From positions 1-56,431 of the forward strand of contig JBDHAL010000019.1 of NCBI GenBank assembly GCA_039588075.1: 56,431 nt of DNA. Reading direction: 5' to 3'. Of this stretch, positions 1 to 56,431 are shown in pieces. Positions within the stretch are counted from its first letter, which is position 1, and every line of letters starts with the position of its first letter. Source of the stretch: Gemmatimonadota bacterium (GTDB lineage Bacteria > Gemmatimonadota > Gemmatimonadetes > Palauibacterales > KS3-K002). Below the pieces are notes generated by a model. The model had not been told where the DNA came from, did no database searches, and saw only the letters and a program-made list of their open reading frames with translations. The position numbers were made by a program, and so were the translations under genes.

Positions 1-430
1 GCGCCGGCGCAGCAATCCGAGAATGCCGCCGTCGTATCCCACTTGAGTGAGGATCGGCTGATCCCACCCCCCGGCTCCTACCTCGCGGTTCTCGGTCCGA
101 CTCACCCGCACGCCTTGTACGTAGAAGAATTCGCCGCTTTCATGTTGCAGCCAGCCGCTCTTCTCGTCGTATTGCCAGCCGGAGCACTCACTCAGAGGGA
201 TGCTCTCGACCTCCATCGTGCAGGCGCGGCGTTGCTCCTGGAACCAGGTCTTCACCTCATCGAGGGTGTGTAGCTGTGAGCAGTCACGAAGGCACTCGAA
301 CTGGACCTCGAGCCTTAGCTCGTCGGTCGTTCTACCGGCCTCGGTCTGCCGCAGCGCCGCGATGTACGAGGCCAGGCCATCGGTGTAGTCTCGGACTTTC
401 GTCTCGGACTTTCGTCGGATTAGCGTTCAT
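1..430 (-). pseudogene. NDP-hexose 2,3-dehydratase family protein, 5' part; frameshifted near the start and truncated by the window edge
   Basis: Not in the ORF track. Hand translation of the minus strand gives ...IPLSECSGWQYDEKSGWLQHESGEFFYVQGVRV...EVGAGGWDQPILTQVGYDGGILGLLRRR, matching the H.SG.FF.V.G.RV...WDQP...GILG pattern of EvaA/OleV-type 2,3-dehydratases. The ATG at 430-428 overlaps the wecE stop (ATGA), but a 13-bp duplication throws it out of frame (TAG at 334-332). Confidence 0.75.
388..413. repeat. Perfect 13-bp tandem duplication GTCTCGGACTTTC x2
   Basis: Read directly at 388-400 and 401-413. Confidence 0.95.
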
Positions 431-1566
431 GCCAAGCCCTCGAGCTGGTCTTTGATCAGTCCGCAGACGAACCTCACGTCCTCTCTGTCGAGCTCGTTGT
501 GGAATGGAAGCCTCAGCGTTCGCCCAGCATATTCTTCGGTTAAGGGTAGATCCTCGGGTTTATAGCCCAGCCGCTGCCCGACCGGTGACGAGTGGAGCGG
601 TACGTACCCGATGTACGCCCAAACCTCGTTCGACCTCAGATGCTCGCGGGCGCCGTCGCATTCCTGGTGGCTGTTGAATATCACGTAGACCGCATGGTAG
701 TTGAGCTGCCGGCCGGGGTCGATCCGTGGCAGCCGGAGCAGCCCCGCGTCGGCCAGGGGCTGAAGGCACTCCAGGTAGGCTTCGTAGATGACCCTGCGTT
801 GGGCGAGGTTGGTGTCGATCGCTTCCAGTTGGGCGGATAGGAACGCCGCCTGGAGCTCGGAAGGATAGAAGCTGGATCCGATCTCTACCCAGGTATACTT
901 GTCCACGAGCCCTTTCAGCAGCTTCTGGCGATCGGTGCCTCGCTCCCAGATGTTCTCCGCTCGATCGAAATACGAAGGTTCGTTGATGAACAGGGCTCCG
1001 CAGAGGCCGGCGTGCAGGTTCTTCGTCTCGTGAAACGAGAGGCAGCCCAGCGGCGCTATCGTGCCGAGCCATTCGCCGTCAAGGCGGGCATCGAGGCCCT
1101 GTGCCGCATCCTCGACGACGACCAGGCCGTGATCGTTTGCCAGCGCCATCAGCGCGCCCATGTCGCAGGCGATGCCCCCGTAGTGAACCGGGACGATGGC
1201 CCGTGTTGCGGGCGTAATGCGATCCGACACGTCGGTCGGATCCATCATCATCGTCTCCGGGTCGATCTCGCAGAACACCGGTTTTGCCCCCGCACGAACA
1301 AAGGCAGCTGCGGTGCTCGAAAAAGTGTATGAGGGAACGATGACTTCGTCGCCCGGCTCGAGGTCCAGCAATAGGGCGGCCATCTCAAGAGCGGCGGTGC
1401 AGCTGTGCGTGAGCAGAACGTGTGGCACACCATAGCGCTCTTCCAACGCGCGGGCTACCTGCTTGGTGAACGGCCCGTTGCCGGCGAACGCCCTGTTGCG
1501 TATCACTTGCTCCAGTTTGCTCAGCTCGTTCCCTGAGAGATAGGGTACGTTGAAGTTAATTGTCAT
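427..1566 (-). CDS. wecE: dTDP-4-amino-4,6-dideoxygalactose transaminase (DegT/DnrJ/EryC1/StrS family)
   Basis: Motifs LLTHSCTAALEMAA, PSYTFSSTA, VVEDAAQG, SFHETKN (PLP lysine) and VDKYTWVEIGSS are characteristic of WecE/RffA. Confidence 0.9.
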   Translation of the reverse strand: MTINFNVPYLSGNELSKLEQVIRNRAFAGNGPFTKQVARALEERYGVPHVLLTHSCTAALEMAALLLDLEPGDEVIVPSYTFSSTAAAFVRAGAKPVFCEIDPETMMMDPTDVSDRITPATRAIVPVHYGGIACDMGALMALANDHGLVVVEDAAQGLDARLDGEWLGTIAPLGCLSFHETKNLHAGLCGALFINEPSYFDRAENIWERGTDRQKLLKGLVDKYTWVEIGSSFYPSELQAAFLSAQLEAIDTNLAQRRVIYEAYLECLQPLADAGLLRLPRIDPGRQLNYHAVYVIFNSHQECDGAREHLRSNEVWAYIGYVPLHSSPVGQRLGYKPEDLPLTEEYAGRTLRLPFHNELDREDVRFVCGLIKDQLEGLA

Positions 1567-1679
1567 GAGTCGTCGCTTGGCCTATTGACAAGATCCCTCG
1601 CTATTAGCGATTCGCAGGTTTCTGTGGAGGCATGCCCTGTTCTCAAAGGGTGCTGGGCGGTCGAGCGCTTTGCATCGGT

Positions 1680-2381
1680 CTACCCACTTGGGTTGAACAA
1701 ATGATACACGTCCAAGGGGCTCCTGAACTTGAAACCCAACGAGCAGTACAGGTTTGTGACCGGCATGTTGCTGGCAGAGACAGAGGAGCTCACTTCGTCG
1801 AAACCCTCCCGAAAGAGTGTATTGTAGCCGGCCGTCCACAAGTACTTCGCAAGACCCTTGCCCCGCAATGATACGTGAACAGCATGCAGCAATACCTTTG
1901 CGTTCTCACGGGCGAAGTATGCAGCGAGCGTCCCTCTGTAGGCTAGCCCGATCATACCGCCAGCGGCGTGTATTTGCCGCAACCACGAATCGTACCTGGC
2001 ATCAGCGAGTTCGCTTGGAATGTTGGGGTCTCGGTGAAAGCGACCATGGGTGTAAGCCCCACGCGAAAGAGACAGAAAGTCGCCGATGTCGTACGTGTCG
2101 ACTACACGGACATCGGGATCATCGTGTGCTATGAAGTGTTGCCTACGGCAGAACGGTTCAACTAAGGTGTCACAGTAGTAAAAGCCGCAGCGGTGCAGAA
2201 GGTCGGTCGAGCGGCTTGGGTCGACCTTGATCGTGAAGTGTCCGGGAAGATTCGCCACGACCTTCAACGTTTCCTCGTCGAAAGACCGGACCTCGAAAGT
2301 ATCGATTGCGAAGACCTTCGAATCCCACGGCGTTCTGACGAGAACGCCGTGATCCAGAAGATTGTCTAGAGACATCACCAC
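1680..2381 (-). CDS. GNAT N-acetyltransferase, WecD-like sugar acetylase (alternative start ATG at 2375)
   Basis: WDS..F N-terminus, GRFHRDP motif, acetyl-CoA motif RGKGLAK, C-terminal N...LY..LGF; adjacent to wecE. Confidence 0.75.
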   Translation of the reverse strand: MVMSLDNLLDHGVLVRTPWDSKVFAIDTFEVRSFDEETLKVVANLPGHFTIKVDPSRSTDLLHRCGFYYCDTLVEPFCRRQHFIAHDDPDVRVVDTYDIGDFLSLSRGAYTHGRFHRDPNIPSELADARYDSWLRQIHAAGGMIGLAYRGTLAAYFARENAKVLLHAVHVSLRGKGLAKYLWTAGYNTLFREGFDEVSSSVSASNMPVTNLYCSLGFKFRSPLDVYHLFNPSG

Positions 2382-2510
2382 TGTGCCCTCACCAGAGTTT
2401 GCTAGTTCTTAAACTCTGCCAACTTCGTAAGAAAGTCCTGCTCCATGTTCCCTGCGTTGACCTTCTAGTCGAAACGCTCGGTGGCCAACTGCACGTTGCC
2501 GGCGGCCTCT

Positions 2511-3731
2511 TCACCTTGCGGAAGTCCCGCCGCGAAATTCCTCTATTTTGGCGAGGTATTCTTCTTCGAGGTGCGCGGCGTTGACACGCCAGTCGAAGCG
2601 CTCGAGCGCCAGATCGTATAGATGCTGAGCGATGGCGCTGCACCGCATGGGTGAAGCCAGCAGCTCGTTCGCCTTACGTGCCAGGTCGCTGGCATCGCCA
2701 GGCGTCCACAGTAGCTGGCCCTGCTCAGCATCGTTGAATATGTCCGACAACCCGGACCGGCGGGTGAGCAGTGGGACGCAGCGACTCGCGATTGCCATCA
2801 GCAACGTTATCGAGTACCCGTTCCCGTCCATGCTGCAACGCTTCTTGTGGCCCCACCACGTTCTCCCGGTTGGCAGCGGGTAGTTGATAGAGTCGACGTA
2901 ATAGTCGGCTGCCGACAAGTAAGTCGTGAGTAACTCAAATGGCACGTGACCCGTGAAGACGACGTGTTCGTCGACACCCAACTCTTTCACCATTCGCTCG
3001 AGAACCTTCTCCTCCGGGCCGCCTCCGACGACCACGAACCTGGTGTCGGGGTGTGCCGCTACGATAAGCGGAATGGCGTTTACGTAGGTGGCCACGTCGT
3101 ACTCGGGCAGAAGAACCCGGATAGACACAAAGAGCCTTCGGTCTGCCGCGCCCAGCTCGTCTCTCAATCCTTGAACCGCGGCGGCTCCCGGCAGCTTCTC
3201 AAAGTCCACACCCCAGGGGTTGATGTGGATTCGCTCCTTCATAGCTCCAAGCTCTTCGAGTCGCGCAGCGCCTGCCGTGTCTCCCGTGTACAACATATCG
3301 GAGACGCGAAACATTCGCTTGACCAGAAGCCTCATCAGCAGAGAGGTCTCGCTCATCATAGAGAGTGCTTTGGGGCCGAGATGAAACAGCGCTGTCGGGT
3401 GGTGAGCGGCGATCAAGCTGAGGACTCCGTTCGTCTCGAGCGTCATCGCCATCACTATATCGGGTGACAATCTGCGCAGTATGGAGCGAATCGAGAAAGC
3501 AAGGGATAGATAACTCAGGTGGATCGCGAGGTTCGGCGTCCGATCCTCATCAAAGGACTTGCGGCGTCTCAGGAAGGACTCGAAGGGAAGCCTGGGGGTG
3601 ATGACCGGTACCCCGTCGGCGGTCCCCGGCCTCGCCGAGATCACCGTCACCTCGTGCCCCTTCGCTGTGAAGTAGTTCGCCCAGCGCTTGATGTGCGGGC
3701 TTTGAGCGTTCCCCAGAATGCAGATCTTCAC
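2511..3731 (-). CDS. Glycosyltransferase family 4 (GT-B)
   Basis: MKICILG..SPHIKRW...GHEVTVIS start, PWGVD, VVVGGGPE, VVFTGHV, C-terminal FDW. Confidence 0.85.
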   Translation of the reverse strand: MKICILGNAQSPHIKRWANYFTAKGHEVTVISARPGTADGVPVITPRLPFESFLRRRKSFDEDRTPNLAIHLSYLSLAFSIRSILRRLSPDIVMAMTLETNGVLSLIAAHHPTALFHLGPKALSMMSETSLLMRLLVKRMFRVSDMLYTGDTAGAARLEELGAMKERIHINPWGVDFEKLPGAAAVQGLRDELGAADRRLFVSIRVLLPEYDVATYVNAIPLIVAAHPDTRFVVVGGGPEEKVLERMVKELGVDEHVVFTGHVPFELLTTYLSAADYYVDSINYPLPTGRTWWGHKKRCSMDGNGYSITLLMAIASRCVPLLTRRSGLSDIFNDAEQGQLLWTPGDASDLARKANELLASPMRCSAIAQHLYDLALERFDWRVNAAHLEEEYLAKIEEFRGGTSAR

Positions 3732-3767
3732 GCACTCCCCCTGGCTCGCCGGATTTCGCCGCTCGAG

Positions 3768-4718
3768 TTAGCCGCCATCTGCTATACGCTCAACGATCAA
3801 CGGTACTGTCGTCCCGAGGTAGATGAGTGCGATCACCGGGATGAACAGGACCCGGGCTGTTACACCCATGGACAGTGCCAGTTCTCCGGGGAGCCCGTTG
3901 ATCACGAACAACAGTACCAGGGACCCTTCTGCGACGCCGATGCCCTGCGGTGCGATCGGCAGCGACGTTGCCAGTTGGATCAGCACCGACATCGATATTG
4001 CCATCACCATGTCGATCGAGACCCCGACGTTCATCGCGAGAAGCGAGATGGCGGTTCCGGCCAGCAGAGTCTTGAGCGCGGTGACTGCCAGATTCAGCGA
4101 CAGGCGCGCCTTTGATGTCCGTAGCAGCAGGTCGGTGTGTGCGCCGAACCCCTGCAGCAGCGCGGGCCATGGGCGGAGCACGAAACGGTTTACCAGGTTC
4201 CGAATTGTCTTGTTCGTCAGTATGAATGGGAGCAGCGCGACGGCGAACAGGGCTGCGACCACCGCGAGGTCTTTCGCTGTGGAAGAGTGAGTTGGCCAGG
4301 CGAGACGCAGGGCAATCGGCGTCATGAGGAGAAGGAAGAACAGCGTTATCAACCTGTCGACGACGATCGAGCTGGCGACCGCACCCGGACGATGGTGTTG
4401 CTTGAGTAAGGGGAGCGCGCCGAAGTCGGACAGCCGCGCCGGCGCGAATAGCGCCAGCGGCTGCATCGCCAGGAAGACGCGCGTCTGCGGCCAGAACGAC
4501 AGGCCTCGGTCCTGCGGCGGCCCGAGCAGGATGACCGGCGTCATCGCGTTGAGGACCTGGATGACGGCCTGTAACCCCATCACCGCGGCGAGCAGGTATA
4601 GCTTGCTGTGAAGCAGGGGCACGAACACGGCCTCGAGGTCGTATCGCGACAACAAGAACGCGATAACCGCGATTCCAAGGGCCGTGCCGGACCAGAATGC
4701 CAGACGCCGTGAGTTCAC
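3768..4718 (-). CDS. UPF0104 / LPG-synthase TM (flippase-like) membrane protein
   Basis: Multiple TM segments, PAR.SD and DR motifs, and the family-typical LPIAPQGIGVAE motif. Confidence 0.8.
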   Translation of the reverse strand: MNSRRLAFWSGTALGIAVIAFLLSRYDLEAVFVPLLHSKLYLLAAVMGLQAVIQVLNAMTPVILLGPPQDRGLSFWPQTRVFLAMQPLALFAPARLSDFGALPLLKQHHRPGAVASSIVVDRLITLFFLLLMTPIALRLAWPTHSSTAKDLAVVAALFAVALLPFILTNKTIRNLVNRFVLRPWPALLQGFGAHTDLLLRTSKARLSLNLAVTALKTLLAGTAISLLAMNVGVSIDMVMAISMSVLIQLATSLPIAPQGIGVAEGSLVLLFVINGLPGELALSMGVTARVLFIPVIALIYLGTTVPLIVERIADGG

Positions 4719-4763
4719 CCTACCCGCACGCGTGTGAGTCGCGAGAGCCTGCCTGTCTCACTC

Positions 4764-6938
4764 TCATTCATCTGCCATGAGCGCCTGCCTGAACTGGCGC
4801 AGGTCCACTGCTTCTCCGCTTCGAATGCTCTCCTGCGCCGCAAACATGCACAGGGTCGCCAGCGACGCCTGTCGCCAGGTCAGCAGCTTGTTCGGCTGCC
4901 CCCTGACCGCCGAGGCGAATTCCCTCAGCGCTTCCTTGTGACCCATCTGCCTGCGGGAGGCGCTGCCGAGCGAACGCTGCTTCTTGCCGTGGACGGTGAG
5001 TTTGGCGAAGTCGTCCAGAATGGCGACCTGGCCGGGCGCCAGGACCTGAATCCGCTCGCGCGGGAAGCCCGTGCCGCCGCTCTCGTTGAACACGACGTTG
5101 GCCACGGCGCCGTCGTAGTGAATCGTGACGGCGAAGTTGCATAATTTCCGCGGGTCTTCCGGTGCTTGGCCCAGCGACCGCGCGTAGACCGAAACGGGGT
5201 CACGGTCTATCAGGAGATGGCAAAGATCGATGAAATGCTCGCCTTCGCTAACGAGCCGCCCTCCGCCGTCCACTTCATCCAGGCTCCAGTGGTCCGGGGG
5301 AATCATTCGTTCGGCAACCGTATAGGTCACGGAGTGAGCTGGCTGTTCGAGCAGGTCGCGCAGCTTGTCCATCATAGGAGAGTAGCGGCGATTGAGGCCG
5401 AGCGTAAGCAGGATCGGCTCGTCGTCCATCATCCTGAGTATCTGCTTGAAGTCGTCGAGCAATGTGACGAGCGGTTTTTCGAGGAATACGGCTTTACCGG
5501 CCTCGATCGCCCCTCGAAGGTGCTCGAAGTGCTCCGGCTGGCTGGACGAGATGACGACGGCATCGGTACCGGGATCCTCGAGTACCTCCGATACGTCGGT
5601 GGTGACGACGGTCGCGCCGACGTTCTTGCCGACGAGGGTTGCGTTGACGCCGGTCGCCGAGGCCAGGCCTCTGATGTCGACATCGGGCATCGAGCGAAGG
5701 TTCGGGAGATGCGTGGCCAATGCGTGATTCCCACAGCCGATGATCGAGATTCCCAGCTTATCCGGATCCCTGGGCCGCGGGCGAACATCGATCGTCCTTC
5801 GCCGGTCCGGATTCTTCCCCGCTTCGTAATCGATCAATGCCGCGACTCCATCCAGCGTGCCCTCCCGGATAGCGTCGAAGGCGTCCTGGACTTTGTCGAT
5901 GGTGTAGGTGCCGGCGATCAGCGGTTCGGGGTCAACGGCACCCTGACCGACGAGTCGGATGAATTCGGCCAGGTTGCGCCTCTCGGTCCAGCGCACGTAG
6001 CCGAATGGGTAGTCGAGACGGCCTTTCTCGTAGCCGCGGTGATAGCTGCCCGGGCCGTACGCCCGTGAGTAGCGGAGATCGATTTCGTTGTAGAGGAAGC
6101 TCTTGGGATGGATGTCGAGCTTGACGTAACCGACGATGACGACGCGCCCCTGTTTCCGAGTGATTTCCATCGAATCGTTGATGATGCCGCTCGAATCGGA
6201 GCTCGCACAGATGATAGTGGCGTCGACGCCGTTCTTGCCCGTCGCATCCATGACATGGCGTTTCAGATCGACCTGCGCCGGATTGACGACGACGTCCACG
6301 CCGATGCTGCGGGCCAGTTCGTTACGCTCCTCGTTGACATCGATACCCACGACGACGCAACCCGCTGCCCTGGCGATCATCGCGCAGAGCTGCCCCAAGA
6401 GACCCATGCCGAATACCGCCACCGTCTCTCCGAATTGGATCTCCGCTCGGCGCAGCGATTGGGTCACGATCCCGCCGACCGTGACGAAGGCGGCGGACCG
6501 GAAGTCCGTATGCTCGGGAACCGGCACTATGTGATTGATAGTCGGAGCGACTATTTCCGCATGCCCCGTCGCCGCGTATGCGACCTTGTCCCCGACGTTG
6601 AATCCCTCCGCGTGTTCGCCGACCGCCAGTACGCGGCCCGCTCCACTGTAACCGATCTCGCGGGGAACGGTCATCTCGTGCCACACCCGGCGCGCCGTCT
6701 GAGTCAGCCCGGCAGACAGCACCGTCTGCTGCACTGCCTTGCGCATCCACGGGTCGGCTATCGTCTGCTTCACCAGCTCGGTCGGTGTTTTCGCCAGTGT
6801 GCTGGACTCGGTGCCCGAGCTGATCAGTGAAACGTGATTCTGAACCAGAACCTGGTCCGGGCCCAGCTGGGGCTCGGGAAGGTCGATGACGACTACCTTG
6901 CCTTTGCGGTCGATCACCCGTCTGACGATCTGTCTCAT
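4764..6938 (-). CDS. Bi-domain oxidoreductase (MDR-type dehydrogenase fused to Gfo/Idh/MocA)
   Basis: SLISSGTE, GYSGAG, GMGLLG, SRAYGPG.Y...YE..G.DYP.GYVRWTE.RN, then IIGCGN, EKP and NRRYSP. Typical of polysaccharide clusters. Confidence 0.88.
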   Translation of the reverse strand: MRQIVRRVIDRKGKVVVIDLPEPQLGPDQVLVQNHVSLISSGTESSTLAKTPTELVKQTIADPWMRKAVQQTVLSAGLTQTARRVWHEMTVPREIGYSGAGRVLAVGEHAEGFNVGDKVAYAATGHAEIVAPTINHIVPVPEHTDFRSAAFVTVGGIVTQSLRRAEIQFGETVAVFGMGLLGQLCAMIARAAGCVVVGIDVNEERNELARSIGVDVVVNPAQVDLKRHVMDATGKNGVDATIICASSDSSGIINDSMEITRKQGRVVIVGYVKLDIHPKSFLYNEIDLRYSRAYGPGSYHRGYEKGRLDYPFGYVRWTERRNLAEFIRLVGQGAVDPEPLIAGTYTIDKVQDAFDAIREGTLDGVAALIDYEAGKNPDRRRTIDVRPRPRDPDKLGISIIGCGNHALATHLPNLRSMPDVDIRGLASATGVNATLVGKNVGATVVTTDVSEVLEDPGTDAVVISSSQPEHFEHLRGAIEAGKAVFLEKPLVTLLDDFKQILRMMDDEPILLTLGLNRRYSPMMDKLRDLLEQPAHSVTYTVAERMIPPDHWSLDEVDGGGRLVSEGEHFIDLCHLLIDRDPVSVYARSLGQAPEDPRKLCNFAVTIHYDGAVANVVFNESGGTGFPRERIQVLAPGQVAILDDFAKLTVHGKKQRSLGSASRRQMGHKEALREFASAVRGQPNKLLTWRQASLATLCMFAAQESIRSGEAVDLRQFRQALMADE

Positions 6939-7729
6939 CTCTTGTTCGCCTCTTGTTCAGGGCGCCTCGCGGTCACGAGCACGCCCGCACCCCAGCGGGG
7001 TCGCGAAAACTTGCCTAGATAGGAGAGCCCCAGCAGAAAAGGGAAGGCCAGGGCGTAAAAGTGCTTGTTTCGTTTTTCAGCGCCGGAAATCAGGTACGAG
7101 ACATTGTTCGTGAAGGTCTCGAGCATCCCGTAGGTGTACCGGTGCTCGAGGACTTCCAGGCCCGCCTGTTCGAGCTTGCCCGTAATCTCCTCGGCTGTGT
7201 AGCCCGGTCGCATGTGGCCCGGCACGTCGAAGTTCACGCGTCGTCCCAACAGCAACCAGCGCCGGTAGTAACCCGGAACGTGCACCACCAGCCTGCCGCC
7301 CGGTCGCAGGGCCTCACGAAGGCGCTTCATCGCGCCTACGTCGTCTTCGATGTGCTCGAGGTTGTCGACGCTGATTACGAGATCGAACCGGCCCTCCAGC
7401 CCCAGCGACGTCACGTCGCCGATCTCGAATCGACAGTTGCTGATCCCTGCCCGGCTCGCGATGGTCGTCGCTCGGTTGACTGCCGCTTCGTCGATGTCGA
7501 CGCCCAGGACCTCGGCTTCCCTGTGTTGCTTTGCCAGTTGCATCGTGAATACGCCGGGACCGCTGCCGGCATCGAGGATCCTGTCGTACTCACCGCGCGC
7601 CGCCGGTAGCACGTGCCTCAGTCGGATACGCAGGCCGTTGACCGGAACTCCGAGCCAGCGAACGTATAGCCGCTCGAGGCGCGAGAGATCCGGATCTAAT
7701 GATTGCTCGGAGCCCGGGAATCCGATCAT
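6935..7729 (-). CDS. Class I SAM-dependent methyltransferase
   Basis: ILDAGSGPG motif I, FDLVIS..NLEHI, LRPGGRL. Start moved to ATG 7729, which overlaps the upstream stop (ATGA). Confidence 0.85.
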   Translation of the reverse strand: MIGFPGSEQSLDPDLSRLERLYVRWLGVPVNGLRIRLRHVLPAARGEYDRILDAGSGPGVFTMQLAKQHREAEVLGVDIDEAAVNRATTIASRAGISNCRFEIGDVTSLGLEGRFDLVISVDNLEHIEDDVGAMKRLREALRPGGRLVVHVPGYYRRWLLLGRRVNFDVPGHMRPGYTAEEITGKLEQAGLEVLEHRYTYGMLETFTNNVSYLISGAEKRNKHFYALAFPFLLGLSYLGKFSRPRWGAGVLVTARRPEQEANKR

Positions 7730-8964
7730 GTCGTATCGTTCCCGCACAGTTCCAGGTAGCAGCCGATGGCCTGGCCCATCCATGCCTGGCACCAGCGTAG
7801 CAGGCGGACCCGGGTGCGATAGAAGCGACGTCGCTGGTAGTAGAACCATCCGCTGCGTGGGTCGTACATGTTCTCCATCGTCCAGGTGAGCACCTTGCGC
7901 GAAAAAGCGCTGCCTTCGCCGAGCGCGCGGTCCGCCAGAGCGAACGTGATCACTCCCTGGGCGGCGCCGTGGATGTCAAAGGGGTACTTCCGGTCGTTCA
8001 TGAAACGGGGCGCGCCGTTCTCCTCGAATAGGTGCTCTCGGTAGTACCGCAGGCCTTTGAGGTATGCGCTCTGGAACTCGTCGCTCCGCGCCGACTGTCC
8101 ATAGGCGAGGATCGCGTCCAGAATAAATCCCGTGTGGTAGTTGTCGTGCGTTATGTGACTGGCGGACGGAGGCTCGGCGTAGAACCAGGCGCCGTAATCG
8201 GTCTGCTTGGAAACGACGTAGCGGATCAGCCGGGCCGCCTCGGCCATCAGGGCCTCGTCGCTGCTAATCGACGCGAGGCGGGCGGCGGCCGCGCCGGCCA
8301 GCGCCGGGACGTCCATCACGATCCAGGTCACCGACTCGCTCGGTACATAGCTGACGCAGCGGTGAAGGTCGTCCTCGTATAGCGTGTTGGGAGCCTCGAG
8401 GAGGAACTCGACCGCCTGACGCGCTACATCGAGGTAGCGTTCGTCCCCCAGCGTCTCATACCCGTCGAGGAACGCCTGGACGACAAAGGATGTCACCACT
8501 CGGTTCGGATAATGGCGGGAAGCGAAGAAGCCTACATCTTGCCACGGATAGGGGTATCCCCAAGCGGCCCAGGGGAAATCGCCGGAGGTCGAACCGGCCA
8601 GCCAGTCGAGCAATCTTCGTGCTTCTTCCGCGCTCTCCTCTTCTCCGCGGGTCCGGTAGCGACCGAGCAACGCCCGCGTGAACAGTGATAGGCCTTTAGC
8701 GTTGCGGGCCGTTCCGACGCCGATCAGCGGGCGCACGTGGATGGGTGAGCGCATGACCAGTTGGGTGAAGCCGAGGCGCATCCACTTCGACTCACCAGCC
8801 AACCGCTCCAGCCACGGCGCGTTGAGCGCGTCGTGTTTCGAGTGCCCCCTGTAGTCGACATCCAGAGCGCCGTTCAAGATGCGCTTCTGGACCGCAGCAA
8901 GCCCGGATTCGGGCATCGCGCTTGACTCGGCCGGGTTCAACGACAACACCGGAGGGGTTTCCAC
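7726..8964 (-). CDS. Conserved glycan-cluster protein with a predicted (alpha/alpha) barrel (epimerase/hydrolase-like), function unknown
   Basis: WGYPYPWQ, PNRVVT, QTDYGAWFY, HDNYHTGF, YPFDIHGAAQG and RWCQAW motifs resemble a hypothetical family recurrent in polysaccharide loci. Confidence 0.6.
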   Translation of the reverse strand: METPPVLSLNPAESSAMPESGLAAVQKRILNGALDVDYRGHSKHDALNAPWLERLAGESKWMRLGFTQLVMRSPIHVRPLIGVGTARNAKGLSLFTRALLGRYRTRGEEESAEEARRLLDWLAGSTSGDFPWAAWGYPYPWQDVGFFASRHYPNRVVTSFVVQAFLDGYETLGDERYLDVARQAVEFLLEAPNTLYEDDLHRCVSYVPSESVTWIVMDVPALAGAAAARLASISSDEALMAEAARLIRYVVSKQTDYGAWFYAEPPSASHITHDNYHTGFILDAILAYGQSARSDEFQSAYLKGLRYYREHLFEENGAPRFMNDRKYPFDIHGAAQGVITFALADRALGEGSAFSRKVLTWTMENMYDPRSGWFYYQRRRFYRTRVRLLRWCQAWMGQAIGCYLELCGNDTT

Positions 8965-8972
8965 GGAATCGG

Positions 8973-9965
8973 CTAGCGTGTCTCGTGAGTGCCCGGAGCG
9001 TCGGGCTCCGATCGTCGCGAGTCCATTGCCTCTTCGACTTTCTTCAGTCGCCAGTCGACCCCCTCCAGTAGTTTCCTGTTGACCGATATGAGGTCGGCTA
9101 TCAGGCCCACAACGGCCAGGAAGAACCCGGTTCCCATCAGCAACGCGGCAAGTATGAGTGATTGGATGTGGCCGCTTCCTCGGTCCGAGAAATAGAAGTA
9201 GAGAAAGCGCAGGCTGATCACGAAACCACCGCTGAACAGGATCAGGCCCTGGACGGCGAAGAAGCGGAACGGCTTGTAGGTCATGAAAATGCGAAGCATG
9301 GTCAGGATCTGGCGGTTTAGGTAGCCGGGTAGACTTCTCACCAGGCGCGACGGCCGCAGATCCTTGTTCGTCCTTACGGGGACGGACGTGATCGACATGC
9401 CTTTCTGGCCGGCCTGGATTATCGTCTCGATTGTGTACGTGTATTCGTTGAAGACGTGAAGCTTCATCGCTGCTTCGCGGCTCAATGCTCGGAATCCACT
9501 CGGCGCGTCTTGCACGTCGGTCCGACTGATGATCCGTGTAGCCCAGCTACCGGCCCGCTGGAGCAGCTTCTTCGCAGCCGAAAATTGCCTCATCTCGTTG
9601 ATCGGACGCGCGCCGACCACGATCTGGGCCTCGCCATTCAGGATTGGCTCGATCAGCTTGGGAATGTCCTCTGCACAGTACTGGTTGTCTGCATCCGTGT
9701 TGACGATGATGTCCGCGCCCGCCCTCAGCGACGCCTCGAGTCCTGCCACGAATGCCCGCGCCAATCCCTGGTGCCGCGGCAGGCGCACTATGTGGTCGAC
9801 CCCGCTCCGGGCGGCCACCTCCGCCGTTCCGTCCTCGCTGCCGTCGTCGATCACCAGCCACTCCACTTCGTCCACTCCCGGAACTGCCCGTGGTAAGGCC
9901 GAGAGCGTCACCGGAAGGCTCTCCTCCTCGTTGTAGCACGGGATCTGGACGATCAACTTCGCCAT
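8973..9965 (-). CDS. GT2 glycosyltransferase, DPM1-like (polyprenol-phosphate sugar synthase-type), two C-terminal TM helices
   Basis: IPCYNEE, IDDGSEDGT, NTDADNQY (DxD), VVGAR, D..SGFRA and a hydrophobic C-terminal hairpin. Confidence 0.85.
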   Translation of the reverse strand: MAKLIVQIPCYNEEESLPVTLSALPRAVPGVDEVEWLVIDDGSEDGTAEVAARSGVDHIVRLPRHQGLARAFVAGLEASLRAGADIIVNTDADNQYCAEDIPKLIEPILNGEAQIVVGARPINEMRQFSAAKKLLQRAGSWATRIISRTDVQDAPSGFRALSREAAMKLHVFNEYTYTIETIIQAGQKGMSITSVPVRTNKDLRPSRLVRSLPGYLNRQILTMLRIFMTYKPFRFFAVQGLILFSGGFVISLRFLYFYFSDRGSGHIQSLILAALLMGTGFFLAVVGLIADLISVNRKLLEGVDWRLKKVEEAMDSRRSEPDAPGTHETR

Positions 9966-10097
9966 CTGTCAGCAGGCCTATGTACGTGGGGCGGCGGGAG
10001 GGGGGGTGCCTGAAAGATGTGGCAAACGGTCACTGAACTCAATGGCAGGCAGAAACTTGCGCAGGTGGGGCGCAGGCCGCAGGCGGCGGTCTCCGGG

Positions 10098-10114
10098 TCT
10101 TGCATTTTGCAAGA
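10098..10114. promoter_or_regulatory. Perfect 7-3-7 palindrome TCTTGCA-TTT-TGCAAGA, candidate regulator binding site
   Basis: Read directly. Lies in the divergent region between the glycan operon and pilS. Confidence 0.45.
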
Positions 10115-10229
10115 GTTGGGCATATCCTTCTGCGTCGGGTCCGCCGGCTTTCTGGTGAACTGTATGAGTCTCATCGCTCGAATCCCCCGTTGTACCTTCC
10201 GATTAGTGGTCCAAACGCACTGAAGCGCC

Positions 10230-11990
10230 GTGGCGGCCGGCGAGCGCCACGCTGAAGAGACGAATCGAGTGAAAACCGCTGAGCAAAGAAGCGCTGCCGG
10301 CGAGTCCCCTGTGACGGAACCGAGTGCGGCGAGGGTTTCGAAGCCGCAAGGGTCCGGCGAAGGCAGATTTCCGCGCCGGGACGTGTTGCGCTGGATATAC
10401 CTGACGCGCATCGGTCTGGCGGGGGGCCTGTTCGTCGGAGCGGTCTTCGCGTGGACGGCGGCGTCTCCCGTCCGCACGCTGACAGCGACCCTGGTGCTGG
10501 TGTTCGCGCTGGTTCTAACGCCGGCCTCCTACTGGTACACCCACATACGGCAGCGGCGCGTCGACATGAGCTTCGTCTACACGCAGGCGATCTTCGACGC
10601 GTTGCTGGTGACCCTGACGGTTGATCTCACGGGAGGAAGCAACAGCGTCGTTGCGCCCCTCTACATCCTGCTGATCAGCGCCTACACCCTTATGCTGCCG
10701 CTGAGCGGTGGCTTCCTCGTGACGGCGATGGCCTGCATCGCGTACATAGCCGATGTCGTATGGGGTCAGGGAACAGCGGTCAATACGGTCGTCGGGCTTC
10801 AGTTGGGAATATTCGTTCTGGTGGCGCTCATGGTCGGAGCGATAACCACTAAGCTGACTCAGACGGGGGCGGAGCTGACCTCGGTAGAGGATGCTCTGCA
10901 GCAGTTGAGGCTCGATACCGACGACGTGCTGGGCAACATTCCGACGGCCGTACTCACCATCGATGGCGAGGGTAGGCTGGCCTATGCGAACCCAGCGGCT
11001 GAGACGCTGCTCGGCATATCAGCCGACGCCTGGCGAGAAAGGCCGGTCCTTTTCGAACTGCACCAGCGCTCCACAGAACTGCAGCAGATACTCGAACGAA
11101 CGCAGCGGTATCGAATGCCAGTGTCCAGCGCCGAGATCACGGTAAGTCGGAATTCCGGCGACATACCGGTCGGTATCAGTACTGCCGTGCTCGAGCGCAA
11201 GGAGGGGCCGCCGTCGGTCACCGCGATCATGCGGGACATCTCGGATGTGAAGCGGATTCAGAAGTTGCGTCAACGCACGGAACGATTGGAAGCCGTAGCC
11301 GAGCTCTCCGCCTCTCTCGCCCACGAGATCAAGAACCCGCTGGCCTCGATCAGCAGCTCGGTTCAGCAGCTCGAGCTCAGCAGCGGAGCCGACGACGACG
11401 ATCGCCTGTTGTCGCGCCTCATCCAGAGGGAGTCGGATCGCCTGTCCCGTCTGCTGAGCGATTTCATCGATTTCGCACGGATTCACATCGAGCGTTCAAG
11501 AGAGCTCGATCTGAGGAGCGTCGTTACCCAGGCGGTGGAGCTCATACGACAGCATCCTGCGTATGGCGAGGATACGACGATCGAAGTCCGGCTGGATGAG
11601 GAGCCCGTGATCTTCGACGGCGATGAGGACCTGATGCATCGAGTCGTGACGAACCTGGTCCTCAATGCGCTTCAGGTGGCCGAACCCGGCAAGAAGACAA
11701 CGGTCGCGGTGGAGGCTTACAACTCCGCCGGCCGGCCGGCTCTGTTGGGCGTCGATATCACGGACCCGGTGACCCTAACGGTAGCCGACGACGGCCCCGG
11801 TATCCCCGATAGCGACCTGAAACGCGTATTCGATCCGTTCTTCAGTCGGCGAGCCGGTGGCACGGGCCTGGGCCTGGCCATCGTTCACAGGGCCGTCCGT
11901 GAGCACGATGGCACCATCCTCGTGACGTCGACGACCGAAGCCGGCACTCAATTCACCGTGTGCCTGCCGCGCAAATCGCCCGCTACATAG
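10230..11990 (+). CDS. pilS: PilS-like sensor histidine kinase (multi-TM, PAS, HisKA, HATPase); true start may be somewhat downstream
   Basis: About 6 TM helices with a D.....LTGG.NS....LY pattern, PAS region, LAHEIKNPL H-box, NLVLNA, DDGPGI, FDPFFS and GGTGLGL; paired with pilR upstream of the pilin. Confidence 0.8.
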   Translation: MAAGERHAEETNRVKTAEQRSAAGESPVTEPSAARVSKPQGSGEGRFPRRDVLRWIYLTRIGLAGGLFVGAVFAWTAASPVRTLTATLVLVFALVLTPASYWYTHIRQRRVDMSFVYTQAIFDALLVTLTVDLTGGSNSVVAPLYILLISAYTLMLPLSGGFLVTAMACIAYIADVVWGQGTAVNTVVGLQLGIFVLVALMVGAITTKLTQTGAELTSVEDALQQLRLDTDDVLGNIPTAVLTIDGEGRLAYANPAAETLLGISADAWRERPVLFELHQRSTELQQILERTQRYRMPVSSAEITVSRNSGDIPVGISTAVLERKEGPPSVTAIMRDISDVKRIQKLRQRTERLEAVAELSASLAHEIKNPLASISSSVQQLELSSGADDDDRLLSRLIQRESDRLSRLLSDFIDFARIHIERSRELDLRSVVTQAVELIRQHPAYGEDTTIEVRLDEEPVIFDGDEDLMHRVVTNLVLNALQVAEPGKKTTVAVEAYNSAGRPALLGVDITDPVTLTVADDGPGIPDSDLKRVFDPFFSRRAGGTGLGLAIVHRAVREHDGTILVTSTTEAGTQFTVCLPRKSPAT

Positions 11991-12018
11991 CACTCTATAG
12001 CAGAACCGGAGACACGTC

Positions 12019-13386
12019 GTGAACAATTCCAGCCCTAAAATCCTGATCGTTGATGATGAACAGGGCATTGTAGATACGCTGACGATCCTCCTCAAGCGGG
12101 AGGGCTTCGAGGTGGTCTCTGCTCTTTCGGGCGCCGATGGCATCGAAAAGCTCGGGGAGCAACCCGACGTCGTATTGACCGACATCAGGATGCCCAAGGT
12201 GAGTGGAATCGACGTCCTCTCTGAGGCGCGTGCCAGGCATCCGGATGTGCCCGTCGTGCTGATGACCGCGCAGGCGTCACTGCAGTCGGCTATTCAGGCG
12301 GTCAACCAGGGTGCCTTCTACTACATCCAGAAGCCGTTTACGAATGACGAGTTGCTTGCCATCCTGCGTCGGGCGGCGGATTTCGGTAGGGTCACTCTGG
12401 AAAACCGCTCGCTCAAGCGGGAGATTCGCAAGCGAGATCGCTCGTCGCATTCCAGGCCGATCGGTCGCTGCCAGAATTTCCTCGACGCTCTCCAGGTCGC
12501 CGAGACTGTCGCGCCCACTGAGTCAACCGTTCTGATCCAGGGCGACAGCGGAACAGGCAAGGAAGTCCTCGCGCGCTTCGTCCACGAACTGTCGCAACGC
12601 TCCGAGAATTTGTTCCTGAGCATCAATTGCGGCGCTCTCCCCGAGAGCCTTCTCGAGTCCGAGTTGTTCGGCCATGTGAAGGGAAGTTTCACCGGGGCGC
12701 ACCGCGACAAGCAGGGCCTGTTCCTCGCGGCGAACGGCGGCACCCTGTTCCTGGACGAAGTGGGAGAGATGGTTCCTGCCACACAGGTCAGGTTGCTTCA
12801 TGTCCTCCAGCAACACGAGGTGATCCCCGTGGGCGCCACGGAACCGGTTAAGGTCGATGTTCGTATCATAGCCGCCACGAACGCCGATCTCGAGGAGCAG
12901 ATTCGCCAGGGCAATTTCCGCAGCGACCTTTTCTATCGGTTGAATGTGATCGCGCTCAACCTGCCTCCACTATGCGAGCGGCGCGATGACATCCCCTTGC
13001 TCGCCGAGAACTTCCTAAACCGATTCGCCAGCCGTCGCGATGCGGATCCGCTGCGACTCACGGAAGAAGCACTCGATGCTTTGCTCGCATACGATTGGCC
13101 GGGCAACGTGCGGGAACTGGAAAACGCGCTCGAGCGGGCCGTGGCTATGGCTCAGAGCGAGGTGATCGACAGGGATGTCCTGCCCAAGCGCGTGATCGAG
13201 CCGCAGCCCGTTCCCCTCGTGACCCAAGGTCAACCGGAGAACCCGCCGCTCGAGATCATCGAGCGCGCCTACATCGAGTGGGTCCTGAAGACGGAGGGTG
13301 GCAACAAGACGAGGGCCGCGGAAGTACTCGGTATCGACCCTTCCACGCTCTATCGCAAGCTGGCCCGGTTTGAGTCGGAGAGCTGA
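12019..13386 (+). CDS. pilR: PilR-like sigma54-dependent response regulator
   Basis: REC domain (VDDE, TDIRMP), [38 protein letters not shown] and Fis HTH. Confidence 0.8.
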   Translation: MNNSSPKILIVDDEQGIVDTLTILLKREGFEVVSALSGADGIEKLGEQPDVVLTDIRMPKVSGIDVLSEARARHPDVPVVLMTAQASLQSAIQAVNQGAFYYIQKPFTNDELLAILRRAADFGRVTLENRSLKREIRKRDRSSHSRPIGRCQNFLDALQVAETVAPTESTVLIQGDSGTGKEVLARFVHELSQRSENLFLSINCGALPESLLESELFGHVKGSFTGAHRDKQGLFLAANGGTLFLDEVGEMVPATQVRLLHVLQQHEVIPVGATEPVKVDVRIIAATNADLEEQIRQGNFRSDLFYRLNVIALNLPPLCERRDDIPLLAENFLNRFASRRDADPLRLTEEALDALLAYDWPGNVRELENALERAVAMAQSEVIDRDVLPKRVIEPQPVPLVTQGQPENPPLEIIERAYIEWVLKTEGGNKTRAAEVLGIDPSTLYRKLARFESES

Positions 13387-13396
13387 AGACCCTTCG

Positions 13397-15381
13397 CTAC
13401 CCGGCTTCCGCCTCGGTCTGGGCGTCGGTTCCGTCGCGAAGCCGCAGGATCGTAAAGCCGCGTTCCCGGTAGACCGGTGTCAAGCACCTCTGGACGAAGG
13501 CCGGGAAGGAGTCGATGCCGAGAGTCTGCGGCTCCGTGCCGCGGAGGATGTAGTAGCGGGCTGCCAGGTCGCTAACCACGACATGAGTGATTCCAGATCC
13601 CTCGAGACAGCCGGTGTCGGCCTCCGCCAGCGGAGCGAGAAAGGCCCAGTTGGTCAGCACGTTGTCCTGGATGACTTGGGGCTCGAAGTAGTACCCGCGA
13701 GCCTCGAACAGGAGAAGCACTCGCGCGTTCTCCGGCACCAGGCGGTTCGTCGCTTCGGTGAGTCGGTAGTAGTACGTGAAACCCGTCTCGAGGTACCGGT
13801 TCTCTGATACGGTGCCGGCGAAGTAACCCAGAACCTGGCTTTTCCTGAACCAGAAGTGCATCGATTTCGCGGAGGGATACAAGACCAGAACACACAAGCA
13901 GACGAGGAGCAACCGAGCCGCCCCGGCCGAAAAGAAGCGTTCGCTGGTTCGCGCGGCCACCAGAACGGCGACTACGGTGAGGGGTGCGACGGCCGGAAAG
14001 AGATACCGCAAGTTCGTAGCCGGGAACGGGATCAGGATCAGAAGCAGGTAGCAGAGCGGGGGAACCAACAGCCAGATCACCGTTCGGTTTCGGATGAACG
14101 CGATCGAGAGCGGGAGAAGAAGATAGAGCATGTTCATGTGGTAGTACGCGCCTTCGGGCTCCACCGTTAGGCGCCCCGGTGCGATGAACAGGTCTATCAG
14201 GTTGAAATGGAGGCGAGCCTGCGCCAGCGCGCTGAGCGCTTGGACGTTTACTACATCGGGAATCGCGGAGGTGCCGTAAAGGGAAGCCAGCCACGGCTGT
14301 AGCTTCAACTGCGAGAACAGCGGGTACAGCGGAGCCCCGATGACGATCCAGTTCTTCACCAACCACGGGGCTCCGGCGGCAACGGCCAACAGAGCGAACA
14401 GTGACAGGGGTCGGATCGAGGCGCCAAGCGAACGGCAATGGGAACGTGCCGTCCAGATGATCAGTGGGCTGAGGGCGGCTGAGTAAGCCAGTGCGTGGTA
14501 CTTCGTACCGATGGCGAACCCGAGAATCAGGCCGGACAGGTAGAACAGCGACAAACGCGAGGGCTCCGCTAGCGCGATCAGCAGCGCGTACTGAGCCATG
14601 AATAGGTAGAACGCCAGCGTTACATCGATCCGGGGGGTGATGGCGACGAGCAGGATGCCGGTCGTTGCCCAAAGTTGTGTCAGGCTGAGGCTGGCGGTCG
14701 CGCCGCCGAAGAACCGTGCCGCAAGCGAGAACATGGCGAGCGCCAACAGAAGCGCGAAGCACGTGGGAGGAAGACGCGGCCTTCCTCGAGGAATAGGCGC
14801 GGCACCTCCAGGTGGTACATCAGGCTGTCCCAGTCGGCCGGCGGAGCACTGGCCTGGATCGCGAGAGCGATGGCGACGACGCCGAACACGATCGCAGCGA
14901 GTATCAAGTAGGCCGGGTGTTCGCTCTGAGATCTCACCTGGCCGATGGCTCGCGCCCAAAGACTTGGAAGCTCAGCGAGTTCGCGTCGCGCGGTCGCGGC
15001 CGCGACGATAGGAACGAGAATGACGACGGGCCCGTTCAGAACGGAGGCCAACCCGCAGGCGAGGTAAGAGGTGGAGATGAGCGCCGCGCCGACGGCGGTG
15101 CAAAACCCGATTTCCTCCAGCGGTTGCTCCCACGCCAGTCGGAAGCGGGCGAGAACGAATCGGCCGATGGCGGTGGACGCGGCCAGCAGCAGGACGGCGA
15201 CGAAGATACCGAAGACGTGGTCAAAAACGGCGAGCGGGCCGGTGTAGGTGGCGCCTTCAGGTTGCAGGTAAAAGTGGACGGCACCCGTAACGAGAAAGAG
15301 AGCCGCGGCGAGAGGACCTGCCGGACGAAGGCGTCGGGGGCGCTCGACGTTGCTCGAACTGCTCTGAGGGTCGGGGGCCAC
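13397..15381 (-). pseudogene. GT-C-fold (ArnT/GT39-like) membrane glycosyltransferase split by a frameshift near 14765
   Basis: N-half (ORF 14680..15381) is polytopic and ends with DWDSLMYHLEVPRLFLEEGRVFLP. The hydrophobic sequence continues in another frame (ORF 13397..14959) as TCFALLLALAMF..., then GTKY, PWLVKNW...GAPLYP and RYLFP. Confidence 0.75.
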
Positions 15382-15506
15382 GTGTCGGTGCCTCTCTTGC
15401 AGTGGAGTGAAGCTTGGTCGGCGGGGGTGATGGGAACCTTGAAGATAGGGTGGTAGTAGGAAATGGCAATCCTCGCCCAGCGAATTCGCGATGACATGTA
15501 TGGGAG

Positions 15507-17564
15507 ATGTTGATGGCCCCTAGTCGGTCTGGGTGGCTCAAGTTCGCTTTGCCGGGGCTGGCAGTTGCGCTCGGCCTGTTGGCTTTCTTGCCCTGGGCGA
15601 GTTGGCTGGGCTTCGCCGGGTCGATCGAGATGGCGGCTTATCGGACCGTGCTTAGAGAGTGGAGCCTCTGGACGTTGGCGATAGTCGCCGGTGCGCTACT
15701 CGCGGCCCGGGTTTCGGGCGGACGGGTTGGTGAACGACTCGACGGCTTGCAGGTCAAGCTCGAAGCCATCCCCGGTCGTAGCTTCGTGGCCGTGTCGGCC
15801 ATCGCCGTCCTGCTGGCGGCCTGCCTGTTGTCGGAAGCGTTGTTCGCTCGCCTTCCGCATCACGTCGACAGCATCGCCCAACTCTTCCAGGCGCGGATTC
15901 TCACGCGCTTCCACCTGACGGCGCCGGCGCCGGTGTCGTACGAGTTCTTCGCGTTCACTAACTCGGTGCTGCACGAAGGCCGCTGGTTCTCCCAGTATCC
16001 TCCCGGTCACCCGGGACTGCTCGCCGTCGGGATGCTGCTCCACGCCCAGTGGCTGGTGAACCCGCTGTTTTCGGCCGGCACGGTGATACTTCTCTACGGA
16101 GCGGCACGCCGTCTACTCGGTGAGGGTAGCGCCAGGCTCGCGGCGGTACTTTACGCCATCTCGCCGTTTGTGCTCTTCATGAGCGCGAGCCACATGAACC
16201 ACGTGACGGCGGCGTTCTTTCTCGCCTTGGCCCTATACGCCAACACGCGGGCGACTGGAGGCGAGCGAGAGCTCCGCTGGCCGCTGGTGTTAGGGGTCGC
16301 CCTTGCGATCGCCGGCACTATTCGCCCGCTCGATGCTCTAGCATGGGCTGCGGTGCTGGGCAGCTGGTTATTGATCGAGCGCGGTTGGAGGGTTGCGCTC
16401 ATCGCGGGAGCCGTCTGTGTGGCCGGGCTGTTGCCTCTCTTTGCTTACAACGGACTGACCACCGGGAATCCGCTTCGCTTCGGCTATACACTCTTGTGGG
16501 GATCCGGTCATGGACTCGGTTTCCACATCGATCCATGGGGCGAGCCCTTCACGCTCCTGAGATCGCTCGCGGAAACGGCGTCCGACTTCCAGTTATTTAA
16601 TGCGGCTTTGTTCGGCTGGCCGGTCCCATCGTTCGTATTGCTGATTCTGGCGCTCGTGGCGGCTGGCACCGACCCGCGCTTGCGCAAAGCGTGCGCTCCG
16701 CTGATCGCATTGCTGTTGGTCGTACCGCTGGGGTATTTCTTTTACTGGCACAGGGATCAGTTCCTCGGACCTCGCTTCCTGTATGCGTCGATCGTTCCGG
16801 CGGTCATGCTGAGTGCGGCCGGGATCGCCGCGGTCGATCGGCGGTTGGGGCACTGGCGCGAGGCCTTCCGGATGGCTCTGCTCGCGAGCCTGTTCATCGG
16901 GCTGGGCGTCAAGTTTCCGGTCACCGCCGGGACGCTCGCCGGGTTGAACCCCGAATTCAAGTTTCGTCCAGAGGAACAGGCGCGGCAGGCCGGCCTGAGC
17001 GATGCCGTCATCTTCGTGAAGGTCGGTTGGGGCACTCGATTGGTGGCACGCATGTGGGGCTGGGGCATCTCAGCACCTGAGGCGGAGCAGACGTATCGCA
17101 CGGTCGACGGATGCCGGCTGCAGATCGCGCTCGACGAAGCTGACTCACTCGCCCTGGCCGGGGCGGATTCGGCTCGGGTTCGGCAAGAATTGGAGCAGCG
17201 GCTCGGTGAGTGGCGCGGCGAGAGGCTGCCCGTGATCCGGGGTTATTTCCCCGACCCAAGCGTTCGAGTTGACACAACACACCCGATTGTTGCTCGCTGT
17301 CGACAAGAGCTAGAGCTGGACCTGACGGGCTACACTCACTACGCGACTCTCGTGTGGCGCAACGATCCCTGGCTGCAGCGCGGATTGGTGTTCGCTCGAC
17401 TTCTCGACCCGGCACGCAACGAGATGCTGATGGCTCGATATCCGGATTTCGATCATTTCCTCTACGCTCCGGCGGCACCGGAGCGCGGAGTTCGACCGGA
17501 TCTCCGGCGACTGCGTGAGGAGAAGCCCGAGATGCCCGATGCCGAAGCAGAGGGCGGCAGATGA
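15507..17564 (+). CDS. GT-C-fold (ArnT/PMT-like) membrane glycosyltransferase
   Basis: Many TM helices; first-loop PHHVDSIAQLFQA, GRWFSQYPPG, SPF, RPLDA, GPRFLY; soluble C-terminal domain. Confidence 0.75.
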   Translation: MLMAPSRSGWLKFALPGLAVALGLLAFLPWASWLGFAGSIEMAAYRTVLREWSLWTLAIVAGALLAARVSGGRVGERLDGLQVKLEAIPGRSFVAVSAIAVLLAACLLSEALFARLPHHVDSIAQLFQARILTRFHLTAPAPVSYEFFAFTNSVLHEGRWFSQYPPGHPGLLAVGMLLHAQWLVNPLFSAGTVILLYGAARRLLGEGSARLAAVLYAISPFVLFMSASHMNHVTAAFFLALALYANTRATGGERELRWPLVLGVALAIAGTIRPLDALAWAAVLGSWLLIERGWRVALIAGAVCVAGLLPLFAYNGLTTGNPLRFGYTLLWGSGHGLGFHIDPWGEPFTLLRSLAETASDFQLFNAALFGWPVPSFVLLILALVAAGTDPRLRKACAPLIALLLVVPLGYFFYWHRDQFLGPRFLYASIVPAVMLSAAGIAAVDRRLGHWREAFRMALLASLFIGLGVKFPVTAGTLAGLNPEFKFRPEEQARQAGLSDAVIFVKVGWGTRLVARMWGWGISAPEAEQTYRTVDGCRLQIALDEADSLALAGADSARVRQELEQRLGEWRGERLPVIRGYFPDPSVRVDTTHPIVARCRQELELDLTGYTHYATLVWRNDPWLQRGLVFARLLDPARNEMLMARYPDFDHFLYAPAAPERGVRPDLRRLREEKPEMPDAEAEGGR

Positions 17565-19183
17565 GGGCTTCGCTCACTTCCGATCGGGCGATGAGAATCG
17601 CGGTGGCCCTCGGCGTCGGGGTCGTCGTCGCGGCAATCGGCATGTGGGCGCAGAACGGATCGCTGGTCGGCGTAAACGTGGATGACGGCTTCTATGTCCT
17701 TTTGGCGAAAGCGCTGGCGGAGGGCGAGGGATACCGGCTGACCTACCTGCCCGTCAGCCTACCGGGCGTCAAGTACCCGCCGGTCTATCCATTGAGTTTG
17801 GTGCCCTTCTGGACCTTCGTTGGATCTCAGAGCGCCGCCCTCTATGCCATGAAGCTGGCCAACGGTCTGTACATCGGCCTGGCCGCAGGCCTGTTCGCGC
17901 TCCTGCTCATCGACCTGCGCTTGCTCTCCGTCCCGCTGGCTGGACTCGTGGCGCTGGTCGGGTTCGCGTCGGGCTCCGTCATGCTGGTGACCTCCGGTCT
18001 GCTGTCGGAGCCGCTCTATCTGGTCTTGCTGGTCCTCGCGCTGTGGCTGACCGATAGGCTTCGTGAGCCGGTCGCCACATGGCAATTGGCCGCCGTGGGC
18101 GTACTGGCGGCCGGCGTGGCTCTAACGAGGACCGTCGGCGTCGCCCTGGTCGGTGCGGTTCTACTGGCGACCTGGAAGCGCTTTGGTACGCGGCGGATGC
18201 TGACGGTGGCAGCGGCAGCCGCGATCACCCTCACACCGTGGATCATCTTTTCGCACATCGGGTCCAGTCAGATCCCGGATGTACTGAAATCCAATTATGG
18301 ATCTTACCTGCAGCTGTATCTGCTCAACCTCCAGGGCTCACCGCTGTCGGTGTTTGAGATCGCCTCCGTCAACCTGGACGCCATGCTCGAGACGTTTGGC
18401 GCCAAGATCCTTCCGCTTCGCGGCCTGATTCCTCGAATGCTGGCGGCCGCGGCATTCATCGCTTTTGCGATCGGCGGATCCAAGAAGGTTTTCCAAAACG
18501 CGACGGCTCTGGCCATTTATCCCTGGCTCTACCTCGCTCTGGTGCTGATCTGGTCGTTCCCGCCGTTTCGCTTCGTGTTCGCGATCTTTCCCTTGCTTCT
18601 GGCGCTGGCGGTCATCGGGTTCTGGTCGCTGGCGGATACGCTTGGGAATGCCGATGCGCCGCGGGGAGGGGGTGCCTTGGACCAGAAGCGACGTCAACTT
18701 CTTCGCCGGCTCGCCCTGGCTGTTGGGTTGCTCGTCTTCGCCAACATCGCTTTTCGCGAGGGCCGGTCGCTTGTGCGCAGGGTCTGGGACGGTGCGCAGT
18801 TGCACAAGTCCGCCGTCAGCGCCGAGGTCATTGACTGGGTGCTCGCGAACACCGATTCCAGTACCGTGATTGCTTTTGAGTTCGACGCCTTGATCGCGCT
18901 GCACACCGGTCGCCCGGCCGTTCCCAACAGCAACGACCCCGTCCACATCTGGTATCGTCGAACCGACGCCCCGGCCGCGGCAACGGCGCGGCTGCTCAGC
19001 GAGATGAACGTGACGTACCTGGCGGTCAGGCGGGACGTTCCGGCGGCAGTAGCACCTATCGAAACGTTGATGGAGGTCTATCCGGGCAGCCTGGAGCTGA
19101 TACACGTGACTCCAGGGGCGGCATTGATTCTCGAAGCGAACCTGGATGCGTTGAAAACCGAGGAGCGAGGAGTGATCTGGTGA
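17561..19183 (+). CDS. GT-C-fold membrane glycosyltransferase
   Basis: First-loop acidic motif VDDGFYVLLAKALAEGEGY, KYPPVYP, LLSEPLY, LTRTVG; many TM helices; ATGA-coupled to the previous gene. Confidence 0.75.
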   Translation: MRASLTSDRAMRIAVALGVGVVVAAIGMWAQNGSLVGVNVDDGFYVLLAKALAEGEGYRLTYLPVSLPGVKYPPVYPLSLVPFWTFVGSQSAALYAMKLANGLYIGLAAGLFALLLIDLRLLSVPLAGLVALVGFASGSVMLVTSGLLSEPLYLVLLVLALWLTDRLREPVATWQLAAVGVLAAGVALTRTVGVALVGAVLLATWKRFGTRRMLTVAAAAAITLTPWIIFSHIGSSQIPDVLKSNYGSYLQLYLLNLQGSPLSVFEIASVNLDAMLETFGAKILPLRGLIPRMLAAAAFIAFAIGGSKKVFQNATALAIYPWLYLALVLIWSFPPFRFVFAIFPLLLALAVIGFWSLADTLGNADAPRGGGALDQKRRQLLRRLALAVGLLVFANIAFREGRSLVRRVWDGAQLHKSAVSAEVIDWVLANTDSSTVIAFEFDALIALHTGRPAVPNSNDPVHIWYRRTDAPAAATARLLSEMNVTYLAVRRDVPAAVAPIETLMEVYPGSLELIHVTPGAALILEANLDALKTEERGVIW

Positions 19184-21024
19184 GGAGTGAAGGGATGTCT
19201 CCGAAGCGTTTGAAGATTCTGCTCGCGACCCTGGTGGCATTGGCCGCCATCCTGGTCTATGCGAATTCGCTGGGGAATGATTTCGCATACGACGATGACG
19301 GCGTCATCTACAATCGAGAGTCGGTCCATGGTCTGAGCAACCTCCCAGAACTCCTGGTCGAGCCGTACTGGCCCGAACCCATGTTCGATGAGGAGCTGTA
19401 CCGTCCGTTGATCCTGCTGACCTACGCCGTCGACTGGAAAATCTGGAACGGGAAGCCATTCGGCTTTCACCTGGTCAACGTCTTACTGCACGCGGCCGTC
19501 AGCGTTCTCCTGGCCCTGTTGCTGCTCCGCTTCTTCTCTTGGAGGGGCGCCCTCGCCGGCGGCCTGATCTTCGCCGTTCACTCCGTTCACACGGAAGCCG
19601 TCGCCAACATCGTTGGCCGTGCAGAACTGATGGTGGCGTTCTTCGCCCTGATCGCCGCTCTCATCTACACGCGGTCGGTCAGGGACGGCCGCATCTCGGC
19701 CCGCTGGGTCGCTCTGATCGTCCTGTGTTACGTGCTGGCGAGCTTCTCGAAGGAGCTTGGCGTTGTCATCCCGGGTCTACTTCTGGCGACCGATCTGCCA
19801 TTGATCGGTCGCCGGCAGGCCGGGACGCTGAAGCAGTTCGTGCGGGTCCGGCTGCCCCTGTTCGTCGTCCTGACGGCGACCCTGGCCGGTTATCTCGTGA
19901 TCCGCTGGGCGGTGCTCGGCGCGTCGGTTGAGAGCGTGCCGGACCGCATCTTCGCGATCGACAATAGCTTTGCCACGCGCTTCTTCACGATGTCGAGGGT
20001 TTGGGTTCGGTACGTCAATCTGTTGCTGTTCCCGCTCGACCTCTCGGCGGACTACAGCCCCGCGGTCATTCTACCGGCCGAGCACCTGACCGGTCTCGGC
20101 GTGGTCGGCATCGCCGTCGTTCTCGGATCGGCCGTCGTGTCGGTCGCCAGCCTGCGCAAGTTTCCGGAGATCGGGATGGCCGCTCTTTGGATAGCCATCG
20201 CGCTGCTTCCCGTGTCGAACCTGGTTATCACGGCGAACATCGTCTTGGCCGAGCGCACGCTCTACCTGGCGTCGGCGGCGGTGTCATTCCTGGCGGCGCT
20301 GCTGCTCGAGAGGGCGGCCCCTGCCTATCGCCGGTTCGTGGCCATCGGCATGGCTCTGTGGATCGTAGGCTTCTCCATCGTCACTGTGCGGCGCAACCCG
20401 GTTTGGGAGAATACAGACACGGTGTTCGAGGACCTGCGTCGCAATCACCCTGAGTCTTCGCGGCTGCTCTACGGCATCGGACTCACTTATGACATGCGCG
20501 GTGAGTGGGACGAGGCGGTCAAGTGGTACCGAAAATCCCTGGCCATATGGCCCTACGCAAAGACGCACCTGAGACAGTTCACCCGCAATCTGTATGAGCG
20601 TGGCCAGTACGAGGAGGCTGCCTACTGGACGCGCATCGCACTTCAGATTCAGCCAGAAAAGCTCCGACATCACTACGTCCTCTCGCTTTGCCTGGTGCGC
20701 GGAGGTGACCCGACCGGCGGTCTCGAGGCGATCGAACGGGCCTTCGCCATCGTCGGGCCGAACGCCGCCCTCTATACCCTGCAGGCCGAGGCCTACGCCC
20801 AGCTCGGCGATCTGGAACGCGCGGTGCTCGCGCAGGAGGCCGCCGTCAGGGGCCGCAGGCCGGAACCTGATTGGGAGTCTTGGCACCGGTTGGCCTCACT
20901 GCGGGCCCAAGCGGGCGACACCGTGGCGGCCCTCATCTACCTGGAGCAGGCCCGGCGGTCCGAAGGTGCCGATCCGCTGGTCGCTGACTCGCTGGAGGCC
21001 GAGTGGCGTGGCCTAATCCGTTGA
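19180..21024 (+). CDS. TMTC/DUF1736-like protein O-glycosyltransferase with C-terminal TPR repeats
   Basis: YANSLGNDFAYDD, YRPL, FHLVNVLLHA, FAVHSVHTEAVANIVGRAEL, SKELG, LSADYS, AERTLYL, RNPVW, then TPR helices. These match the conserved TMTC motif order. Confidence 0.85.
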   Translation: MRSEGMSPKRLKILLATLVALAAILVYANSLGNDFAYDDDGVIYNRESVHGLSNLPELLVEPYWPEPMFDEELYRPLILLTYAVDWKIWNGKPFGFHLVNVLLHAAVSVLLALLLLRFFSWRGALAGGLIFAVHSVHTEAVANIVGRAELMVAFFALIAALIYTRSVRDGRISARWVALIVLCYVLASFSKELGVVIPGLLLATDLPLIGRRQAGTLKQFVRVRLPLFVVLTATLAGYLVIRWAVLGASVESVPDRIFAIDNSFATRFFTMSRVWVRYVNLLLFPLDLSADYSPAVILPAEHLTGLGVVGIAVVLGSAVVSVASLRKFPEIGMAALWIAIALLPVSNLVITANIVLAERTLYLASAAVSFLAALLLERAAPAYRRFVAIGMALWIVGFSIVTVRRNPVWENTDTVFEDLRRNHPESSRLLYGIGLTYDMRGEWDEAVKWYRKSLAIWPYAKTHLRQFTRNLYERGQYEEAAYWTRIALQIQPEKLRHHYVLSLCLVRGGDPTGGLEAIERAFAIVGPNAALYTLQAEAYAQLGDLERAVLAQEAAVRGRRPEPDWESWHRLASLRAQAGDTVAALIYLEQARRSEGADPLVADSLEAEWRGLIR

Positions 21025-21180
21025 GGGATAACGGCTTGGAAGCGTCTTGGGCATTGGAGTGGCGTGATGCGACGACCCTTGCAGAATGCGCTTGGATTCC
21101 GGGCGAACGGCGGGTTGCGCGAGCGGCTGTATGCGGAGTAACCTGTTGCGGGTCATGAAGTTGGGCCTATAAGGCCGAGG

Positions 21181-21197
21181 CTGGTCCCGATCTTGCC
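21181..21197 (+). promoter_or_regulatory. sigma54 -24/-12 promoter of pilA (CTGGTCCCGATCTTGCC)
   Basis: TGG-N10-GC with TTGC at -12, about 65 bp before a strong RBS/ATG (AAGGAGG). Consistent with PilR control. Confidence 0.7.
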
Positions 21198-21262
21198 CAT
21201 GAGTGGGCGGAAGGTAGTCTGAATAGGATCTACCGCGGTAGTGACTCACAAAGGAGGACTAG

Positions 21263-21643
21263 ATGGTACGGAACACTAAGGGCTTCACCTTGATCGAGCT
21301 GCTGATCGTGGTGGTGATCATCGGCATTCTGGCCGCGATCGCCATCCCGAAGTTCGCGAACACCAAGGAGAAAGCTTACGTCTCGGCGATGAAGTCGGAC
21401 TTGCGGAACCTGGCGGCTGCTGAGGAGGCGTATTTCGCCGACTACCTGCAGTACTCGAGCACGGCCGGGATCGACTTCAACCAGACCAAGGGTGTCACGG
21501 TCACGGCGACGGGTGACGGCACGGGCTGGCAGGCGACTGCCACGCACAGCGGCGTCAGCACGGCGGGCTTCGACTGTGAGATCTATTATGGAGCAGCGGG
21601 CAGCAGCGGTGCTCCCACCGAGGGTGTGATCGACTGCGGCTAA
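21263..21643 (+). CDS. pilA: Type IVa major pilin
   Basis: Class III signal KG|FTLIELLIVVVIIGILAAIAIP (E5, P22), C-terminal Cys pair, own promoter, RBS and terminator. Confidence 0.92.
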   Translation: MVRNTKGFTLIELLIVVVIIGILAAIAIPKFANTKEKAYVSAMKSDLRNLAAAEEAYFADYLQYSSTAGIDFNQTKGVTVTATGDGTGWQATATHSGVSTAGFDCEIYYGAAGSSGAPTEGVIDCG

Positions 21644-21669
21644 GCGGTTGACCATTCTTTGGTAAAGGG

Positions 21670-21702
21670 TAGCGCGGAGGGTGACCTCCGCGCTATTCTT
21701 TT
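21670..21702 (+). terminator. Intrinsic terminator after pilA
   Basis: TAGCGCGGAGG-GTGA-CCTCCGCGCTA (11-bp perfect stem, GNRA loop) followed by TTCTTTT. Confidence 0.85.
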
Positions 21703-21779
21703 GGGGGTACCCCCGCCTTGGCTGGCACGGCCGGCAGAAGGTTCCCCCACAGTACAAACCAATCCCCCGCTGGGAGCAT

Positions 21780-23039
21780 GTGAAAGCGGTTGCATCACTG
21801 CGTCGTGAGCTGATCGTCGCCTTGGCCCTGCTGCTCGTTGGAGCTTTGGGTCTGGCGGCTGTCGCCGTACTCCTCTGGCTGCCCATCGGCGGTTCGATCG
21901 AGAGCATCGTCCTGTTTCTGGTTGTCCTGGTGGCGCTGGATGTCGGGACTTTCATCGTCTTCGGCGACTACCTTCTCCGGGGGATGGTGCTCAAGCCGGT
22001 TCGCGCGATCGTGCACGGCGCCGAAGCCATCGCCCGCGAAGACTACTCGCGCCGCATCAGCGTCCAAGGTGCGCAGGAGCTGGAGCGGCTGGCGGCCAGC
22101 GTGAACGAGCTGGCCGAGAAGCTGATCCAAAACGAAAAGCGGCTGAGCGAGAACATTCAGTCCTTGAACGACGTCAACCGGGCGCTCACCGAGGCCCGGG
22201 ACGAGTTGGTCAGGGCAGAGAAACTGGCTTCGGCCGGGCAACTGGCCGCCGGGATCGCTCACGAGATCGGCAACCCGCTGGGCGCGGTCCTGGGATACCT
22301 GGAGGTCGCCGAGCGGCGCCCGAAAATCGGTCAGGACCTGGTGGACGACATGCGTCGTGAGGCCCGACGTATTGACAGAATCGTCAAAGGCCTCTTGGAT
22401 TACGCTCGACCCCGGCAGCCGGCGCCCCGGCCGATCGAGGTCAACGACGTCGTACGCGGGGCTCTGGAGCTGGTCGAGGCGCAGGGCCACTTCAAGGAGA
22501 TCGACCTCGTCTTGGATCTCAGTGAAGAGGTCACCGCGGTCTTCGCCGACCCTCATCAGCTCGAGCAGATCATGGTGAACCTGCTCCTGAATGCGGCGCA
22601 GGCTGTCGACGGTCGCAGCGGCAACCAGGTCAGGGTGGGCACCGAGACCGTGCCGTACAAGATCAGCGCGCCGCCCGCCCGGCGGCGTGACGATCCACCC
22701 GGGATCGACTACTCACACCTGCGCAGGCTGCAGGCCCGGCGCGAAGGGCTGACGCCGCCGCCCTTCACCATGGGCTCGAAGGTCGTGGAGATTGCGATCG
22801 AGGACAACGGGCCGGGAATACCGACGGAGATTCTGGACCGGGTGTTCGATCCGTTCTTCAGTACCAAGGAGACCGGCCAGGGTACCGGCCTGGGTCTGGC
22901 CGTTTCGGCCCGCCTGATCGAGGGAATGGGTGGGACCATCAGGGTCGTGTGCCCCGAGGCCGGTGGCGCCACCTTCTCGGTTCTGTTGCCCGTGGCCACA
23001 GTCGAAATGGAAAAAGACGAAACTGAGGAAGAGGAATAG
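21780..23039 (+). CDS. HAMP-domain sensor histidine kinase (PilS2-like)
   Basis: Two TM helices, HAMP, EKLASAGQLAAGIAHEIGNPL, DNGPGI, GTGLGL. Start moved to GTG 21780 (GGGAG RBS) because the track start lies inside the terminator. Confidence 0.85.
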   Translation: MKAVASLRRELIVALALLLVGALGLAAVAVLLWLPIGGSIESIVLFLVVLVALDVGTFIVFGDYLLRGMVLKPVRAIVHGAEAIAREDYSRRISVQGAQELERLAASVNELAEKLIQNEKRLSENIQSLNDVNRALTEARDELVRAEKLASAGQLAAGIAHEIGNPLGAVLGYLEVAERRPKIGQDLVDDMRREARRIDRIVKGLLDYARPRQPAPRPIEVNDVVRGALELVEAQGHFKEIDLVLDLSEEVTAVFADPHQLEQIMVNLLLNAAQAVDGRSGNQVRVGTETVPYKISAPPARRRDDPPGIDYSHLRRLQARREGLTPPPFTMGSKVVEIAIEDNGPGIPTEILDRVFDPFFSTKETGQGTGLGLAVSARLIEGMGGTIRVVCPEAGGATFSVLLPVATVEMEKDETEEEE

Positions 23040-23042
23040 TAA

Positions 23043-24407
23043 GTGAATGTACTGGTCATAGACGATGAAGCCGGGGTGCGTCGCACCCTGTCGATGATCC
23101 TCGAGGATGAGGGCTACCAGGTCATCACCGCTTCCGATGGCAAGGAAGGGCTCGAACGCGCCCTCAAGGAAGAGCCCGACCTCATCCTCTGCGACATTCG
23201 AATGCCGCGGGTCGATGGGCTCGAGTTCCTGGAGCAGTACCGGAAGAAGAACGGGCAGGCCCTCGTTATTACTATCACCGCCTACGGCAGCAACGAGCTG
23301 GCTGTCGAAGCGATGAAGAAGGGCGCCTACGACTACCTGCCAAAGCCGTTCACCACGGCCGAGGTCGTGCTCACGCTGAAGAAGGCGGAGGAGCGAGAGA
23401 AGCTTCGGCGCGAGGTCAGTCGGCTACGCAAGCGAGTCAAGGCGGACGAACGATACCCGGAGATCGTTGCCAAGAGCGCCGGGATGCGAGAGGCGGTCGA
23501 GCTCAGCACCAAAGTGGCGCAGCACCCATCAACTGTGCTCATCACCGGCGAAAGCGGTACCGGCAAGGAGTTGATCGCCCGCCTCACCCACGGTGCGAGC
23601 CCACGAGCCTCGCGGCCGTTCGTGCCGATCAACTGCGGAGCTATTCCGGAGAACCTGCTCGAGTCGGAACTGTTTGGTCACGTCAAGGGCGCTTTCACGG
23701 GCGCACACACCGATAGGGCCGGCCTTTTCGAAGAAGCGGACGGCGGAACACTCTTCCTGGACGAAATCGGTGAGTTGCCGTCCCAGCTGCAGGTGAAGCT
23801 GTTGCGGGCTCTGCAGGAAGGCGAGATTCGGCGTGTCGGCGACAGCACCGACAAAAAGGTGGACGTCCGCATCATCGCCGCCACGGCCCGTGATCTGGAA
23901 CAAGAGGTCCGGGAAGGGAACTTCAGATCCGATCTCTACTATCGGATAAACGTTGTGCGCATCCATCTGCCGCCGCTGCGACAGCGGACCGAGGATACGC
24001 CGCCTCTGACTCGGCACTTCATCGAGAAGTTCTCCAAGCAGCTCGGCATCGATGTGAACGGCTTCGAGCCGGCCGCCATGAAGCTGTTGCTCGCTCATCC
24101 TTGGTACGGCAACGTCCGCCAGCTCGAGAACGTCGTCGAACGGGCCATGGTGCTGGCCGAGAGCCCGACGATAAGGCCCGAGGACCTTCCCGATTTCATC
24201 CGTCACCCGGAGACCGCCGTCGAGGGGCCGATGGAGGCGCTGCCGGCGGACGAGCTATCTATCAAGAAACAGACGGCCGAACTCGAGCGACGTCTCATCG
24301 GGCGCGCCCTCCAGATCACCGATGGCAACCGCACCAAGGCCGCCGAGCTGCTCGATCTCAGTTATCGGGCTCTGCTGTACAAGATTCGGGACTACGGACT
24401 GGACTAG
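23043..24407 (+). CDS. sigma54-dependent response regulator (PilR2-like)
   Basis: REC (IDDE, CDIRMP), [24 protein letters not shown] and Fis HTH. Confidence 0.88.
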   Translation: MNVLVIDDEAGVRRTLSMILEDEGYQVITASDGKEGLERALKEEPDLILCDIRMPRVDGLEFLEQYRKKNGQALVITITAYGSNELAVEAMKKGAYDYLPKPFTTAEVVLTLKKAEEREKLRREVSRLRKRVKADERYPEIVAKSAGMREAVELSTKVAQHPSTVLITGESGTGKELIARLTHGASPRASRPFVPINCGAIPENLLESELFGHVKGAFTGAHTDRAGLFEEADGGTLFLDEIGELPSQLQVKLLRALQEGEIRRVGDSTDKKVDVRIIAATARDLEQEVREGNFRSDLYYRINVVRIHLPPLRQRTEDTPPLTRHFIEKFSKQLGIDVNGFEPAAMKLLLAHPWYGNVRQLENVVERAMVLAESPTIRPEDLPDFIRHPETAVEGPMEALPADELSIKKQTAELERRLIGRALQITDGNRTKAAELLDLSYRALLYKIRDYGLD

Positions 24408-24576
24408 ACCAGTCCGGACACGTCGCCACGTTTTTGCCGGCGGACGGGCGCCTTCCGCCGCCGGCGTTGACCTTTCTTTGATACCCTCCTGTTAGTCTGA
24501 CCCTTACAGAAGCCGGTCCGCGGGCGATCGCTTGCCCGGGTAGCCGCGCCGTCCTCCTATCCCAGGATTTGCAGCG

Positions 24577-25053
24577 ATGAGACGCCTGCAAGGAGCCTCG
24601 TTATTGGAAACGCTTCTGGTGATCGCGGTCTTTGGTGTCCTCGTGTTGATCGCATTCCCCAGGCTGGCTGAAATGCAGGCGCGAGTGAGCGTCGCGACGG
24701 CCCGCGATGCGTTCGCCGCCACGCACGCTTTGGCACGGCAGGTCTCGGGGCAGTACGGAGGCCTGTCCAGGCTACATCTGGACCCCGACGAAAACAGATT
24801 CTGGGTGACGGTAGACACCAGCTCGGTGCCCGGTGTGGTCGCTCTGGATACGGTGAGGCCGGTCGTCGATGTGGCTGACAGGTTTGCCGGCGTCACCATC
24901 GATGCCGCGGCCAGAGTCTTCTGTTTCGATCCACGCGGCCTGGCGACGGCGCGCGGCGACTGTGACCTGCCGAATACAACTCTCGTGTTCAGGAGTGGAG
25001 GTGTGGCAGACACCGTCACCACGTCGAGGCTCGGCAGGTTGCGCAGGCGGTGA
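24577..25053 (+). CDS. FimT/FimU (GspH-like) minor pilin
   Basis: QG|ASLLETLLVIAVFGVLVLIAFP, C-terminal FDPRGLA and ...LGR. Confidence 0.75.
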   Translation: MRRLQGASLLETLLVIAVFGVLVLIAFPRLAEMQARVSVATARDAFAATHALARQVSGQYGGLSRLHLDPDENRFWVTVDTSSVPGVVALDTVRPVVDVADRFAGVTIDAAARVFCFDPRGLATARGDCDLPNTTLVFRSGGVADTVTTSRLGRLRRR

Positions 25054-25403
25054 TGAAGCGGACGGAAGGTCCCCGAGCGAAGGGTTTCACGCTGATCGAG
25101 GTACTCGTCGCTCTGGTCGTTCTTACCGTTGGTCTTCTAGGCCTCTCGGCCACTGCTGCCATGGTCGCTTCCGAGATGAGAGCGTCGCACCTGCGAACCA
25201 GGGTCAAGGCACGGGCGCAGGCGGAGCTTGAGTGGCTGCTGGCCTCCGGCGCCGAGGGGCCTGGAGAAATAAGGGAAGATGGAGTACGGATCGTTTGGGA
25301 GGTTGGCGGGGCGAGCCTGCGAGAGATAAGCCTGGTCGTCGAGCTGAGCACCGGGCGAGGAAGCTTCGCGGATACGCTCGTCGCGCTGGTGCGCGCTCCG
25401 TGA
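25050..25403 (+). CDS. PilV-like minor pilin
   Basis: KG|FTLIEVLVALVVLTVGLLGL. Confidence 0.8.
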   Translation: MMKRTEGPRAKGFTLIEVLVALVVLTVGLLGLSATAAMVASEMRASHLRTRVKARAQAELEWLLASGAEGPGEIREDGVRIVWEVGGASLREISLVVELSTGRGSFADTLVALVRAP

Positions 25404-26272
25404 AGTGCTCGCCGATCGTGCGGGCGATCCCGAAAGAGGTGGAAGGGAAGGCGAGAGATTGGCTTTGCGGTGGGTATACGCTCATCGAGGTGGCGACAGC
25501 GTTGATTCTCTTCTCTATCGTGTTGGCCGCCGCTCACGCCGTTCTTCTTGGGCAGCGCCGGTTCTATACAGCCAGTGTGCTGATTTCCGATGCCCGCGAT
25601 GCCGCCAGGAGCGCTGCGGAAGTCTTGGCCGGGGAGCTCAGGGCCGTCAGCCCGTCAGCCGGTGATTTCTACGCCATCGCTTCCGACAGCGTTGCCTTGC
25701 GGTCCACCGTTGGGGTTGGGGTCGTCTGCGCCGTCTCCGGTAACGGTGTTGGTTTGCGACGGATCGCCGGCAGCATCGGGGCCTCCCCGGCCGACAGCGC
25801 CATGGTCTTCCTCGAGCGAGATCCGGACTCGGCGTTCGACGACCGATGGGATGTCCTGCCCATCCTGCGGGCCGGCCGTGGCGGAGGTGGCCTGTGCCCC
25901 GACGGTCGCTTAGCGGATCTCGATCTCGACTTCGGCGGCCCCGCCCATGGAGCGACAATCGGCTCTCCGCTTCGCGCCTTCCGTCCGTATGTGTACAAGC
26001 TCTACGCCGGGCCGGCGGGGCACTGGTGGCTTGGCCGCCGGCTGCGCGGTGGTGTGATCCAGCCAGTGGCGGGGCCTTTTCTGGCGCCCGCCGATCGAGG
26101 GCTCAGGCTAGAGTACGTCGATGATTCGGGGGCCCCGACGTGGGAGCCGAGAGAGGTGGCCCGGGTTCGAATCTTCTTGACGGCGAGAAGCCAGGTGCCA
26201 GGCGCACCGTCGTTCGTCGCGAAGTTCTTCACCGACTCCATCTTCACGGCCGTGTATCTGAGAAACCCGTGA
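25400..26272 (+). CDS. PilW-like minor pilin
   Basis: GG|YTLIEVATALILF, ELRA segment, C-terminal VYLRN. Start GTG 25400 overlaps the previous stop. Confidence 0.75.
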   Translation: MKCSPIVRAIPKEVEGKARDWLCGGYTLIEVATALILFSIVLAAAHAVLLGQRRFYTASVLISDARDAARSAAEVLAGELRAVSPSAGDFYAIASDSVALRSTVGVGVVCAVSGNGVGLRRIAGSIGASPADSAMVFLERDPDSAFDDRWDVLPILRAGRGGGGLCPDGRLADLDLDFGGPAHGATIGSPLRAFRPYVYKLYAGPAGHWWLGRRLRGGVIQPVAGPFLAPADRGLRLEYVDDSGAPTWEPREVARVRIFLTARSQVPGAPSFVAKFFTDSIFTAVYLRNP

Positions 26273-27471
26273 GTCGCCAACGCCGCCTCGTCAATTCCGT
26301 CGTGCCTGATCGGCACCGGACCCCGAGTCCCCCGGGGATCGCTCTCGTTGCGGCCGTCTGTGCTCTCGCGATCTCGGGCCTCATGGTCGCCGCCGGCTTC
26401 CTGCTCGCCGGCCACCAGTTTCGCATCGGCACCGGCGGCACCCAGGCGAGCTCGGCGTTCTATGCCGCCGAGGCGGGTCTCAATGCCGCCATCGTCGGAT
26501 GGGATCTCGATAGAGTTGCGGCGCTCGAACCCGGCGCGACAACCGTCGTCGCGACGGGGAGACTTTCATCAGGCGATCGCTACGTCGCGCGCCTGACGCG
26601 ACTCGATGACGCCAGGGACGAAAGAGTGGCGTTCCACCTCTTGGGCTCGACCGGGCTGGCCCATGGACCGCGTGGTGGCCGCCGGCGGGTTGCCTTGTTC
26701 CTGCACGCTCACGATCCTGGCGACGTCTGCTGCGCCGCCGCACTGACAACTCGAGGCTCGGTAGTGGTGGGTGGCGGCGCGGCCATCAGCGGCCATGACT
26801 CGACGCCCGCTACCTGGGAATCGGTCCCGGGCCTCTGCGAAGATTCGGCTGGTCTGGCCAGTCCCGGGCTGATCATCGACGAAGCCGAACTCATCGTCCG
26901 GCGCGAGAACGGTCTCATCGATGGGAACCCTCCGGTATTGGAGGTCCCCGGCGATCAGCTGGAGCGGGTGGCCGAGACGCTTTGGGGACGGCTAGCGGCG
27001 GTGGGACCGGACATCGAGTATCCCGGCGGCCTGACGCTGGGTCGCCTCGGACCGGTGACTCGATCCGACGGCGGTTGCGACATTGCCGTCTCGCTGAACT
27101 GGGGCGCGCCTCGATCGCCGGACCACCCCTGTTTCGACTATCTCCCTGTCATCCATGCGGCCGGCAATCTGACCATCACCTCACCCGGGAGCGGCCAGGG
27201 CATCCTCCTCGTGGATGGGGACCTCTTTATCGGGGGCGGTTTCCAGTTCTTCGGATTGGTCCTGGTTCGTGGCCGTCTCGCCATCGGCCTCGGCGGTGCC
27301 CGGGTCATGGGCGGCACCCTCGTCCAGAGCGAGCGGCTCGGGGGCTTGGATCTCGCCAACGCGACCCGTTTCGGGTTCAGCTCATGCGCCATCGACCGGG
27401 CCCTCCAAAGCCCGAAACTCCATTTACCGCACCCCCTTGCGCAATTTGCCTGGTTAGAGATATTGGAGTAG
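26269..27471 (+). CDS. PilX-like minor pilin
   Basis: PG|IALVAAV (no E5), AFYAAEAGL, C-terminal GQGILLVDGDL...GLVLVRG. Start GTG 26269 overlaps the previous stop. Confidence 0.75.
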   Translation: MSRQRRLVNSVVPDRHRTPSPPGIALVAAVCALAISGLMVAAGFLLAGHQFRIGTGGTQASSAFYAAEAGLNAAIVGWDLDRVAALEPGATTVVATGRLSSGDRYVARLTRLDDARDERVAFHLLGSTGLAHGPRGGRRRVALFLHAHDPGDVCCAAALTTRGSVVVGGGAAISGHDSTPATWESVPGLCEDSAGLASPGLIIDEAELIVRRENGLIDGNPPVLEVPGDQLERVAETLWGRLAAVGPDIEYPGGLTLGRLGPVTRSDGGCDIAVSLNWGAPRSPDHPCFDYLPVIHAAGNLTITSPGSGQGILLVDGDLFIGGGFQFFGLVLVRGRLAIGLGGARVMGGTLVQSERLGGLDLANATRFGFSSCAIDRALQSPKLHLPHPLAQFAWLEILE

Positions 27472-27511
27472 GGCTGTTCGGCGGCCCTATCTTTATCCCC
27501 CCCCGCCGTAG

Positions 27512-27540
27512 TTGACAAAGTGGCTACGGGGGGCTATCAT
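27512..27540 (+). promoter_or_regulatory. sigma70-type promoter of pilMNOPQ
   Basis: TTGACA-17 bp-TATCAT. Confidence 0.7.
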
Positions 27541-27646
27541 TCAGAGCCCTACCCCTAGGTCCCACTACAGCTTAGTAGCCTTCGCTTTCACCGTCGCATG
27601 AGGTCGAGCGAGCTTTCACCTTAGGAACCTAGACCTTTCGACACCT

Positions 27647-28693
27647 ATGGCACTCATTGGATTGGGCCGCAGCAAGCGGACCGTAGGACTCGACATCGGT
27701 AGTGGCTACGTCAAGCTGGTCGTCATGCAGCATGGCAAGGGACGGCCGCGAATCGTGAAAGCCGCTGCCACGCCGTTGGTGGCCGATGCTATCGTCGAGG
27801 GCGAGGTCATGGACCCGACCCTCGTCGCCAGCACCATCCGCTCGCTCTTCGAGACCGCCGGAGTGAAAGAGAAGAAGGTGGTGACGGCGGTCGGTGGCCG
27901 CGACGTCATCATCAAGCGGATCCAGATGGATCGCATGAAGGAATCGGATGCGCGCGAGGTGATCCGCTGGGAGGCCGAGCAGCACGTGCCCTTCGACATG
28001 GAAAGCGTCGAGCTCGATTTCCAGATCCTCGACCCCCTCGACGAAGGGCTGCAGATGTCCGTGCTGCTCGTGGCCGCCAAACGCGAGCTCGTCGAAAACA
28101 AGGTGGCGCTCCTCCTCGATGCCGGCCTCGAGCCCGAAGTCATCGACATCGATGCCTTCGCTCTCCACAACGCCTTCGAACTCAATTATCCAGAGGCGAT
28201 GTCCGGCGTCGTCGGGTTCGTCAACATCGGTCACGAGACCACTAACGTGAACCTGCTCGAAGACGGCGTCCCCGTTCTCACGCGGGACCTCGCTTTCGGT
28301 ACCCGCCGTCTCAGGGAGAGCCTGCAGAGAGAACGCGGTCTCACCGCCGAGACCGCCGAGGACGTGCTCGAGGGCCGCACCAGCGATCCTGAGCTCGAGG
28401 AGTTCATCGGACAGCGCGCCGAAGAAGTCGCTCTCGGTGTCGAGCGGGCTGCGGCGTTCCTCCAGGCCAGTTCCACGCATGCCGGACTGGCGAGGATCTA
28501 TGTCCGCGGTGGCGGCGCGCGCGTCGTTCGTATGGCTGAAGCGCTCGCCGACCGACTACAGATACCGGCGGAGATCGCCAATCCGGTGCAGAGGGTCGAT
28601 GTCGACCCCGGCGCCTTTGATCTGATCTCCATCGCCGACATGGGACCGATGTTGGTGCTTCCAGTCGGGCTCGCGTTGCGACGCGCGGCCTGA
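27647..28693 (+). CDS. pilM: Type IV pilus assembly protein PilM
   Basis: Actin-like VGLDIGS, EAEQHVPF, LDFQIL, VLLVAAK, VNIGHETT, VGLALR. Confidence 0.93.
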   Translation: MALIGLGRSKRTVGLDIGSGYVKLVVMQHGKGRPRIVKAAATPLVADAIVEGEVMDPTLVASTIRSLFETAGVKEKKVVTAVGGRDVIIKRIQMDRMKESDAREVIRWEAEQHVPFDMESVELDFQILDPLDEGLQMSVLLVAAKRELVENKVALLLDAGLEPEVIDIDAFALHNAFELNYPEAMSGVVGFVNIGHETTNVNLLEDGVPVLTRDLAFGTRRLRESLQRERGLTAETAEDVLEGRTSDPELEEFIGQRAEEVALGVERAAAFLQASSTHAGLARIYVRGGGARVVRMAEALADRLQIPAEIANPVQRVDVDPGAFDLISIADMGPMLVLPVGLALRRAA

Positions 28694-28738
28694 TGTGCGT
28701 GACCAGCTCTTGAAACTCTAATCCGGACGGATTGTGCG

Positions 28739-29407
28739 ATGCTGGCGCTGATTGAAATGAACCTGCTCCCCGGTGGCAAGCGGGGTGCTGTACGGCCGAA
28801 AGGAGGGCGCAAGCCGGCCCTCCCGAAGTTCGATGGCCTGCGCGATATGATCAAAGGCGATCCCTGGATCATTGGGCTCGTCGTTCTGGCTGCCATCGCG
28901 TTCGTTCATCTCGGCTTCACATTCTTCACTCAGGGCATGACCCTCGGCCGCGTGGTCGACGAACTGGAGATCCAACGCCAGGATTCCATGCGCTATGCCG
29001 AGGCCATCGCCGCGGCCGACAGCTTGGAAGCTCGGCGCGACACCCTGGTGCAGAAGTCCGCGATCATTCGCGAGATCGATTCCGGTCGTTTCGTCTGGGC
29101 GCACATCCTGGACGAAGTCAGCGCTTCACTCCCGGACTTCACCTGGTTGACCTCGATCTCCCAGACCGCCGGCGGCGGCAATCTGGTCGAGTTCAGAATC
29201 GACGGCATGACGGGCCAGACCCAGGCACTCACTCGCTTCATGCGTGACCTGGAGGAGTCGCCCTTCATTAGTGACGTCAACTTGAGTTCGCAGGAGCAGA
29301 TCCAGCAGGGTCAGAGACTCGTAAACACGTTCACGCTGACGGCTCGATACCAGGTCCCGGATTCATCGGCGATCGTTACCGAGCCGATCATTCTGGCAGG
29401 GGAGTAA
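28739..29407 (+). CDS. pilN: Type IV pilus assembly protein PilN
   Basis: IEMNLLP motif, TM helix, coiled coil, LP..WLTS, LEESPFI. Confidence 0.9.
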   Translation: MLALIEMNLLPGGKRGAVRPKGGRKPALPKFDGLRDMIKGDPWIIGLVVLAAIAFVHLGFTFFTQGMTLGRVVDELEIQRQDSMRYAEAIAAADSLEARRDTLVQKSAIIREIDSGRFVWAHILDEVSASLPDFTWLTSISQTAGGGNLVEFRIDGMTGQTQALTRFMRDLEESPFISDVNLSSQEQIQQGQRLVNTFTLTARYQVPDSSAIVTEPIILAGE

Positions 29408-29412
29408 CAGCT

Positions 29413-30021
29413 GTGGCTCTGTTACCGGCAGATCCGAGAGGACGCAAGCAGGCTCTTGCGCTGATGGCCCTCGTCGTCGGCGCGATCTGGTACGCGGGCA
29501 AGATCTACCTCCTCGACCCCAAAGGCACGGACATCGCGTTCGCTCAGCAGCAGCTCGACGACCTCGAGTTGAAGAACCGACGCGCCAGGGCTGAGGCCGC
29601 TCGCCAGGATGACCTGCGCACGCGCATGGAGGTCCAGGAACGACAGCTGAGAATCTTCGAGGAGTTGATACCACAGTCCGAGGAGGTGCCAGAGCTGCTG
29701 GATGCGATCTCGCAGCAGGCGCGGCAGACGGGTGTCGAGCTCTCGCGGATCCGGCCCCAGGCTTCAGAGATCGGCGAGTACTACACGAAGCAGACGTGGG
29801 AGCTGTCGGTGAAAGGGGAATACCACGACATCGGCAGGTACCTCGGCCGCATCGCCTCGCTTCCACGGATCATCAAGCCCGGGAGCATTCAGCTTTCGCC
29901 GGCGCCCAGAAGTCGCGCCACCCGGGACATGGAGGCTCCGTTGGAAGTGTCCTTCGTTGTAGAAACCTTCGTGCTCGGCGCACAGTCGGGCGCGGGTTCT
30001 GAGCAAGGAGCGTCCCGGTGA
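29413..30021 (+). CDS. pilO: Type IV pilus assembly protein PilO
   Basis: TM helix, coiled coil, LIPQSEEVPELL, GEYHDIGRYL...LPRII. Confidence 0.9.
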   Translation: MALLPADPRGRKQALALMALVVGAIWYAGKIYLLDPKGTDIAFAQQQLDDLELKNRRARAEAARQDDLRTRMEVQERQLRIFEELIPQSEEVPELLDAISQQARQTGVELSRIRPQASEIGEYYTKQTWELSVKGEYHDIGRYLGRIASLPRIIKPGSIQLSPAPRSRATRDMEAPLEVSFVVETFVLGAQSGAGSEQGASR

Positions 30022-30461
30022 TTAATCCCGCCCTGATCTTGGTGACGGTGTTTGCCGGCTTGACGTCCGGCTCACCGCCGAGCGCGCCGGCGGGTCAAGA
30101 CACGACGGCGGCTCCGCAAGCGACCGCAACGGCTCAGAGCGTCTATCGGCGCGAGAAGTTTGTTTATCCGACCGACAATCGGCGCAATCCGTTTGTCAGC
30201 CTTCTGGAGGCCGATGACGCCGGTCCCCAGTTTACCGACCTGGATCTCGTCGGTGTGATCTTCGGTGGCTCCGCAGGTAGCGTGGCTACTCTGATCGATC
30301 GCGCCACAGAGAAGCGCTATCGCGTGCGCCGCGGTGATTCCGTCGGCAGTGCCCGTGTAGTCGAAATCCGGCCTGACGCAGTCGTCTTCCAAGTCACCGA
30401 ATTCGGCTTGACCCGCAGTGAGACACTGCGCATACGGAGAGAAGAGGAGGAGCAAGGATGA
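30018..30461 (+). CDS. pilP: PilP-like protein
   Basis: Located between pilO and pilQ; RRNPF, LVGVI, YRVRRGDSVG. No lipobox Cys. Confidence 0.75.
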   Translation: MINPALILVTVFAGLTSGSPPSAPAGQDTTAAPQATATAQSVYRREKFVYPTDNRRNPFVSLLEADDAGPQFTDLDLVGVIFGGSAGSVATLIDRATEKRYRVRRGDSVGSARVVEIRPDAVVFQVTEFGLTRSETLRIRREEEEQG

Positions 30462-32314
30462 TGCTCCATACGTTGTTCTTCATGTGGGCTGCGGCCGGCG
30501 GAGGTGACCCCGCCACCGTCACGGAACTCAGAGTGGAACCGGTGGCCGGGTACACCGAGGTCGTCGTACGCACGAGCGGGGAAGTGGGATACTCCGACTT
30601 CCTGCTCACCGACCCGCCGCGCCTCATCGTCGACCTCAAGGGCGCTCGGCATGCGTTGCCGCGCGACAACTTCGAGGACATCCATCGCGGTGGCGTCGTA
30701 CGGGTGCGGACCAGTCAGTTCCGCGACGACGTCGTCCGTATCGTCGTGGAGCTCACCGAGCCCACCAGCTACACGCTGACGCGTCAGGGTGGAGAGATCA
30801 GGGTCTCGTTCCCCAACCTGGCCGGCCTGTCGTTCAATTCTTGGGGCAGCCAGCCCGGCGCGCCAAGTCCCGCGCCGGCGGACCTGCAACCGGCGCCCGC
30901 CGCCGCGCCACCGGCGGTAGGCCGGCCGGCGCAGCAACAGGCTACCGCTCAGGATTCGCCGTTCCGCCAGGAACAGACCCCTCCCAGCCAGATGCCCCGG
31001 ATCACGGTCACTTTCGAGAACACCGACATCCGGGACGTTCTGAACAACTTCGCCGATTTCACCGGGAAGTCGTTCATCCCGGGCTCGGGAGTCGAGGGCA
31101 ACGTCACGGCGAATATCCGAAATCAGCCTTGGGATCTGGCGTTGAAGGCGATCCTCGAGGCGCACGGCCTGACCGCCGTCGAGACGGCAACCGGCATCAT
31201 CCGGGTCGATCAGCTGGAGAACCTGCAGCAGCGGCAGCAGCTGGTGCAGCTGCAGACGCAGATCTTCAAGATCAACTACGCGCCGGTCGGTGAGATCGCG
31301 GCGGCCATCGAGCCTGCGATGTCCGATCGTGGGCGGGTGATACCGAACGACGCGACGAACTCGATCATCGTGACCGATCTCGCCGAGAACATCGAGATCA
31401 CGCGCCAGCTCATCAGCGATCTGGACCAGCGCACGCCTCAGGTGGTGATCTCGGCCAAGATCATCTTTGTCGACCGTACGGACATCGAGGAGCTGGGAAT
31501 CGGCTGGGACCTGAAGGACACTCGGGGTAACCAGTTCAACGAGATCATCCCCGGACCGGATAACGATCCTCGGTCTTGGGAGCTCGTCGATGCCAACTTC
31601 GACGGCATTCCCGAGACCGTGGTGAGGCCGCTCACTTCCAACAACCAGGTCTCTTTCAGCGGGTCGTCGATCGCCGCGCTCGCCAACGCGCGTGACCGGA
31701 TCGCGACACCGGCGCTCCAGCTTCTGACTTCTGCCGCTATCGGTGACTTCAGGCTCTTCACTTTCATCGACGCTCTCGAGCGCATGGATCTGTCGGATCT
31801 CGTCGCGGCGCCGACCATCCAGACGATGGACAACCAGCCGGCCAACATCCTGGTCGGTGAACGGACGCCGGTCCGCGTCATCGATTATGGCTCGGGTGGC
31901 GCTGCGGGCGGGGGCGGAGCCGGAGGGGCGCAGGCCCAGTTCCCGCAGTCGACCGTGCAGTTCGAGGAAACCGGAATCAAGCTCGAGGTGACGCCACACA
32001 TCACGCATGACAGGCAGATCGTCGTTGATCTGCATGCCGAGCGGTCGGGCGTCGTTCCTGCGCCGGGTGACATCGGTGTGATCTTCCGGACCCAGGAAGG
32101 TACGACGCGTCTGATTCTGGCTGACGGCGAGACGGGCGTGATCGGAGGCCTGACCGTGACCGAGGTGGCGAGGAGTGAGAGCGGGATCCCGATCCTCATG
32201 GACCTCCCGCTGGTCGGCGGGCTTTTCCGGACGACGAGGGCTGATGAGTCGAAAGAGGACCTGCTGATATTGGTAACCCCGCACATTGTGGACGATGCAG
32301 GGATTTCGAACTAG
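30458..32314 (+). CDS. pilQ: Type IV pilus secretin PilQ with N-terminal AMIN domain
   Basis: AMIN (DPPRLIVDL...VRIVVEL), PWDLAL, TNSIIV, QVVISAKI, GIKLEVTPHI, GIPILMDLPLVGGLFR, LLILVTPHIV. Confidence 0.93.
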   Translation: MMLHTLFFMWAAAGGGDPATVTELRVEPVAGYTEVVVRTSGEVGYSDFLLTDPPRLIVDLKGARHALPRDNFEDIHRGGVVRVRTSQFRDDVVRIVVELTEPTSYTLTRQGGEIRVSFPNLAGLSFNSWGSQPGAPSPAPADLQPAPAAAPPAVGRPAQQQATAQDSPFRQEQTPPSQMPRITVTFENTDIRDVLNNFADFTGKSFIPGSGVEGNVTANIRNQPWDLALKAILEAHGLTAVETATGIIRVDQLENLQQRQQLVQLQTQIFKINYAPVGEIAAAIEPAMSDRGRVIPNDATNSIIVTDLAENIEITRQLISDLDQRTPQVVISAKIIFVDRTDIEELGIGWDLKDTRGNQFNEIIPGPDNDPRSWELVDANFDGIPETVVRPLTSNNQVSFSGSSIAALANARDRIATPALQLLTSAAIGDFRLFTFIDALERMDLSDLVAAPTIQTMDNQPANILVGERTPVRVIDYGSGGAAGGGGAGGAQAQFPQSTVQFEETGIKLEVTPHITHDRQIVVDLHAERSGVVPAPGDIGVIFRTQEGTTRLILADGETGVIGGLTVTEVARSESGIPILMDLPLVGGLFRTTRADESKEDLLILVTPHIVDDAGISN

Positions 32315-32349
32315 ATGCGCTCTGCATACAAACGCGAGGGAGTAGTCAT

Positions 32350-34958
32350 ATGATAAGCGCTAGGGGATGGTCGCGACTGTTGGCGGGGATGACAGTGGCG
32401 GCTGTGTTGGGAATCGCAGCGTGTGAGGAGGAGAACGCCGCTTTCGAACCGCTCGTCGATACGACACCGCCGACGGTTTCGATCGAGTCGGTGGACAATT
32501 CGGCCGACACGCTCAGGACGACGGTCAAGTCCACGGACTTCATCGGCGTGCTCATCGTCGTCACCGAGATCCGGCGAACCGATCAGTTCGAGACCCAGAT
32601 TACGCCGGACGGCGATACGCTCACTCTCGGCCGGCTGCTGGTGGCCGACACCGCGCGTACTTCCGGCCGGGTGACCGATTTCACCGTCAACACGACGTTC
32701 CTCCTGCCCTTCGCGCAGGCTACGCCCGTGGAGGTTCGCGCCGTGGCCATCGATACGCAGGGCAACTCAGCCGCCACCTCGACCCTGGTCCTGGTGGGCG
32801 GCGCCGGCCCGGGCGGCGGTCTCGGCGGCCCGCTCATCGCGATCACCTCGCCGTTACCGAACCAGACGGTGAGGGACAACACGCTGATCCGCGTGGGTAT
32901 CCGGGCCACCGACCTCACGGGGCTGGCCCAGATCAACGTGGTGCTGACGGGCATCACGCCGCCGACCGTCCCCGCGGCAGACACGATACGGTTCAGCGAG
33001 TTCCGCACCGACGTCGATACATTGTTAGATTTTTTTATACCCCAGGGGGCTCTAGGTCAGCTGACGATCACTGCTGAGGCGATCAACCTGAACACGATCA
33101 GTGCGATCGCCTTCATCACGGTGACCGTGGCAACAGAGGTCCCCGGTGACACGATTCCCCCCGTCGTTAGCATGCTTGTCACCGGCGGTGTACAGCGGCG
33201 GTTCCAAGAGCCTCCGCGGATGGAGATCGACGACTCGCTGACGTTCAACATCACGGCGTTCGATCTGGAAACGGCGGTGACGCGAATCCTACTGGCAGTA
33301 CCACCGACACGATATTCGTCGACAGCACGTTCAATCCGGCGATCAGCGGCACCGTGCCGATGAACTTCTCGCTGATGCCGCAGGATTTGCCGGCCAGCAT
33401 CTTCATCGAGAACGACATCCCCGACACGCTGTTCATGCAAGTGACGGCGTGGGCGTTCGACGCCGCCGATCCGAGCCGCAACTGCGGCGCGACTATCGAC
33501 CCGGACGGTGGATCCAACAGTCTGGAGTGCACGACCGGCGACCCGATTCTCGCCCAGGGCATCCAGGGCGGGTTCGTCGAGCGCATGGTCGTGGCCGGGC
33601 GAACCGTAGGGTTTCCGCAGGGCTCGCTGATCGCCGATGCCGCCGTGGATACGATCCGCGAGTTGATGCTGCTGTCGGACTTCAACTTCGGCATCGTGAG
33701 GCCCTTCGATCTCCGCAACGAAGTCTTTGCCGACAACGTGCCGATAGGATCCAATCCCTGGGGCCTGTTTATCGATTTGACGGAGGACCGGCTGCTGGTC
33801 AGTAACTCGGGCGGTACCAACATCTCGCTCGTCGACCTGGGCCCGCGTACCGTCGGGGCCATCAGCCTGCCGGGTGAGATCGATCGCTACCAGACCCAGG
33901 ATCTCAAGGTATATCGCATCTTCTCGGACTTCGACGGCCGCGGGATCTTCTTCCCGACGGAGTTCTTCGAGTACTCCGATCGCCCGCAGTTCTTGGCGCA
34001 GGCGGCGAACGGGCTGATCCTGTTCTCGACGGTGCCGGCTCTGGCCAGCTTGCCGGGAACGATCAGGGAGTTCGACCCCGTTCAGCGCGAGATCCGATTC
34101 TTCATTCAGTACGCGGACAGGGTTTCGGCATTTTCGGAGCCGCAGCTCCAGATCATCAACGCCGACTCGGTGTTCGACGTCAACGGTAGTCGCGCTTTCA
34201 AGATCTGTGATCACACTCGCGGAGACCCGAGCCCGGCGTCCCGATCGTGCATCATCGCGTCCGACTCTCTGGGCGATGCGCAGGTAAAGGTCGCGGCGAA
34301 GGTCATCAGCGACGGGTGGGACACGGAGGTCCACTCCGATCTGCTGATATCGAGCATCGGACTTCAGGATACGACGTTCGTGGCGGCTAGCGGTGACAAC
34401 GAGTTCGTGGCTTTTGGAGAAGGCGACACCCCTGAGCGCTCCGGCCGCATCATTATGTACCGGTCGGCGACCCAGAACATCACGAACTCACTCCAGGTCA
34501 GCGACCTTCCCGGCAACGCGGAGCAGAGGGTTTTCGGTCTTGGGCTCAACAACGACGGCAGCCTGGGTGTCGCGAGGGGTACGAACGCGTACTTCTTCGG
34601 CCCGGACCAGCCGGGCGGACCCAACGTTCTGCGGTTGCTGGGCGTCAACGAGGTGATCAACGAATTCGGGACCGGCGCGGCGCTCCATCCGGACAACGAC
34701 GCGGCGAGCATAAACAACGCGGATGAACGGTTGACGTTCCTCGGATCGGACGACGCTCAGATCGAGATCGTCGATTCGTGGTTCTACTCGTTCAAGCGCG
34801 GACAGGTGCTGATTCGCGACCCGATCGTCGGTCCGCTCCGAATCACGAGGCGGATACAGGGCGTCGATCCTGCCAACGTCGCCGTCAAGCTGTACGGCAT
34901 CACCGCGAACGGCGTTGTGGTGATCAGGGTCAAGGACACGGACTATATCACCCCGTAG
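32350..34958 (+). pseudogene. Large lipoprotein with Ig-like domains and a YVTN/YncE-type beta-propeller, split by a frameshift near 33285
   Basis: Lipobox LGIAAC; DTTPPTVSI, IAITSP and DTIPPVVS Ig-like starts. Frame 1 degenerates after TAVTRI, while the frame of ORF 33354..34958 already reads ANPTGSTTDTIFVDSTF from 33282 and continues to VPIGSNPWGL...LLVSNSGGTNISLVDL. Confidence 0.7.
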
Positions 34959-35010
34959 TCGCGACGCTTTCGAGGCCAGCGGTTGCGGGTATTGGAAACG
35001 CAACGTACTT

Positions 35011-35047
35011 GATATAGGGTAGTCGCCTTTGGCGGCTGCCCTATATC
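35011..35047 (+). terminator. 17-bp stem-loop ending the pilM-Q/lipoprotein operon
   Basis: GATATAGGGTAGTCGCC-TTT-GGCGGCTGCCCTATATC with two G-U pairs; no U-tail. Confidence 0.55.
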
Positions 35048-35158
35048 GTCGATAAGGCCGCTCGACCGACCCGGGGATTCGGCGCGACGTATCATGACAC
35101 GCGCCGCTCGGGCAGGATTGGCGGCTTTCGCCTTGTTTGATCGAGCGCACTCTGACTT

Positions 35159-36361
35159 ATGCTGCAACACTTCCATTTCGTCACCGCAGGTGAATCGCAT
35201 GGCCAGGGCCTGGTTGCCATCGTCGAGGGCGTGCCGGCGGGCCTGCCGATCGATCCGCAGGCAGTCCGCCGCGAGTTGGCGCGCCGGCAGAAGGGTCACG
35301 GCCGCGGCGGCCGCATGAAGATCGAGCAGGACGCAGCGCAGATCATCGCCGGCGTCCGCTTGGGCGAAGCGCTGGGCTCGCCCATCGCGCTGACGGTTCC
35401 CAACAAGGATTGGGAGAACTGGCGGCGGCCGATGTCGGTCGACCCGGTCCCCGGCGCGACAGATGAGGAGCTGAAGCGAGTGAAGCTTCCGCGGCCGGGC
35501 CACGCCGACCTGGTGGGGCTTCTCAAGTACGACCGGCGCGACGCCCGCGACGTTTTGGAACGGGCCAGCGCCCGGGAGACGGCCGCACGGGTAGCGGTCG
35601 GAGCGATCGCGAAGTTGCTGTTGGCCGAGTTTGGAATCGACGTCGCCAGCCATGTGGTGTCGCTTGGCGGGGTCGAAGCTGAGCGATTGGGGCCCGACGA
35701 CTACCCGGAGGACATCAACGCTGTCGCCGACGAGTCACCGGTCCGCTGTCTCGACCGGGAAGCCGGCGGTCGCATGATCGAAGCGATCGACGCCGCTCGG
35801 GCGGAAGGCGACACGGCCGGCGGGATATTCGAGGTGGTAGCCCGGCGTCTACCGGTGGGCTTGGGCAGCCACGTGTCGACGTTTCGCCGCCTCGACGGCC
35901 GCCTGGCCGCCGCCCTCATGTCGATCCAGGCGATGAAGGGAGTCGAGATCGGGCTCGGCTTCGAGGCGAGCCGGCTTCGCGGGTCGCAGGTCCACGACGA
36001 GATCGAGGCGGACGCCGGTCGCCGGACCGGCGGAGGTTTCCGGCGCCGCAGCAACCGGGCCGGCGGCCTCGAGGGAGGCATGACCAACGGGGAGCCGCTG
36101 ACGGTTCGAGTCGCGATGAAGCCCCTATCGACGCTGATGCGCCCGCTGGACAGCGTGGATCTAGACACCGGCGAGCCAGCCGCCGCGGTGCGGGAGCGCA
36201 GCGACGTGACGGCGGTGCCGGCGGCCGGCGTGGTCGGTGAGGCGATGGTGGCCGTCGTTCTGGCCGATGCCATGCGTGAGAAATTCGGCGGCGATTCGCT
36301 GCGGGAGATGCGGGCCAACTTCGACGCCTACCTGGACCGACTGGCGCAGCGCGGTGATTGA
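35159..36361 (+). CDS. aroC: Chorismate synthase
   Basis: [40 protein letters not shown]. Confidence 0.96.
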
Positions 36362-36866
36362 TCGGATCGTCCTGGTCGGCTTCATGTGCTCGGGTAAATC
36401 CACTGTCGGGCCCTTGCTGGCGGGGCGGCTCGGTTGGGATTTCATCGATTTCGACGAGTCCATCGAGCGCGACGCCAACCAAAGCATCGCCGAGATCTTT
36501 CGAATCCACGGCGAATCCCATTTCCGAGATTTGGAGGCGGATCTCACGGAGCGGCTGGATGGAGTGCGCTGCGCCGTGCTGGCGCCTGGCGGCGGCTGGG
36601 TCAGCCAGCCGGAGCTGGTAGAGCTGCTCCGTCCCGGCAGCCTGATCGTCTGGCTGCGGGTCCGCCCGGAAACCGTGCTGGCCCGGAATCGGGGACAGCC
36701 CGACGTGCTACGGCCGCTGCTTGCCGTCGACCGGCCGCTGGAGACCGTTCGATCCATCCTGGCGGAGCGGACGCCGCTTTACCGGCGGGCCGACAGGGTA
36801 GTCGACACGGATGATCGGGAGCCGGCCGCCATCGCGGATCGGATCGCCGGGATGCTGGATCGCTAG
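36354..36866 (+). CDS. aroK: Shikimate kinase
   Basis: [26 protein letters not shown]. Start GTG 36354. Confidence 0.93.
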
Positions 36867-37001
36867 AGGGACTCTTCCAAGGCCTGAGGAGAAGCGGTGT
36901 TGACAAGGAGTTGATTCCTGATAGCCATCCTCAGCGCTGGTGGCCCCATGGAACCTGAGGGGCCGGCTCCGGGGTAAGCGGTGGACGGGTGAACGAGAGA
37001 C

Positions 37002-39500
37002 ATGGCTACTACCAAGAAGAAGAAGACGACGAAGGGCAAGGCCAAGCGGTCGAAGAAGGCTGAGGGCTCCGGCAACGGCAGCGGCTCCAGGCTGCTGATC
37101 GTGGAGTCGCCGGCCAAGGCGCGAACGATCGGCCGATACCTCGACGACAGCTACATCGTCAAGGCGTCAGTCGGGCACATCCGCGACCTGCCGAAGCGTG
37201 ACCTGGGTGTCGATATCGACAACGGGTTCGAGCCCAATTACGTCACGATCCGGGGCAAGGGGAAGGTCATCAGCGAGCTCAAGAAGGCCGCCAAGGAGGC
37301 CAAAGAGGTCCTGCTGGCTACCGACCCGGATCGCGAGGGCGAAGCCATCGCCTATCATGTCGCCGATCAGCTCGGATACGCGTCCAAGAACGGCCGGCGC
37401 TTCAAGCGCGTGCTGTTCGAAGAGATCACCCCCGAGGGGGTCAAGGAAGGGCTCGCCAAGCCCGGCGCTATCGATCATAAGAAGGTCGACGCCCAGCAGG
37501 CCCGCCGCATCCTGGACCGCCTTGTCGGATACAAGGCCAGCCCCTTCCTTTGGAAGCCGATTCGGCCCGGGCTCTCCGCCGGTCGCGTTCAGACCGTTGC
37601 TCTTCGCCTCATTTGGGAGCGCGAGGAGGCGATCCGCCGCTTCGAGCCGCAAGAGTACTGGACGGTGGAGGCGCAGCTCCAGAAGGAAGAAAGGCGCTTC
37701 ACCGCCAAGCTTCACCACCTCGACGGGAAGAAGCCGGAACTCCCCGACGAGGCGGCCGCCGAGGCCGTGCTCAACGCCGTCCAAGGCGTACCGTTCAAGA
37801 TTACTCGGATCCGCCGCAAAGAGCGGCGTAAGAATCCGGCGGCTCCATTCACCACGTCGACCCTCCAGCAGGAGGCGGCCAACCGACTGCGCTTCTCCGC
37901 CAAGCGAACGATGCGCCTCGCCCAGCAGTTGTACGAAGGCGTTGAGGTTGGTGGAGAGGCGATCGGTCTCATCACCTACATGCGAACCGACTCGACTCGC
38001 GTTGCCGGCTCTGCCGCGAACCAGGCCCGCGAGTACGTCGAGAAGGAGTTCGGCGATAGCTACCTGCCCAAGTCGGCTCGACTCTACCTCGGCAAACAGC
38101 AGAAGGGCGCACAGGAAGCGCACGAGGCGATTCGCCCGACTTCCGTTTGGAGAACGCCCGAGTCCCTCAAGGGTGACCTGGACCCCAATCAGCTCAAGCT
38201 CTACCAGCTCGTCTGGCTGCGATTTGTCGCCTCCCAGATGTCGCCGGCTGTCTACGACACGACTACTGTAGACTTCGATCTCAAAGGCGCCGACGACCGC
38301 GAATACCTTTTCCGCGTCACCGGCTCCGTCCTCAAGTTCCCCGGGTTCACCCGGCTCTACAGAACCGAGCACGAGGAGGGCGAAGGTCGTACGCTCGATA
38401 ACCTGGCTCCGCTGCCCGAGCTCTCTGAGGGCGAAGCCGTCGATCTCATCGAGCTCGGCAAGAGCCAGCACTTCACCGAGCCGCCGGCACGCTTCAGCGA
38501 GGCGAGCCTGGTCAAGGAACTGGAGAAGGCGGGGATCGGCAGGCCGTCGACCTATGCCTCGATCCTCTCAACGCTGGTCGATCGGACCTACGTGGAGCTG
38601 GACAAGCGTCGATTCGCGCCCACTCCCCTGGGCGAGACTGTGGTCCAGGTCCTCATCATGGTCTTCCCCGATACGTTCGACGTGGACTTTACGAGCAACA
38701 TGGAGGCCAGCCTCGACCGGATCGAGGAAGGTGAGCTGGAGTGGCACCAGGTTCTGGGAGATTTCTACTCCCGGTTCAGCAAGCGACTCGAGGAAGGCGA
38801 GGCCCGAAGAGACGAGATCATCGCCAAGATCGCCCAGGTCGAAGGGGAGGTGTGCGATCGCTGCGATAGTCCCATGGTCGTCAAGTGGAACCGCTACGGG
38901 CGCTTCCTGGGTTGCTCCAGCTACCCCGACTGCAGAAACACAAAACCGATCGATCAGCCACCCGAGGTTGACCTCGGAGATGAGAAGTGCCCGCTGTGCA
39001 GCGGTGAGTTGGTGGTCAAGAGCGGCCGCTATGGGCCCTTTATCGCCTGCTCGGGGTACCCCGAGTGTAAGTACACGCGCCCTGTGGATGGCGAGCAGGC
39101 TGCGGCACAGGTGGATGCGAAGTGCCCAAAGTGTGGCAGCCCAATGGCGGTCAAGACGGGCCGGTTTGGTGAGTTCCTGGCGTGTACGGCTTACCCGGAG
39201 TGCAAGCACACACAGCCGATCACGCTGGGCTTGAAATGTCCGACCTGCGGCGAGGATGACGGCGGCGAGATCGTCAAGCGACGCACGCGGCGCGGTCGGA
39301 ACTTCTACGGCTGCAAGCGCTACCCGAAGTGCGAGTGGTCCAGCTGGGACACGCCCACCGAGGCTACCTGTACTCAGTGTGGCTCGAACATCGCCCTGAA
39401 GAAGCGGTCCAAGTCGGAAGGTGATTACCTGAAGTGCGCAGCCTGCGGTCACACTTTCAGCTATGATTCGCACAAGACCGCCGATGCCGGTTCTTCCTGA
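37002..39500 (+). CDS. topA: DNA topoisomerase I
   Basis: IVESPAK, ATDPDREGE, SAGRVQ, ITYMRTDS (catalytic Tyr), AHEAIRPT, GIGRPSTY, C-terminal C4 zinc ribbons. Confidence 0.97.
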   Translation: MATTKKKKTTKGKAKRSKKAEGSGNGSGSRLLIVESPAKARTIGRYLDDSYIVKASVGHIRDLPKRDLGVDIDNGFEPNYVTIRGKGKVISELKKAAKEAKEVLLATDPDREGEAIAYHVADQLGYASKNGRRFKRVLFEEITPEGVKEGLAKPGAIDHKKVDAQQARRILDRLVGYKASPFLWKPIRPGLSAGRVQTVALRLIWEREEAIRRFEPQEYWTVEAQLQKEERRFTAKLHHLDGKKPELPDEAAAEAVLNAVQGVPFKITRIRRKERRKNPAAPFTTSTLQQEAANRLRFSAKRTMRLAQQLYEGVEVGGEAIGLITYMRTDSTRVAGSAANQAREYVEKEFGDSYLPKSARLYLGKQQKGAQEAHEAIRPTSVWRTPESLKGDLDPNQLKLYQLVWLRFVASQMSPAVYDTTTVDFDLKGADDREYLFRVTGSVLKFPGFTRLYRTEHEEGEGRTLDNLAPLPELSEGEAVDLIELGKSQHFTEPPARFSEASLVKELEKAGIGRPSTYASILSTLVDRTYVELDKRRFAPTPLGETVVQVLIMVFPDTFDVDFTSNMEASLDRIEEGELEWHQVLGDFYSRFSKRLEEGEARRDEIIAKIAQVEGEVCDRCDSPMVVKWNRYGRFLGCSSYPDCRNTKPIDQPPEVDLGDEKCPLCSGELVVKSGRYGPFIACSGYPECKYTRPVDGEQAAAQVDAKCPKCGSPMAVKTGRFGEFLACTAYPECKHTQPITLGLKCPTCGEDDGGEIVKRRTRRGRNFYGCKRYPKCEWSSWDTPTEATCTQCGSNIALKKRSKSEGDYLKCAACGHTFSYDSHKTADAGSS

Positions 39501-39527
39501 GCGCGACGCCGCTCGGATCTGGAAAAC

Positions 39528-40856
39528 ATGCCCGAAGTAGTCGTGGTGGGTGGCGGACTCGCCGGCGCGGAGGCCGCCTGGCAGCTCGCGCAACGAGGAC
39601 ATCGTGTGGCGCTCTACGAAATGCGCCCCGTCGTTCCGACCCCGGCTCACCAGACCGACGGGTTGGGCGAGCTGGTCTGCAGCAACTCCTTCAAATCGCA
39701 GGAGCCAGAGAACGCCCACGGCCTCTTGAAGGCTGAGTTGCGGGAGCTGGACTCGTTTCTACTCCGGGCCGCGGCGGCTACCCGGGTTCCTGCCGGCGCC
39801 GCGCTGGCGGTGGATCGCGATCTCTTTTCGCAGGAGATCGGGAAGGCGATAGGATCCCACCCGAACATCGAGATTCGCCGCGAAGAAGTACGCGCCCTAC
39901 CGGACGCTCCGGCCATCATCGCGACCGGGCCATTGACGTCCGACTCGCTACTCGAGTCAATCCGTGAGCGGCTCGGCTCCGACGGCCTGTACTTCTTCGA
40001 TGCGATAGCGCCGACCGTGTCGGCCGAGTCGATCGACGGTGACCACTGCTTCAAGGCGTCTCGCTATGGCAAAGGCGAAGACGACGCCTACATCAACTGC
40101 CCGCTCGACGCCGAGCGGTATGAGACCCTGCACCAGGCCCTCCTGGATGGTGAGATCTACGAGACACACGATTGGGAACAGGTACCGTACTTCGAGGGCT
40201 GCCTGCCGATCGAGGTGTTAGCGGCAAGGGGCGTGGACACGCTACGCTTTGGGCCCCTGAAGCCGGTCGGCTTGGTGGATCCGCGCACGGGCAGCCGGCC
40301 TCATGCAGTGGTTCAACTGAGACAGGAAGACAGGGCGGGCCGGATGTGGAATCTGGTGGGCTTCCAGACACGGCTCCGCTATCCGGAGCAGCGACGAGCT
40401 ATCAATATGATCCCTGCTCTCCGCCAGGCGGAGATCCTGCGCTTCGGGCAAATCCATCGTAACAGTTACATCAATTACCCGGCGCTCCTGTCAGAGCACG
40501 GATCGCCCCGGGGCACTCCCGGCCTGATCTTCGCCGGCCAGCTGACCGGGGTCGAGGGCTACATCGAGTCGGGGGCATCCGGGCTGCTGGCCGCGCTCAA
40601 CATCGACCGCCTGGTTCGCGGTCTCGAGCCCGCTCTGCCACCGACTACGACTATGTTGGGGGGGCTGCTTCGCTACCTTCGAGAGGCGGATCCGCGTAAC
40701 TTCCAACCCATGAACGCGAATTTCGGACTGCTCGACCCGCTGGCGGAGCGGGCGCGCGGCAAGAGAGAACGGCGACGGGCGGCTTCCGACCGAGCGCTGC
40801 GCGATATCCGCGAGTGGGCGAAAAGGCTGAAGCGCGCCCTCGCCACGGCCGGCTAG
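39528..40856 (+). CDS. trmFO: Folate/FAD-dependent tRNA m5U54 methyltransferase
   Basis: GGGLAGAEAA, ELVCSNS, YFEGCLPIE, FAGQLTGVEGY, FQPMNANFG. Confidence 0.96.
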   Translation: MPEVVVVGGGLAGAEAAWQLAQRGHRVALYEMRPVVPTPAHQTDGLGELVCSNSFKSQEPENAHGLLKAELRELDSFLLRAAAATRVPAGAALAVDRDLFSQEIGKAIGSHPNIEIRREEVRALPDAPAIIATGPLTSDSLLESIRERLGSDGLYFFDAIAPTVSAESIDGDHCFKASRYGKGEDDAYINCPLDAERYETLHQALLDGEIYETHDWEQVPYFEGCLPIEVLAARGVDTLRFGPLKPVGLVDPRTGSRPHAVVQLRQEDRAGRMWNLVGFQTRLRYPEQRRAINMIPALRQAEILRFGQIHRNSYINYPALLSEHGSPRGTPGLIFAGQLTGVEGYIESGASGLLAALNIDRLVRGLEPALPPTTTMLGGLLRYLREADPRNFQPMNANFGLLDPLAERARGKRERRRAASDRALRDIREWAKRLKRALATAG

Positions 40857-40875
40857 CCGGACCGCCGGAGACGAG

Positions 40876-41784
40876 ATGGTGCAAGATCTGGTTCACGCGT
40901 ATCTCAAACACCTGGAGGATGAGCGCCAGCTCTCCAGCCACACCGTGGATGCCTATCGGCGTGACCTCGCCGGGCTCGGCGACTTTCTCGACGGCTACTA
41001 TGCGCGCGATTGGGCCTGGGAAGAGGTCGACAGGCTCGCGGTCCGGGCCTTCCTCAGCCACCTGACGATGCAGGATCTCAAACGACGGACCATCGCTCGT
41101 AAGCTGTCCACGGTTCGCAGCTTCTTCCGCTTCCTGCACAGGGAGGGGCGCGTCGCTGCCAACCCGGCCAGGCAGGTCAAGGCGCCGAGACAGGGGCGCG
41201 AGTTGCCCGGCTATCTCACGCGCCGCGAGATGACGCGCCTCTTCGAGCTCGCGGCGGGGAAATCCGCTCGCGCCGGGTGGCGTGGCGCTCGGGACCGGGC
41301 GTTGGTCGAGCTTCTCTATACGGCGGGACTCCGTCTGTCCGAGGCGCACTCCTTGAGCACCGCCGATCTCGACCTGGATGACCGGCGCGTCAAGGTCCAG
41401 GGCAAGGGCAACAAGGAGCGGGTCGTCCCGGTGGGGCGCCAGGCCGAGCTCGCCCTGCGCGCCTACGGTTCCGAAAGAGCCGGGCAGTTCGGGCCGCCCG
41501 GCCCTTCCGACCCCCTCTTCCTGTCGGATCGCGGGACCCGGTTGTCGCGGCGGCAGATTCAGCGCATCGTTACCGGCTTCATCGCGCTCGTGGCGGAGGA
41601 AAGCGACTTGAGCACGCACTCTGTTCGCCACTCCTTTGCGACGCACCTGCTCGACGAGGGCGCCGACTTGATGGCGATCAAGGAGCTGTTGGGACACGCG
41701 TCACTTTCCACGACTCAGGTGTACGCCCACACGTCGCGCGAGCGACTGAAACAGGTTTATAGAGCAGCGCACCCCAGAAGCTAG
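40876..41784 (+). CDS. xerC: Tyrosine recombinase XerC
   Basis: [35 protein letters not shown]; topA-trmFO-xerC-hslVU synteny. Confidence 0.9.
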
Positions 41785-41801
41785 AGAGCGAAGCACGACT
41801 C

Positions 41802-42353
41802 ATGAGTAAACTGACGATGCATGGAACGACTATTCTTGCCGTTCGCCGCGACGAATCCGTCGCCCTTGGCGGAGATGGGCAGGTCACCGTTGGCGATACG
41901 GTGGTCAAAGCGCAGGCCTCGAAAGTTCGCGCGCTCAAGGATGGAGCCATACTCGCTGGCTTCGCGGGCTCCGTCGCCGATGCGCTGACTCTGTTCGAGA
42001 AGTTCGAGGAAAAAATCGATCGCTTCCCGGGCAACCTGCCGCGTGCCGCGGTAGAGCTCGCCAAGGACTGGCGGAGCGACCGCATACTTCGGCGCCTGGA
42101 GGCGCTCCTTGCCGTGGTCGATGATCGCCACTCGTTCCTGCTTTCAGGTAGCGGCGAGGTCATCGAGCCGGACGACGGCATAGTGGCAATCGGCAGCGGC
42201 GGCCCCATGGCCCTTTCCGCTGCCCGGGCACTCTGCGCTCATTCGGATCTCGAGGCTGAAGCGATCGTTCGACGCAGCCTGGAGATCGCCGGAGAGATCT
42301 GTATCTACTCCAACACCGAAATCACCGTACTCGAGCTCAAACAGCAGGGCTGA
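41802..42353 (+). CDS. hslV: ATP-dependent protease peptidase subunit HslV
   Basis: HG|TTILAVR (catalytic Thr), GDGQVT, GFAGS.AD, AIGSGG. Confidence 0.96.
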
Positions 42354-43834
42354 TGAACGATTCTACGATACCAGGACCGACGGAAAGCGGTGCGGACGAA
42401 GGGCGGGCGAGCCAGCTGGTTCCCCAGGACGAGCTAACGCCCCGGCAGATCGTGGCTGAGCTCGACAAGTACGTCGTTTCGCAGGATGCCGCCAAGAAAG
42501 CAGTAGCGATCGCTCTGCGCAATCGCTGGCGGCGCCAGCAAGTCCCGGAGGACCTCAGGGACGAGATCATGCCAAACAACATCATCATGATCGGACCGAC
42601 GGGCGTCGGCAAAACCGAGATCGCGCGCCGGTTGGCCCGGCTGGCGGGCGCTCCCTTCGTCAAGGTAGAAGCGTCCAAGTTCACCGAGGTCGGGTACGTC
42701 GGCCGTGACGTCGAATCCATCGTTCGCGATCTCGCAGATATTGCCGTCAACATGGTCCGTACCGACAGAGAAGATGAAGTCCAGGATCTCGCAGAGGAGC
42801 GCATCGAGGAGCGACTTCTCGACCTGCTGCTCCCCGTTAGCGAGGAGGAGCCGCCGGGGTCGCCGGCCTTCATCGTTTCTCCCCACGGCGAAGCGGAGGA
42901 CCAGAGGCCGGATCCGGAACCGGGACAGAGTGTCGATCAGGAAGAGTTGAAGGAGCGGCGGAAACGCACCCGGGAGAAGTTGCGCGGGCTGCTACGCGAC
43001 GGAAAGCTCGAGAGCAAGGAGATCGAACTAGAGGTCACCCAGACCAGCATCCCGGTCATCGAGTTCCCGGGCATGGAAGGGATGGACTACAACGTCTCCG
43101 AGATGCTTCAGGAGATGCTGCCGAAGAAGAGCAAGAAGCGAAGTGTCACCGTATCGGAGGCGCGGCGTATTCTGCTGGCTGACGAGCTGGACAAGCTGAT
43201 CGACATTGACGATGTCGTGAATGAGGCTCTCGACCGCGTCGAACAGATGGGCATCGTCTTCCTCGATGAGGTGGACAAGATCGCCGGCGAGCGCGGCGGC
43301 GCCAGCGGCCCCGATGTCTCGCGAGGCGGCGTGCAGCGTGACCTGCTTCCCATCGTCGAAGGCTCCAACGTCCAGACCAAGTACGGGATGGTCCGCACGG
43401 ACCACATCCTCTTCATCGCTGCCGGCGCCTTCCACATGGCAAAGCCCTCCGACCTGATTCCGGAGCTGCAGGGCCGGTTCCCCATTCGTGTTGAGCTTTC
43501 TCCCCTCTCCGAGAAGGATTTCGTCCGAATACTCACCGAGCCCAAGAACGCTCTGCTGACTCAATACAGGGCTCTCATCGAGACCGAAGGCGCTGTGCTC
43601 GAGTTCCGCCAGGGCGGCGTCGAAGAGATCGCCCGTATCGCCGCCGACGTCAACCAGCGAATGGAGAACATTGGCGCTCGACGCCTCCACACCGTTCTTA
43701 CCACGCTCCTCGAAGACGTCATGTTCGGCCTCCCCGAAGTGGGAACCCAGGCCATCGTGATCGACGAGACCGAGGTCCAGCAACGACTCGCCAAGGTTGT
43801 TAAGGACGAAGACCTGCGCCGCTACATTTTATAG
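42353..43834 (+). CDS. hslU: ATP-dependent protease ATPase subunit HslU
   Basis: [47 protein letters not shown]-terminal DLRRYIL. Confidence 0.97.
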
Positions 43835-43947
43835 GGAACTCGAAGTTCGATTAAGTGATCACGGAGTACGGAATCCGGGAATAGGAATTGAGGTCTAACT
43901 TCCAAACTCCCCTGTTCCGTGATCACTTGATCGGCATTCGAGTTCCC
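43834..43947. repeat. 114-bp long imperfect inverted-repeat element
   Basis: Arms 43834-43866 and 43915-43947 match at 28 of 33 positions; the interior also pairs (GGGA/TCCC, GGAA/TTCC). Confidence 0.85.
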
Positions 43948-43951
43948 GAAG

Positions 43952-43980
43952 TGTACATGCCCCGGTATTCCTGCTAAATT
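43952..43980 (+). promoter_or_regulatory. Candidate sigma70 promoter of gcvT
   Basis: TGTACA-17 bp-TAAATT with an extended -10 TG. Confidence 0.45.
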
Positions 43981-44034
43981 GGCAGACAGCCGTTCATAGC
44001 CAAATCTCATCAAGACTTTTGCAGGGGAAAACTG

Positions 44035-45153
44035 ATGGGCGAGACACTCAAAAGGACGCCGCTCTACGAGGAACACGTCAAGTTGGGCGGCAAGATCATT
44101 CCGTTCGCGGGGTACGAGATGCCGGTCCAGTACCCGGCGGGAGTCTCGACTGAGCACAGAGCGGTTCGGGAGGCGGCGGGGCTTTTCGACGTGTCGCACA
44201 TGGGCGAGTTCATGGTGACAGGGGAGGAAGCGGAGGGCTTTGTCAACTTTCTGGTCTCGAATGATGTGTCGAAGCTGGACTCGGGCCAGGCCCAGTACGC
44301 GGTGATGTGTATGGATGATGGTGGGATCGTCGATGATCTGCTGGTCTACAAGTTCGAGTCGAATCGCATTCGGCTGGTCGTGAATGCGGCGAACATGGCC
44401 AAGGACTTTGCCTGGGTGCAGAACAGTCTCGGCGTGTACGGGGCCCAGGGGATCGAACTGGTCGACGAGAGCGATGGGATAGGGTTGTTGGCGTTACAGG
44501 GCCCCGAGAGCGAGGCGATCCTTGGTGGGCTGACCGGCGTGGACCTTTCCGAGATCGGGTACTATCGCTTCTCCGAGGGGGAGGTGCTGGGCGAGGTGTG
44601 CGTGGTGAGCCGAACGGGGTACACCGGTGAGGATGGTTTCGAGCTGTACTGCGAGCCGGGTGCGGCGCCGAAGCTGTGGAGAGCGCTCCTGGAGGCGGAC
44701 GGTGGCCGCGTGCAGCCCGTAGGCTTGGGTGCGCGCGATACCCTGCGCCTCGAGATGGGTTACGCGCTGTACGGCAACGATATCGACGAGGAGACGACTC
44801 CCTTGGAGGCCGGGCTGGGCTGGACGGTGAAGCTCGACAAGGGTGAGTTCCGCGGTCGCGACGTGCTCGTGAGCCAAAAAGAACATGGCCTTAGGCGGAA
44901 GCTGAGTGGTTTTGTGCTAAAGGAGCGGGGGTTCCCGCGCCCCGGTTACGAGATACGCTGCCGGGGTGAGGCGGTCGGCGCGGTTCGCAGCGGAACGGTG
45001 GGCCCGAGCGTAGGGCAGGGGATCGGCACGGGCTACCTGCCGCCGGATCGGGCGACCCCCGGGACGGAGATAGAGATCCTAATCAGAGACAGGGGGATGC
45101 CGGCCGAGGTGGTCAGGGTGCCCTTCTACAAGGGCGGCTCCATAAAACGATGA
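44035..45153 (+). CDS. gcvT: Glycine cleavage system aminomethyltransferase T
   Basis: KRTPLY, LFDVSHMGE, SRTGYTGEDGFE, GLGARDTLRLEMG. Confidence 0.95.
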   Translation: MGETLKRTPLYEEHVKLGGKIIPFAGYEMPVQYPAGVSTEHRAVREAAGLFDVSHMGEFMVTGEEAEGFVNFLVSNDVSKLDSGQAQYAVMCMDDGGIVDDLLVYKFESNRIRLVVNAANMAKDFAWVQNSLGVYGAQGIELVDESDGIGLLALQGPESEAILGGLTGVDLSEIGYYRFSEGEVLGEVCVVSRTGYTGEDGFELYCEPGAAPKLWRALLEADGGRVQPVGLGARDTLRLEMGYALYGNDIDEETTPLEAGLGWTVKLDKGEFRGRDVLVSQKEHGLRRKLSGFVLKERGFPRPGYEIRCRGEAVGAVRSGTVGPSVGQGIGTGYLPPDRATPGTEIEILIRDRGMPAEVVRVPFYKGGSIKR

Positions 45154-45632
45154 TCCGGGTCGCGGTTCTCACGGTCAGCGATGGAGTCGTCGCTGGAAAG
45201 CGCCGGGATACCTCCGGCGCCGCCGCCCGCGCGTGGATCGCCGGGCTCGGCTGGGAGCTCGTCGAGCATCGCATCGTCCCCGACGAGGCGGACGAGATCG
45301 GATCCGTGCTCTCCGGTTGGGCTGATGACGGAGCGGCGGACCTCGTCCTGACACTCGGGGGAACTGGATTTGGACCGCGGGACGTCACCCCGGAAGCGAC
45401 CTCGGCCGTCATCCGGCGACAGGCACCGGGGCTTGCCGAGGCTCTGCGCTCGAGCGGGCTCGAGGGCACGCCGTTCGCCATGCTGAGCCGGGGTGTGGCC
45501 GGGATTCGTGGCCGCAGCCTGATCGTCAATCTGCCCGGCAGCGAGAAGGCGGTTCGAGAGGGGCTGTCGGTCCTGGAAAATGTGGTCCCCCACGCCGTCG
45601 ACCTGCTGGGCGGTCGCACGGCGCATGAATGA
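45150..45632 (+). CDS. mog: MogA/MoaB molybdopterin adenylyltransferase
   Basis: LTVSD, D.SG, GGTGFGPRDVTPEA, SRG.AG, NLPGS. Confidence 0.9.
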   Translation: MIRVAVLTVSDGVVAGKRRDTSGAAARAWIAGLGWELVEHRIVPDEADEIGSVLSGWADDGAADLVLTLGGTGFGPRDVTPEATSAVIRRQAPGLAEALRSSGLEGTPFAMLSRGVAGIRGRSLIVNLPGSEKAVREGLSVLENVVPHAVDLLGGRTAHE

Positions 45633-47244
45633 CATGTCGATCATACTGATCACAACGTCCGACCTGGAGAGCGCGGGACGACTGCAGCTGGCGTTCGAGC
45701 CGGACCACGATGTCAGGTTCGTGAGCGGGCCGGCTGATCTGCGGGACGAGCTTTCGACGATTGGCGAGGCCGGCTGCGCCCTGATTCTGACCGGTTCAGC
45801 CCTGGAAAAACACGGCCGGGAGCTCATCTGGGTGATCTCCGAGGATGGCCGCCCCATACCGGTGGCGGCGCTCTTTTCCCCGAGCGAGAACGTGTCACCC
45901 GAATTGGCGGCGGAGCTGCGCGTCGACGACTACTTCACGAAGCCCGTTGATCCCGACGAGGTCGCACTGGTCGTGCTGCGTGATATTCGCCAAAAGCGAC
46001 TGCAGGCGGAGATCGGTATCGTTGGCAACACGGAGGCGATCCGGGAGGTGGTCGAGCGGGTCGCTCAGATCGCGCCCGTTGGCTCCACCGTGCTGATCAC
46101 GGGTGAGAGCGGGACCGGAAAGGAGCTGGTGGCCCGCGGCCTTCACAAGCTGTCGCCGCGACGCGGAAGTACGGTTATCGCCGTCAATATAGCCGCTCTT
46201 CCGGAAACGCTGCTGGAATCCGAACTGTTCGGTCACGAGAAGGGTGCGTTCACCGGCGCGAGCTCGCTCAGGAAGGGTATGTTCGAGTTGGCGAACGGCG
46301 GGACGATCTTCCTCGACGAGGTCGCTGAAATGTCGCCCAGCTCTCAGACGCGGTTGCTCCGGGTGCTGGAACAGCGCGAGTTCATGCGTGTCGGCGGCAG
46401 CCAGTACATAAAAGTCGACGTTCGAGTCATCGCAGCCACGAATCGCGATCTGCGGCATGCGGTGGAGCTGAGCGAGTTCCGCCGCGATCTCTATTACCGT
46501 CTGAACGTGCTGCACATCCACATGCCGCCACTCCGTGACCGGCGCGACGACATTCCGCTCCTCGTCCACGAGTTCATTCGCGAATTCAGCCGGGAGCATC
46601 AGAGGCAGTTCCAGGGCATCGCCGCTGATGCCATGGACATGCTCGTCCGCTACGACTGGCCTGGTAACGTGCGCGAGCTCAGGAACCTGGTGGAGTCCAT
46701 GGTCGTCCTCGCACCGGGAACGACCATCGGTTCGGCCGACATCCCGCCCGAGGTTCGCCGCGGTTCTGGGCTGACGCTGCCCGACACCGTTGTCGCCGGA
46801 CCACCGGCGGTTCAGCAGAGCGAAGCGCCCGGCCTGGCCGCCGCTCCCGCCCGCCGTCCCGAGATGGAGATGTTCTTCCGCACGCTGGTCGAGCTGAAGT
46901 TCGATGTGGAGGACTTGCGGAGAGAGTTCGAGGCCTATAGGCACCGGCACCCGGAACTCACCGGCGTGCGTGAGGCGGCTGTTGTGGAGCCCGGCCTTGG
47001 AGAGCCGATAGAGGTGGGTGAGGTTTCGGTTCGGGACGCGCCTCCGGCCGTGGTGGCCGGGGACGTGGAAGAGGACGACGTGATCCGTTTCCGCCCCGGC
47101 ATGACGATGGAGGAACTCGAGCGCGCCGCCATCATCGCGACTCTCGAGGCGGTGGGCGGTAACCGGCGGCTCGCTTCCGAAAGCTTGGGGATCGGAGAGC
47201 GAACTCTCTACAGGAAGCTGAAAGAGTACGACATCGAAGCCTGA
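45625..47244 (+). CDS. sigma54-dependent Fis-family activator with a degenerate receiver-like N-terminus
   Basis: [29 protein letters not shown]-terminal HTH. The N-terminus keeps DDYFTKP but lacks the acidic pocket. Start ATG 45625. Confidence 0.85.
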
Positions 47245-47253
47245 GGTCCGGCC

Positions 47254-47901
47254 CTAGCCTCCCGCTCTGCTCACCACTCGTCCACGTTCCGCCTGCAGGA
47301 TGTGGACTATCCCTGCCCAATCCAGCGCGACCACGCCCGCGTACTCCACCTGGAAGGTGACATCCAGGTTGACCATCGGATCGTACAGGTAGAGCGCCGA
47401 TTGGCTCACCTGCTGTTTGACCTGCTGGCGCCCCCATTCACCGCTGAGCGGTATGATCCCCACCGGCCGGTAGAGTATGCCGTTGCTCAGCAGCTGCAGG
47501 TCGGTCGGCTCGTAGGACGCCTGTATCTCCCGGGTGAAGAAGGAGACCATGTAGACGCCCGGGTCCTCGCGCAGGCCGGCGTTGCGAGCCATCTCGCGGA
47601 TCTGAGCCTGCCGCGACTGCACCAGCCCGTGCAGGCGCTGATACGTATCGGGCGCGGCCAGCCGGATGACCGACTCGGCCAGCGGCGTCACCTTCACCTG
47701 GACGGGACCGGATGCGAGAGCCACCGTGAACGCGTCCTGGCGTAGCGTTCCGTAGCCCGGTGGTGGAAGCGTCTCAGCGTCGGAGCTCGCCTGCGGGCTC
47801 GCCGTTCCAGGGGTCTCCTGGGTCGACGGGGCCGAGGCGCAGGCCGATACGACGATCGCGACCAGCAGGCCGCACGTTAGTCTGACAAGGTGTCCGGTCA
47901 T
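47254..47901 (-). CDS. Hypothetical lipoprotein
   Basis: Signal peptide with lipobox VVSAC; directly follows clpX. Confidence 0.7.
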   Translation of the reverse strand: MTGHLVRLTCGLLVAIVVSACASAPSTQETPGTASPQASSDAETLPPPGYGTLRQDAFTVALASGPVQVKVTPLAESVIRLAAPDTYQRLHGLVQSRQAQIREMARNAGLREDPGVYMVSFFTREIQASYEPTDLQLLSNGILYRPVGIIPLSGEWGRQQVKQQVSQSALYLYDPMVNLDVTFQVEYAGVVALDWAGIVHILQAERGRVVSRAGG

Positions 47902-47904
47902 ACT

Positions 47905-49167
47905 TCAGGCCTCTTTTCGCTGTGCCTCTGGCTCCAGGATGAGGATCGGCGCGGTCTTCTTTTCCACGCACTCCTCGGTGATCACGACCTCCGTCACGTC
48001 CTCCCGACTCGGAATCTCGAACATGATGTCGAGCATGAGATCCTCGATGATCGCCCGCAGACCCCGGGCTCCCGTGCCTCTGTCGATCGCTTTGCGGGCG
48101 ATGGCTCGAAGCGCGTCCGGCTCGAACTTCAGCCTGATCTCCTCGAGCTCCACCATCTTCTGATACTGCTTGACCAGCGCGTTCTTCGGTTCCTTGAGGA
48201 TCTCGACCAGCGCCTCTTCGTCCAGCTCGTCCAGAGCGACGACCACCGGTAGCCGGCCCACCAACTCCGGGATCAGACCGTAGCGGATCAGGTCCTCCGG
48301 CTCCACGTAGTGGAACGCAGCGTACTCGTCCACCGTCTCTACTCCTGCCTGCTCCAGGTTCTCCTGGCTGCGCCCGAAACCGATCTGTCTGGTCCCGATC
48401 CGCGTCTCTATGATCTTCTCCAGCCCGGCGAAGGCGCCACCGCAAATGAACAAGATGTTGCGCGTGTCGATCTGGATATACTCTTGCTGTGGGTGCTTGC
48501 GGCCGCCCTGCGGCGGAACGTTCGCCACTGTGCCCTCGAGGATCTTCAGCAACGCCTGCTGCACGCCCTCGCCCGACACATCTCTCGTGATGGAAGGGTT
48601 CTCGGACTTGCGGGCTATCTTGTCGATCTCATCGACGTAGACGATGCCGCGCTCCGACTCCGCTATGTTGTAGTCGCCGGCCTGGAGAAGCTGGACCAGG
48701 ATGTTCTCCACGTCCTCGCCTACGTAGCCTGCCTCCGTCAGCGTCGTGGCGTCCGCGATGGTAAACGGTACCTCCAACAGCCGAGCCAGAGTCCGTGCCA
48801 GCAGCGTCTTGCCAACGCCGGTTGGTCCGAGAAGCAGAATGTTGGATTTCTCGATCTCGACGTCTTCGACCTGGCCCTGATTGTTGATACGCTTGTAGTG
48901 ATTGTACACCGCTACGGCAAGCGATTTCTTCGCCGTGTTCTGGCCAATTACGTAGTCGTCGAGCGTCCCTTTTATGTCGGTTGGCTTTGGGGTGTGCGTG
49001 ATGCTGTCTGCGGCGGAGCGCTCCACCTCTTCGGCGAGGATCTCGTTGCACAACGAGATGCACTCGTTGCAAATGTACACGTTCGGTCCGGAGATGAACT
49101 TCTTAACGCTCTCCTTGGACTTGCCGCAGAAAGAGCAGCGCAGGTGCTTATCGCTCGACGTCGTCAT
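47905..49167 (-). CDS. clpX: ATP-dependent Clp protease ATP-binding subunit ClpX
   Basis: CSFCGK...CNEC zinc domain, [22 protein letters not shown] loop. Confidence 0.97.
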
Positions 49168-49184
49168 CCACTCATCCTCCCCGC

Positions 49185-49793
49185 TTACTTCTTATCCTTA
49201 CCGTCATCACCTTTGTTGGTGATGATCTGGTCGATGAGCCCATACTCGACGGCTTCCGCCGGGGACATGAACCGGTCGCGGTCCGCGTCATCCGCCACCT
49301 GCTCCACCGATTGCTTGGTGTGAGAGGCCAGGATGTCGTTTATTCGCTCGCGCGCGAACAGGATTTCCTTGGCCTGGATCTCGATGTCGGACGCCGTTCC
49401 CTGCGAGCCGCCGGACGGCTGGTGGATCATGATCCGCGAGTTGGGAAGCGCCGAGCGCTTTCCCGAGGTCCCGGCCGCGAGCAAAACCGCTCCCATCGAA
49501 GCGGCCATTCCCATACAGATGGTCGAGACGGGCGCCCTCATGTACTGGATGGTGTCGTAGATCGCCAGTCCAGCGTAGACGCCGCCGCCGGGGCAGTTGA
49601 TGTACAGGTAGACGTCCTTCTCCTGATTCTCTGCCTCCAAAAAGAGAAGCTGAGCGATCAGGATGTTGGCGACTTCATCGTTAATCGGGGAGCCGAGGAA
49701 CACGATCCGGTCCATCAGCAGGCGCGAGAAGATGTCATAGACCTTCTCACCGCGGCTAGAACGCTCGATCACATATGGTGCGTACGGCGCCAT
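49185..49793 (-). CDS. clpP: Clp protease proteolytic subunit
   Basis: [17 protein letters not shown] (Ser), IMIHQP (His), DRDRFM (Asp). Confidence 0.97.
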
Positions 49794-49838
49794 GGCTCTG
49801 CTCTGTTCTCCTGGTTGCCGGCATTGGGTGACGGGGCC

Positions 49839-51101
49839 TCAGGCCCCGCCTTCGTCGATTTCGGACTGCTCTCTAAGGTACTTGAACACCTTCTCTTCGG
49901 TGATTCCGCGCTCCAGATCGCGGAGCTCGCCCGATTTGGCCAGGCGCGACCGCAGCTCGGGAACCGGTCGCCCGGTCCGCTTGGATAAGCCCCGCAGTCG
50001 TTCCTGGATCTCCTCCTTGGTGGCCTCGAAGCCCTCGTCCTCGGCGATGCGCTGCAGGATGAGCGTGCGTTTGATACCCCACACGGCCGCCGGACGTGCC
50101 TCGTCCCGAGCCTTGTCGATCAGGTCCGGGTCCGTCCCCTCCGGCGGTTCCCCGACCAGCGCTTCCGCGTAGCGGTCGATCATCGAGTCCGGAACCTCAA
50201 ACGGATTTGCTTCTATGATCAGGTCGATCAGCTGCCGGTCGATCTGATGGTCCACCTCGTGCTCCTTCTGCTGACGCAAGTCTTCGGCTATCCGATCGCT
50301 CAACGCTTCCAGGCTGTCGAACTCGCCCACCGACTTCGCGAACTCGTCGTCCAGCTCTGGCAGCTCTTGCTCCAGCACCTGCTTCAGCTCGATCTTCAAA
50401 CGCTGTTTCGTGCCCCGCTTCGACTCGTCTTCGAAATCATCCGGGAAACCGACCTCGAACTCATCCGTTGAGCCCGGCGACTGGGTCATGATCGCCGCCT
50501 CCACCTCCGGAATGGCTCGACCCTGGCCCAGGACGAACGCGTAGGGCTGCTTTTCCTCGTCACCACCCAGCGGCGTGATCTCTACCTCGACGCTGTCACC
50601 GGCAACCGGCGGTCGCTCCGCTGGCTTCCACAGCGCCTGCCGTTCGCGCAACAGCCCTAGTTGCTGGTCGACCTCATCCTCGGTCAGCTCCACGGCCGGT
50701 CGGCTCACGCGGAACCCGCCCAGCCGGCCGAGCTTCACTTCGGGCCGGATGTCGAACGAGACCTCGAACGTCAACTCCGAGTCCTGGTCGTAGTTGACCT
50801 TCGACACCATTGGCTCGCTGATCGGCTCCAGCTCCTTCTCCTTCACAGCCTCGCGAAACGCCAGGTCGATCACACGCTGCTGCGTCTGCCGGTCTATGTC
50901 CGGTCCGTAACGCGCCTCCAGATGCTGCAGCGGGATCTTCCCCTTTCGGAAACCCGGGATGCGCACCCGCTTCGACAGCTGTTTCGCCGCCTTCCCGCGC
51001 TCAGACTTCACTCGCCCGGCCGGTACCGTTACCACCAGCTTTCGACCCCAAGCCGCCGTCTCCTCGACGGATATCTGGAGGTTGGATGTAGTTTGGGACA
51101 C
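49839..51101 (-). CDS. tig: Trigger factor
   Basis: IPGFRKGK ribosome-binding motif, FKBP-like domain, LPELDDEFAK. Start GTG 51101 (the track start lies inside the tRNA). Confidence 0.93.
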   Translation of the reverse strand: MSQTTSNLQISVEETAAWGRKLVVTVPAGRVKSERGKAAKQLSKRVRIPGFRKGKIPLQHLEARYGPDIDRQTQQRVIDLAFREAVKEKELEPISEPMVSKVNYDQDSELTFEVSFDIRPEVKLGRLGGFRVSRPAVELTEDEVDQQLGLLRERQALWKPAERPPVAGDSVEVEITPLGGDEEKQPYAFVLGQGRAIPEVEAAIMTQSPGSTDEFEVGFPDDFEDESKRGTKQRLKIELKQVLEQELPELDDEFAKSVGEFDSLEALSDRIAEDLRQQKEHEVDHQIDRQLIDLIIEANPFEVPDSMIDRYAEALVGEPPEGTDPDLIDKARDEARPAAVWGIKRTLILQRIAEDEGFEATKEEIQERLRGLSKRTGRPVPELRSRLAKSGELRDLERGITEEKVFKYLREQSEIDEGGA

Positions 51102-51144
51102 TAAATTACGCCTTTGATCGTCGTGACTGCGCGTTGCTGCAGGA

Positions 51145-51228
51145 TGCGAAAGGGGGGACTCGAACCCCCACGGCCGGGTGGCCACCAGCTCCTAAGGCTG
51201 GCGCGTCTACCGATTCCGCCACTTTCGC
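51145..51228 (-). tRNA. tRNA-Leu (anticodon TAG), CCA not encoded
   Basis: GCGAAAG acceptor stem pairs with CTTTCGC-A; D-arm TGGCGGAATCGGTAGACGC; anticodon arm CCAGC-CTTAGGA-GCTGG; long variable arm; GGGGG-TTCGAGT-CCCCC T-arm. Typical position upstream of tig. Confidence 0.96.
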
Positions 51229-51251
51229 AGGAGCCTTGCTGGCCGTCACTT

Positions 51252-51279
51252 ACTTTACCTGAAAGGGCCAAAAATTCAA
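51252..51279 (-). promoter_or_regulatory. Candidate sigma70 promoter of tRNA-Leu/tig
   Basis: Minus strand TTGAAT-16 bp-TAAAGT. Confidence 0.5.
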
Positions 51280-51322
51280 GGAAAGGAGGAGGGCGGCGGG
51301 CCGGAGGAAGTAGCCCGCCGCC
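51278..51322 (-). terminator. Probable terminator after degP
   Basis: Minus strand GGCGGCGGGC-11 nt-GCCCGCCGCC followed by pyrimidine-rich CTCCTCCTTTCCTT. Confidence 0.6.
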
Positions 51323-51335
51323 ACGCGTCAGAAAA

Positions 51336-52940
51336 TCACTGCTCGGGCACACCGACGTTGACGATTTGGTGAAATACGTCACCCTCTGGTGATACCGCGA
51401 TGAGGTCGAGGGAGACCGCGTCGCCCGGTTTGACCTCGCTGAGGGCCACATCGAAGTCGCTGACGCTGCGAACCGGAGTACCGTTCACCCTCTGGATGAC
51501 CCAGAATCGAGGGACGTTGGCCATGTGAGCGGGGCCGAAGGCGGCGACGTCGGTGATGAGGACGCCTTCGAGATCCCTAAGCTGTTGGAGGCCGACCTCC
51601 TCGAGCAACTGTGGCTCGAGGGCGCTCACCTGCACGCCGATGACCATGTTGCTCGGGCGAGCGGCAGGTGCCGCAGCGATGGGCTCGGGCTGTGGAACGT
51701 CGGCTTCGGCGAGGCGGACGTTGAACTGCATCGGGGTGCCGTAGCGTATAAGCTCGACGATCACGCGTTCGCCGGGTTCGTAGGAGGCGATGACGCTCTG
51801 GAGCTGTCCGACGCGCTCAACGGGCCTGTCGTCGATAGCGATGATGACATCGCCGCGCTCGATGCCGGTTTCTAGGGCGGGGCTGTCATCGGGGAAGTCC
51901 TGAACGACGACGCCGCCGAGGCTCGGGAGCCCGAAAACACGAGCGTCGGCCGCGGTGGGCTGACTGACGTTGACCCTGAGGGCGGCCCGGCGAACGCGGC
52001 CGTACTCGATGAGGTCTTCCATCACGTCGCGGGCCAGGTTGATGGGGATGGCGAAGCCGTAACCCTGGTAGTAGCCGGTGAGGCTGGCGATGGCGGTATT
52101 GATACCAATGACCTCACCCTTGTAGTTGACCAGGGGGCCTCCGGAGTTACCGGGGTTGATCACAGCGTCCGTCTGGATGAGGTCCTCGATGGCGTAGGGG
52201 CTCGCATTGGCGTTTTCGCGAATGATGCCCAGGTCTCGTCCTTTAGCGCTGACGATCCCGGCGGTTACGGTGAAGGGGAGGGCTGAGCTGCTTTGGAGCC
52301 CCGGGTTACCGATCGCCAACACGAACTCGCCGACCGCGAGGCCGTCAGAATCGCCGAACTGCACCGTCGGCAGGTCTTTTCCTTCGATCTTGAGGATCGC
52401 GACGTCGGTGGTGGGGTCGCGGCCCACCAACTCGGCGTCGAACTGCCGGCCGTCGGGCAGCGAGACCTGGATCCTCTCGGCTCGGGCCACGACGTGGTTG
52501 TTGGTGAGGACAAAGCCGTCCTCCGAGACGATGAAGCCGGAACCGCGACCCAGCGGAACGTCATAGGGGGTCTGCGGCACCTGGTCCCCGCGGAATGGCC
52601 CGAAGAGCTCTTCGAGACGCTCCTGCGAGACGTTTTGGTGCGGCTGGCCCCGCGTGTCGATGGAGACCACCGCCGACTTGACGTCGTGCGCGATCGCCAC
52701 AAAGACCCGGCTGACCTCCGCCAGTGCGTGGGCATCGGCTTCCGAGCTCGGTCGCTGCGTGCTGGCGGCCGGCAGTGTCGCCGGCGCGGTTCGCTGCATC
52801 GCCGCTCTCGTCGCCGCCGGCAGCGTCGCGGCGTGGCCGCCCTGGGCCCATTCGAAGCCCGAGGCGAGCCCGAGCCCGAGGGCCAGGGCGAGTGAGGTAT
52901 AGAGGATGATCTTTAGCTTGCTGCGTACTGGTTCACTCAT
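51336..52940 (-). CDS. degP: HtrA/DegP-family serine protease with two PDZ domains
   Basis: Signal/TM segment, GSGFI, TNNHVV, DVA, TDAVINPGNSGGPL, two PDZ domains. Start ATG 52940 (AAGGAAGG RBS). Confidence 0.9.
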   Translation of the reverse strand: MSEPVRSKLKIILYTSLALALGLGLASGFEWAQGGHAATLPAATRAAMQRTAPATLPAASTQRPSSEADAHALAEVSRVFVAIAHDVKSAVVSIDTRGQPHQNVSQERLEELFGPFRGDQVPQTPYDVPLGRGSGFIVSEDGFVLTNNHVVARAERIQVSLPDGRQFDAELVGRDPTTDVAILKIEGKDLPTVQFGDSDGLAVGEFVLAIGNPGLQSSSALPFTVTAGIVSAKGRDLGIIRENANASPYAIEDLIQTDAVINPGNSGGPLVNYKGEVIGINTAIASLTGYYQGYGFAIPINLARDVMEDLIEYGRVRRAALRVNVSQPTAADARVFGLPSLGGVVVQDFPDDSPALETGIERGDVIIAIDDRPVERVGQLQSVIASYEPGERVIVELIRYGTPMQFNVRLAEADVPQPEPIAAAPAARPSNMVIGVQVSALEPQLLEEVGLQQLRDLEGVLITDVAAFGPAHMANVPRFWVIQRVNGTPVRSVSDFDVALSEVKPGDAVSLDLIAVSPEGDVFHQIVNVGVPEQ

Positions 52941-53040
52941 CGCGAGCACCTTCCTTCAAGCTCCCGTTGGATATATAGCGTTTGCTATCTGCTACACGCT
53001 CGCCTCGAGTCGGTTCCCGGTCGGGTCGGCCTCGAATGCG

Positions 53041-53067
53041 TCCGGGGCCCTGGTCCAGGGCCCCGGA
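53041..53067. terminator. Perfect GC-rich inverted repeat downstream of dnaK
   Basis: TCCGGGGCCCTGG-T-CCAGGGCCCCGGA; no U-tail in the dnaK direction. Confidence 0.55.
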
Positions 53068-53105
53068 TAATAAGATGCGCAACTTGGCCGTGGAGTCGCC
53101 AGTCG

Positions 53106-55031
53106 TCAGCTTTCCTTGTCTTCGTCGACGATCTCGTAGTCGGCCTCCACGACCTCCGGCTCGGCCTCGCCTTCCGAGCCGCCTTCGCTGGCGCCGGCTT
53201 CAGCGCTCGCCGCCCCGGCCTGGGCCTCGTAGAGCTTCTGGCCCGCCGCCGAGAACGCCTGCATAAGCTCGTCGTGGGCTTTGTTGAGGTCCTGAAGATC
53301 CTGGCTCTCCTTCAACGCCTTCTTCGCGCCCTCCTGGGCTTCGTCGAGTCGTTTCTTGGTTTCCTCGTCGAGCTTTTCGGCCCACTCCGCCGAATCCTTC
53401 TCGACTCGATAGACCAGGGAGTCGAGCTTGTTTCGAAGCTCGATCAGCTCACGAGCCGCCTGGTCTTCCTTGGCGTGCTCGTCTGCGTCCGCGACCATTT
53501 TCTCGATTTCGGCGTCGTTCAGACCCGACGTGGCCTCGATCCGAATCGACTGCTCCTTGCCCGTTGCGCGGTCCTTGGCCGACACGTGCAGTATGCCGTT
53601 CGCATCGACGTCGAAGGTCACCTCGACCTGGGGCATGCCCCGCGGCGCCGGCGGTATCCCGGTGAGCTGGAACCGCCCGATCGTTTTGTTCTGGATCGCC
53701 ATCGGCCGCTCGCCCTGCAGCACGTGGATGTCGACCGTGGTCTGGTGGTCCTCTGCCGTGGAGAACACCTCCATCTTCTTCGTCGGGATCGTGGTGTTCC
53801 GCGCGATCAGCGTGGTCATCACGCCGCCCAGCGTCTCGATCCCCAGCGATAGGGGCTCAACATCCAGCAGTAGGACCTCGCTCACTTCGCCGGCGAGCAC
53901 GCCGGCCTGGATCGCGGCGCCGATACCCACGACCTCATCGGGGTTCACGCCCTTATGGGGGTCCTTGCCGAAGAATTCGCGCACGACCTCCTGGACCTTG
54001 GGGATCCGCGTCGATCCGCCGACCAGGATGACTTCGTCGATGTTCTCCTGCTTCAGCTTCGCGTCTTCTAACGCTTTCTGCATCGGCGGGATCGTGCGCT
54101 GGATCAAGTCGTCGACCAACTGCTCGAACTTCGCACGTGTCAGCTTGATGTTCAGGTGTTTCGGTCCCGACTGGTCGGCGGTCACGAACGGCAGGTTGAT
54201 GTCGGTCTCCATCGTCGTGGAGAGCTCGCACTTCGCCTTCTCCGACGCTTCCTTGAGCCGCTGCAAGGCCATCGGGTCGCTGGAAAGGTCTATGCCTTGG
54301 TCCTTCTTGAACTCCTCTACCAGCCACTTGATGATCCGGTCATCCAGGTCGTCACCGCCCAGGTGCGTGTCGCCGTTCGTCGACTTGACCTCGAACACGC
54401 CCTCGCCCAGCTCCAGGATCGTTATGTCGTACGTGCCACCGCCCAGGTCGAAGACCGCTATGGTCTCGTCCTTCTTCTTGTCCAGTCCGTAGGCCAGCGC
54501 GGCCGCCGTCGGCTCGTTTAGTATGCGAAGAACCTCGAGACCGGCGATCTTGCCGGCGTCCTTCGTGGCCTGCCGCTGCGAGTCGTTGAAGTACGCCGGG
54601 ACCGTCACCACGGCCTTGGTGACCTCCTGGCCCAGGTAGTCGGCCGCCGTCTGCTTCAGCTTCTGCAACACCATCGCCGAAATCTCCGGCGCCGAATAAC
54701 GCGTGCCGTCGATATCTACGAAAGGTCGATTCTTCTCGTCACAAATCACCTTGTAGGGGACCCGGCCGAGCTCCGTCTTCAGCTCGTCGCAGGTGCAGCC
54801 CATGAATCGCTTGATCGAATAGACCGTCTTCTCCGGATTGGTTATCGCCTGGCGCTTCGCCACCTGGCCCACCAGCCGCTCGCCGTCCTTGGCGAAACCG
54901 ACGACCGACGGGGTGGTCCGCGAACCCTCCTGATTCGGGATCACCACTGGGTCGCCGCCTTCCATCACGGCCACCACCGAGTTCGTCGTGCCCAGGTCGA
55001 TGCCTATTACCTTTCCCGTTTCTCTTGCCAT
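53106..55031 (-). CDS. dnaK: Chaperone DnaK (Hsp70)
   Basis: [39 protein letters not shown]. Start ATG 55031. Confidence 0.97.
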
Positions 55032-55148
55032 GTTCGTTCTCAGCCGTTCTAAAATGAAACCAGCGCAGGCGCTTGCTCCTCCCCGTCCGGTCGGGCAGGA
55101 CCGGGCGCGGCGGGTGCGCGCGAACTTTCGATTCCGGCAGGCCAGAAG

Positions 55149-55165
55149 TGCAACCACCGTGCCAG
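55149..55165 (-). promoter_or_regulatory. sigma54 -24/-12 promoter of dnaK
   Basis: Minus strand CTGGCACGGTGGTTGCA matches the consensus TGGCACG-N4-TTGCW exactly. Confidence 0.8.
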
Positions 55166-55302
55166 GCGGAAGGCTGGAAAAGGGCCCAAAGTACCGACAA
55201 TCTGGCGCGCCGCGAGGCAGTCATGCCAAACCGGCAGATACTGAGTACGGCCGGGGCTGAACGATTGACGCCTCCACTGCGGCGACCTAGGTTGGCCACG
55301 CC

Positions 55303-56040
55303 ATGTTCCCATTCAAGGACGAGAACCCGGCCGAGCTGACCCCGCTGATCACGGTGGGTCTTATCATGGCCAATCTGGCCGCGTGGGTCTTCGTGCAGGG
55401 GTTGGGGAGCAACCTGCAGGCGTCCGTCTGCGAGTTCGGCCTGATCCCGGTGGAGCTGACGGGCCAATCGGTGGAAGGACTCGAGGTGTGCCGGCTGGGT
55501 GGGATGACGTGGGGAACCATGGTCAGCTCGATGTTCATGCACGGCGGCTGGCTGCACCTGTTGAGCAATATGATGTTCCTCTGGGTCTTCGGTAACAACA
55601 TCGAGGACTCGATGGGCCATTTCCGCTTCGCGGTGTTCTACCTCATCTGTGGACTGGTGGCGGCGAGTGGGCACGTGTTCTTGAACGGCCATTCGGCGCT
55701 GCCCACGGTTGGCGCTTCGGGTGCGATCAGCGGAGTTCTCGGAGCCTACATCCTCCTTTATCCGAACGTGCGGGTTCACGTTTTCTTCCCGCCGATCTGG
55801 GTCTTCCCGATGCGGGCCTCAATCGTGCTGGGTTACTGGATCCTGATTCAAATTCTGATGGGCATCGGTCACTTGAGCGGCGCGCCGGCCGGCGGCGTGG
55901 CGGTTTGGGCACACATTGGCGGCTTCTTTGCCGGCCTCGTGCTGGTCAAGTTTTTCGAGCGCCCGCAGCTGGTGACGGCGAAGCGAGAGCACCGCCGCCT
56001 GGATCGGCAGGAGATTCGCAGCGGGAGATACTGGTGGTAA
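55303..56040 (+). CDS. Rhomboid family intramembrane serine protease
   Basis: SMFMHGGWLHL..NM, GASGA (Ser), AHIGGF (His). Confidence 0.93.
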   Translation: MFPFKDENPAELTPLITVGLIMANLAAWVFVQGLGSNLQASVCEFGLIPVELTGQSVEGLEVCRLGGMTWGTMVSSMFMHGGWLHLLSNMMFLWVFGNNIEDSMGHFRFAVFYLICGLVAASGHVFLNGHSALPTVGASGAISGVLGAYILLYPNVRVHVFFPPIWVFPMRASIVLGYWILIQILMGIGHLSGAPAGGVAVWAHIGGFFAGLVLVKFFERPQLVTAKREHRRLDRQEIRSGRYWW

Positions 56041-56047
56041 CTACTGT

Positions 56048-56215
56048 AGTGAACATCGAGCATCGAGCATCGCCCATCGAACGTCGAGAATACTTCCCGA
56101 CTCTTAACGTTGGACCCTGAACCTTTGACATGAACTTTGACGCGACCGGGAGATCTGGGTGCGCAAAGCGCGTCAACGTTGGATGTTGGGCGATGCTCGA
56201 TGCTCGATGTTCACT
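56048..56215. repeat. 168-bp element with perfect 29-bp terminal inverted repeats built from 7-mers
   Basis: AGTGAACATCGAGCATCGAGCATCGCCCA at 56048-56076 and its exact reverse complement at 56187-56215. Confidence 0.92.
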
Positions 56216-56431
56216 CTGAGAAGGGTCCCGCCTCTGCCCAATGATCAAGTGGGCCATGCCCATATCCCAGCCGAGGCGCCGACTCGATGGCGCGGCGCGT
56301 GAAGTCGCGGGCGACTCGAACCGCTTCGACCGGTGGATGACCCAGCGCTAGCCCGGCGCAGATCGCGGCTGATAGCGTGCATCCTGTGCCGTGGGTGTGG
56401 CGCGTGTCCAGGCGGCTATCCTGCCATTCGT
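56211..56431 (-). CDS. thiD: Hydroxymethylpyrimidine/phosphomethylpyrimidine kinase, 3' end (partial)
   Basis: Hand translation: [20 protein letters not shown]...[18 protein letters not shown]...stop at 56213-56211. Confidence 0.9.

Follow-up and report, generated by a model that had tools for sequence, protein, structure and literature searches.

Our analyses support the view that the type IV pilus locus studied here probably encodes a TfpW-like glycosylation system, in which pilin would be modified in the periplasm from polyprenol-phosphate sugars and in which extra GT-C glycosyltransferases would take part. The whole stretch of DNA analysed, hereafter the window, comprises 56,431 nucleotides of a Gemmatimonadota genome. 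ORF calls together with Pfam and NCBIfam scans located four GT-C genes between pilR and pilA (Table 1), as a previous sequence-only reading had described, and equally bore out its statements that GTC2, GTC3 and GTC4 are coupled and point at pilA, and that Wzy_C, Wzx and Wzy families are absent from the window, none being found among the 44 ORFs scanned. GTC2 and GTC3 overlap by 4 nt (ATGA), as do GTC3 and GTC4 (GTGA), and GTC1 lies on the opposite strand. The GTC2/GTC3 overlap is present in 9 of 13 orthologous loci according to longest-ORF calls. The pilS2/pilR2 pair that follows pilA is also conserved in relatives.

Table 1. Coordinates of the pilus locus and the adjoining sugar genes in the window
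Feature	Position	Strand	Evidence
NDP-hexose 2,3-dehydratase, N-terminal part, runs off window start	1..393	-	tblastx to L029:6786-7586
DegT/DnrJ/EryC1-type sugar aminotransferase	427..1566	-	Pfam PF01041, E 7e-81
GNAT acetyltransferase	1680..2381	-	Pfam PF00583, E 1.3e-5
GT4 (GT-B fold) cytoplasmic glycosyltransferase	2511..3731	-	Pfam Glycos_transf_1, E 8.9e-19
UPF0104/LPG_synthase_TM membrane protein, candidate lipid flippase	3768..4718	-	Pfam PF03706, E 7.2e-21
Zinc-ADH-type + GFO/IDH/MocA-type oxidoreductase fusion, 724 aa	4764..6938	-	Pfam PF00107, PF01408
SAM-dependent methyltransferase	6935..7849	-	Pfam Methyltransf_31, E 3e-23
unk412, soluble 412-aa protein	7726..8964	-	Between GT2 and UPF0104 in relatives
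GT2, GtrB/ArnC/AglJ/DPM1 type, candidate polyprenyl-phosphate sugar synthase	8973..9965	-	Pfam PF00535, E 9e-22
pilS-type histidine kinase	10230..11990	+	Pfam HATPase_c, HisKA, PAS, weak 6TM_PilS
pilR-type sigma-54 activator	12019..13386	+	Pfam Sigma54_activat E 1.7e-67, Response_reg, HTH_8
GTC1, GT-C glycosyltransferase	13397..15381	-	PMT_2 24.2 bits; split at ~14763
GTC2, ArnT/PMT_2-type GT-C, ~200-aa C-terminal domain	15507..17564	+	PMT_2 43.2 bits, E 6e-11, above cut-off
GTC3, GT-C glycosyltransferase, small C-terminal alpha/beta domain	17561..19183	+	AF2 model, Foldseek
GTC4, GT-C domain + TPR, TMTC/TfpW-like, candidate pilin-recognising transferase	19180..21024	+	AF2, VIA-align, motifs
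Sigma-54-type -24/-12 element TGG-N8-TTGC, upstream of pilA	21182..21196	+	Motif survey
pilA, type IVa major pilin, 126 aa precursor	21263..21643	+	N_methyl Pfam match; alignment
pilS2/pilR2, second histidine kinase + sigma-54 activator pair	21681..24407	+	Pfam
Minor-pilin-like genes + pilM, pilN, pilO, (pilP), pilQ	24577..32314	+	Pfam PilM_2, PilN, PilO, Secretin; prepilin motifs

GTC1, GTC2, GTC3 and GTC4 all have an acidic motif in the loop that follows their first transmembrane helix, and the GT-C fold, which had been proposed for all four proteins, was found by structure prediction for GTC3 and GTC4 and by family or profile for GTC2 and GTC1. The Atlas clusters closest to GTC2 bear the name 'ArnT family glycosyltransferase', and GTC2 is homologous to the GTC3 family (hhalign probability 91%, E 1e-6). 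GTC3, to which the Pfam scan assigned no family, yielded an AF2 model with a pLDDT of 93.9, for which Foldseek returned 35 PDB matches at E<=1e-3, with OST/STT3, ArnT, DPY19, AglB, PglB, Aft and Emb entries among the matches listed. The aspartates D121 of GTC2 (17 sequences) and D41 and D42 of GTC3 (55 sequences) are invariant.

The PMT_2 score of GTC1 is slightly below the cut-off of 26.1, and that of an intact orthologue (L029:13698-15767) reaches 39.1 bits. As assembled, GTC1 consists of two frames and lacks, after the DWDSLMYH loop, about 34 codons found in its orthologues, which are unbroken (680-742 aa). Since contigs from four of four other public sequencing runs depart from the window exactly at position 14763, and those from two of the runs span it with ~97 extra letters, the break either arose in assembly or represents a minority variant. 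The earlier description of the locus is to be corrected accordingly, ~97 bases of GTC1 being missing in this assembly.

GTC4 combines a GT-C domain (residues ~4-425) with a C-terminal TPR domain (~411-614), and Pfam matched it to TPR families and, weakly, to TMTC_DUF1736 (23.9 bits against a cut-off of 27). In VIA-align comparisons the N-terminal domain of its AF2 model (pLDDT 94.3) resembled AglB (Z 19.6), STT3B (18.7), ALG12 (18.4), Pmt1-Pmt2 (18.0) and ArnT (18.0), within a range of Z 17-19.6 that includes PglB. The ligand-binding motifs of TMTC enzymes, as set out in PMC7801869, appear as DD (D38, D39), YRP (74-76), RxE (147-149), KE (191-192) and ERxxY (358-362), with DY at residues 291-292 where TMTC has DW. 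Across 63 sequences most of these motifs vary little or not at all, and the 10 family orthologues keep every one of them unchanged; by these conserved motifs, GTC4 is the TMTC-like enzyme that had been suspected among the GT-Cs.

The linkage to pilA is kept in relatives, as anticipated. Within the family, the GTC2-GTC3-GTC4 row recurs in 13 of 14 loci, and pilA follows the GTC4 homologue in all ten loci where the DNA continues. We extended the survey to 78 Gemmatimonadota loci with GTC4 homologues (31-58% identity); because it drew the best 80 of 593 relatives, it leans towards orthologues. In this best-80 sample, pilA lies downstream on the same strand in 57 of the 62 assessable loci (53 of them within 1.4 kb), the five without pilA downstream of the matched gene including one, L058, with a second GTC4-GTC4-pilA-pilA set on the opposite strand. 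Likewise in the best 80, pilR is found upstream of the GTC4 homologue in 49 of the 78 loci and a same-strand, AglJ/ArnC/PpgS-like GT2 in 36, the typical order being pilR-GT2-GTC4(x1-3)-pilA(x1-2). GTC4 was detected in 38 of 61 sampled genomes and PilM in 59; it is an accessory gene, as a modifier should be.

The prepilin motif of pilA is G/FTLIE, and the globular part of the pilin contains 24% Ser+Thr and a C-terminal Cys pair. The gene starts 238 nt beyond GTC4. The sigma-54-type element upstream of it is conserved: when the window and 98 loci were surveyed, such elements preceded 44 of 128 pilin-sized ORFs, against a background of 0.016 per 260 nt, and 42 of the 44 sites sit 83-109 nt ahead of the G(-1) codon. 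As pilA has its own promoter of this type, co-expression with the GT-C genes is not required.

The GT2 and UPF0104 genes stand in one minus-strand row divergent from pilS, UPF0104 five genes downstream of GT2, in agreement with the divergent operon described earlier. Both belong to a sugar island, variable and ~14 genes long, that lies between pilC and pilS inside the pilus locus and is flanked by pilB-pilT-pilC in all nine family loci. The remainder of the truncated dehydratase gene was located on C65, another contig of this genome, the end of which overlaps the window start by exactly 114 nt, and the intact orthologue (L029:6786-7586) matches Pfam PF03559 (E 2e-60). The best NCBIfam matches of GT2, all under the equivalog cut-offs, were AglJ (1.2e-28), PpgS (7e-19) and ArnC (1.2e-14), which are consistent with the polyprenyl-phosphate-sugar synthase type previously assigned to it; two C-terminal hydrophobic helices span residues 237-255 and 271-289. 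UPF0104 matched the TIGR00374 'flippase-like domain' with 33.6 bits, under the cut-off of 43.2, and is left as the candidate flippase because no GtrA-family flippase was found in this genome (93% complete). For UPF0104 proteins with experimental data, the substrates are phospholipid derivatives (MprF; gpgSDF, PMC12713373). The unk412 protein, which had no Pfam or NCBIfam match, may be a sugar epimerase or hydrolase-like enzyme with an (alpha/alpha)6 barrel, its Atlas feature neighbours (GH88, GH127 and C5-epimerase-like clusters, 0.97-0.98) being a lead only.

Orthologues of UPF0104 were present in one of five genomes checked; those of GT2 adjoin the pilus locus in all five cases where they are present and the contig permits a check, and in four other loci the same place, beside GTC1, is taken by a different GT2. 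Since a GT2 orthologue (E<=1e-40) was found in only 8 of the 24 family genomes, the operon is a variable module and not a fixed partner. The earlier overall interpretation is thus partly supported, namely in the GT-C identity, TMTC likeness, pilA linkage and GT2 type.

The analyses establish folds, catalytic-loop motifs and gene order with its conservation; what accepts the sugars, which sugars are donated, in which order the enzymes act and which protein is the flippase are inferences. We propose a pilin-directed glycosylation of the lipid-phosphate-sugar (three-component) kind whose genes reside within the type IV pilus locus. Judging from their families, the cytoplasmic enzymes of the island (RmlA, RmlB, NDP-hexose 2,3-dehydratase, DegT aminotransferase, GNAT, oxidoreductases and methyltransferase) would make unusual nucleotide sugars, from which the GtrB/ArnC/AglJ-like GT2 would load a sugar onto polyprenyl phosphate. 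The lipid-linked sugar would be flipped, perhaps by UPF0104, and transferred from the lipid in the periplasm by the GT-C enzymes. Among these, GTC4 would be the constant member and, with its periplasmic TPR domain, is most likely the one that recognises pilin anchored in the membrane and attaches sugar to Ser/Thr, while GTC1, GTC2 and GTC3, together with further GT-Cs in relatives, would form a variable set that either lengthens the glycan or puts other sugars at other sites. The model does not account for the GT4.

Alternatively, the GT-Cs could modify a non-protein envelope glycan (LPS core or lipid A, exopolysaccharide or wall polymer), their place in the pilus locus reflecting only co-regulation or history, as for ArnT, Gtr* and YfhO-type enzymes elsewhere. 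GTC2 and GTC1 are indeed of ArnT/PMT_2 type, the island resembles an O-antigen-type sugar pathway, and the three-component systems so far described act mostly on polysaccharides (PMC11127046); moreover, contig C102 carries another GT2 + UPF0104 + GT-C combination beside rpoN and an LptB-like gene, away from pilus genes, so that such modules are general envelope tools in this organism. We nevertheless regard this explanation as unlikely, given that the place directly before pilA, between pilR and pilA, is retained in different orders of the phylum (57 of the 62 loci assessable among the best 80 of 593 relatives) while nearby sugar genes change, that GTC4 combines motifs of the TMTC type with a protein-binding TPR domain, and that pilin is the substrate of the sole GT-C encoded beside pilA that is characterised in the literature cited here. 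Three Wzy_C proteins on other contigs of the genome, which could be ligases or en-bloc oligosaccharyltransferases, count against the pilin glycosylation system. The enzymes might also serve a general PMT/TMTC-like O-glycosylation with many periplasmic or surface clients, of which pilin need be neither the only nor the principal one. TMTC and PMT enzymes modify sets of proteins (PMC7801869), ~10 pilA paralogues and several minor pilins in the genome are possible clients, and some GTC4 homologues (L073, L082, L110 and contig C305) have no pilin nearby; the close proximity to the major pilin gene, found so widely, instead favours a dedicated client, and tandem GTC4 copies often accompany tandem pilA copies, though not one to one, leaving a general role improbable.

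A different question is whether the divergent island forms a pathway of its own that has merely been inserted between pilC and pilS and might make and flip a glycolipid or make a polysaccharide, the pilus-linked GT-Cs then taking their donors from other GT2s. This possibility, which concerns the island only and is compatible with pilin glycosylation, deserves some credence although we doubt it: gpgSDF makes and flips GlcN-phosphatidylglycerol, with a GT4 and a UPF0104 protein acting on phosphatidylglycerol (PMC12713373), the GT4 of the window abuts UPF0104, island content differs between genera, and GT2 orthologues are patchy (8 of 24 family genomes). Conversely, the order GT2-unk412-UPF0104 is retained in L029, every upstream locus annotated has a polyprenyl-phosphate-type GT2 at this place, the window Pfam scan found no GpgD-like deacetylase, and an archaeal neighbourhood of UPF0104, a PMT/STT3-like GT-C and an AglD-like GT2 is predicted to act in protein glycosylation (PMC5898192). 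Finally, some GTC4 homologues are publicly annotated as PilF or TadD, and PilW is among the structure matches of the TPR domain (Z 12.7), as would be expected of a PilF/PilW/Tgl-like pilus assembly factor with a vestigial GT-C domain. That role is highly improbable for a polytopic membrane protein, not a lipoprotein, in which the motifs for catalysis and lipid-phosphate binding hardly vary, if at all, and the lack of a GTC4 match in 22 of the 59 sampled genomes with PilM places GTC4 outside the core pilus machine.

Experimental proof of lipid-linked pilin decoration by an enzyme of this kind comes so far from one Pseudomonas enzyme only. TfpW of Pseudomonas, a GT-C encoded next to pilA, transfers sugar to pilin from a lipid-linked donor (preprint; PMC11841053); the preprint reports a DDX motif in its loop 1 and predicts a TPR domain at its C-terminus. 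GTC4 also carries Y278-x6-P285-L-x7-P294, to be compared with the TfpW loop-4 motif YX6PFX7P of the same preprint. TfpW, cited earlier as a single-enzyme precedent, does not differ in architecture, its DDX loop-1 motif and predicted TPR domain both matching GTC4; the present system is therefore nearer to the precedent than was assumed, TfpW and GTC4 having in common their motif layout, their TPR domain and their adjacency to pilA.

Four membrane glycosyltransferase genes of the GT-C type (GTC1 to GTC4) lie between pilR and pilA on a contig that belongs to a 349-contig assembly, 93% complete, and are preceded by a row of sugar genes divergent from pilS.

Features of the pilus locus and of the adjoining sugar row
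Feature	Coordinates	Strand	Description or basis
Sugar genes, one row	427-9965	minus	ORF listing and family scans
UPF0104	3768-4718	minus	clear LPG_synthase_TM protein
GT2	8973-9965	minus	two C-terminal helices; best NCBIfam matches AglJ, PpgS and ArnC, all below equivalog cut-offs
pilS	10230-11990		ORF listing and family scans
pilR	12019-13386		ORF listing and family scans
GTC1	13397-15381	minus	GT-C-like membrane protein
GTC2	15507-17564		GT-C-like membrane protein
GTC3	17561-19183		GT-C-like membrane protein
GTC4	19180-21024		GT-C-like membrane protein
pilA	21263-21643		126-residue type IVa prepilin with G/FTLIE signature
pilS2/pilR2	21681-24407		second histidine kinase and sigma-54 activator pair, directly 3' of pilA
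Minor-pilin-like genes, then pilMNO(P)Q	end at 32314		after the second kinase/activator pair

GTC2 and GTC3, and likewise GTC3 and GTC4, overlap by four bases, the former overlap recurring in 9/13 orthologous loci as judged by longest-ORF calls, and pilA follows 238 nt downstream of GTC4, which bears out the view, taken from the sequence-only reading, that three of the GT-C genes are coupled and point into pilA. A terminator scan of 20900-21760 detected none between GTC4 and pilA and a single weak site within the end of pilA. A conserved TGG-N8-TTGC element is found upstream of pilA at 21182-21196; it precedes 44 of the 128 pilin-sized ORFs in the window and 98 loci (some genomes being counted twice), and 42 of these 44 sites stand 83-109 nt ahead of the cleavage-site codon, the background being 0.016 per 260 nt. 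Because the element is conserved and fixed in position, pilA is predicted to be under its own sigma-54-type promoter, as would fit a PilR target. The public sequencing runs listed included no RNA run, and the highest share of sampled words in any run was 0.14. Ser and Thr make up 24% of the globular part of PilA.

The kinase/sigma-54-activator pair directly after pilA, placed like pilS2/pilR2 of Myxococcus, is kept across the phylum. Directly 3' of pilQ (32350-34958), two ORFs (337 and 534 residues) are without a Pfam or NCBIfam match. Ten more pilA-like genes (29-55% identity to the window pilA) are scattered over the genome, on contigs C22, C14, C21, C13, C194, C95, C12, C36, C145 and C69, none of which has a GT-C match to the queries used.

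By hydropathy, all four GT-C proteins are predicted to begin with a polytopic membrane module of some 11-13 helices, and the helix lists of the AlphaFold2 models agree for GTC3 and GTC4. GTC2 matched PMT_2 over threshold (43.2 bits), and its nearest language-model clusters carry the name ArnT-family glycosyltransferase; GTC1 scored 24.2 bits against PMT_2 here, just under threshold, and 39.1 bits in an orthologue. GTC3 belongs to no family, and its 87 detectable homologues are likewise without family and named hypothetical, while the homologues of GTC4 (1100 at E<=1e-5 among 8000 scored candidates) are called, where sources give a name, 'tetratricopeptide repeat protein' and sometimes PilF or TadD. 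Sequence profiles compared with solved structures retrieved no GT-C for GTC2, GTC3 or GTC4, the first giving no match, the second nothing significant (best E 0.07) and the third TPR proteins only, and a fold search was therefore needed.

Models built on alignments of 55 sequences for GTC3 and 63 for GTC4 reached pLDDT values of 93.9 and 94.3, respectively. Foldseek matched the GTC3 model to 35 entries at E<=1e-3, and all those listed were GT-C enzymes (yeast and human OST/STT3, ArnT, DPY19, AglB, PglB, AftA/B/D, Emb and ALG9/12). With the whole GTC4 model Foldseek listed TPR proteins only, and its GT-C domain surfaced only with VIA-align, in which GT-C enzymes ranked first among 48,161 chains for residues 4-425 (Z of 19.6 for AglB, 18.7 for STT3B, 18.4 for ALG12, 18.0 for both Pmt1-Pmt2 and ArnT, 17.3 for PglB and 17.1 for Pmt4), with alignments of 321-353 residues at 4.3-4.8 Å and scores above the value of roughly 14 that VIA-align itself quotes for a typical helical model. 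Comparison of profiles with hhalign indicates that GTC2 and GTC3 are homologous (probability 91%, E 1e-6); the comparisons of GTC4 with GTC3 (8.8%) and GTC2 (2%) were weak, and GTC4 is therefore placed in a separate subfamily, as a distant branch. An acidic motif in the loop that follows helix 1, on the extracytoplasmic side, is common to all four proteins: DWD in GTC1, D121 in GTC2 (invariant in 17 sequences), D41 and D42 in GTC3 (invariant in 55) and D38 and D39 in GTC4 (invariant in 63). The GT-C fold that had been proposed for the four proteins was thus recovered by structure search for GTC3 and GTC4, and is supported by family and profile matches for GTC1 (PMT_2) and GTC2 (PMT_2 and hhalign to GTC3).

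GTC1 is broken in the window, its N-terminal 200 residues, including the DWDSLMYH loop, being in another frame than the remainder by stop-to-stop reading. Each orthologue is one uninterrupted ORF (680-742 residues) and has at the junction about 34 residues missing from the window. Over 14300-15300, contigs of 4/4 public runs depart from the window at exactly position 14763: two, 95-99% alike, span it with about 97 additional letters, a third matches with zero mismatches over 188 bases and then has a 97-letter loose end, and the fourth has a loose end of 62 letters. As 97 bases correspond to 32 codons plus one base, both the gap and the frameshift are explained. A true pseudogene of the lineage was ruled out by the presence of the missing stretch in contigs of the four runs, and we put the break down to misassembly or to a minority deletion.

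GTC4 resembles two characterized groups of enzymes. In the TMTC study, seven motifs are described as lining the metal and dolichyl-phosphate-mannose sites, among them M1 DD, M2 (S)HKSYRP, M3 RxD, M4 KE(T/Q)xxT, a DW in loop 4 and M7 ERxxY (PMC7801869). The counterparts in GTC4 are D38-D39, Y74-R75-P76 (the YRP part of M2 only), R147-x-E149, K191-E192, D291-Y292 (DY instead of DW) and E358-R359-x-x-Y362 (ERTLY). These TMTC-type motifs are invariant in 10/10 orthologues of the family (24 related genomes), and most of their positions are invariant or at least 90% conserved in the 63-sequence alignment, R147 being in neither class. In GTC4 the positions that would bind the phosphate of a putative polyprenyl-linked donor (KE and ERxxY) are conserved. 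TPR Pfam families match GTC4 at 415-601, in agreement with the TPR structure matches, and the 11 helices together with a Lys/Arg-rich N-terminus would place this domain on the non-cytoplasmic side. Pfam TMTC_DUF1736 scored 23.9 bits against a curated cut-off of 27, and in a precomputed table PF08409 is carried by 2 of the 120 GTC4 homologues listed. The earlier proposal of a TMTC-like enzyme is borne out by motifs and TPR architecture; as the TMTC_DUF1736 score stays below its cut-off, GTC4 is described as TMTC-like and is not assigned to the family.

The second likeness is to TfpW, the GT-C arabinofuranosyltransferase of group IV Pseudomonas aeruginosa. The TfpW preprint describes tfpW as adjoining pilA in several species. 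It attributes to the protein a loop-1 DDX motif, YX6PFX7P in loop 4 and, by prediction, a TPR domain at the C-terminus, and finds TfpW alone to be enough to polymerise D-arabinofuranose and to move it onto pilin from a lipid-linked precursor. GTC4 has D38-D39-D40, Y278-x6-P285-L286-x7-P294 (L replacing F) and its TPR domain.

The link between these genes and the pilus genes is conserved. Homologues of GTC2 occur in 38/41 related genomes, 21/24 within the family, and GTC2, GTC3 and GTC4 are consecutive in 13/14 family loci, the exception being a partial second copy in one genome. Where the DNA continues, pilA, pilS2 and pilR2 come next in 10/10 family loci, three others ending earlier. In nine family loci the place that GTC1 has in the window, between pilR and GTC2, is taken by another GT-C (about 585 residues), and one locus has two copies of it; one locus has an additional GTC3-like gene upstream of pilS, tandem GTC2 copies occur in two loci, and one genome has GTC3-GTC4 without GTC2. 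Among six loci of a sister family, a GTC2 homologue lies between two pilin genes after pilS-pilR in one and beside pilMNOQ in another, and in four no pilus genes were seen. As a side observation, the partial second cassette (locus L009 of genome G010) holds a full GTC2 paralogue with 57% identity to the window GTC2, 70 residues of GTC3 and 36 of pilR, next to pieces of GT2 and DegT, and looks like a duplication remnant.

The GTC4 alignment was used to scan one genome per species. The 78 loci considered are the best of 593 relatives, and hence the figures hold for the orthologous group and not for every TMTC-like gene; save three or four, these loci bear the names Gemmatimonadota, Gemmatimonadales, Gemmatimonadaceae or Longimicrobiales. 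Within this best-scoring set, 57/62 assessable loci have a pilA homologue downstream of their last GTC4-like gene and in the same orientation, no more than 1.4 kb away in 53 of the 57 (median near 300 nt). Together with the 10/10 family loci this shows the pilA linkage to be conserved, as the proposal from the sequence-only reading requires. For the same 78 loci, pilR lies upstream in 49 and a same-strand GT2 is present in 36, while the GT-C matches per locus number one (20 loci), two (22), three (24), four (11) or five (1); the usual order outside the family of the window is pilS-pilR-GT2-GTC4(x1-3)-pilA(x1-2)-pilS2-pilR2. The GT2 of one such locus (L051; 289 residues) has AglJ, ArnC and PpgS as best matches. 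In a separate even sample of 61 genomes of the phylum (one marked unpublished), a GTC4-type domain was found in 38 and PilM in 59, which argues that GTC4 is an accessory of the pilus locus and does not belong to the core machinery; in 17 of the 38 genomes both sit on the same contig, no more than 13 kb apart.

The divergent sugar row is variable. Beside or between GT2 and UPF0104 stand unk412, a methyltransferase, a fused double oxidoreductase, a GT4, a GNAT protein and a DegT aminotransferase. Unk412, a protein of 412 residues, belongs to no family and has feature-level leads to (alpha/alpha)6-barrel epimerase/hydrolase-like proteins, a sequence search of solved structures having returned no relative. 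The fused oxidoreductase (4764-6938) is one 724-residue ORF joining a zinc-ADH-type dehydrogenase to a GFO/IDH/MocA oxidoreductase, with 80% identity in a related locus (L032). The first 114 bases of the window are an exact overlap with the end of contig C65, which carries pilB, pilT, pilC and then an asparagine-synthase-type amidotransferase, DUF354, RmlB, RmlA and a GFO-type oxidoreductase (L034, 7830-14498), an NDP-hexose 2,3-dehydratase gene straddling the break (window part 1-393). Consequently, a row of about 14 genes occupies the whole pilC-pilS interval. The dTDP-sugar gene set with the NDP-hexose 2,3-dehydratase suggests a 3-amino-2,3,6-trideoxyhexose-type sugar, unusual for a surface glycan.

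A sugar island of differing content, bounded by pilB-pilT-pilC, is present in 9/9 family loci fetched upstream of pilS. Orthologues of the window GT2 occur in 8/24 family genomes and adjoin the locus in 5/5 cases where contigs permit the check. Four other loci have a different GT2, 24-26% identical, beside their GTC1, one of them also with a methyltransferase and a sulfotransferase, and a fifth has another GT2 and a PMT_2-like protein beside GTC1 at the pilC-pilS place. The same interval in relatives (L024, 13837-16868; L025, 770-4960) holds methyltransferases, a sulfotransferase, a different GT2 and more PMT_2-like proteins, and this gene content suggests methylated or sulfated sugars in some of these lineages. 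The pattern would be that of a variable glycan island with a constant transferase, by analogy with O-antigen or pilin-glycan diversity. We rejected the idea that the GT-C cassette must be accompanied by the GT2/UPF0104 operon, GT2 orthologues being present in just 8 of the 24 family genomes.

A five-step route would fit the folds, motifs and gene order, with pilin as the candidate acceptor. Nucleotide sugars would be synthesised, GT2 would load a sugar onto polyprenyl phosphate, the lipid-linked sugar would be flipped, the GT-Cs would transfer it in the periplasm with GTC4 as the putative pilin-recognising enzyme, and the remaining GT-Cs would attach further sugars; the extra GT-Cs may act by stepwise extension or by parallel single additions. 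In its fullest form, this proposal holds that an oligosaccharide is built stepwise on pilin outside the cytoplasmic membrane by a relay of 3-5 different GT-Cs, each using a polyprenyl-phosphate monosaccharide, that a TMTC/TfpW-like TPR enzyme starts the chain, that an MprF-type UPF0104 protein flips the donors, and that a 3-amino-2,3,6-trideoxyhexose-type sugar is included in this organism. We put it forward tentatively and consider it less likely than not as a whole; if true, the GT-C relay on pilin would parallel, in a prokaryote, the Dol-P-sugar reactions in the lumen of the eukaryotic ER.

UPF0104 is the sole flippase-like protein among the window families, which contain no GtrA-, SMR- or MATE-type flippase, and is a candidate from its family assignment. 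A search of the 93%-complete genome found no member of the GtrA family (PF04138), which counts for UPF0104 as the flippase, as do the recurrence of the GT2, UPF0104 and GT-C trio on contig C102 and the prediction of this trio for protein glycosylation in archaea. Counting against it, the UPF0104 proteins with data act on phospholipid derivatives, and in gpgSDF, a phosphatidylglycerol-directed system, the UPF0104 protein works with a GT4, just as a GT4 adjoins UPF0104 here (PMC12713373). The C102 cluster (L035, 460-11309) comprises a PMT-like GT-C, a GT2, an LPG_synthase_TM protein, a YfhO-like protein of 822 residues, a GT4, a UDP-GlcNAc 2-epimerase, a second PMT_2 GT-C and a second GT2, and since it directly adjoins rpoN and an LptB-like ABC ATPase, the trio recurs there away from the pilus genes. 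As for the mode of transfer, TfpO and PglL, the common pilin glycosylation enzymes, are Wzy_C proteins using undecaprenyl-diphosphate oligosaccharide donors, and an en-bloc route may exist in this organism, where three Wzy_C proteins are encoded on contigs C31, C134 and C22. None of the 44 window ORFs scanned is a Wzy_C protein, as had been noticed before, and hence no such enzyme linked to pilA was found in the window, a point of difference from the TfpO/PglL systems.

Glycosylation of pilin affects resistance to phages, adhesion and the behaviour of the pilus, and to our knowledge the only examples of the GT-C route to glycosylated pilin are one Pseudomonas enzyme and a few homologues in proteobacteria. 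The arrangement is not described in the literature searched on TfpW, TMTC, GT-C pilin glycosylation and Gemmatimonadetes pili. What is new is that it is fixed phylum-wide, that TPR-bearing and TPR-less GT-Cs form arrays, that these are paired with GtrB/DPM1-type synthases in place of the arabinofuranose pathway, and that UPF0104 is a candidate flippase. An enzyme of the TfpW kind, in 1-3 copies and accompanied by other GT-Cs and polyprenyl-phosphate sugar synthases, is a standing part of the pilus locus across a whole, poorly studied phylum. This provides a natural series for how GT-C/TPR enzymes choose protein acceptors, a first functional handle on the very large number of bacterial 'tetratricopeptide repeat proteins' that are in fact TMTC-like glycosyltransferases, and a test case for UPF0104 proteins as polyprenyl-phosphate sugar flippases; such GT-C enzymes could also be of use in periplasmic glycoengineering.

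Among known systems, TfpW shares with GTC4 a GT-C membrane enzyme encoded beside pilA and, compared by described features, the DDX loop-1 motif, the proline-rich loop-4 motif and the C-terminal TPR domain. The preprint gives TfpW a polyprenyl-phosphate-linked sugar donor and the requirement for a small flippase-type partner; a GtrA-type partner was not found in the present genome. Gene order is reversed, tfpW lying downstream of pilA and GTC4 upstream, and 1-3 TPR-bearing and up to three TPR-less GT-Cs occur together here, whereas Pseudomonas has one enzyme. The linked donor gene is a GtrB/DPM1-type GT2 here and the DprE1/DprE2/PRTase route in the TfpW system: the DprE1, DprE2 and phosphoribosyltransferase families are absent from the window, and a protein with the ALO domain, which we take as the DprE1 marker, was not found in the 93%-complete genome.

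The eukaryotic O-mannosyltransferases TMTC1-4 share with GTC4 an architecture of about 11 TM helices followed by non-cytoplasmic TPR repeats, with M1, M2 (the YRP part), M3, M4, M5 (as DY) and M7 present, and the modelled fold of GTC4 appears to be that of Pmt1-Pmt2 and ArnT. The donor lipid would be a bacterial polyprenol instead of dolichol, and the client would be pilin instead of cadherins. In Actinobacteria, the Ppm1/Pmt route glycosylates Ser/Thr by way of polyprenol-phosphate-mannose; Pmt is a GT39 enzyme with MIR-free loops, no TPR domain and no pilus link.

The three-component systems GtrA/GtrB/Gtr*, ArnC/ArnEF/ArnT, CsbB/GtcA/YfhO and the GT136 pentofuranose systems follow the logic of polyprenyl-phosphate sugar synthase, flippase and GT-C outside the membrane (PMC11127046). 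The GT2 of the window is of the GtrB/ArnC type common to them, and that of L051 gives the same matches. The present locus differs in its probable acceptor, a protein, in its flippase candidate, which belongs to the UPF0104/MprF type instead of GtrA, SMR or MATE, and in the array of several GT-Cs at one place. An archaeal neighbourhood of UPF0104, a PMT/STT3-like GT-C and an AglD-like GT2, for which protein glycosylation with UPF0104 as flippase has been predicted (Makarova et al. 2015; PMC5898192), contains the same three families, and the best NCBIfam match of the window GT2 is the archaeal AglJ. That role is itself just a prediction, and the locus described here is bacterial, lies among type IV pilus genes and has its UPF0104 gene separated by several genes from GT2. 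TfpW is the nearest known system, the logic is that of the three-component systems, and the type of enzyme resembles TMTC.

Follow-up and report, generated by a model that had tools for sequence, protein, structure and literature searches.

A TMTC-like glycosyltransferase candidate encoded upstream of a type IV pilin gene in Gemmatimonadota as a putative pilin O-glycosyltransferase

Introduction

Among the described systems closest to the locus studied here is that of P. aeruginosa group IV strains Pa5196 and PA7, in which TfpW is the pilin D-arabinofuranosyl transferase; tfpW adjoins pilA, and TfpW is needed for pilin O-glycosylation, which occurs mostly on Thr64 and Thr66 (bioRxiv 10.1101/2020.04.19.049825). 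As described in the same preprint, TfpW is a GT-C protein with 11 predicted TM helices and a periplasmic TPR domain; its first periplasmic loop carries a DDX motif, and its best structural template is ArnT. Other pilin modifiers, PglL of Neisseria and TfpO (PilO) of P. aeruginosa group I, whose genes also lie beside or near pilin genes, perform a periplasmic transfer from a polyprenyl-linked donor (bioRxiv 10.1101/2020.04.19.049825; PMC3643930). A three-component logic of GT2 synthase, flippase and GT-C transferase is known for O-antigen side-chain addition (PMC11194591).

In animals, TMTC1-4 (CAZy GT105; Pfam PF08409) O-mannosylate cadherins. Seven motifs have been published for the human proteins (Table 4 of PMC7801869), of which M1, M2, M4, M5 and M7 were assigned to metal, phosphate and acceptor binding and the SHKS of M2 was placed against mannose in models; prokaryotic full-length homologues were already noted there as uncharacterised (PMC7801869).

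The DNA that we analysed (the window, 56,431 nucleotides) comes from an uncultured Gemmatimonadota MAG with a 93%-complete genome. It encodes P0001 (19180..21024, + strand), a TMTC-like GT-C glycosyltransferase candidate of 614 aa with a GTG start.

Results

We first describe P0001 itself. Because an entry of 100% identity in the database is 609 aa long, translation probably begins at the ATG at 19195 instead. The numbers of homologues (1104 with E <= 1e-3 among 8000 candidates scored, and 61,344 representative clusters matched by the membrane domain alone in an exhaustive search), together with the confidence of the AlphaFold2 model (mean pLDDT 92.8, pTM 0.91), clearly indicate that it is no chance ORF. 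Hydropathy and the positive-inside pattern predict an inside N-terminus and 11 TM helices, with the motif loops and the TPR domain outside. The membrane domain covers residues 1-410 (nt 19180-20409, + strand) and is followed by a periplasmic TPR domain at residues about 412-614 (nt 20413-21021, + strand), in which Pfam TPR matches span residues ~415-600, in agreement with the TPRs of the original prediction. Solved GT-C enzymes match the membrane domain (aligned P0001 residues ~3-425) at Z 17.5-19.3 over 320-349 residues: AglB (3waj, Z 19.3 over 331 aa, rmsd 4.6), Pmt1-Pmt2 (6p2r, Z 19.2 over 349 aa), STT3 (6s7t, Z 18.6), ArnT (5f15, Z 18.5) and PglB (5ogl, Z 17.5). The TMTC-type architecture that had been proposed, a GT-C fold with 11 TM helices and then a periplasmic TPR domain, is recovered in the model, which presents P0001 as a candidate inner-membrane GT-C enzyme with predicted periplasmic catalytic loops and TPR domain.

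All the motifs listed in the original prediction can be read in the translation: FAYDDD (residues 35-40), LYRPL (73-77), VNVLLHA (99-105), HSVHTEAVANIVGRAE (134-149), SKELG (190-194), LSADYS (288-293) and LAERTLY (356-362). When 51 homologues were aligned, D38, D39, R75, P76, H134, H137, E139, K191, E192, D291, Y292, E358 and R359 were invariant, and eight of these (D38, D39, R75, K191, E192, D291, E358, R359) were also invariant in 26/26 membrane domains. These eight correspond to TMTC M1, part of M2, M4, M5 and M7. The claim of a full TMTC motif series did not hold, however, since only two of the seven published motifs match P0001 fully and five match partially. M1 (DD) and M7 (ERxxY) are identical, and P0001 retains YRP of M2, KE of M4 and D of M5 as well as the succession of 11 TM helices and a TPR domain (luminal in TMTC, periplasmic in P0001). 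In contrast to TMTC1-4, P0001 has DEEL in place of SHKS in M2, RxE instead of RxD in M3 and DY instead of DW in M5, retains only the second proline of M6, and belongs to a bacterial inner membrane. The PF08409 score lies around the cut-off of 27 bits (23.9 with hmmscan, 27.3 in a six-frame search); this is the only non-TPR Pfam family matched by most P0001 relatives (31 of 51 at E <= 0.01). The nearest language-model clusters are bacterial PMT_2, the eukaryotic DUF1736 cluster coming only at rank 20. From these comparisons, membership of P0001 in the TMTC family proper is borderline.

P0001 resembles TfpW, as the latter is described, in its size (614 aa) and topology, in having a TPR domain and a DDD in loop 1, in its ArnT-like fold and in being encoded beside pilA. 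It differs in coming from another phylum, in lying upstream of pilA whereas tfpW lies downstream, in belonging to a gene type found in tandem or with two other GT-C genes, and in lacking YX6PFX7P in that form (P0001 reads Y292-x-P294-x4-P299). The earlier statement that substrates of bacterial homologues are largely unassigned is therefore right for proteins labelled TMTC-like, but a system of this kind is known in TfpW, going by its description. PglL and TfpO, unlike P0001, have an unrelated fold (Wzy_C / O-antigen ligase-like) and transfer pre-assembled oligosaccharides off a diphosphate carrier; Pfam gave no Wzy_C match in P0001, and the three Wzy_C genes of the source genome are all on other contigs. 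With ArnT and GtrABC-type systems the locus would share the logic of GT2 synthase, flippase and GT-C transferase described for them, and ArnT is among the best structural matches of P0001; those enzymes nevertheless act on lipid A or O-antigen and are without a TPR domain, and no GtrA-type flippase was noticed in the slot upstream of pilA.

P0001 is the last of three GT-C genes located 5' of pilA in the source genome, and context alone picks out none of them as protein-modifying. The first, P0004 (15507..17564, + strand, 685 aa), belongs to the PMT_2 family (PF13231, E 6e-11, 43.2 bits for a cut-off of 26.1), has orthologues at the same position in 17/78 related loci, and its stop overlaps the ATG of P0003. 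The second, P0003 (17561..19183, + strand, 540 aa), whose stop codon overlaps the GTG of P0001, gave no Pfam or NCBIfam match and was assigned by structure: the top 20 matches of its AlphaFold2 model (pLDDT 88.9) are all GT-C enzymes (STT3 6s7t, Z 22.1 over 452 aa; AglB 3waj, Z 21.6; Pmt1-Pmt2, Z 21.4; PglB, Z 20.6; ArnT, Z 19.5). The modelled architecture is oligosaccharyltransferase-like and includes a small periplasmic alpha/beta domain at the C-terminus; residues 413-531 resemble the C-terminal domains of AglB (Z 7.8) and PglB (Z 6.3). Among 23 sequences, D41 and D42 do not vary. A fourth, divergently oriented GT-C candidate, PMT_2-like and of 520 aa, is encoded on the - strand (13397..14959); its PF13231 match (E 4.3e-5, 24.2 bits) is below the cut-off of 26.1, and loci L012, L017 and L018 have orthologues at the same position.

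Further upstream, a candidate GT2 polyprenyl-phosphate sugar synthase (PF00535; 8973..9965, - strand) could make the lipid-linked donor. Its best-scoring NCBIfam models, AglJ, PpgS, dolichyl-phosphate hexose transferase and ArnC, do not reach their cut-offs, and its homologues directly adjoin TMTC-like genes in 18 of the 78 related loci. Next to it lies a sugar-nucleotide modification and glycosylation cluster (427..8964, - strand), recognised by Pfam and NCBIfam matches, which contains genes for an aminotransferase, a GNAT, a GT4, a flippase-like membrane protein (TIGR00374, 33.6 bits, below the cut-off of 43.2), a dehydrogenase fusion and a methyltransferase as well as an unknown gene. The cluster matches NF008687, dTDP-4-amino-4,6-dideoxygalactose transaminase, with 484.9 bits for a cut-off of 375, and is a possible source of donor sugar for the GT-C genes. 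The 93%-complete genome yielded no DprE1-type gene (PF04030), which makes D-Araf an improbable donor.

The pilA gene (21263..21643, + strand) encodes the 126-aa precursor of a type IV pilin and begins 238 bp after the end of P0001 at 21024, in line with the gap of about 240 bp first reported. Its product contains the prepilin N-terminal methylation motif (PF07963, E 1.9e-9; TIGR02532 above cut-off), with the leader MVRNTKG and a mature protein from F8. Cys105 and Cys125 are conserved among 36 aligned orthologues, and Ser/Thr-rich patches are found at Y64-T67 and between the two cysteines. A terminator-like hairpin (21630-21651) stands at the end of the gene. We call PilA the major pilin by inference from the position of its gene before pilS-pilR and near pilMNOQ. 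The PilS-like histidine kinase (21681-23039, + strand; HAMP, HisKA, HATPase_c) and the PilR-like sigma-54-dependent response regulator (23043-24407, + strand; Response_reg, Sigma54_activat, HTH_8) are each kept 3' of pilA in 56 of 78 loci.

Apart from invariant elements, the P0001-pilA intergenic regions of 12 orthologous loci are poorly conserved. The consensus of sigma-54 promoters is TGGCAC-N5-TTGC. With a -24 GG and a -12 TTGC, the sequence TGGTCCCGATCTTGC (21182..21196, + strand) is a predicted sigma-54-type pilA promoter; it has two mismatches to the consensus, a quality of match that is not significant alone (50 in the window, 45.7 expected), and its core TGGyCCC-N4-TTGC is invariant at 12/12 orthologous loci. 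This conserved promoter means that co-transcription of pilA with the GT-C genes would not be required. An upstream element identified by alignment, TGGCG..ATGCGA-N6-TTGCAnAATGC (21060..21090, + strand; invariant columns T36, G38-G40, T44-C46, A48, T55-A59 and T63-C65), is a candidate binding site of a sigma-54 activator, for instance PilR.

We then looked at the 78 best related Gemmatimonadota loci with 6-kb flanks. A pilin-motif ORF followed the last tandem copy of the TMTC-like gene within 700 bp and on the same strand in 56 of the 67 assessable loci; in the other assessable loci the pilin was farther (4) or there was none (7), and the remaining 11 of the 78 ended too early to assess. By tblastn, pilA was found in 58 of the 78. 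Counting pilin motifs around these loci gave 0 over 363,099 bp on the upstream side and 149 over 294,162 bp on the downstream side. In an even sample of 101 Gemmatimonadota genomes (gene presence at E <= 1e-20), 48 had a TMTC-like gene and 97 a PilA-like gene, and 60 of 100 TMTC-like matches lay at most 6 kb from a listed PilA match. Of the 31 remaining regions 30 were fetched, and 8 more proved pilin-adjacent, so that at least one pilin-adjacent copy is present in 43 of the 48 genomes with a TMTC-like gene. Random placement with respect to pilins, which would have spoken against the original prediction, is not what we found: orthologues and close paralogues of P0001 lie immediately 5' of pilA in two orders of Gemmatimonadota, and the linkage of P0001-type genes to pilin is beyond chance. 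On the other hand, in 21 of the 30 re-inspected regions the TMTC-like paralogues have no adjoining pilin gene, meaning that the family overall is not pilin-specific. In a FastTree phylogeny the pilin-linked copies fill a 115-row clade and the non-linked paralogues fall into separate clades. Among the 21 regions, L119 does contain an ORF of 160 aa with a pilin motif, situated 2.4 kb upstream.

Genomes without the TMTC-like gene provided 18 PilA loci. Seven are empty sites, in which the upstream sigma-54 response regulator (counterpart of 12019-13386 in the window) is directly followed by pilA, and three others carry other GT-C genes in the same slot, with or without a GT2 gene. The empty sites show that the content of the regulator-pilA slot varies from 0 to 4 GT-C genes, accompanied or not by a polyprenyl-phosphate sugar synthase gene. 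The GT-C set has the behaviour of an accessory cassette of variable content and occurs in roughly half of the Gemmatimonadota genomes sampled.

Discussion

We consider it reasonably likely, from the sequence comparisons above, that P0001 is a pilin O-glycosyltransferase that uses a lipid-linked sugar and is similar to TfpW. The pilin is nominated as substrate by gene context, and it is from such indications that we infer donor, acceptor, modified site and biological role. A cytoplasmic GT2 enzyme would put a sugar on polyprenyl phosphate, and P0001 would move it to Ser/Thr hydroxyls of PilA while the N-terminal helix still keeps this pilin in the inner membrane and the TPR domain grips its folded head. 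The co-oriented, overlapping genes P0004 and P0003 may serve to extend or diversify the glycan or to add further sugars. Pilins encoded beside TMTC-like genes are richer in Ser/Thr after helix alpha-1 (0.252, n=102) than those without (0.167, n=12; Mann-Whitney p = 0.013, a post hoc comparison of related sequences), which may lend weak support to pilin glycosylation; over the whole pilin head there was no difference (0.224, n=102, compared with 0.231, n=12).

The linkage between GT-C genes and pilA could instead stem from co-regulation or shared history rather than from an enzyme-substrate relation. It is unlikely, in our opinion, that the cassette glycosylates other periplasmic or surface proteins, with pilin as at most one of many substrates. 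Suitable candidates would be minor pilins, secretin or pilus-machine parts, the lipoprotein encoded after pilQ or general O-glycosylation targets: minor-pilin-like genes and pilMNOQ lie within 11 kb downstream, and the lipoprotein (32350-33363) is Ser/Thr-rich and Ig-like. The TPR domain points to a protein acceptor and not to which one, pilA has its own predicted promoter, and general O-glycosylation systems of Neisseria are described as also targeting pilin. Against such a broad role, the conserved neighbour is pilA (at most 700 bp away in 56/67 assessable loci), pilM, pilN, pilO and pilQ were each found in 0/78 loci within the 6-kb flanks, and the cassette occupies precisely the interval from the regulator to pilA, from which it is cleanly missing at empty sites.

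We regard as quite improbable that the GT-C enzymes act, like GtrC or ArnT, on a lipid or glycan such as lipid A, exopolysaccharide or a side-branch of LPS, pilA adjacency then resulting from co-regulation of polysaccharide and pili by the flanking sigma-54 two-component systems. ArnT (Z 18.5) is indeed among the structural matches, together with arabinosyltransferases, for example AftB, that have lipid or glycan acceptors, the PMT_2 clusters nearest to P0001 are of unknown acceptor, 10-19 kb upstream there is a sugar-nucleotide cluster that includes a 4-amino-6-deoxyhexose transaminase, and O-antigen side-chain addition is described as following the GT2-flippase-GT-C logic (PMC11194591). However, TMTC1-4 and TfpW, the GT-C proteins with a C-terminal TPR domain and a described acceptor that we considered, act on proteins; a tight, strand-specific site before pilA in two orders is unexpected for a polysaccharide gene, and the slot showed no genes for a polymerase or for polysaccharide export.

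That P0001 is an inactive transferase, a TPR scaffold or pilus-assembly factor of the PilF/PilW/TadD kind on a degenerate GT-C domain, is very hard to believe: its TPR domain does match PilW (2vq2, Z 18.9) and PilF (2fi7, Z 17.4), to much the same degree as it matches other TPR proteins, and some homologues are named 'Tfp pilus assembly protein PilF' or 'Flp pilus assembly protein TadD', but PilF and PilW are lipoproteins of the outer membrane and have no membrane domain, the catalytic-type residues of the membrane domain are all invariant in 51/51 homologues, which is unexpected of a degenerate enzyme, and a TMTC-like gene is missing from half of the genomes that carry this pilin.

Since a P0001-type enzyme is missing, and the pilin present, in about half of the genomes sampled, this enzyme is dispensable for pilus biogenesis. 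If P0001 is a pilin O-glycosyltransferase, the variable GT-C cassette probably diversifies the pilus surface. A second two-component system, recognised with Pfam and composed of a PAS histidine kinase (10230-11990, + strand) and a sigma-54 response regulator (12019-13386, + strand), stands 5' of the GT-C genes, where the kinase is found in 35/78 loci and the regulator in 56/78; this system (10230..13386) forms the upstream edge of the variable glycosyltransferase slot.

P0001 is predicted to be a GT-C glycosyltransferase with a periplasmic TPR domain

The window is contig C19 of a metagenome-assembled genome (4.09 Mb, 93% complete) that its nearest homologues place in the Gemmatimonadota. The candidate glycosyltransferase P0001 is encoded at positions 19180-21024 (+), and its open reading frame translates into 614 amino acids. 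As an identical database entry is 609 amino acids long, translation probably begins at the ATG at 19195. The motifs listed in the original prediction are all present in the translation, namely FAYDDD (residues 35-40), LYRPL (73-77), VNVLLHA, HSVHTEAVANIVGRAE (134-149), SKELG (190-194), LSADYS (288-293) and LAERTLY (356-362), and the repeats claimed to follow them are found as Pfam TPR matches at residues ~415-600. The gene also lies where it had been placed, just before a pilin gene, with a gap of 238 bp to the gene of a 126-aa type IV prepilin (pilA, 21263-21643, +).

Structure prediction, proposed at the outset as a check, gave an AlphaFold2 model (51 homologues, mean pLDDT 92.8, pTM 0.91) with a predicted GT-C membrane fold and a C-terminal TPR domain. 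This model was compared exhaustively with 48,161 PDB representatives by VIA-align. Residues ~3-425 matched AglB (3waj, Z 19.3, 331 aa, rmsd 4.6), Pmt1-Pmt2 (6p2r, Z 19.2, 349 aa), STT3 (6s7t, Z 18.6), ArnT (5f15, Z 18.5), Pmt4 (9e61, Z 18.2) and PglB (5ogl, Z 17.5), values to be read against the Z of about 13-14 that, by VIA-align's own note, is attainable by chance between helical proteins; residues 426-614 matched TPR proteins. On the model, the membrane domain thus has the GT-C superfamily fold. That fold surfaced only by VIA-align, Foldseek with the whole model returning TPR proteins only. When the PDB was searched by sequence, whole P0001 gave TPR matches only and a profile of its membrane domain gave 0 matches at E <= 10, so that no solved close relative was found in this way. 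With the membrane domain as tblastn query there was no match at 1e-8 among the PLSDB plasmids. In a search with this domain alone, 61,344 representative clusters matched at E <= 1e-3; with the threshold at E <= 1e-10 the number was 28,541.

Hydropathy and the positive-inside pattern, together with the AlphaFold2 secondary structure, indicate an N-terminus inside the cell and 11 transmembrane helices; by hydropathy and the positive-inside pattern, the motif-bearing loops and the TPR domain all fall on the periplasmic side. D38 and D39 sit in a 66-residue loop after the first helix and correspond to the acidic motif of the GT-C first extracytoplasmic loop. Thirteen residues are invariant in 51/51 homologues (D38, D39, R75, P76, H134, H137, E139, K191, E192, D291, Y292, E358 and R359). 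The conservation of K191, E192 and R359 and the presence nearby of a homologue of GT2 polyprenyl-phosphate sugar synthases hint indirectly that the donor may be a polyprenyl-phosphate-linked sugar.

P0001 stands at the edge of the TMTC family

The original prediction had credited P0001 with the full motif series of the animal O-mannosyltransferases TMTC1-4 (GT105), which modify folded adhesion domains with Dol-P-Man as donor. The motifs that it listed are all there, as described, but against the seven motifs (M1-M7) of human TMTC1-4 in Table 4 of Eisenhaber et al. 2021 (PMC7801869), two are full and five partial, the equivalence being set by order and spacing, without alignment to TMTC sequences. 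M1 (DD; D38, D39) and M7 (ERxxY; E358, R359, Y362) are complete. Of M2 (SHKSYRP) only Y74-R75-P76 is kept, DEEL standing where SHKS would; M3 (RxD) is RxE (R147-A-E149); M4 (KE(T/Q)xxT) is reduced to K191-E192; M5 (DW) reads DY (D291-Y292); and M6 (PxxP) has only its second proline (P344). By that table, then, P0001 does not carry the seven-motif set. According to the TMTC models of the same paper, the residues matching K191, E192 and R359 are phosphate and metal ligands and SHKS of M2 is placed against mannose (PMC7801869). These mannose-contacting residues being missing in P0001, caution about the identity of the sugar is in order.

P0001 has the TMTC architecture of 11 transmembrane helices and a non-cytoplasmic C-terminal TPR domain. 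For the Pfam TMTC domain (PF08409, TMTC_DUF1736), which has a cut-off of 27 bits, hmmscan gave a score of 23.9 and a six-frame genome search one of 27.3; it was found at E <= 0.01 in 31/51 family members (best 7.9e-6), and PMT_2 was matched by 4/51. Closest in the ESM Atlas were bacterial PMT_2 clusters (score 0.98), a eukaryotic DUF1736 cluster coming at rank 20 (0.94). With the partial motifs, the borderline PF08409 scores and the ESM Atlas ranks all pointing the same way, we describe P0001 as a protein that is built like a TMTC and has an active site of TMTC flavour, and that stands on the margin of the Pfam-defined family. Full-length TMTC homologues exist in prokaryotes and are noted there only as uncharacterised (PMC7801869). 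The genome has a second TMTC-like gene on a 2.4-kb contig (C305, 65-922, -), with a PF08409 score of 49.7 bits, far above that of P0001; its surroundings are lost at the contig end.

TMTC-like genes are linked to pilin genes across the phylum

A family-alignment scan with one genome per species gave 628 relatives. The best 78 loci, all from Gemmatimonadota MAGs spanning Gemmatimonadales and Longimicrobiales, were scanned for prepilin N-terminal motifs and searched by tblastn with the window genes. They share a gene order that starts with a histidine kinase and a sigma-54 regulator, continues with an optional GT2 gene and 1-4 tandem TMTC-like genes, and ends with 1-3 pilA genes, pilS and pilR. 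The window's own clade has P0004 and P0003, the two GT-C genes before P0001, and P0001 itself in the tandem position. At 56 of these best 78 loci (56/67 assessable) a pilin open reading frame of like orientation started <=700 bp past the final tandem copy; in 4 the pilin was farther off, 7 had none despite at least 700 bp of sequence, and 11 ended too soon. One of the 7 pilin-less loci, L049, has a second TMTC-like copy that adjoins pilA on the other strand. The link is strand-specific: over the 78 loci, the 363,099 bp upstream contained 0 pilin motifs and the 294,162 bp downstream contained 149.

Since the 78 loci had been picked as best matches, we added an evenly drawn set of 101 genomes from the phylum, the tallies of which take in the unpublished genomes G056 and G096. 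A TMTC-like gene (E <= 1e-20) was present in 48/101 genomes and a PilA-like gene in 97/101, and 60 of 100 TMTC-like matches lay <=6 kb from a listed PilA match. We fetched 30 of the 31 leftover regions, the other being a 2.4-kb contig that belongs to the genome of the window. In eight of them a pilin adjoined the GT-C genes, most of these being cases clipped by contig ends; one showed the same slot but ended 167 bp after the last copy, and 21 had no pilin gene beside the GT-C gene; among these 21, L119 carries a 160-aa pilin-motif open reading frame 2.4 kb upstream on the same strand. With the eight regions added, 43/48 gene-bearing genomes had at least one pilin-adjacent copy. The random placement with respect to pilins that the original prediction had named as speaking against it is therefore not what we found at the assessable loci or in these genomes: the linkage between the TMTC-like gene and the pilin gene is not due to chance.

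In a FastTree phylogeny of 163 membrane domains, which has local SH-like supports only and an arbitrary root, the pilin-linked copies formed a clade of 115 rows, 96 labelled pilin and the other 19 mostly contig-end cases; TMTC-like paralogues without pilin linkage fell into separate clades. Within the linked clade we distinguished a first-copy subclade of 35 rows and a second-copy subclade of 33 rows (for example the copies L030:6001 and L030:7836 of one locus). That the two subclades are separate and widely shared points to an old tandem duplication of which both copies were kept.

Gene content varies between the regulator and pilA

We then looked at genomes devoid of a TMTC-like gene. At 7 of their 18 PilA loci (L088, L089, L092, L094, L102, L103 and L104, to be compared with the occupied L008-L085) the sigma-54 regulator was directly followed by pilA(-pilA)-pilS-pilR, and at 3/18 other GT-C genes, P0004-like or P0003-like, occupied the same slot with or without GT2. 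These empty sites and the replacement by other GT-C genes indicate that the regulator-pilA slot is a variable glycosyltransferase cassette, a presence/absence polymorphism at a fixed site that is either empty or filled with 1-4 GT-C genes from three subfamilies, with or without GT2. In the 27 loci with both boundaries in place, the most frequent arrangement paired two TMTC-like genes with two pilins (15 loci, GT2 being present in 5), so both tandem copies are often kept alongside two pilA genes. This coming and going of pilin-adjacent genes recalls the P. aeruginosa pilin groups, which differ by their associated accessory genes according to the TfpW preprint (bioRxiv 10.1101/2020.04.19.049825).

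The pilA promoter and the pilin

Alignment of 12 orthologous intergenic regions upstream of pilA revealed two elements invariant in 12/12, TGGyCCC-N4-TTGC at 21182-21196 (+), which reads as a putative sigma-54 -24/-12 promoter core, and an upstream element, TGGCG..ATGCGA-N6-TTGCAnAATGC, at 21060-21090 (+); the remainder of the gap was poorly conserved. Given this conserved core and the PilR-like activator encoded downstream, it is very likely that pilA is transcribed from a promoter of its own. The GT-C genes thus adjoin pilA and co-transcription is not required, which weakens the operon argument and leaves the synteny argument unaffected. A look-up of RNA records for 17561-23039 returned none. 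Elsewhere in the window, the sole perfect match to the sigma-54 consensus (TGGCAC-N5-TTGC; 55150-55164, -) is located at the 5' end of an HSP70 (dnaK-like) open reading frame (53106-55157).

According to the TfpW preprint, the targets of this P. aeruginosa glycosyltransferase on Pa5196 pilin are mainly Thr64 and Thr66 (bioRxiv 10.1101/2020.04.19.049825). In 36 aligned pilins from our loci the N-terminal helix and two cysteines were invariant, and Ser/Thr-rich patches lay just past helix alpha-1, where the window's pilin has YSST, and in the stretch that separates the cysteines. The first patch falls in what we take to be the region of Thr64 and Thr66 of Pa5196, the alpha-beta loop. The Ser/Thr fraction of the whole pilin head showed no difference between pilins with an adjacent TMTC-like gene (0.224, n=102) and those with none (0.231, n=12). 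Over the 16 residues after alpha-1 it was 0.252 with the gene versus 0.167 without (Mann-Whitney p = 0.013), a hint only, coming from a post hoc test on related sequences.

Neighbouring glycosyltransferase and sugar-nucleotide genes

P0001 is preceded by P0004, a GT-C of the PMT_2 family by Pfam (15507-17564, +), and by the GT-C-like P0003 (17561-19183, +); the overlaps of start and stop codons make P0004, P0003 and P0001 one tight three-gene GT-C operon. P0003 had no Pfam or NCBIfam match. Its AlphaFold2 model (pLDDT 88.9) matched STT3 (Z 22.1 over 452 aa), AglB (Z 21.6) and PglB (Z 20.6), and its small C-terminal periplasmic domain, as modelled, resembles the AglB and PglB counterparts. Immediately past the last helix stands RRVWDGA, at a position that is presumably the one where oligosaccharyltransferases carry WWDXG. 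P0003 may represent an unrecognised OST-like family. A fourth GT-C candidate, with a weaker PMT_2-like match in Pfam, is divergent (13397-14959, -). We do not accept the open reading frame at 14812-15456 (+) as a gene, since it yields a charged, low-complexity translation with no family match and overlaps the GT-C gene encoded on the other strand.

At 427-9965 (-) lies a sugar-nucleotide cluster with an Arn-like layout. It encodes a transaminase of the dTDP-4-amino-4,6-dideoxygalactose type (484.9 bits, NCBIfam cut-off 375), a 724-aa fused Zn-dehydrogenase/GFO oxidoreductase, a GNAT protein, a GT4, a flippase-like membrane protein, a methyltransferase and a GT2 (8973-9965, -) that resembles AglJ, PpgS and ArnC, all below cut-offs, and is a candidate polyprenyl-phosphate sugar synthase. 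This GT2 and the cluster may supply the donor; the cluster is farther away than the 6 kb of flanking sequence covered at the related loci.

Comparison with known pilin glycosylation systems

By analogy, the closest known system is TfpW, judged here from its published description rather than its sequence. TfpW is described in its preprint as a GT-C protein with 11 transmembrane helices and a periplasmic TPR domain, encoded next to pilA and needed for pilin O-glycosylation (bioRxiv 10.1101/2020.04.19.049825). It has been studied by co-expression and intact-mass spectrometry. P0001 likewise combines an 11-helix GT-C domain, a periplasmic TPR domain and a DDX motif in periplasmic loop 1, and adjacency to the major pilin gene is common to both, here across species, although tfpW lies downstream and P0001 upstream. 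On this description the two also differ in phylum, copy number and companion genes. Periplasmic loop 4 of TfpW is proline-rich with YX6PFX7P. The spacing is different in P0001, where the loop has the sequence ...LSADYSPAVILPAEH... and hence the pattern Y292-x-P294-x4-P299, whose tyrosine and two prolines are invariant. PF04030, which we take to be the ALO domain carried by DprE1-type oxidases of the D-arabinofuranose donor pathway, had 0 matches in the 93%-complete genome, and the Corynebacterium positive control gave matches; given this, the donor probably differs from the D-arabinofuranose of TfpW.

PglL/TfpO carries Wzy_C, whereas P0001 had no PF04932 match and the Wzy_C genes of the genome sit on other contigs (C31, C134 and C22). 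Outside subscription journals, a literature search returned no relevant paper joining TMTC with pilin, and none uniting Gemmatimonadota, pilA and glycosyltransferase; the term TMTC is absent from the TfpW preprint (bioRxiv 10.1101/2020.04.19.049825).

Pilin as the probable acceptor of P0001

We consider it rather probable that P0001 glycosylates PilA. The periplasm-facing GT-C domain would take the sugar off its polyprenyl-phosphate carrier and attach it to Ser/Thr of PilA, the acceptor would still be anchored in the membrane with its head bound by the TPR domain, and P0004 and P0003 would add to the glycan or lengthen it. The natural empty-site controls strengthen the pilin-substrate hypothesis. 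Co-folding of P0001 with mature PilA scored 0.00 in both runs and is evidence neither way.

That protein acceptors other than PilA are served seems to us fairly unlikely, in view of the phylum-wide link to pilin genes. The original prediction itself had offered a second acceptor, an Ig-like lipoprotein, which is probably the product of 32350-33363 (+), directly after pilQ; this predicted lipoprotein (signal ending ...GIAAC) is rich in Thr/Ser/Val and had no family match. We hold it distinctly unlikely that the acceptor is a glycan or lipid and that co-regulation accounts for the pilA neighbourhood. To P0001 as a non-catalytic TPR assembly factor we give hardly any credence, since its catalytic-type residues are invariant and its likeness to PilF/PilW, which are TPR-only outer-membrane lipoproteins, is limited to the TPR fold, P0001 having a 410-residue, 11-helix N-terminal domain and no lipobox.

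Glycosylation of PilA by P0001 would offer a concrete and testable substrate for a very large, uncharacterised enzyme family, starting from a phylum-wide, strand-specific link to a small, easily analysed pilin. If true, it would be the first substrate class assigned to this TMTC-like subfamily, pilin glycosylation by GT-C/TPR enzymes would reach well beyond Pseudomonadota, and the paralogue set (first copy, second copy, OST-like and PMT_2-like) would serve to study how GT-C enzymes choose folded acceptors. In P. aeruginosa, pilus glycosylation is reported to protect against pilus-specific phages (bioRxiv 10.1101/150227), and the presence/absence polymorphism may carry a similar ecological meaning.

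A broader reading, which we regard as improbable, would make bacterial TMTC-like GT-C/TPR enzymes at root adhesin-specific O-glycosyltransferases that recognise a folded filament subunit, here pilin. The slot would be a fast-evolving "glyco-cassette" in which the GT-C genes number 0-4 and come from three subfamilies, many lineages having retained an ancient tandem pair, and it would write a variable pilus sugar code, for example for escape from pilus-specific phages; TfpW and the cadherin-modifying TMTCs of animals would represent branches of a single functional lineage of O-glycosyltransferases specific to folded domains. In the genome of the window, PilA-like matches number ten, one of them being a paralogue of 58% identity on contig C22 (13468-13845, -).
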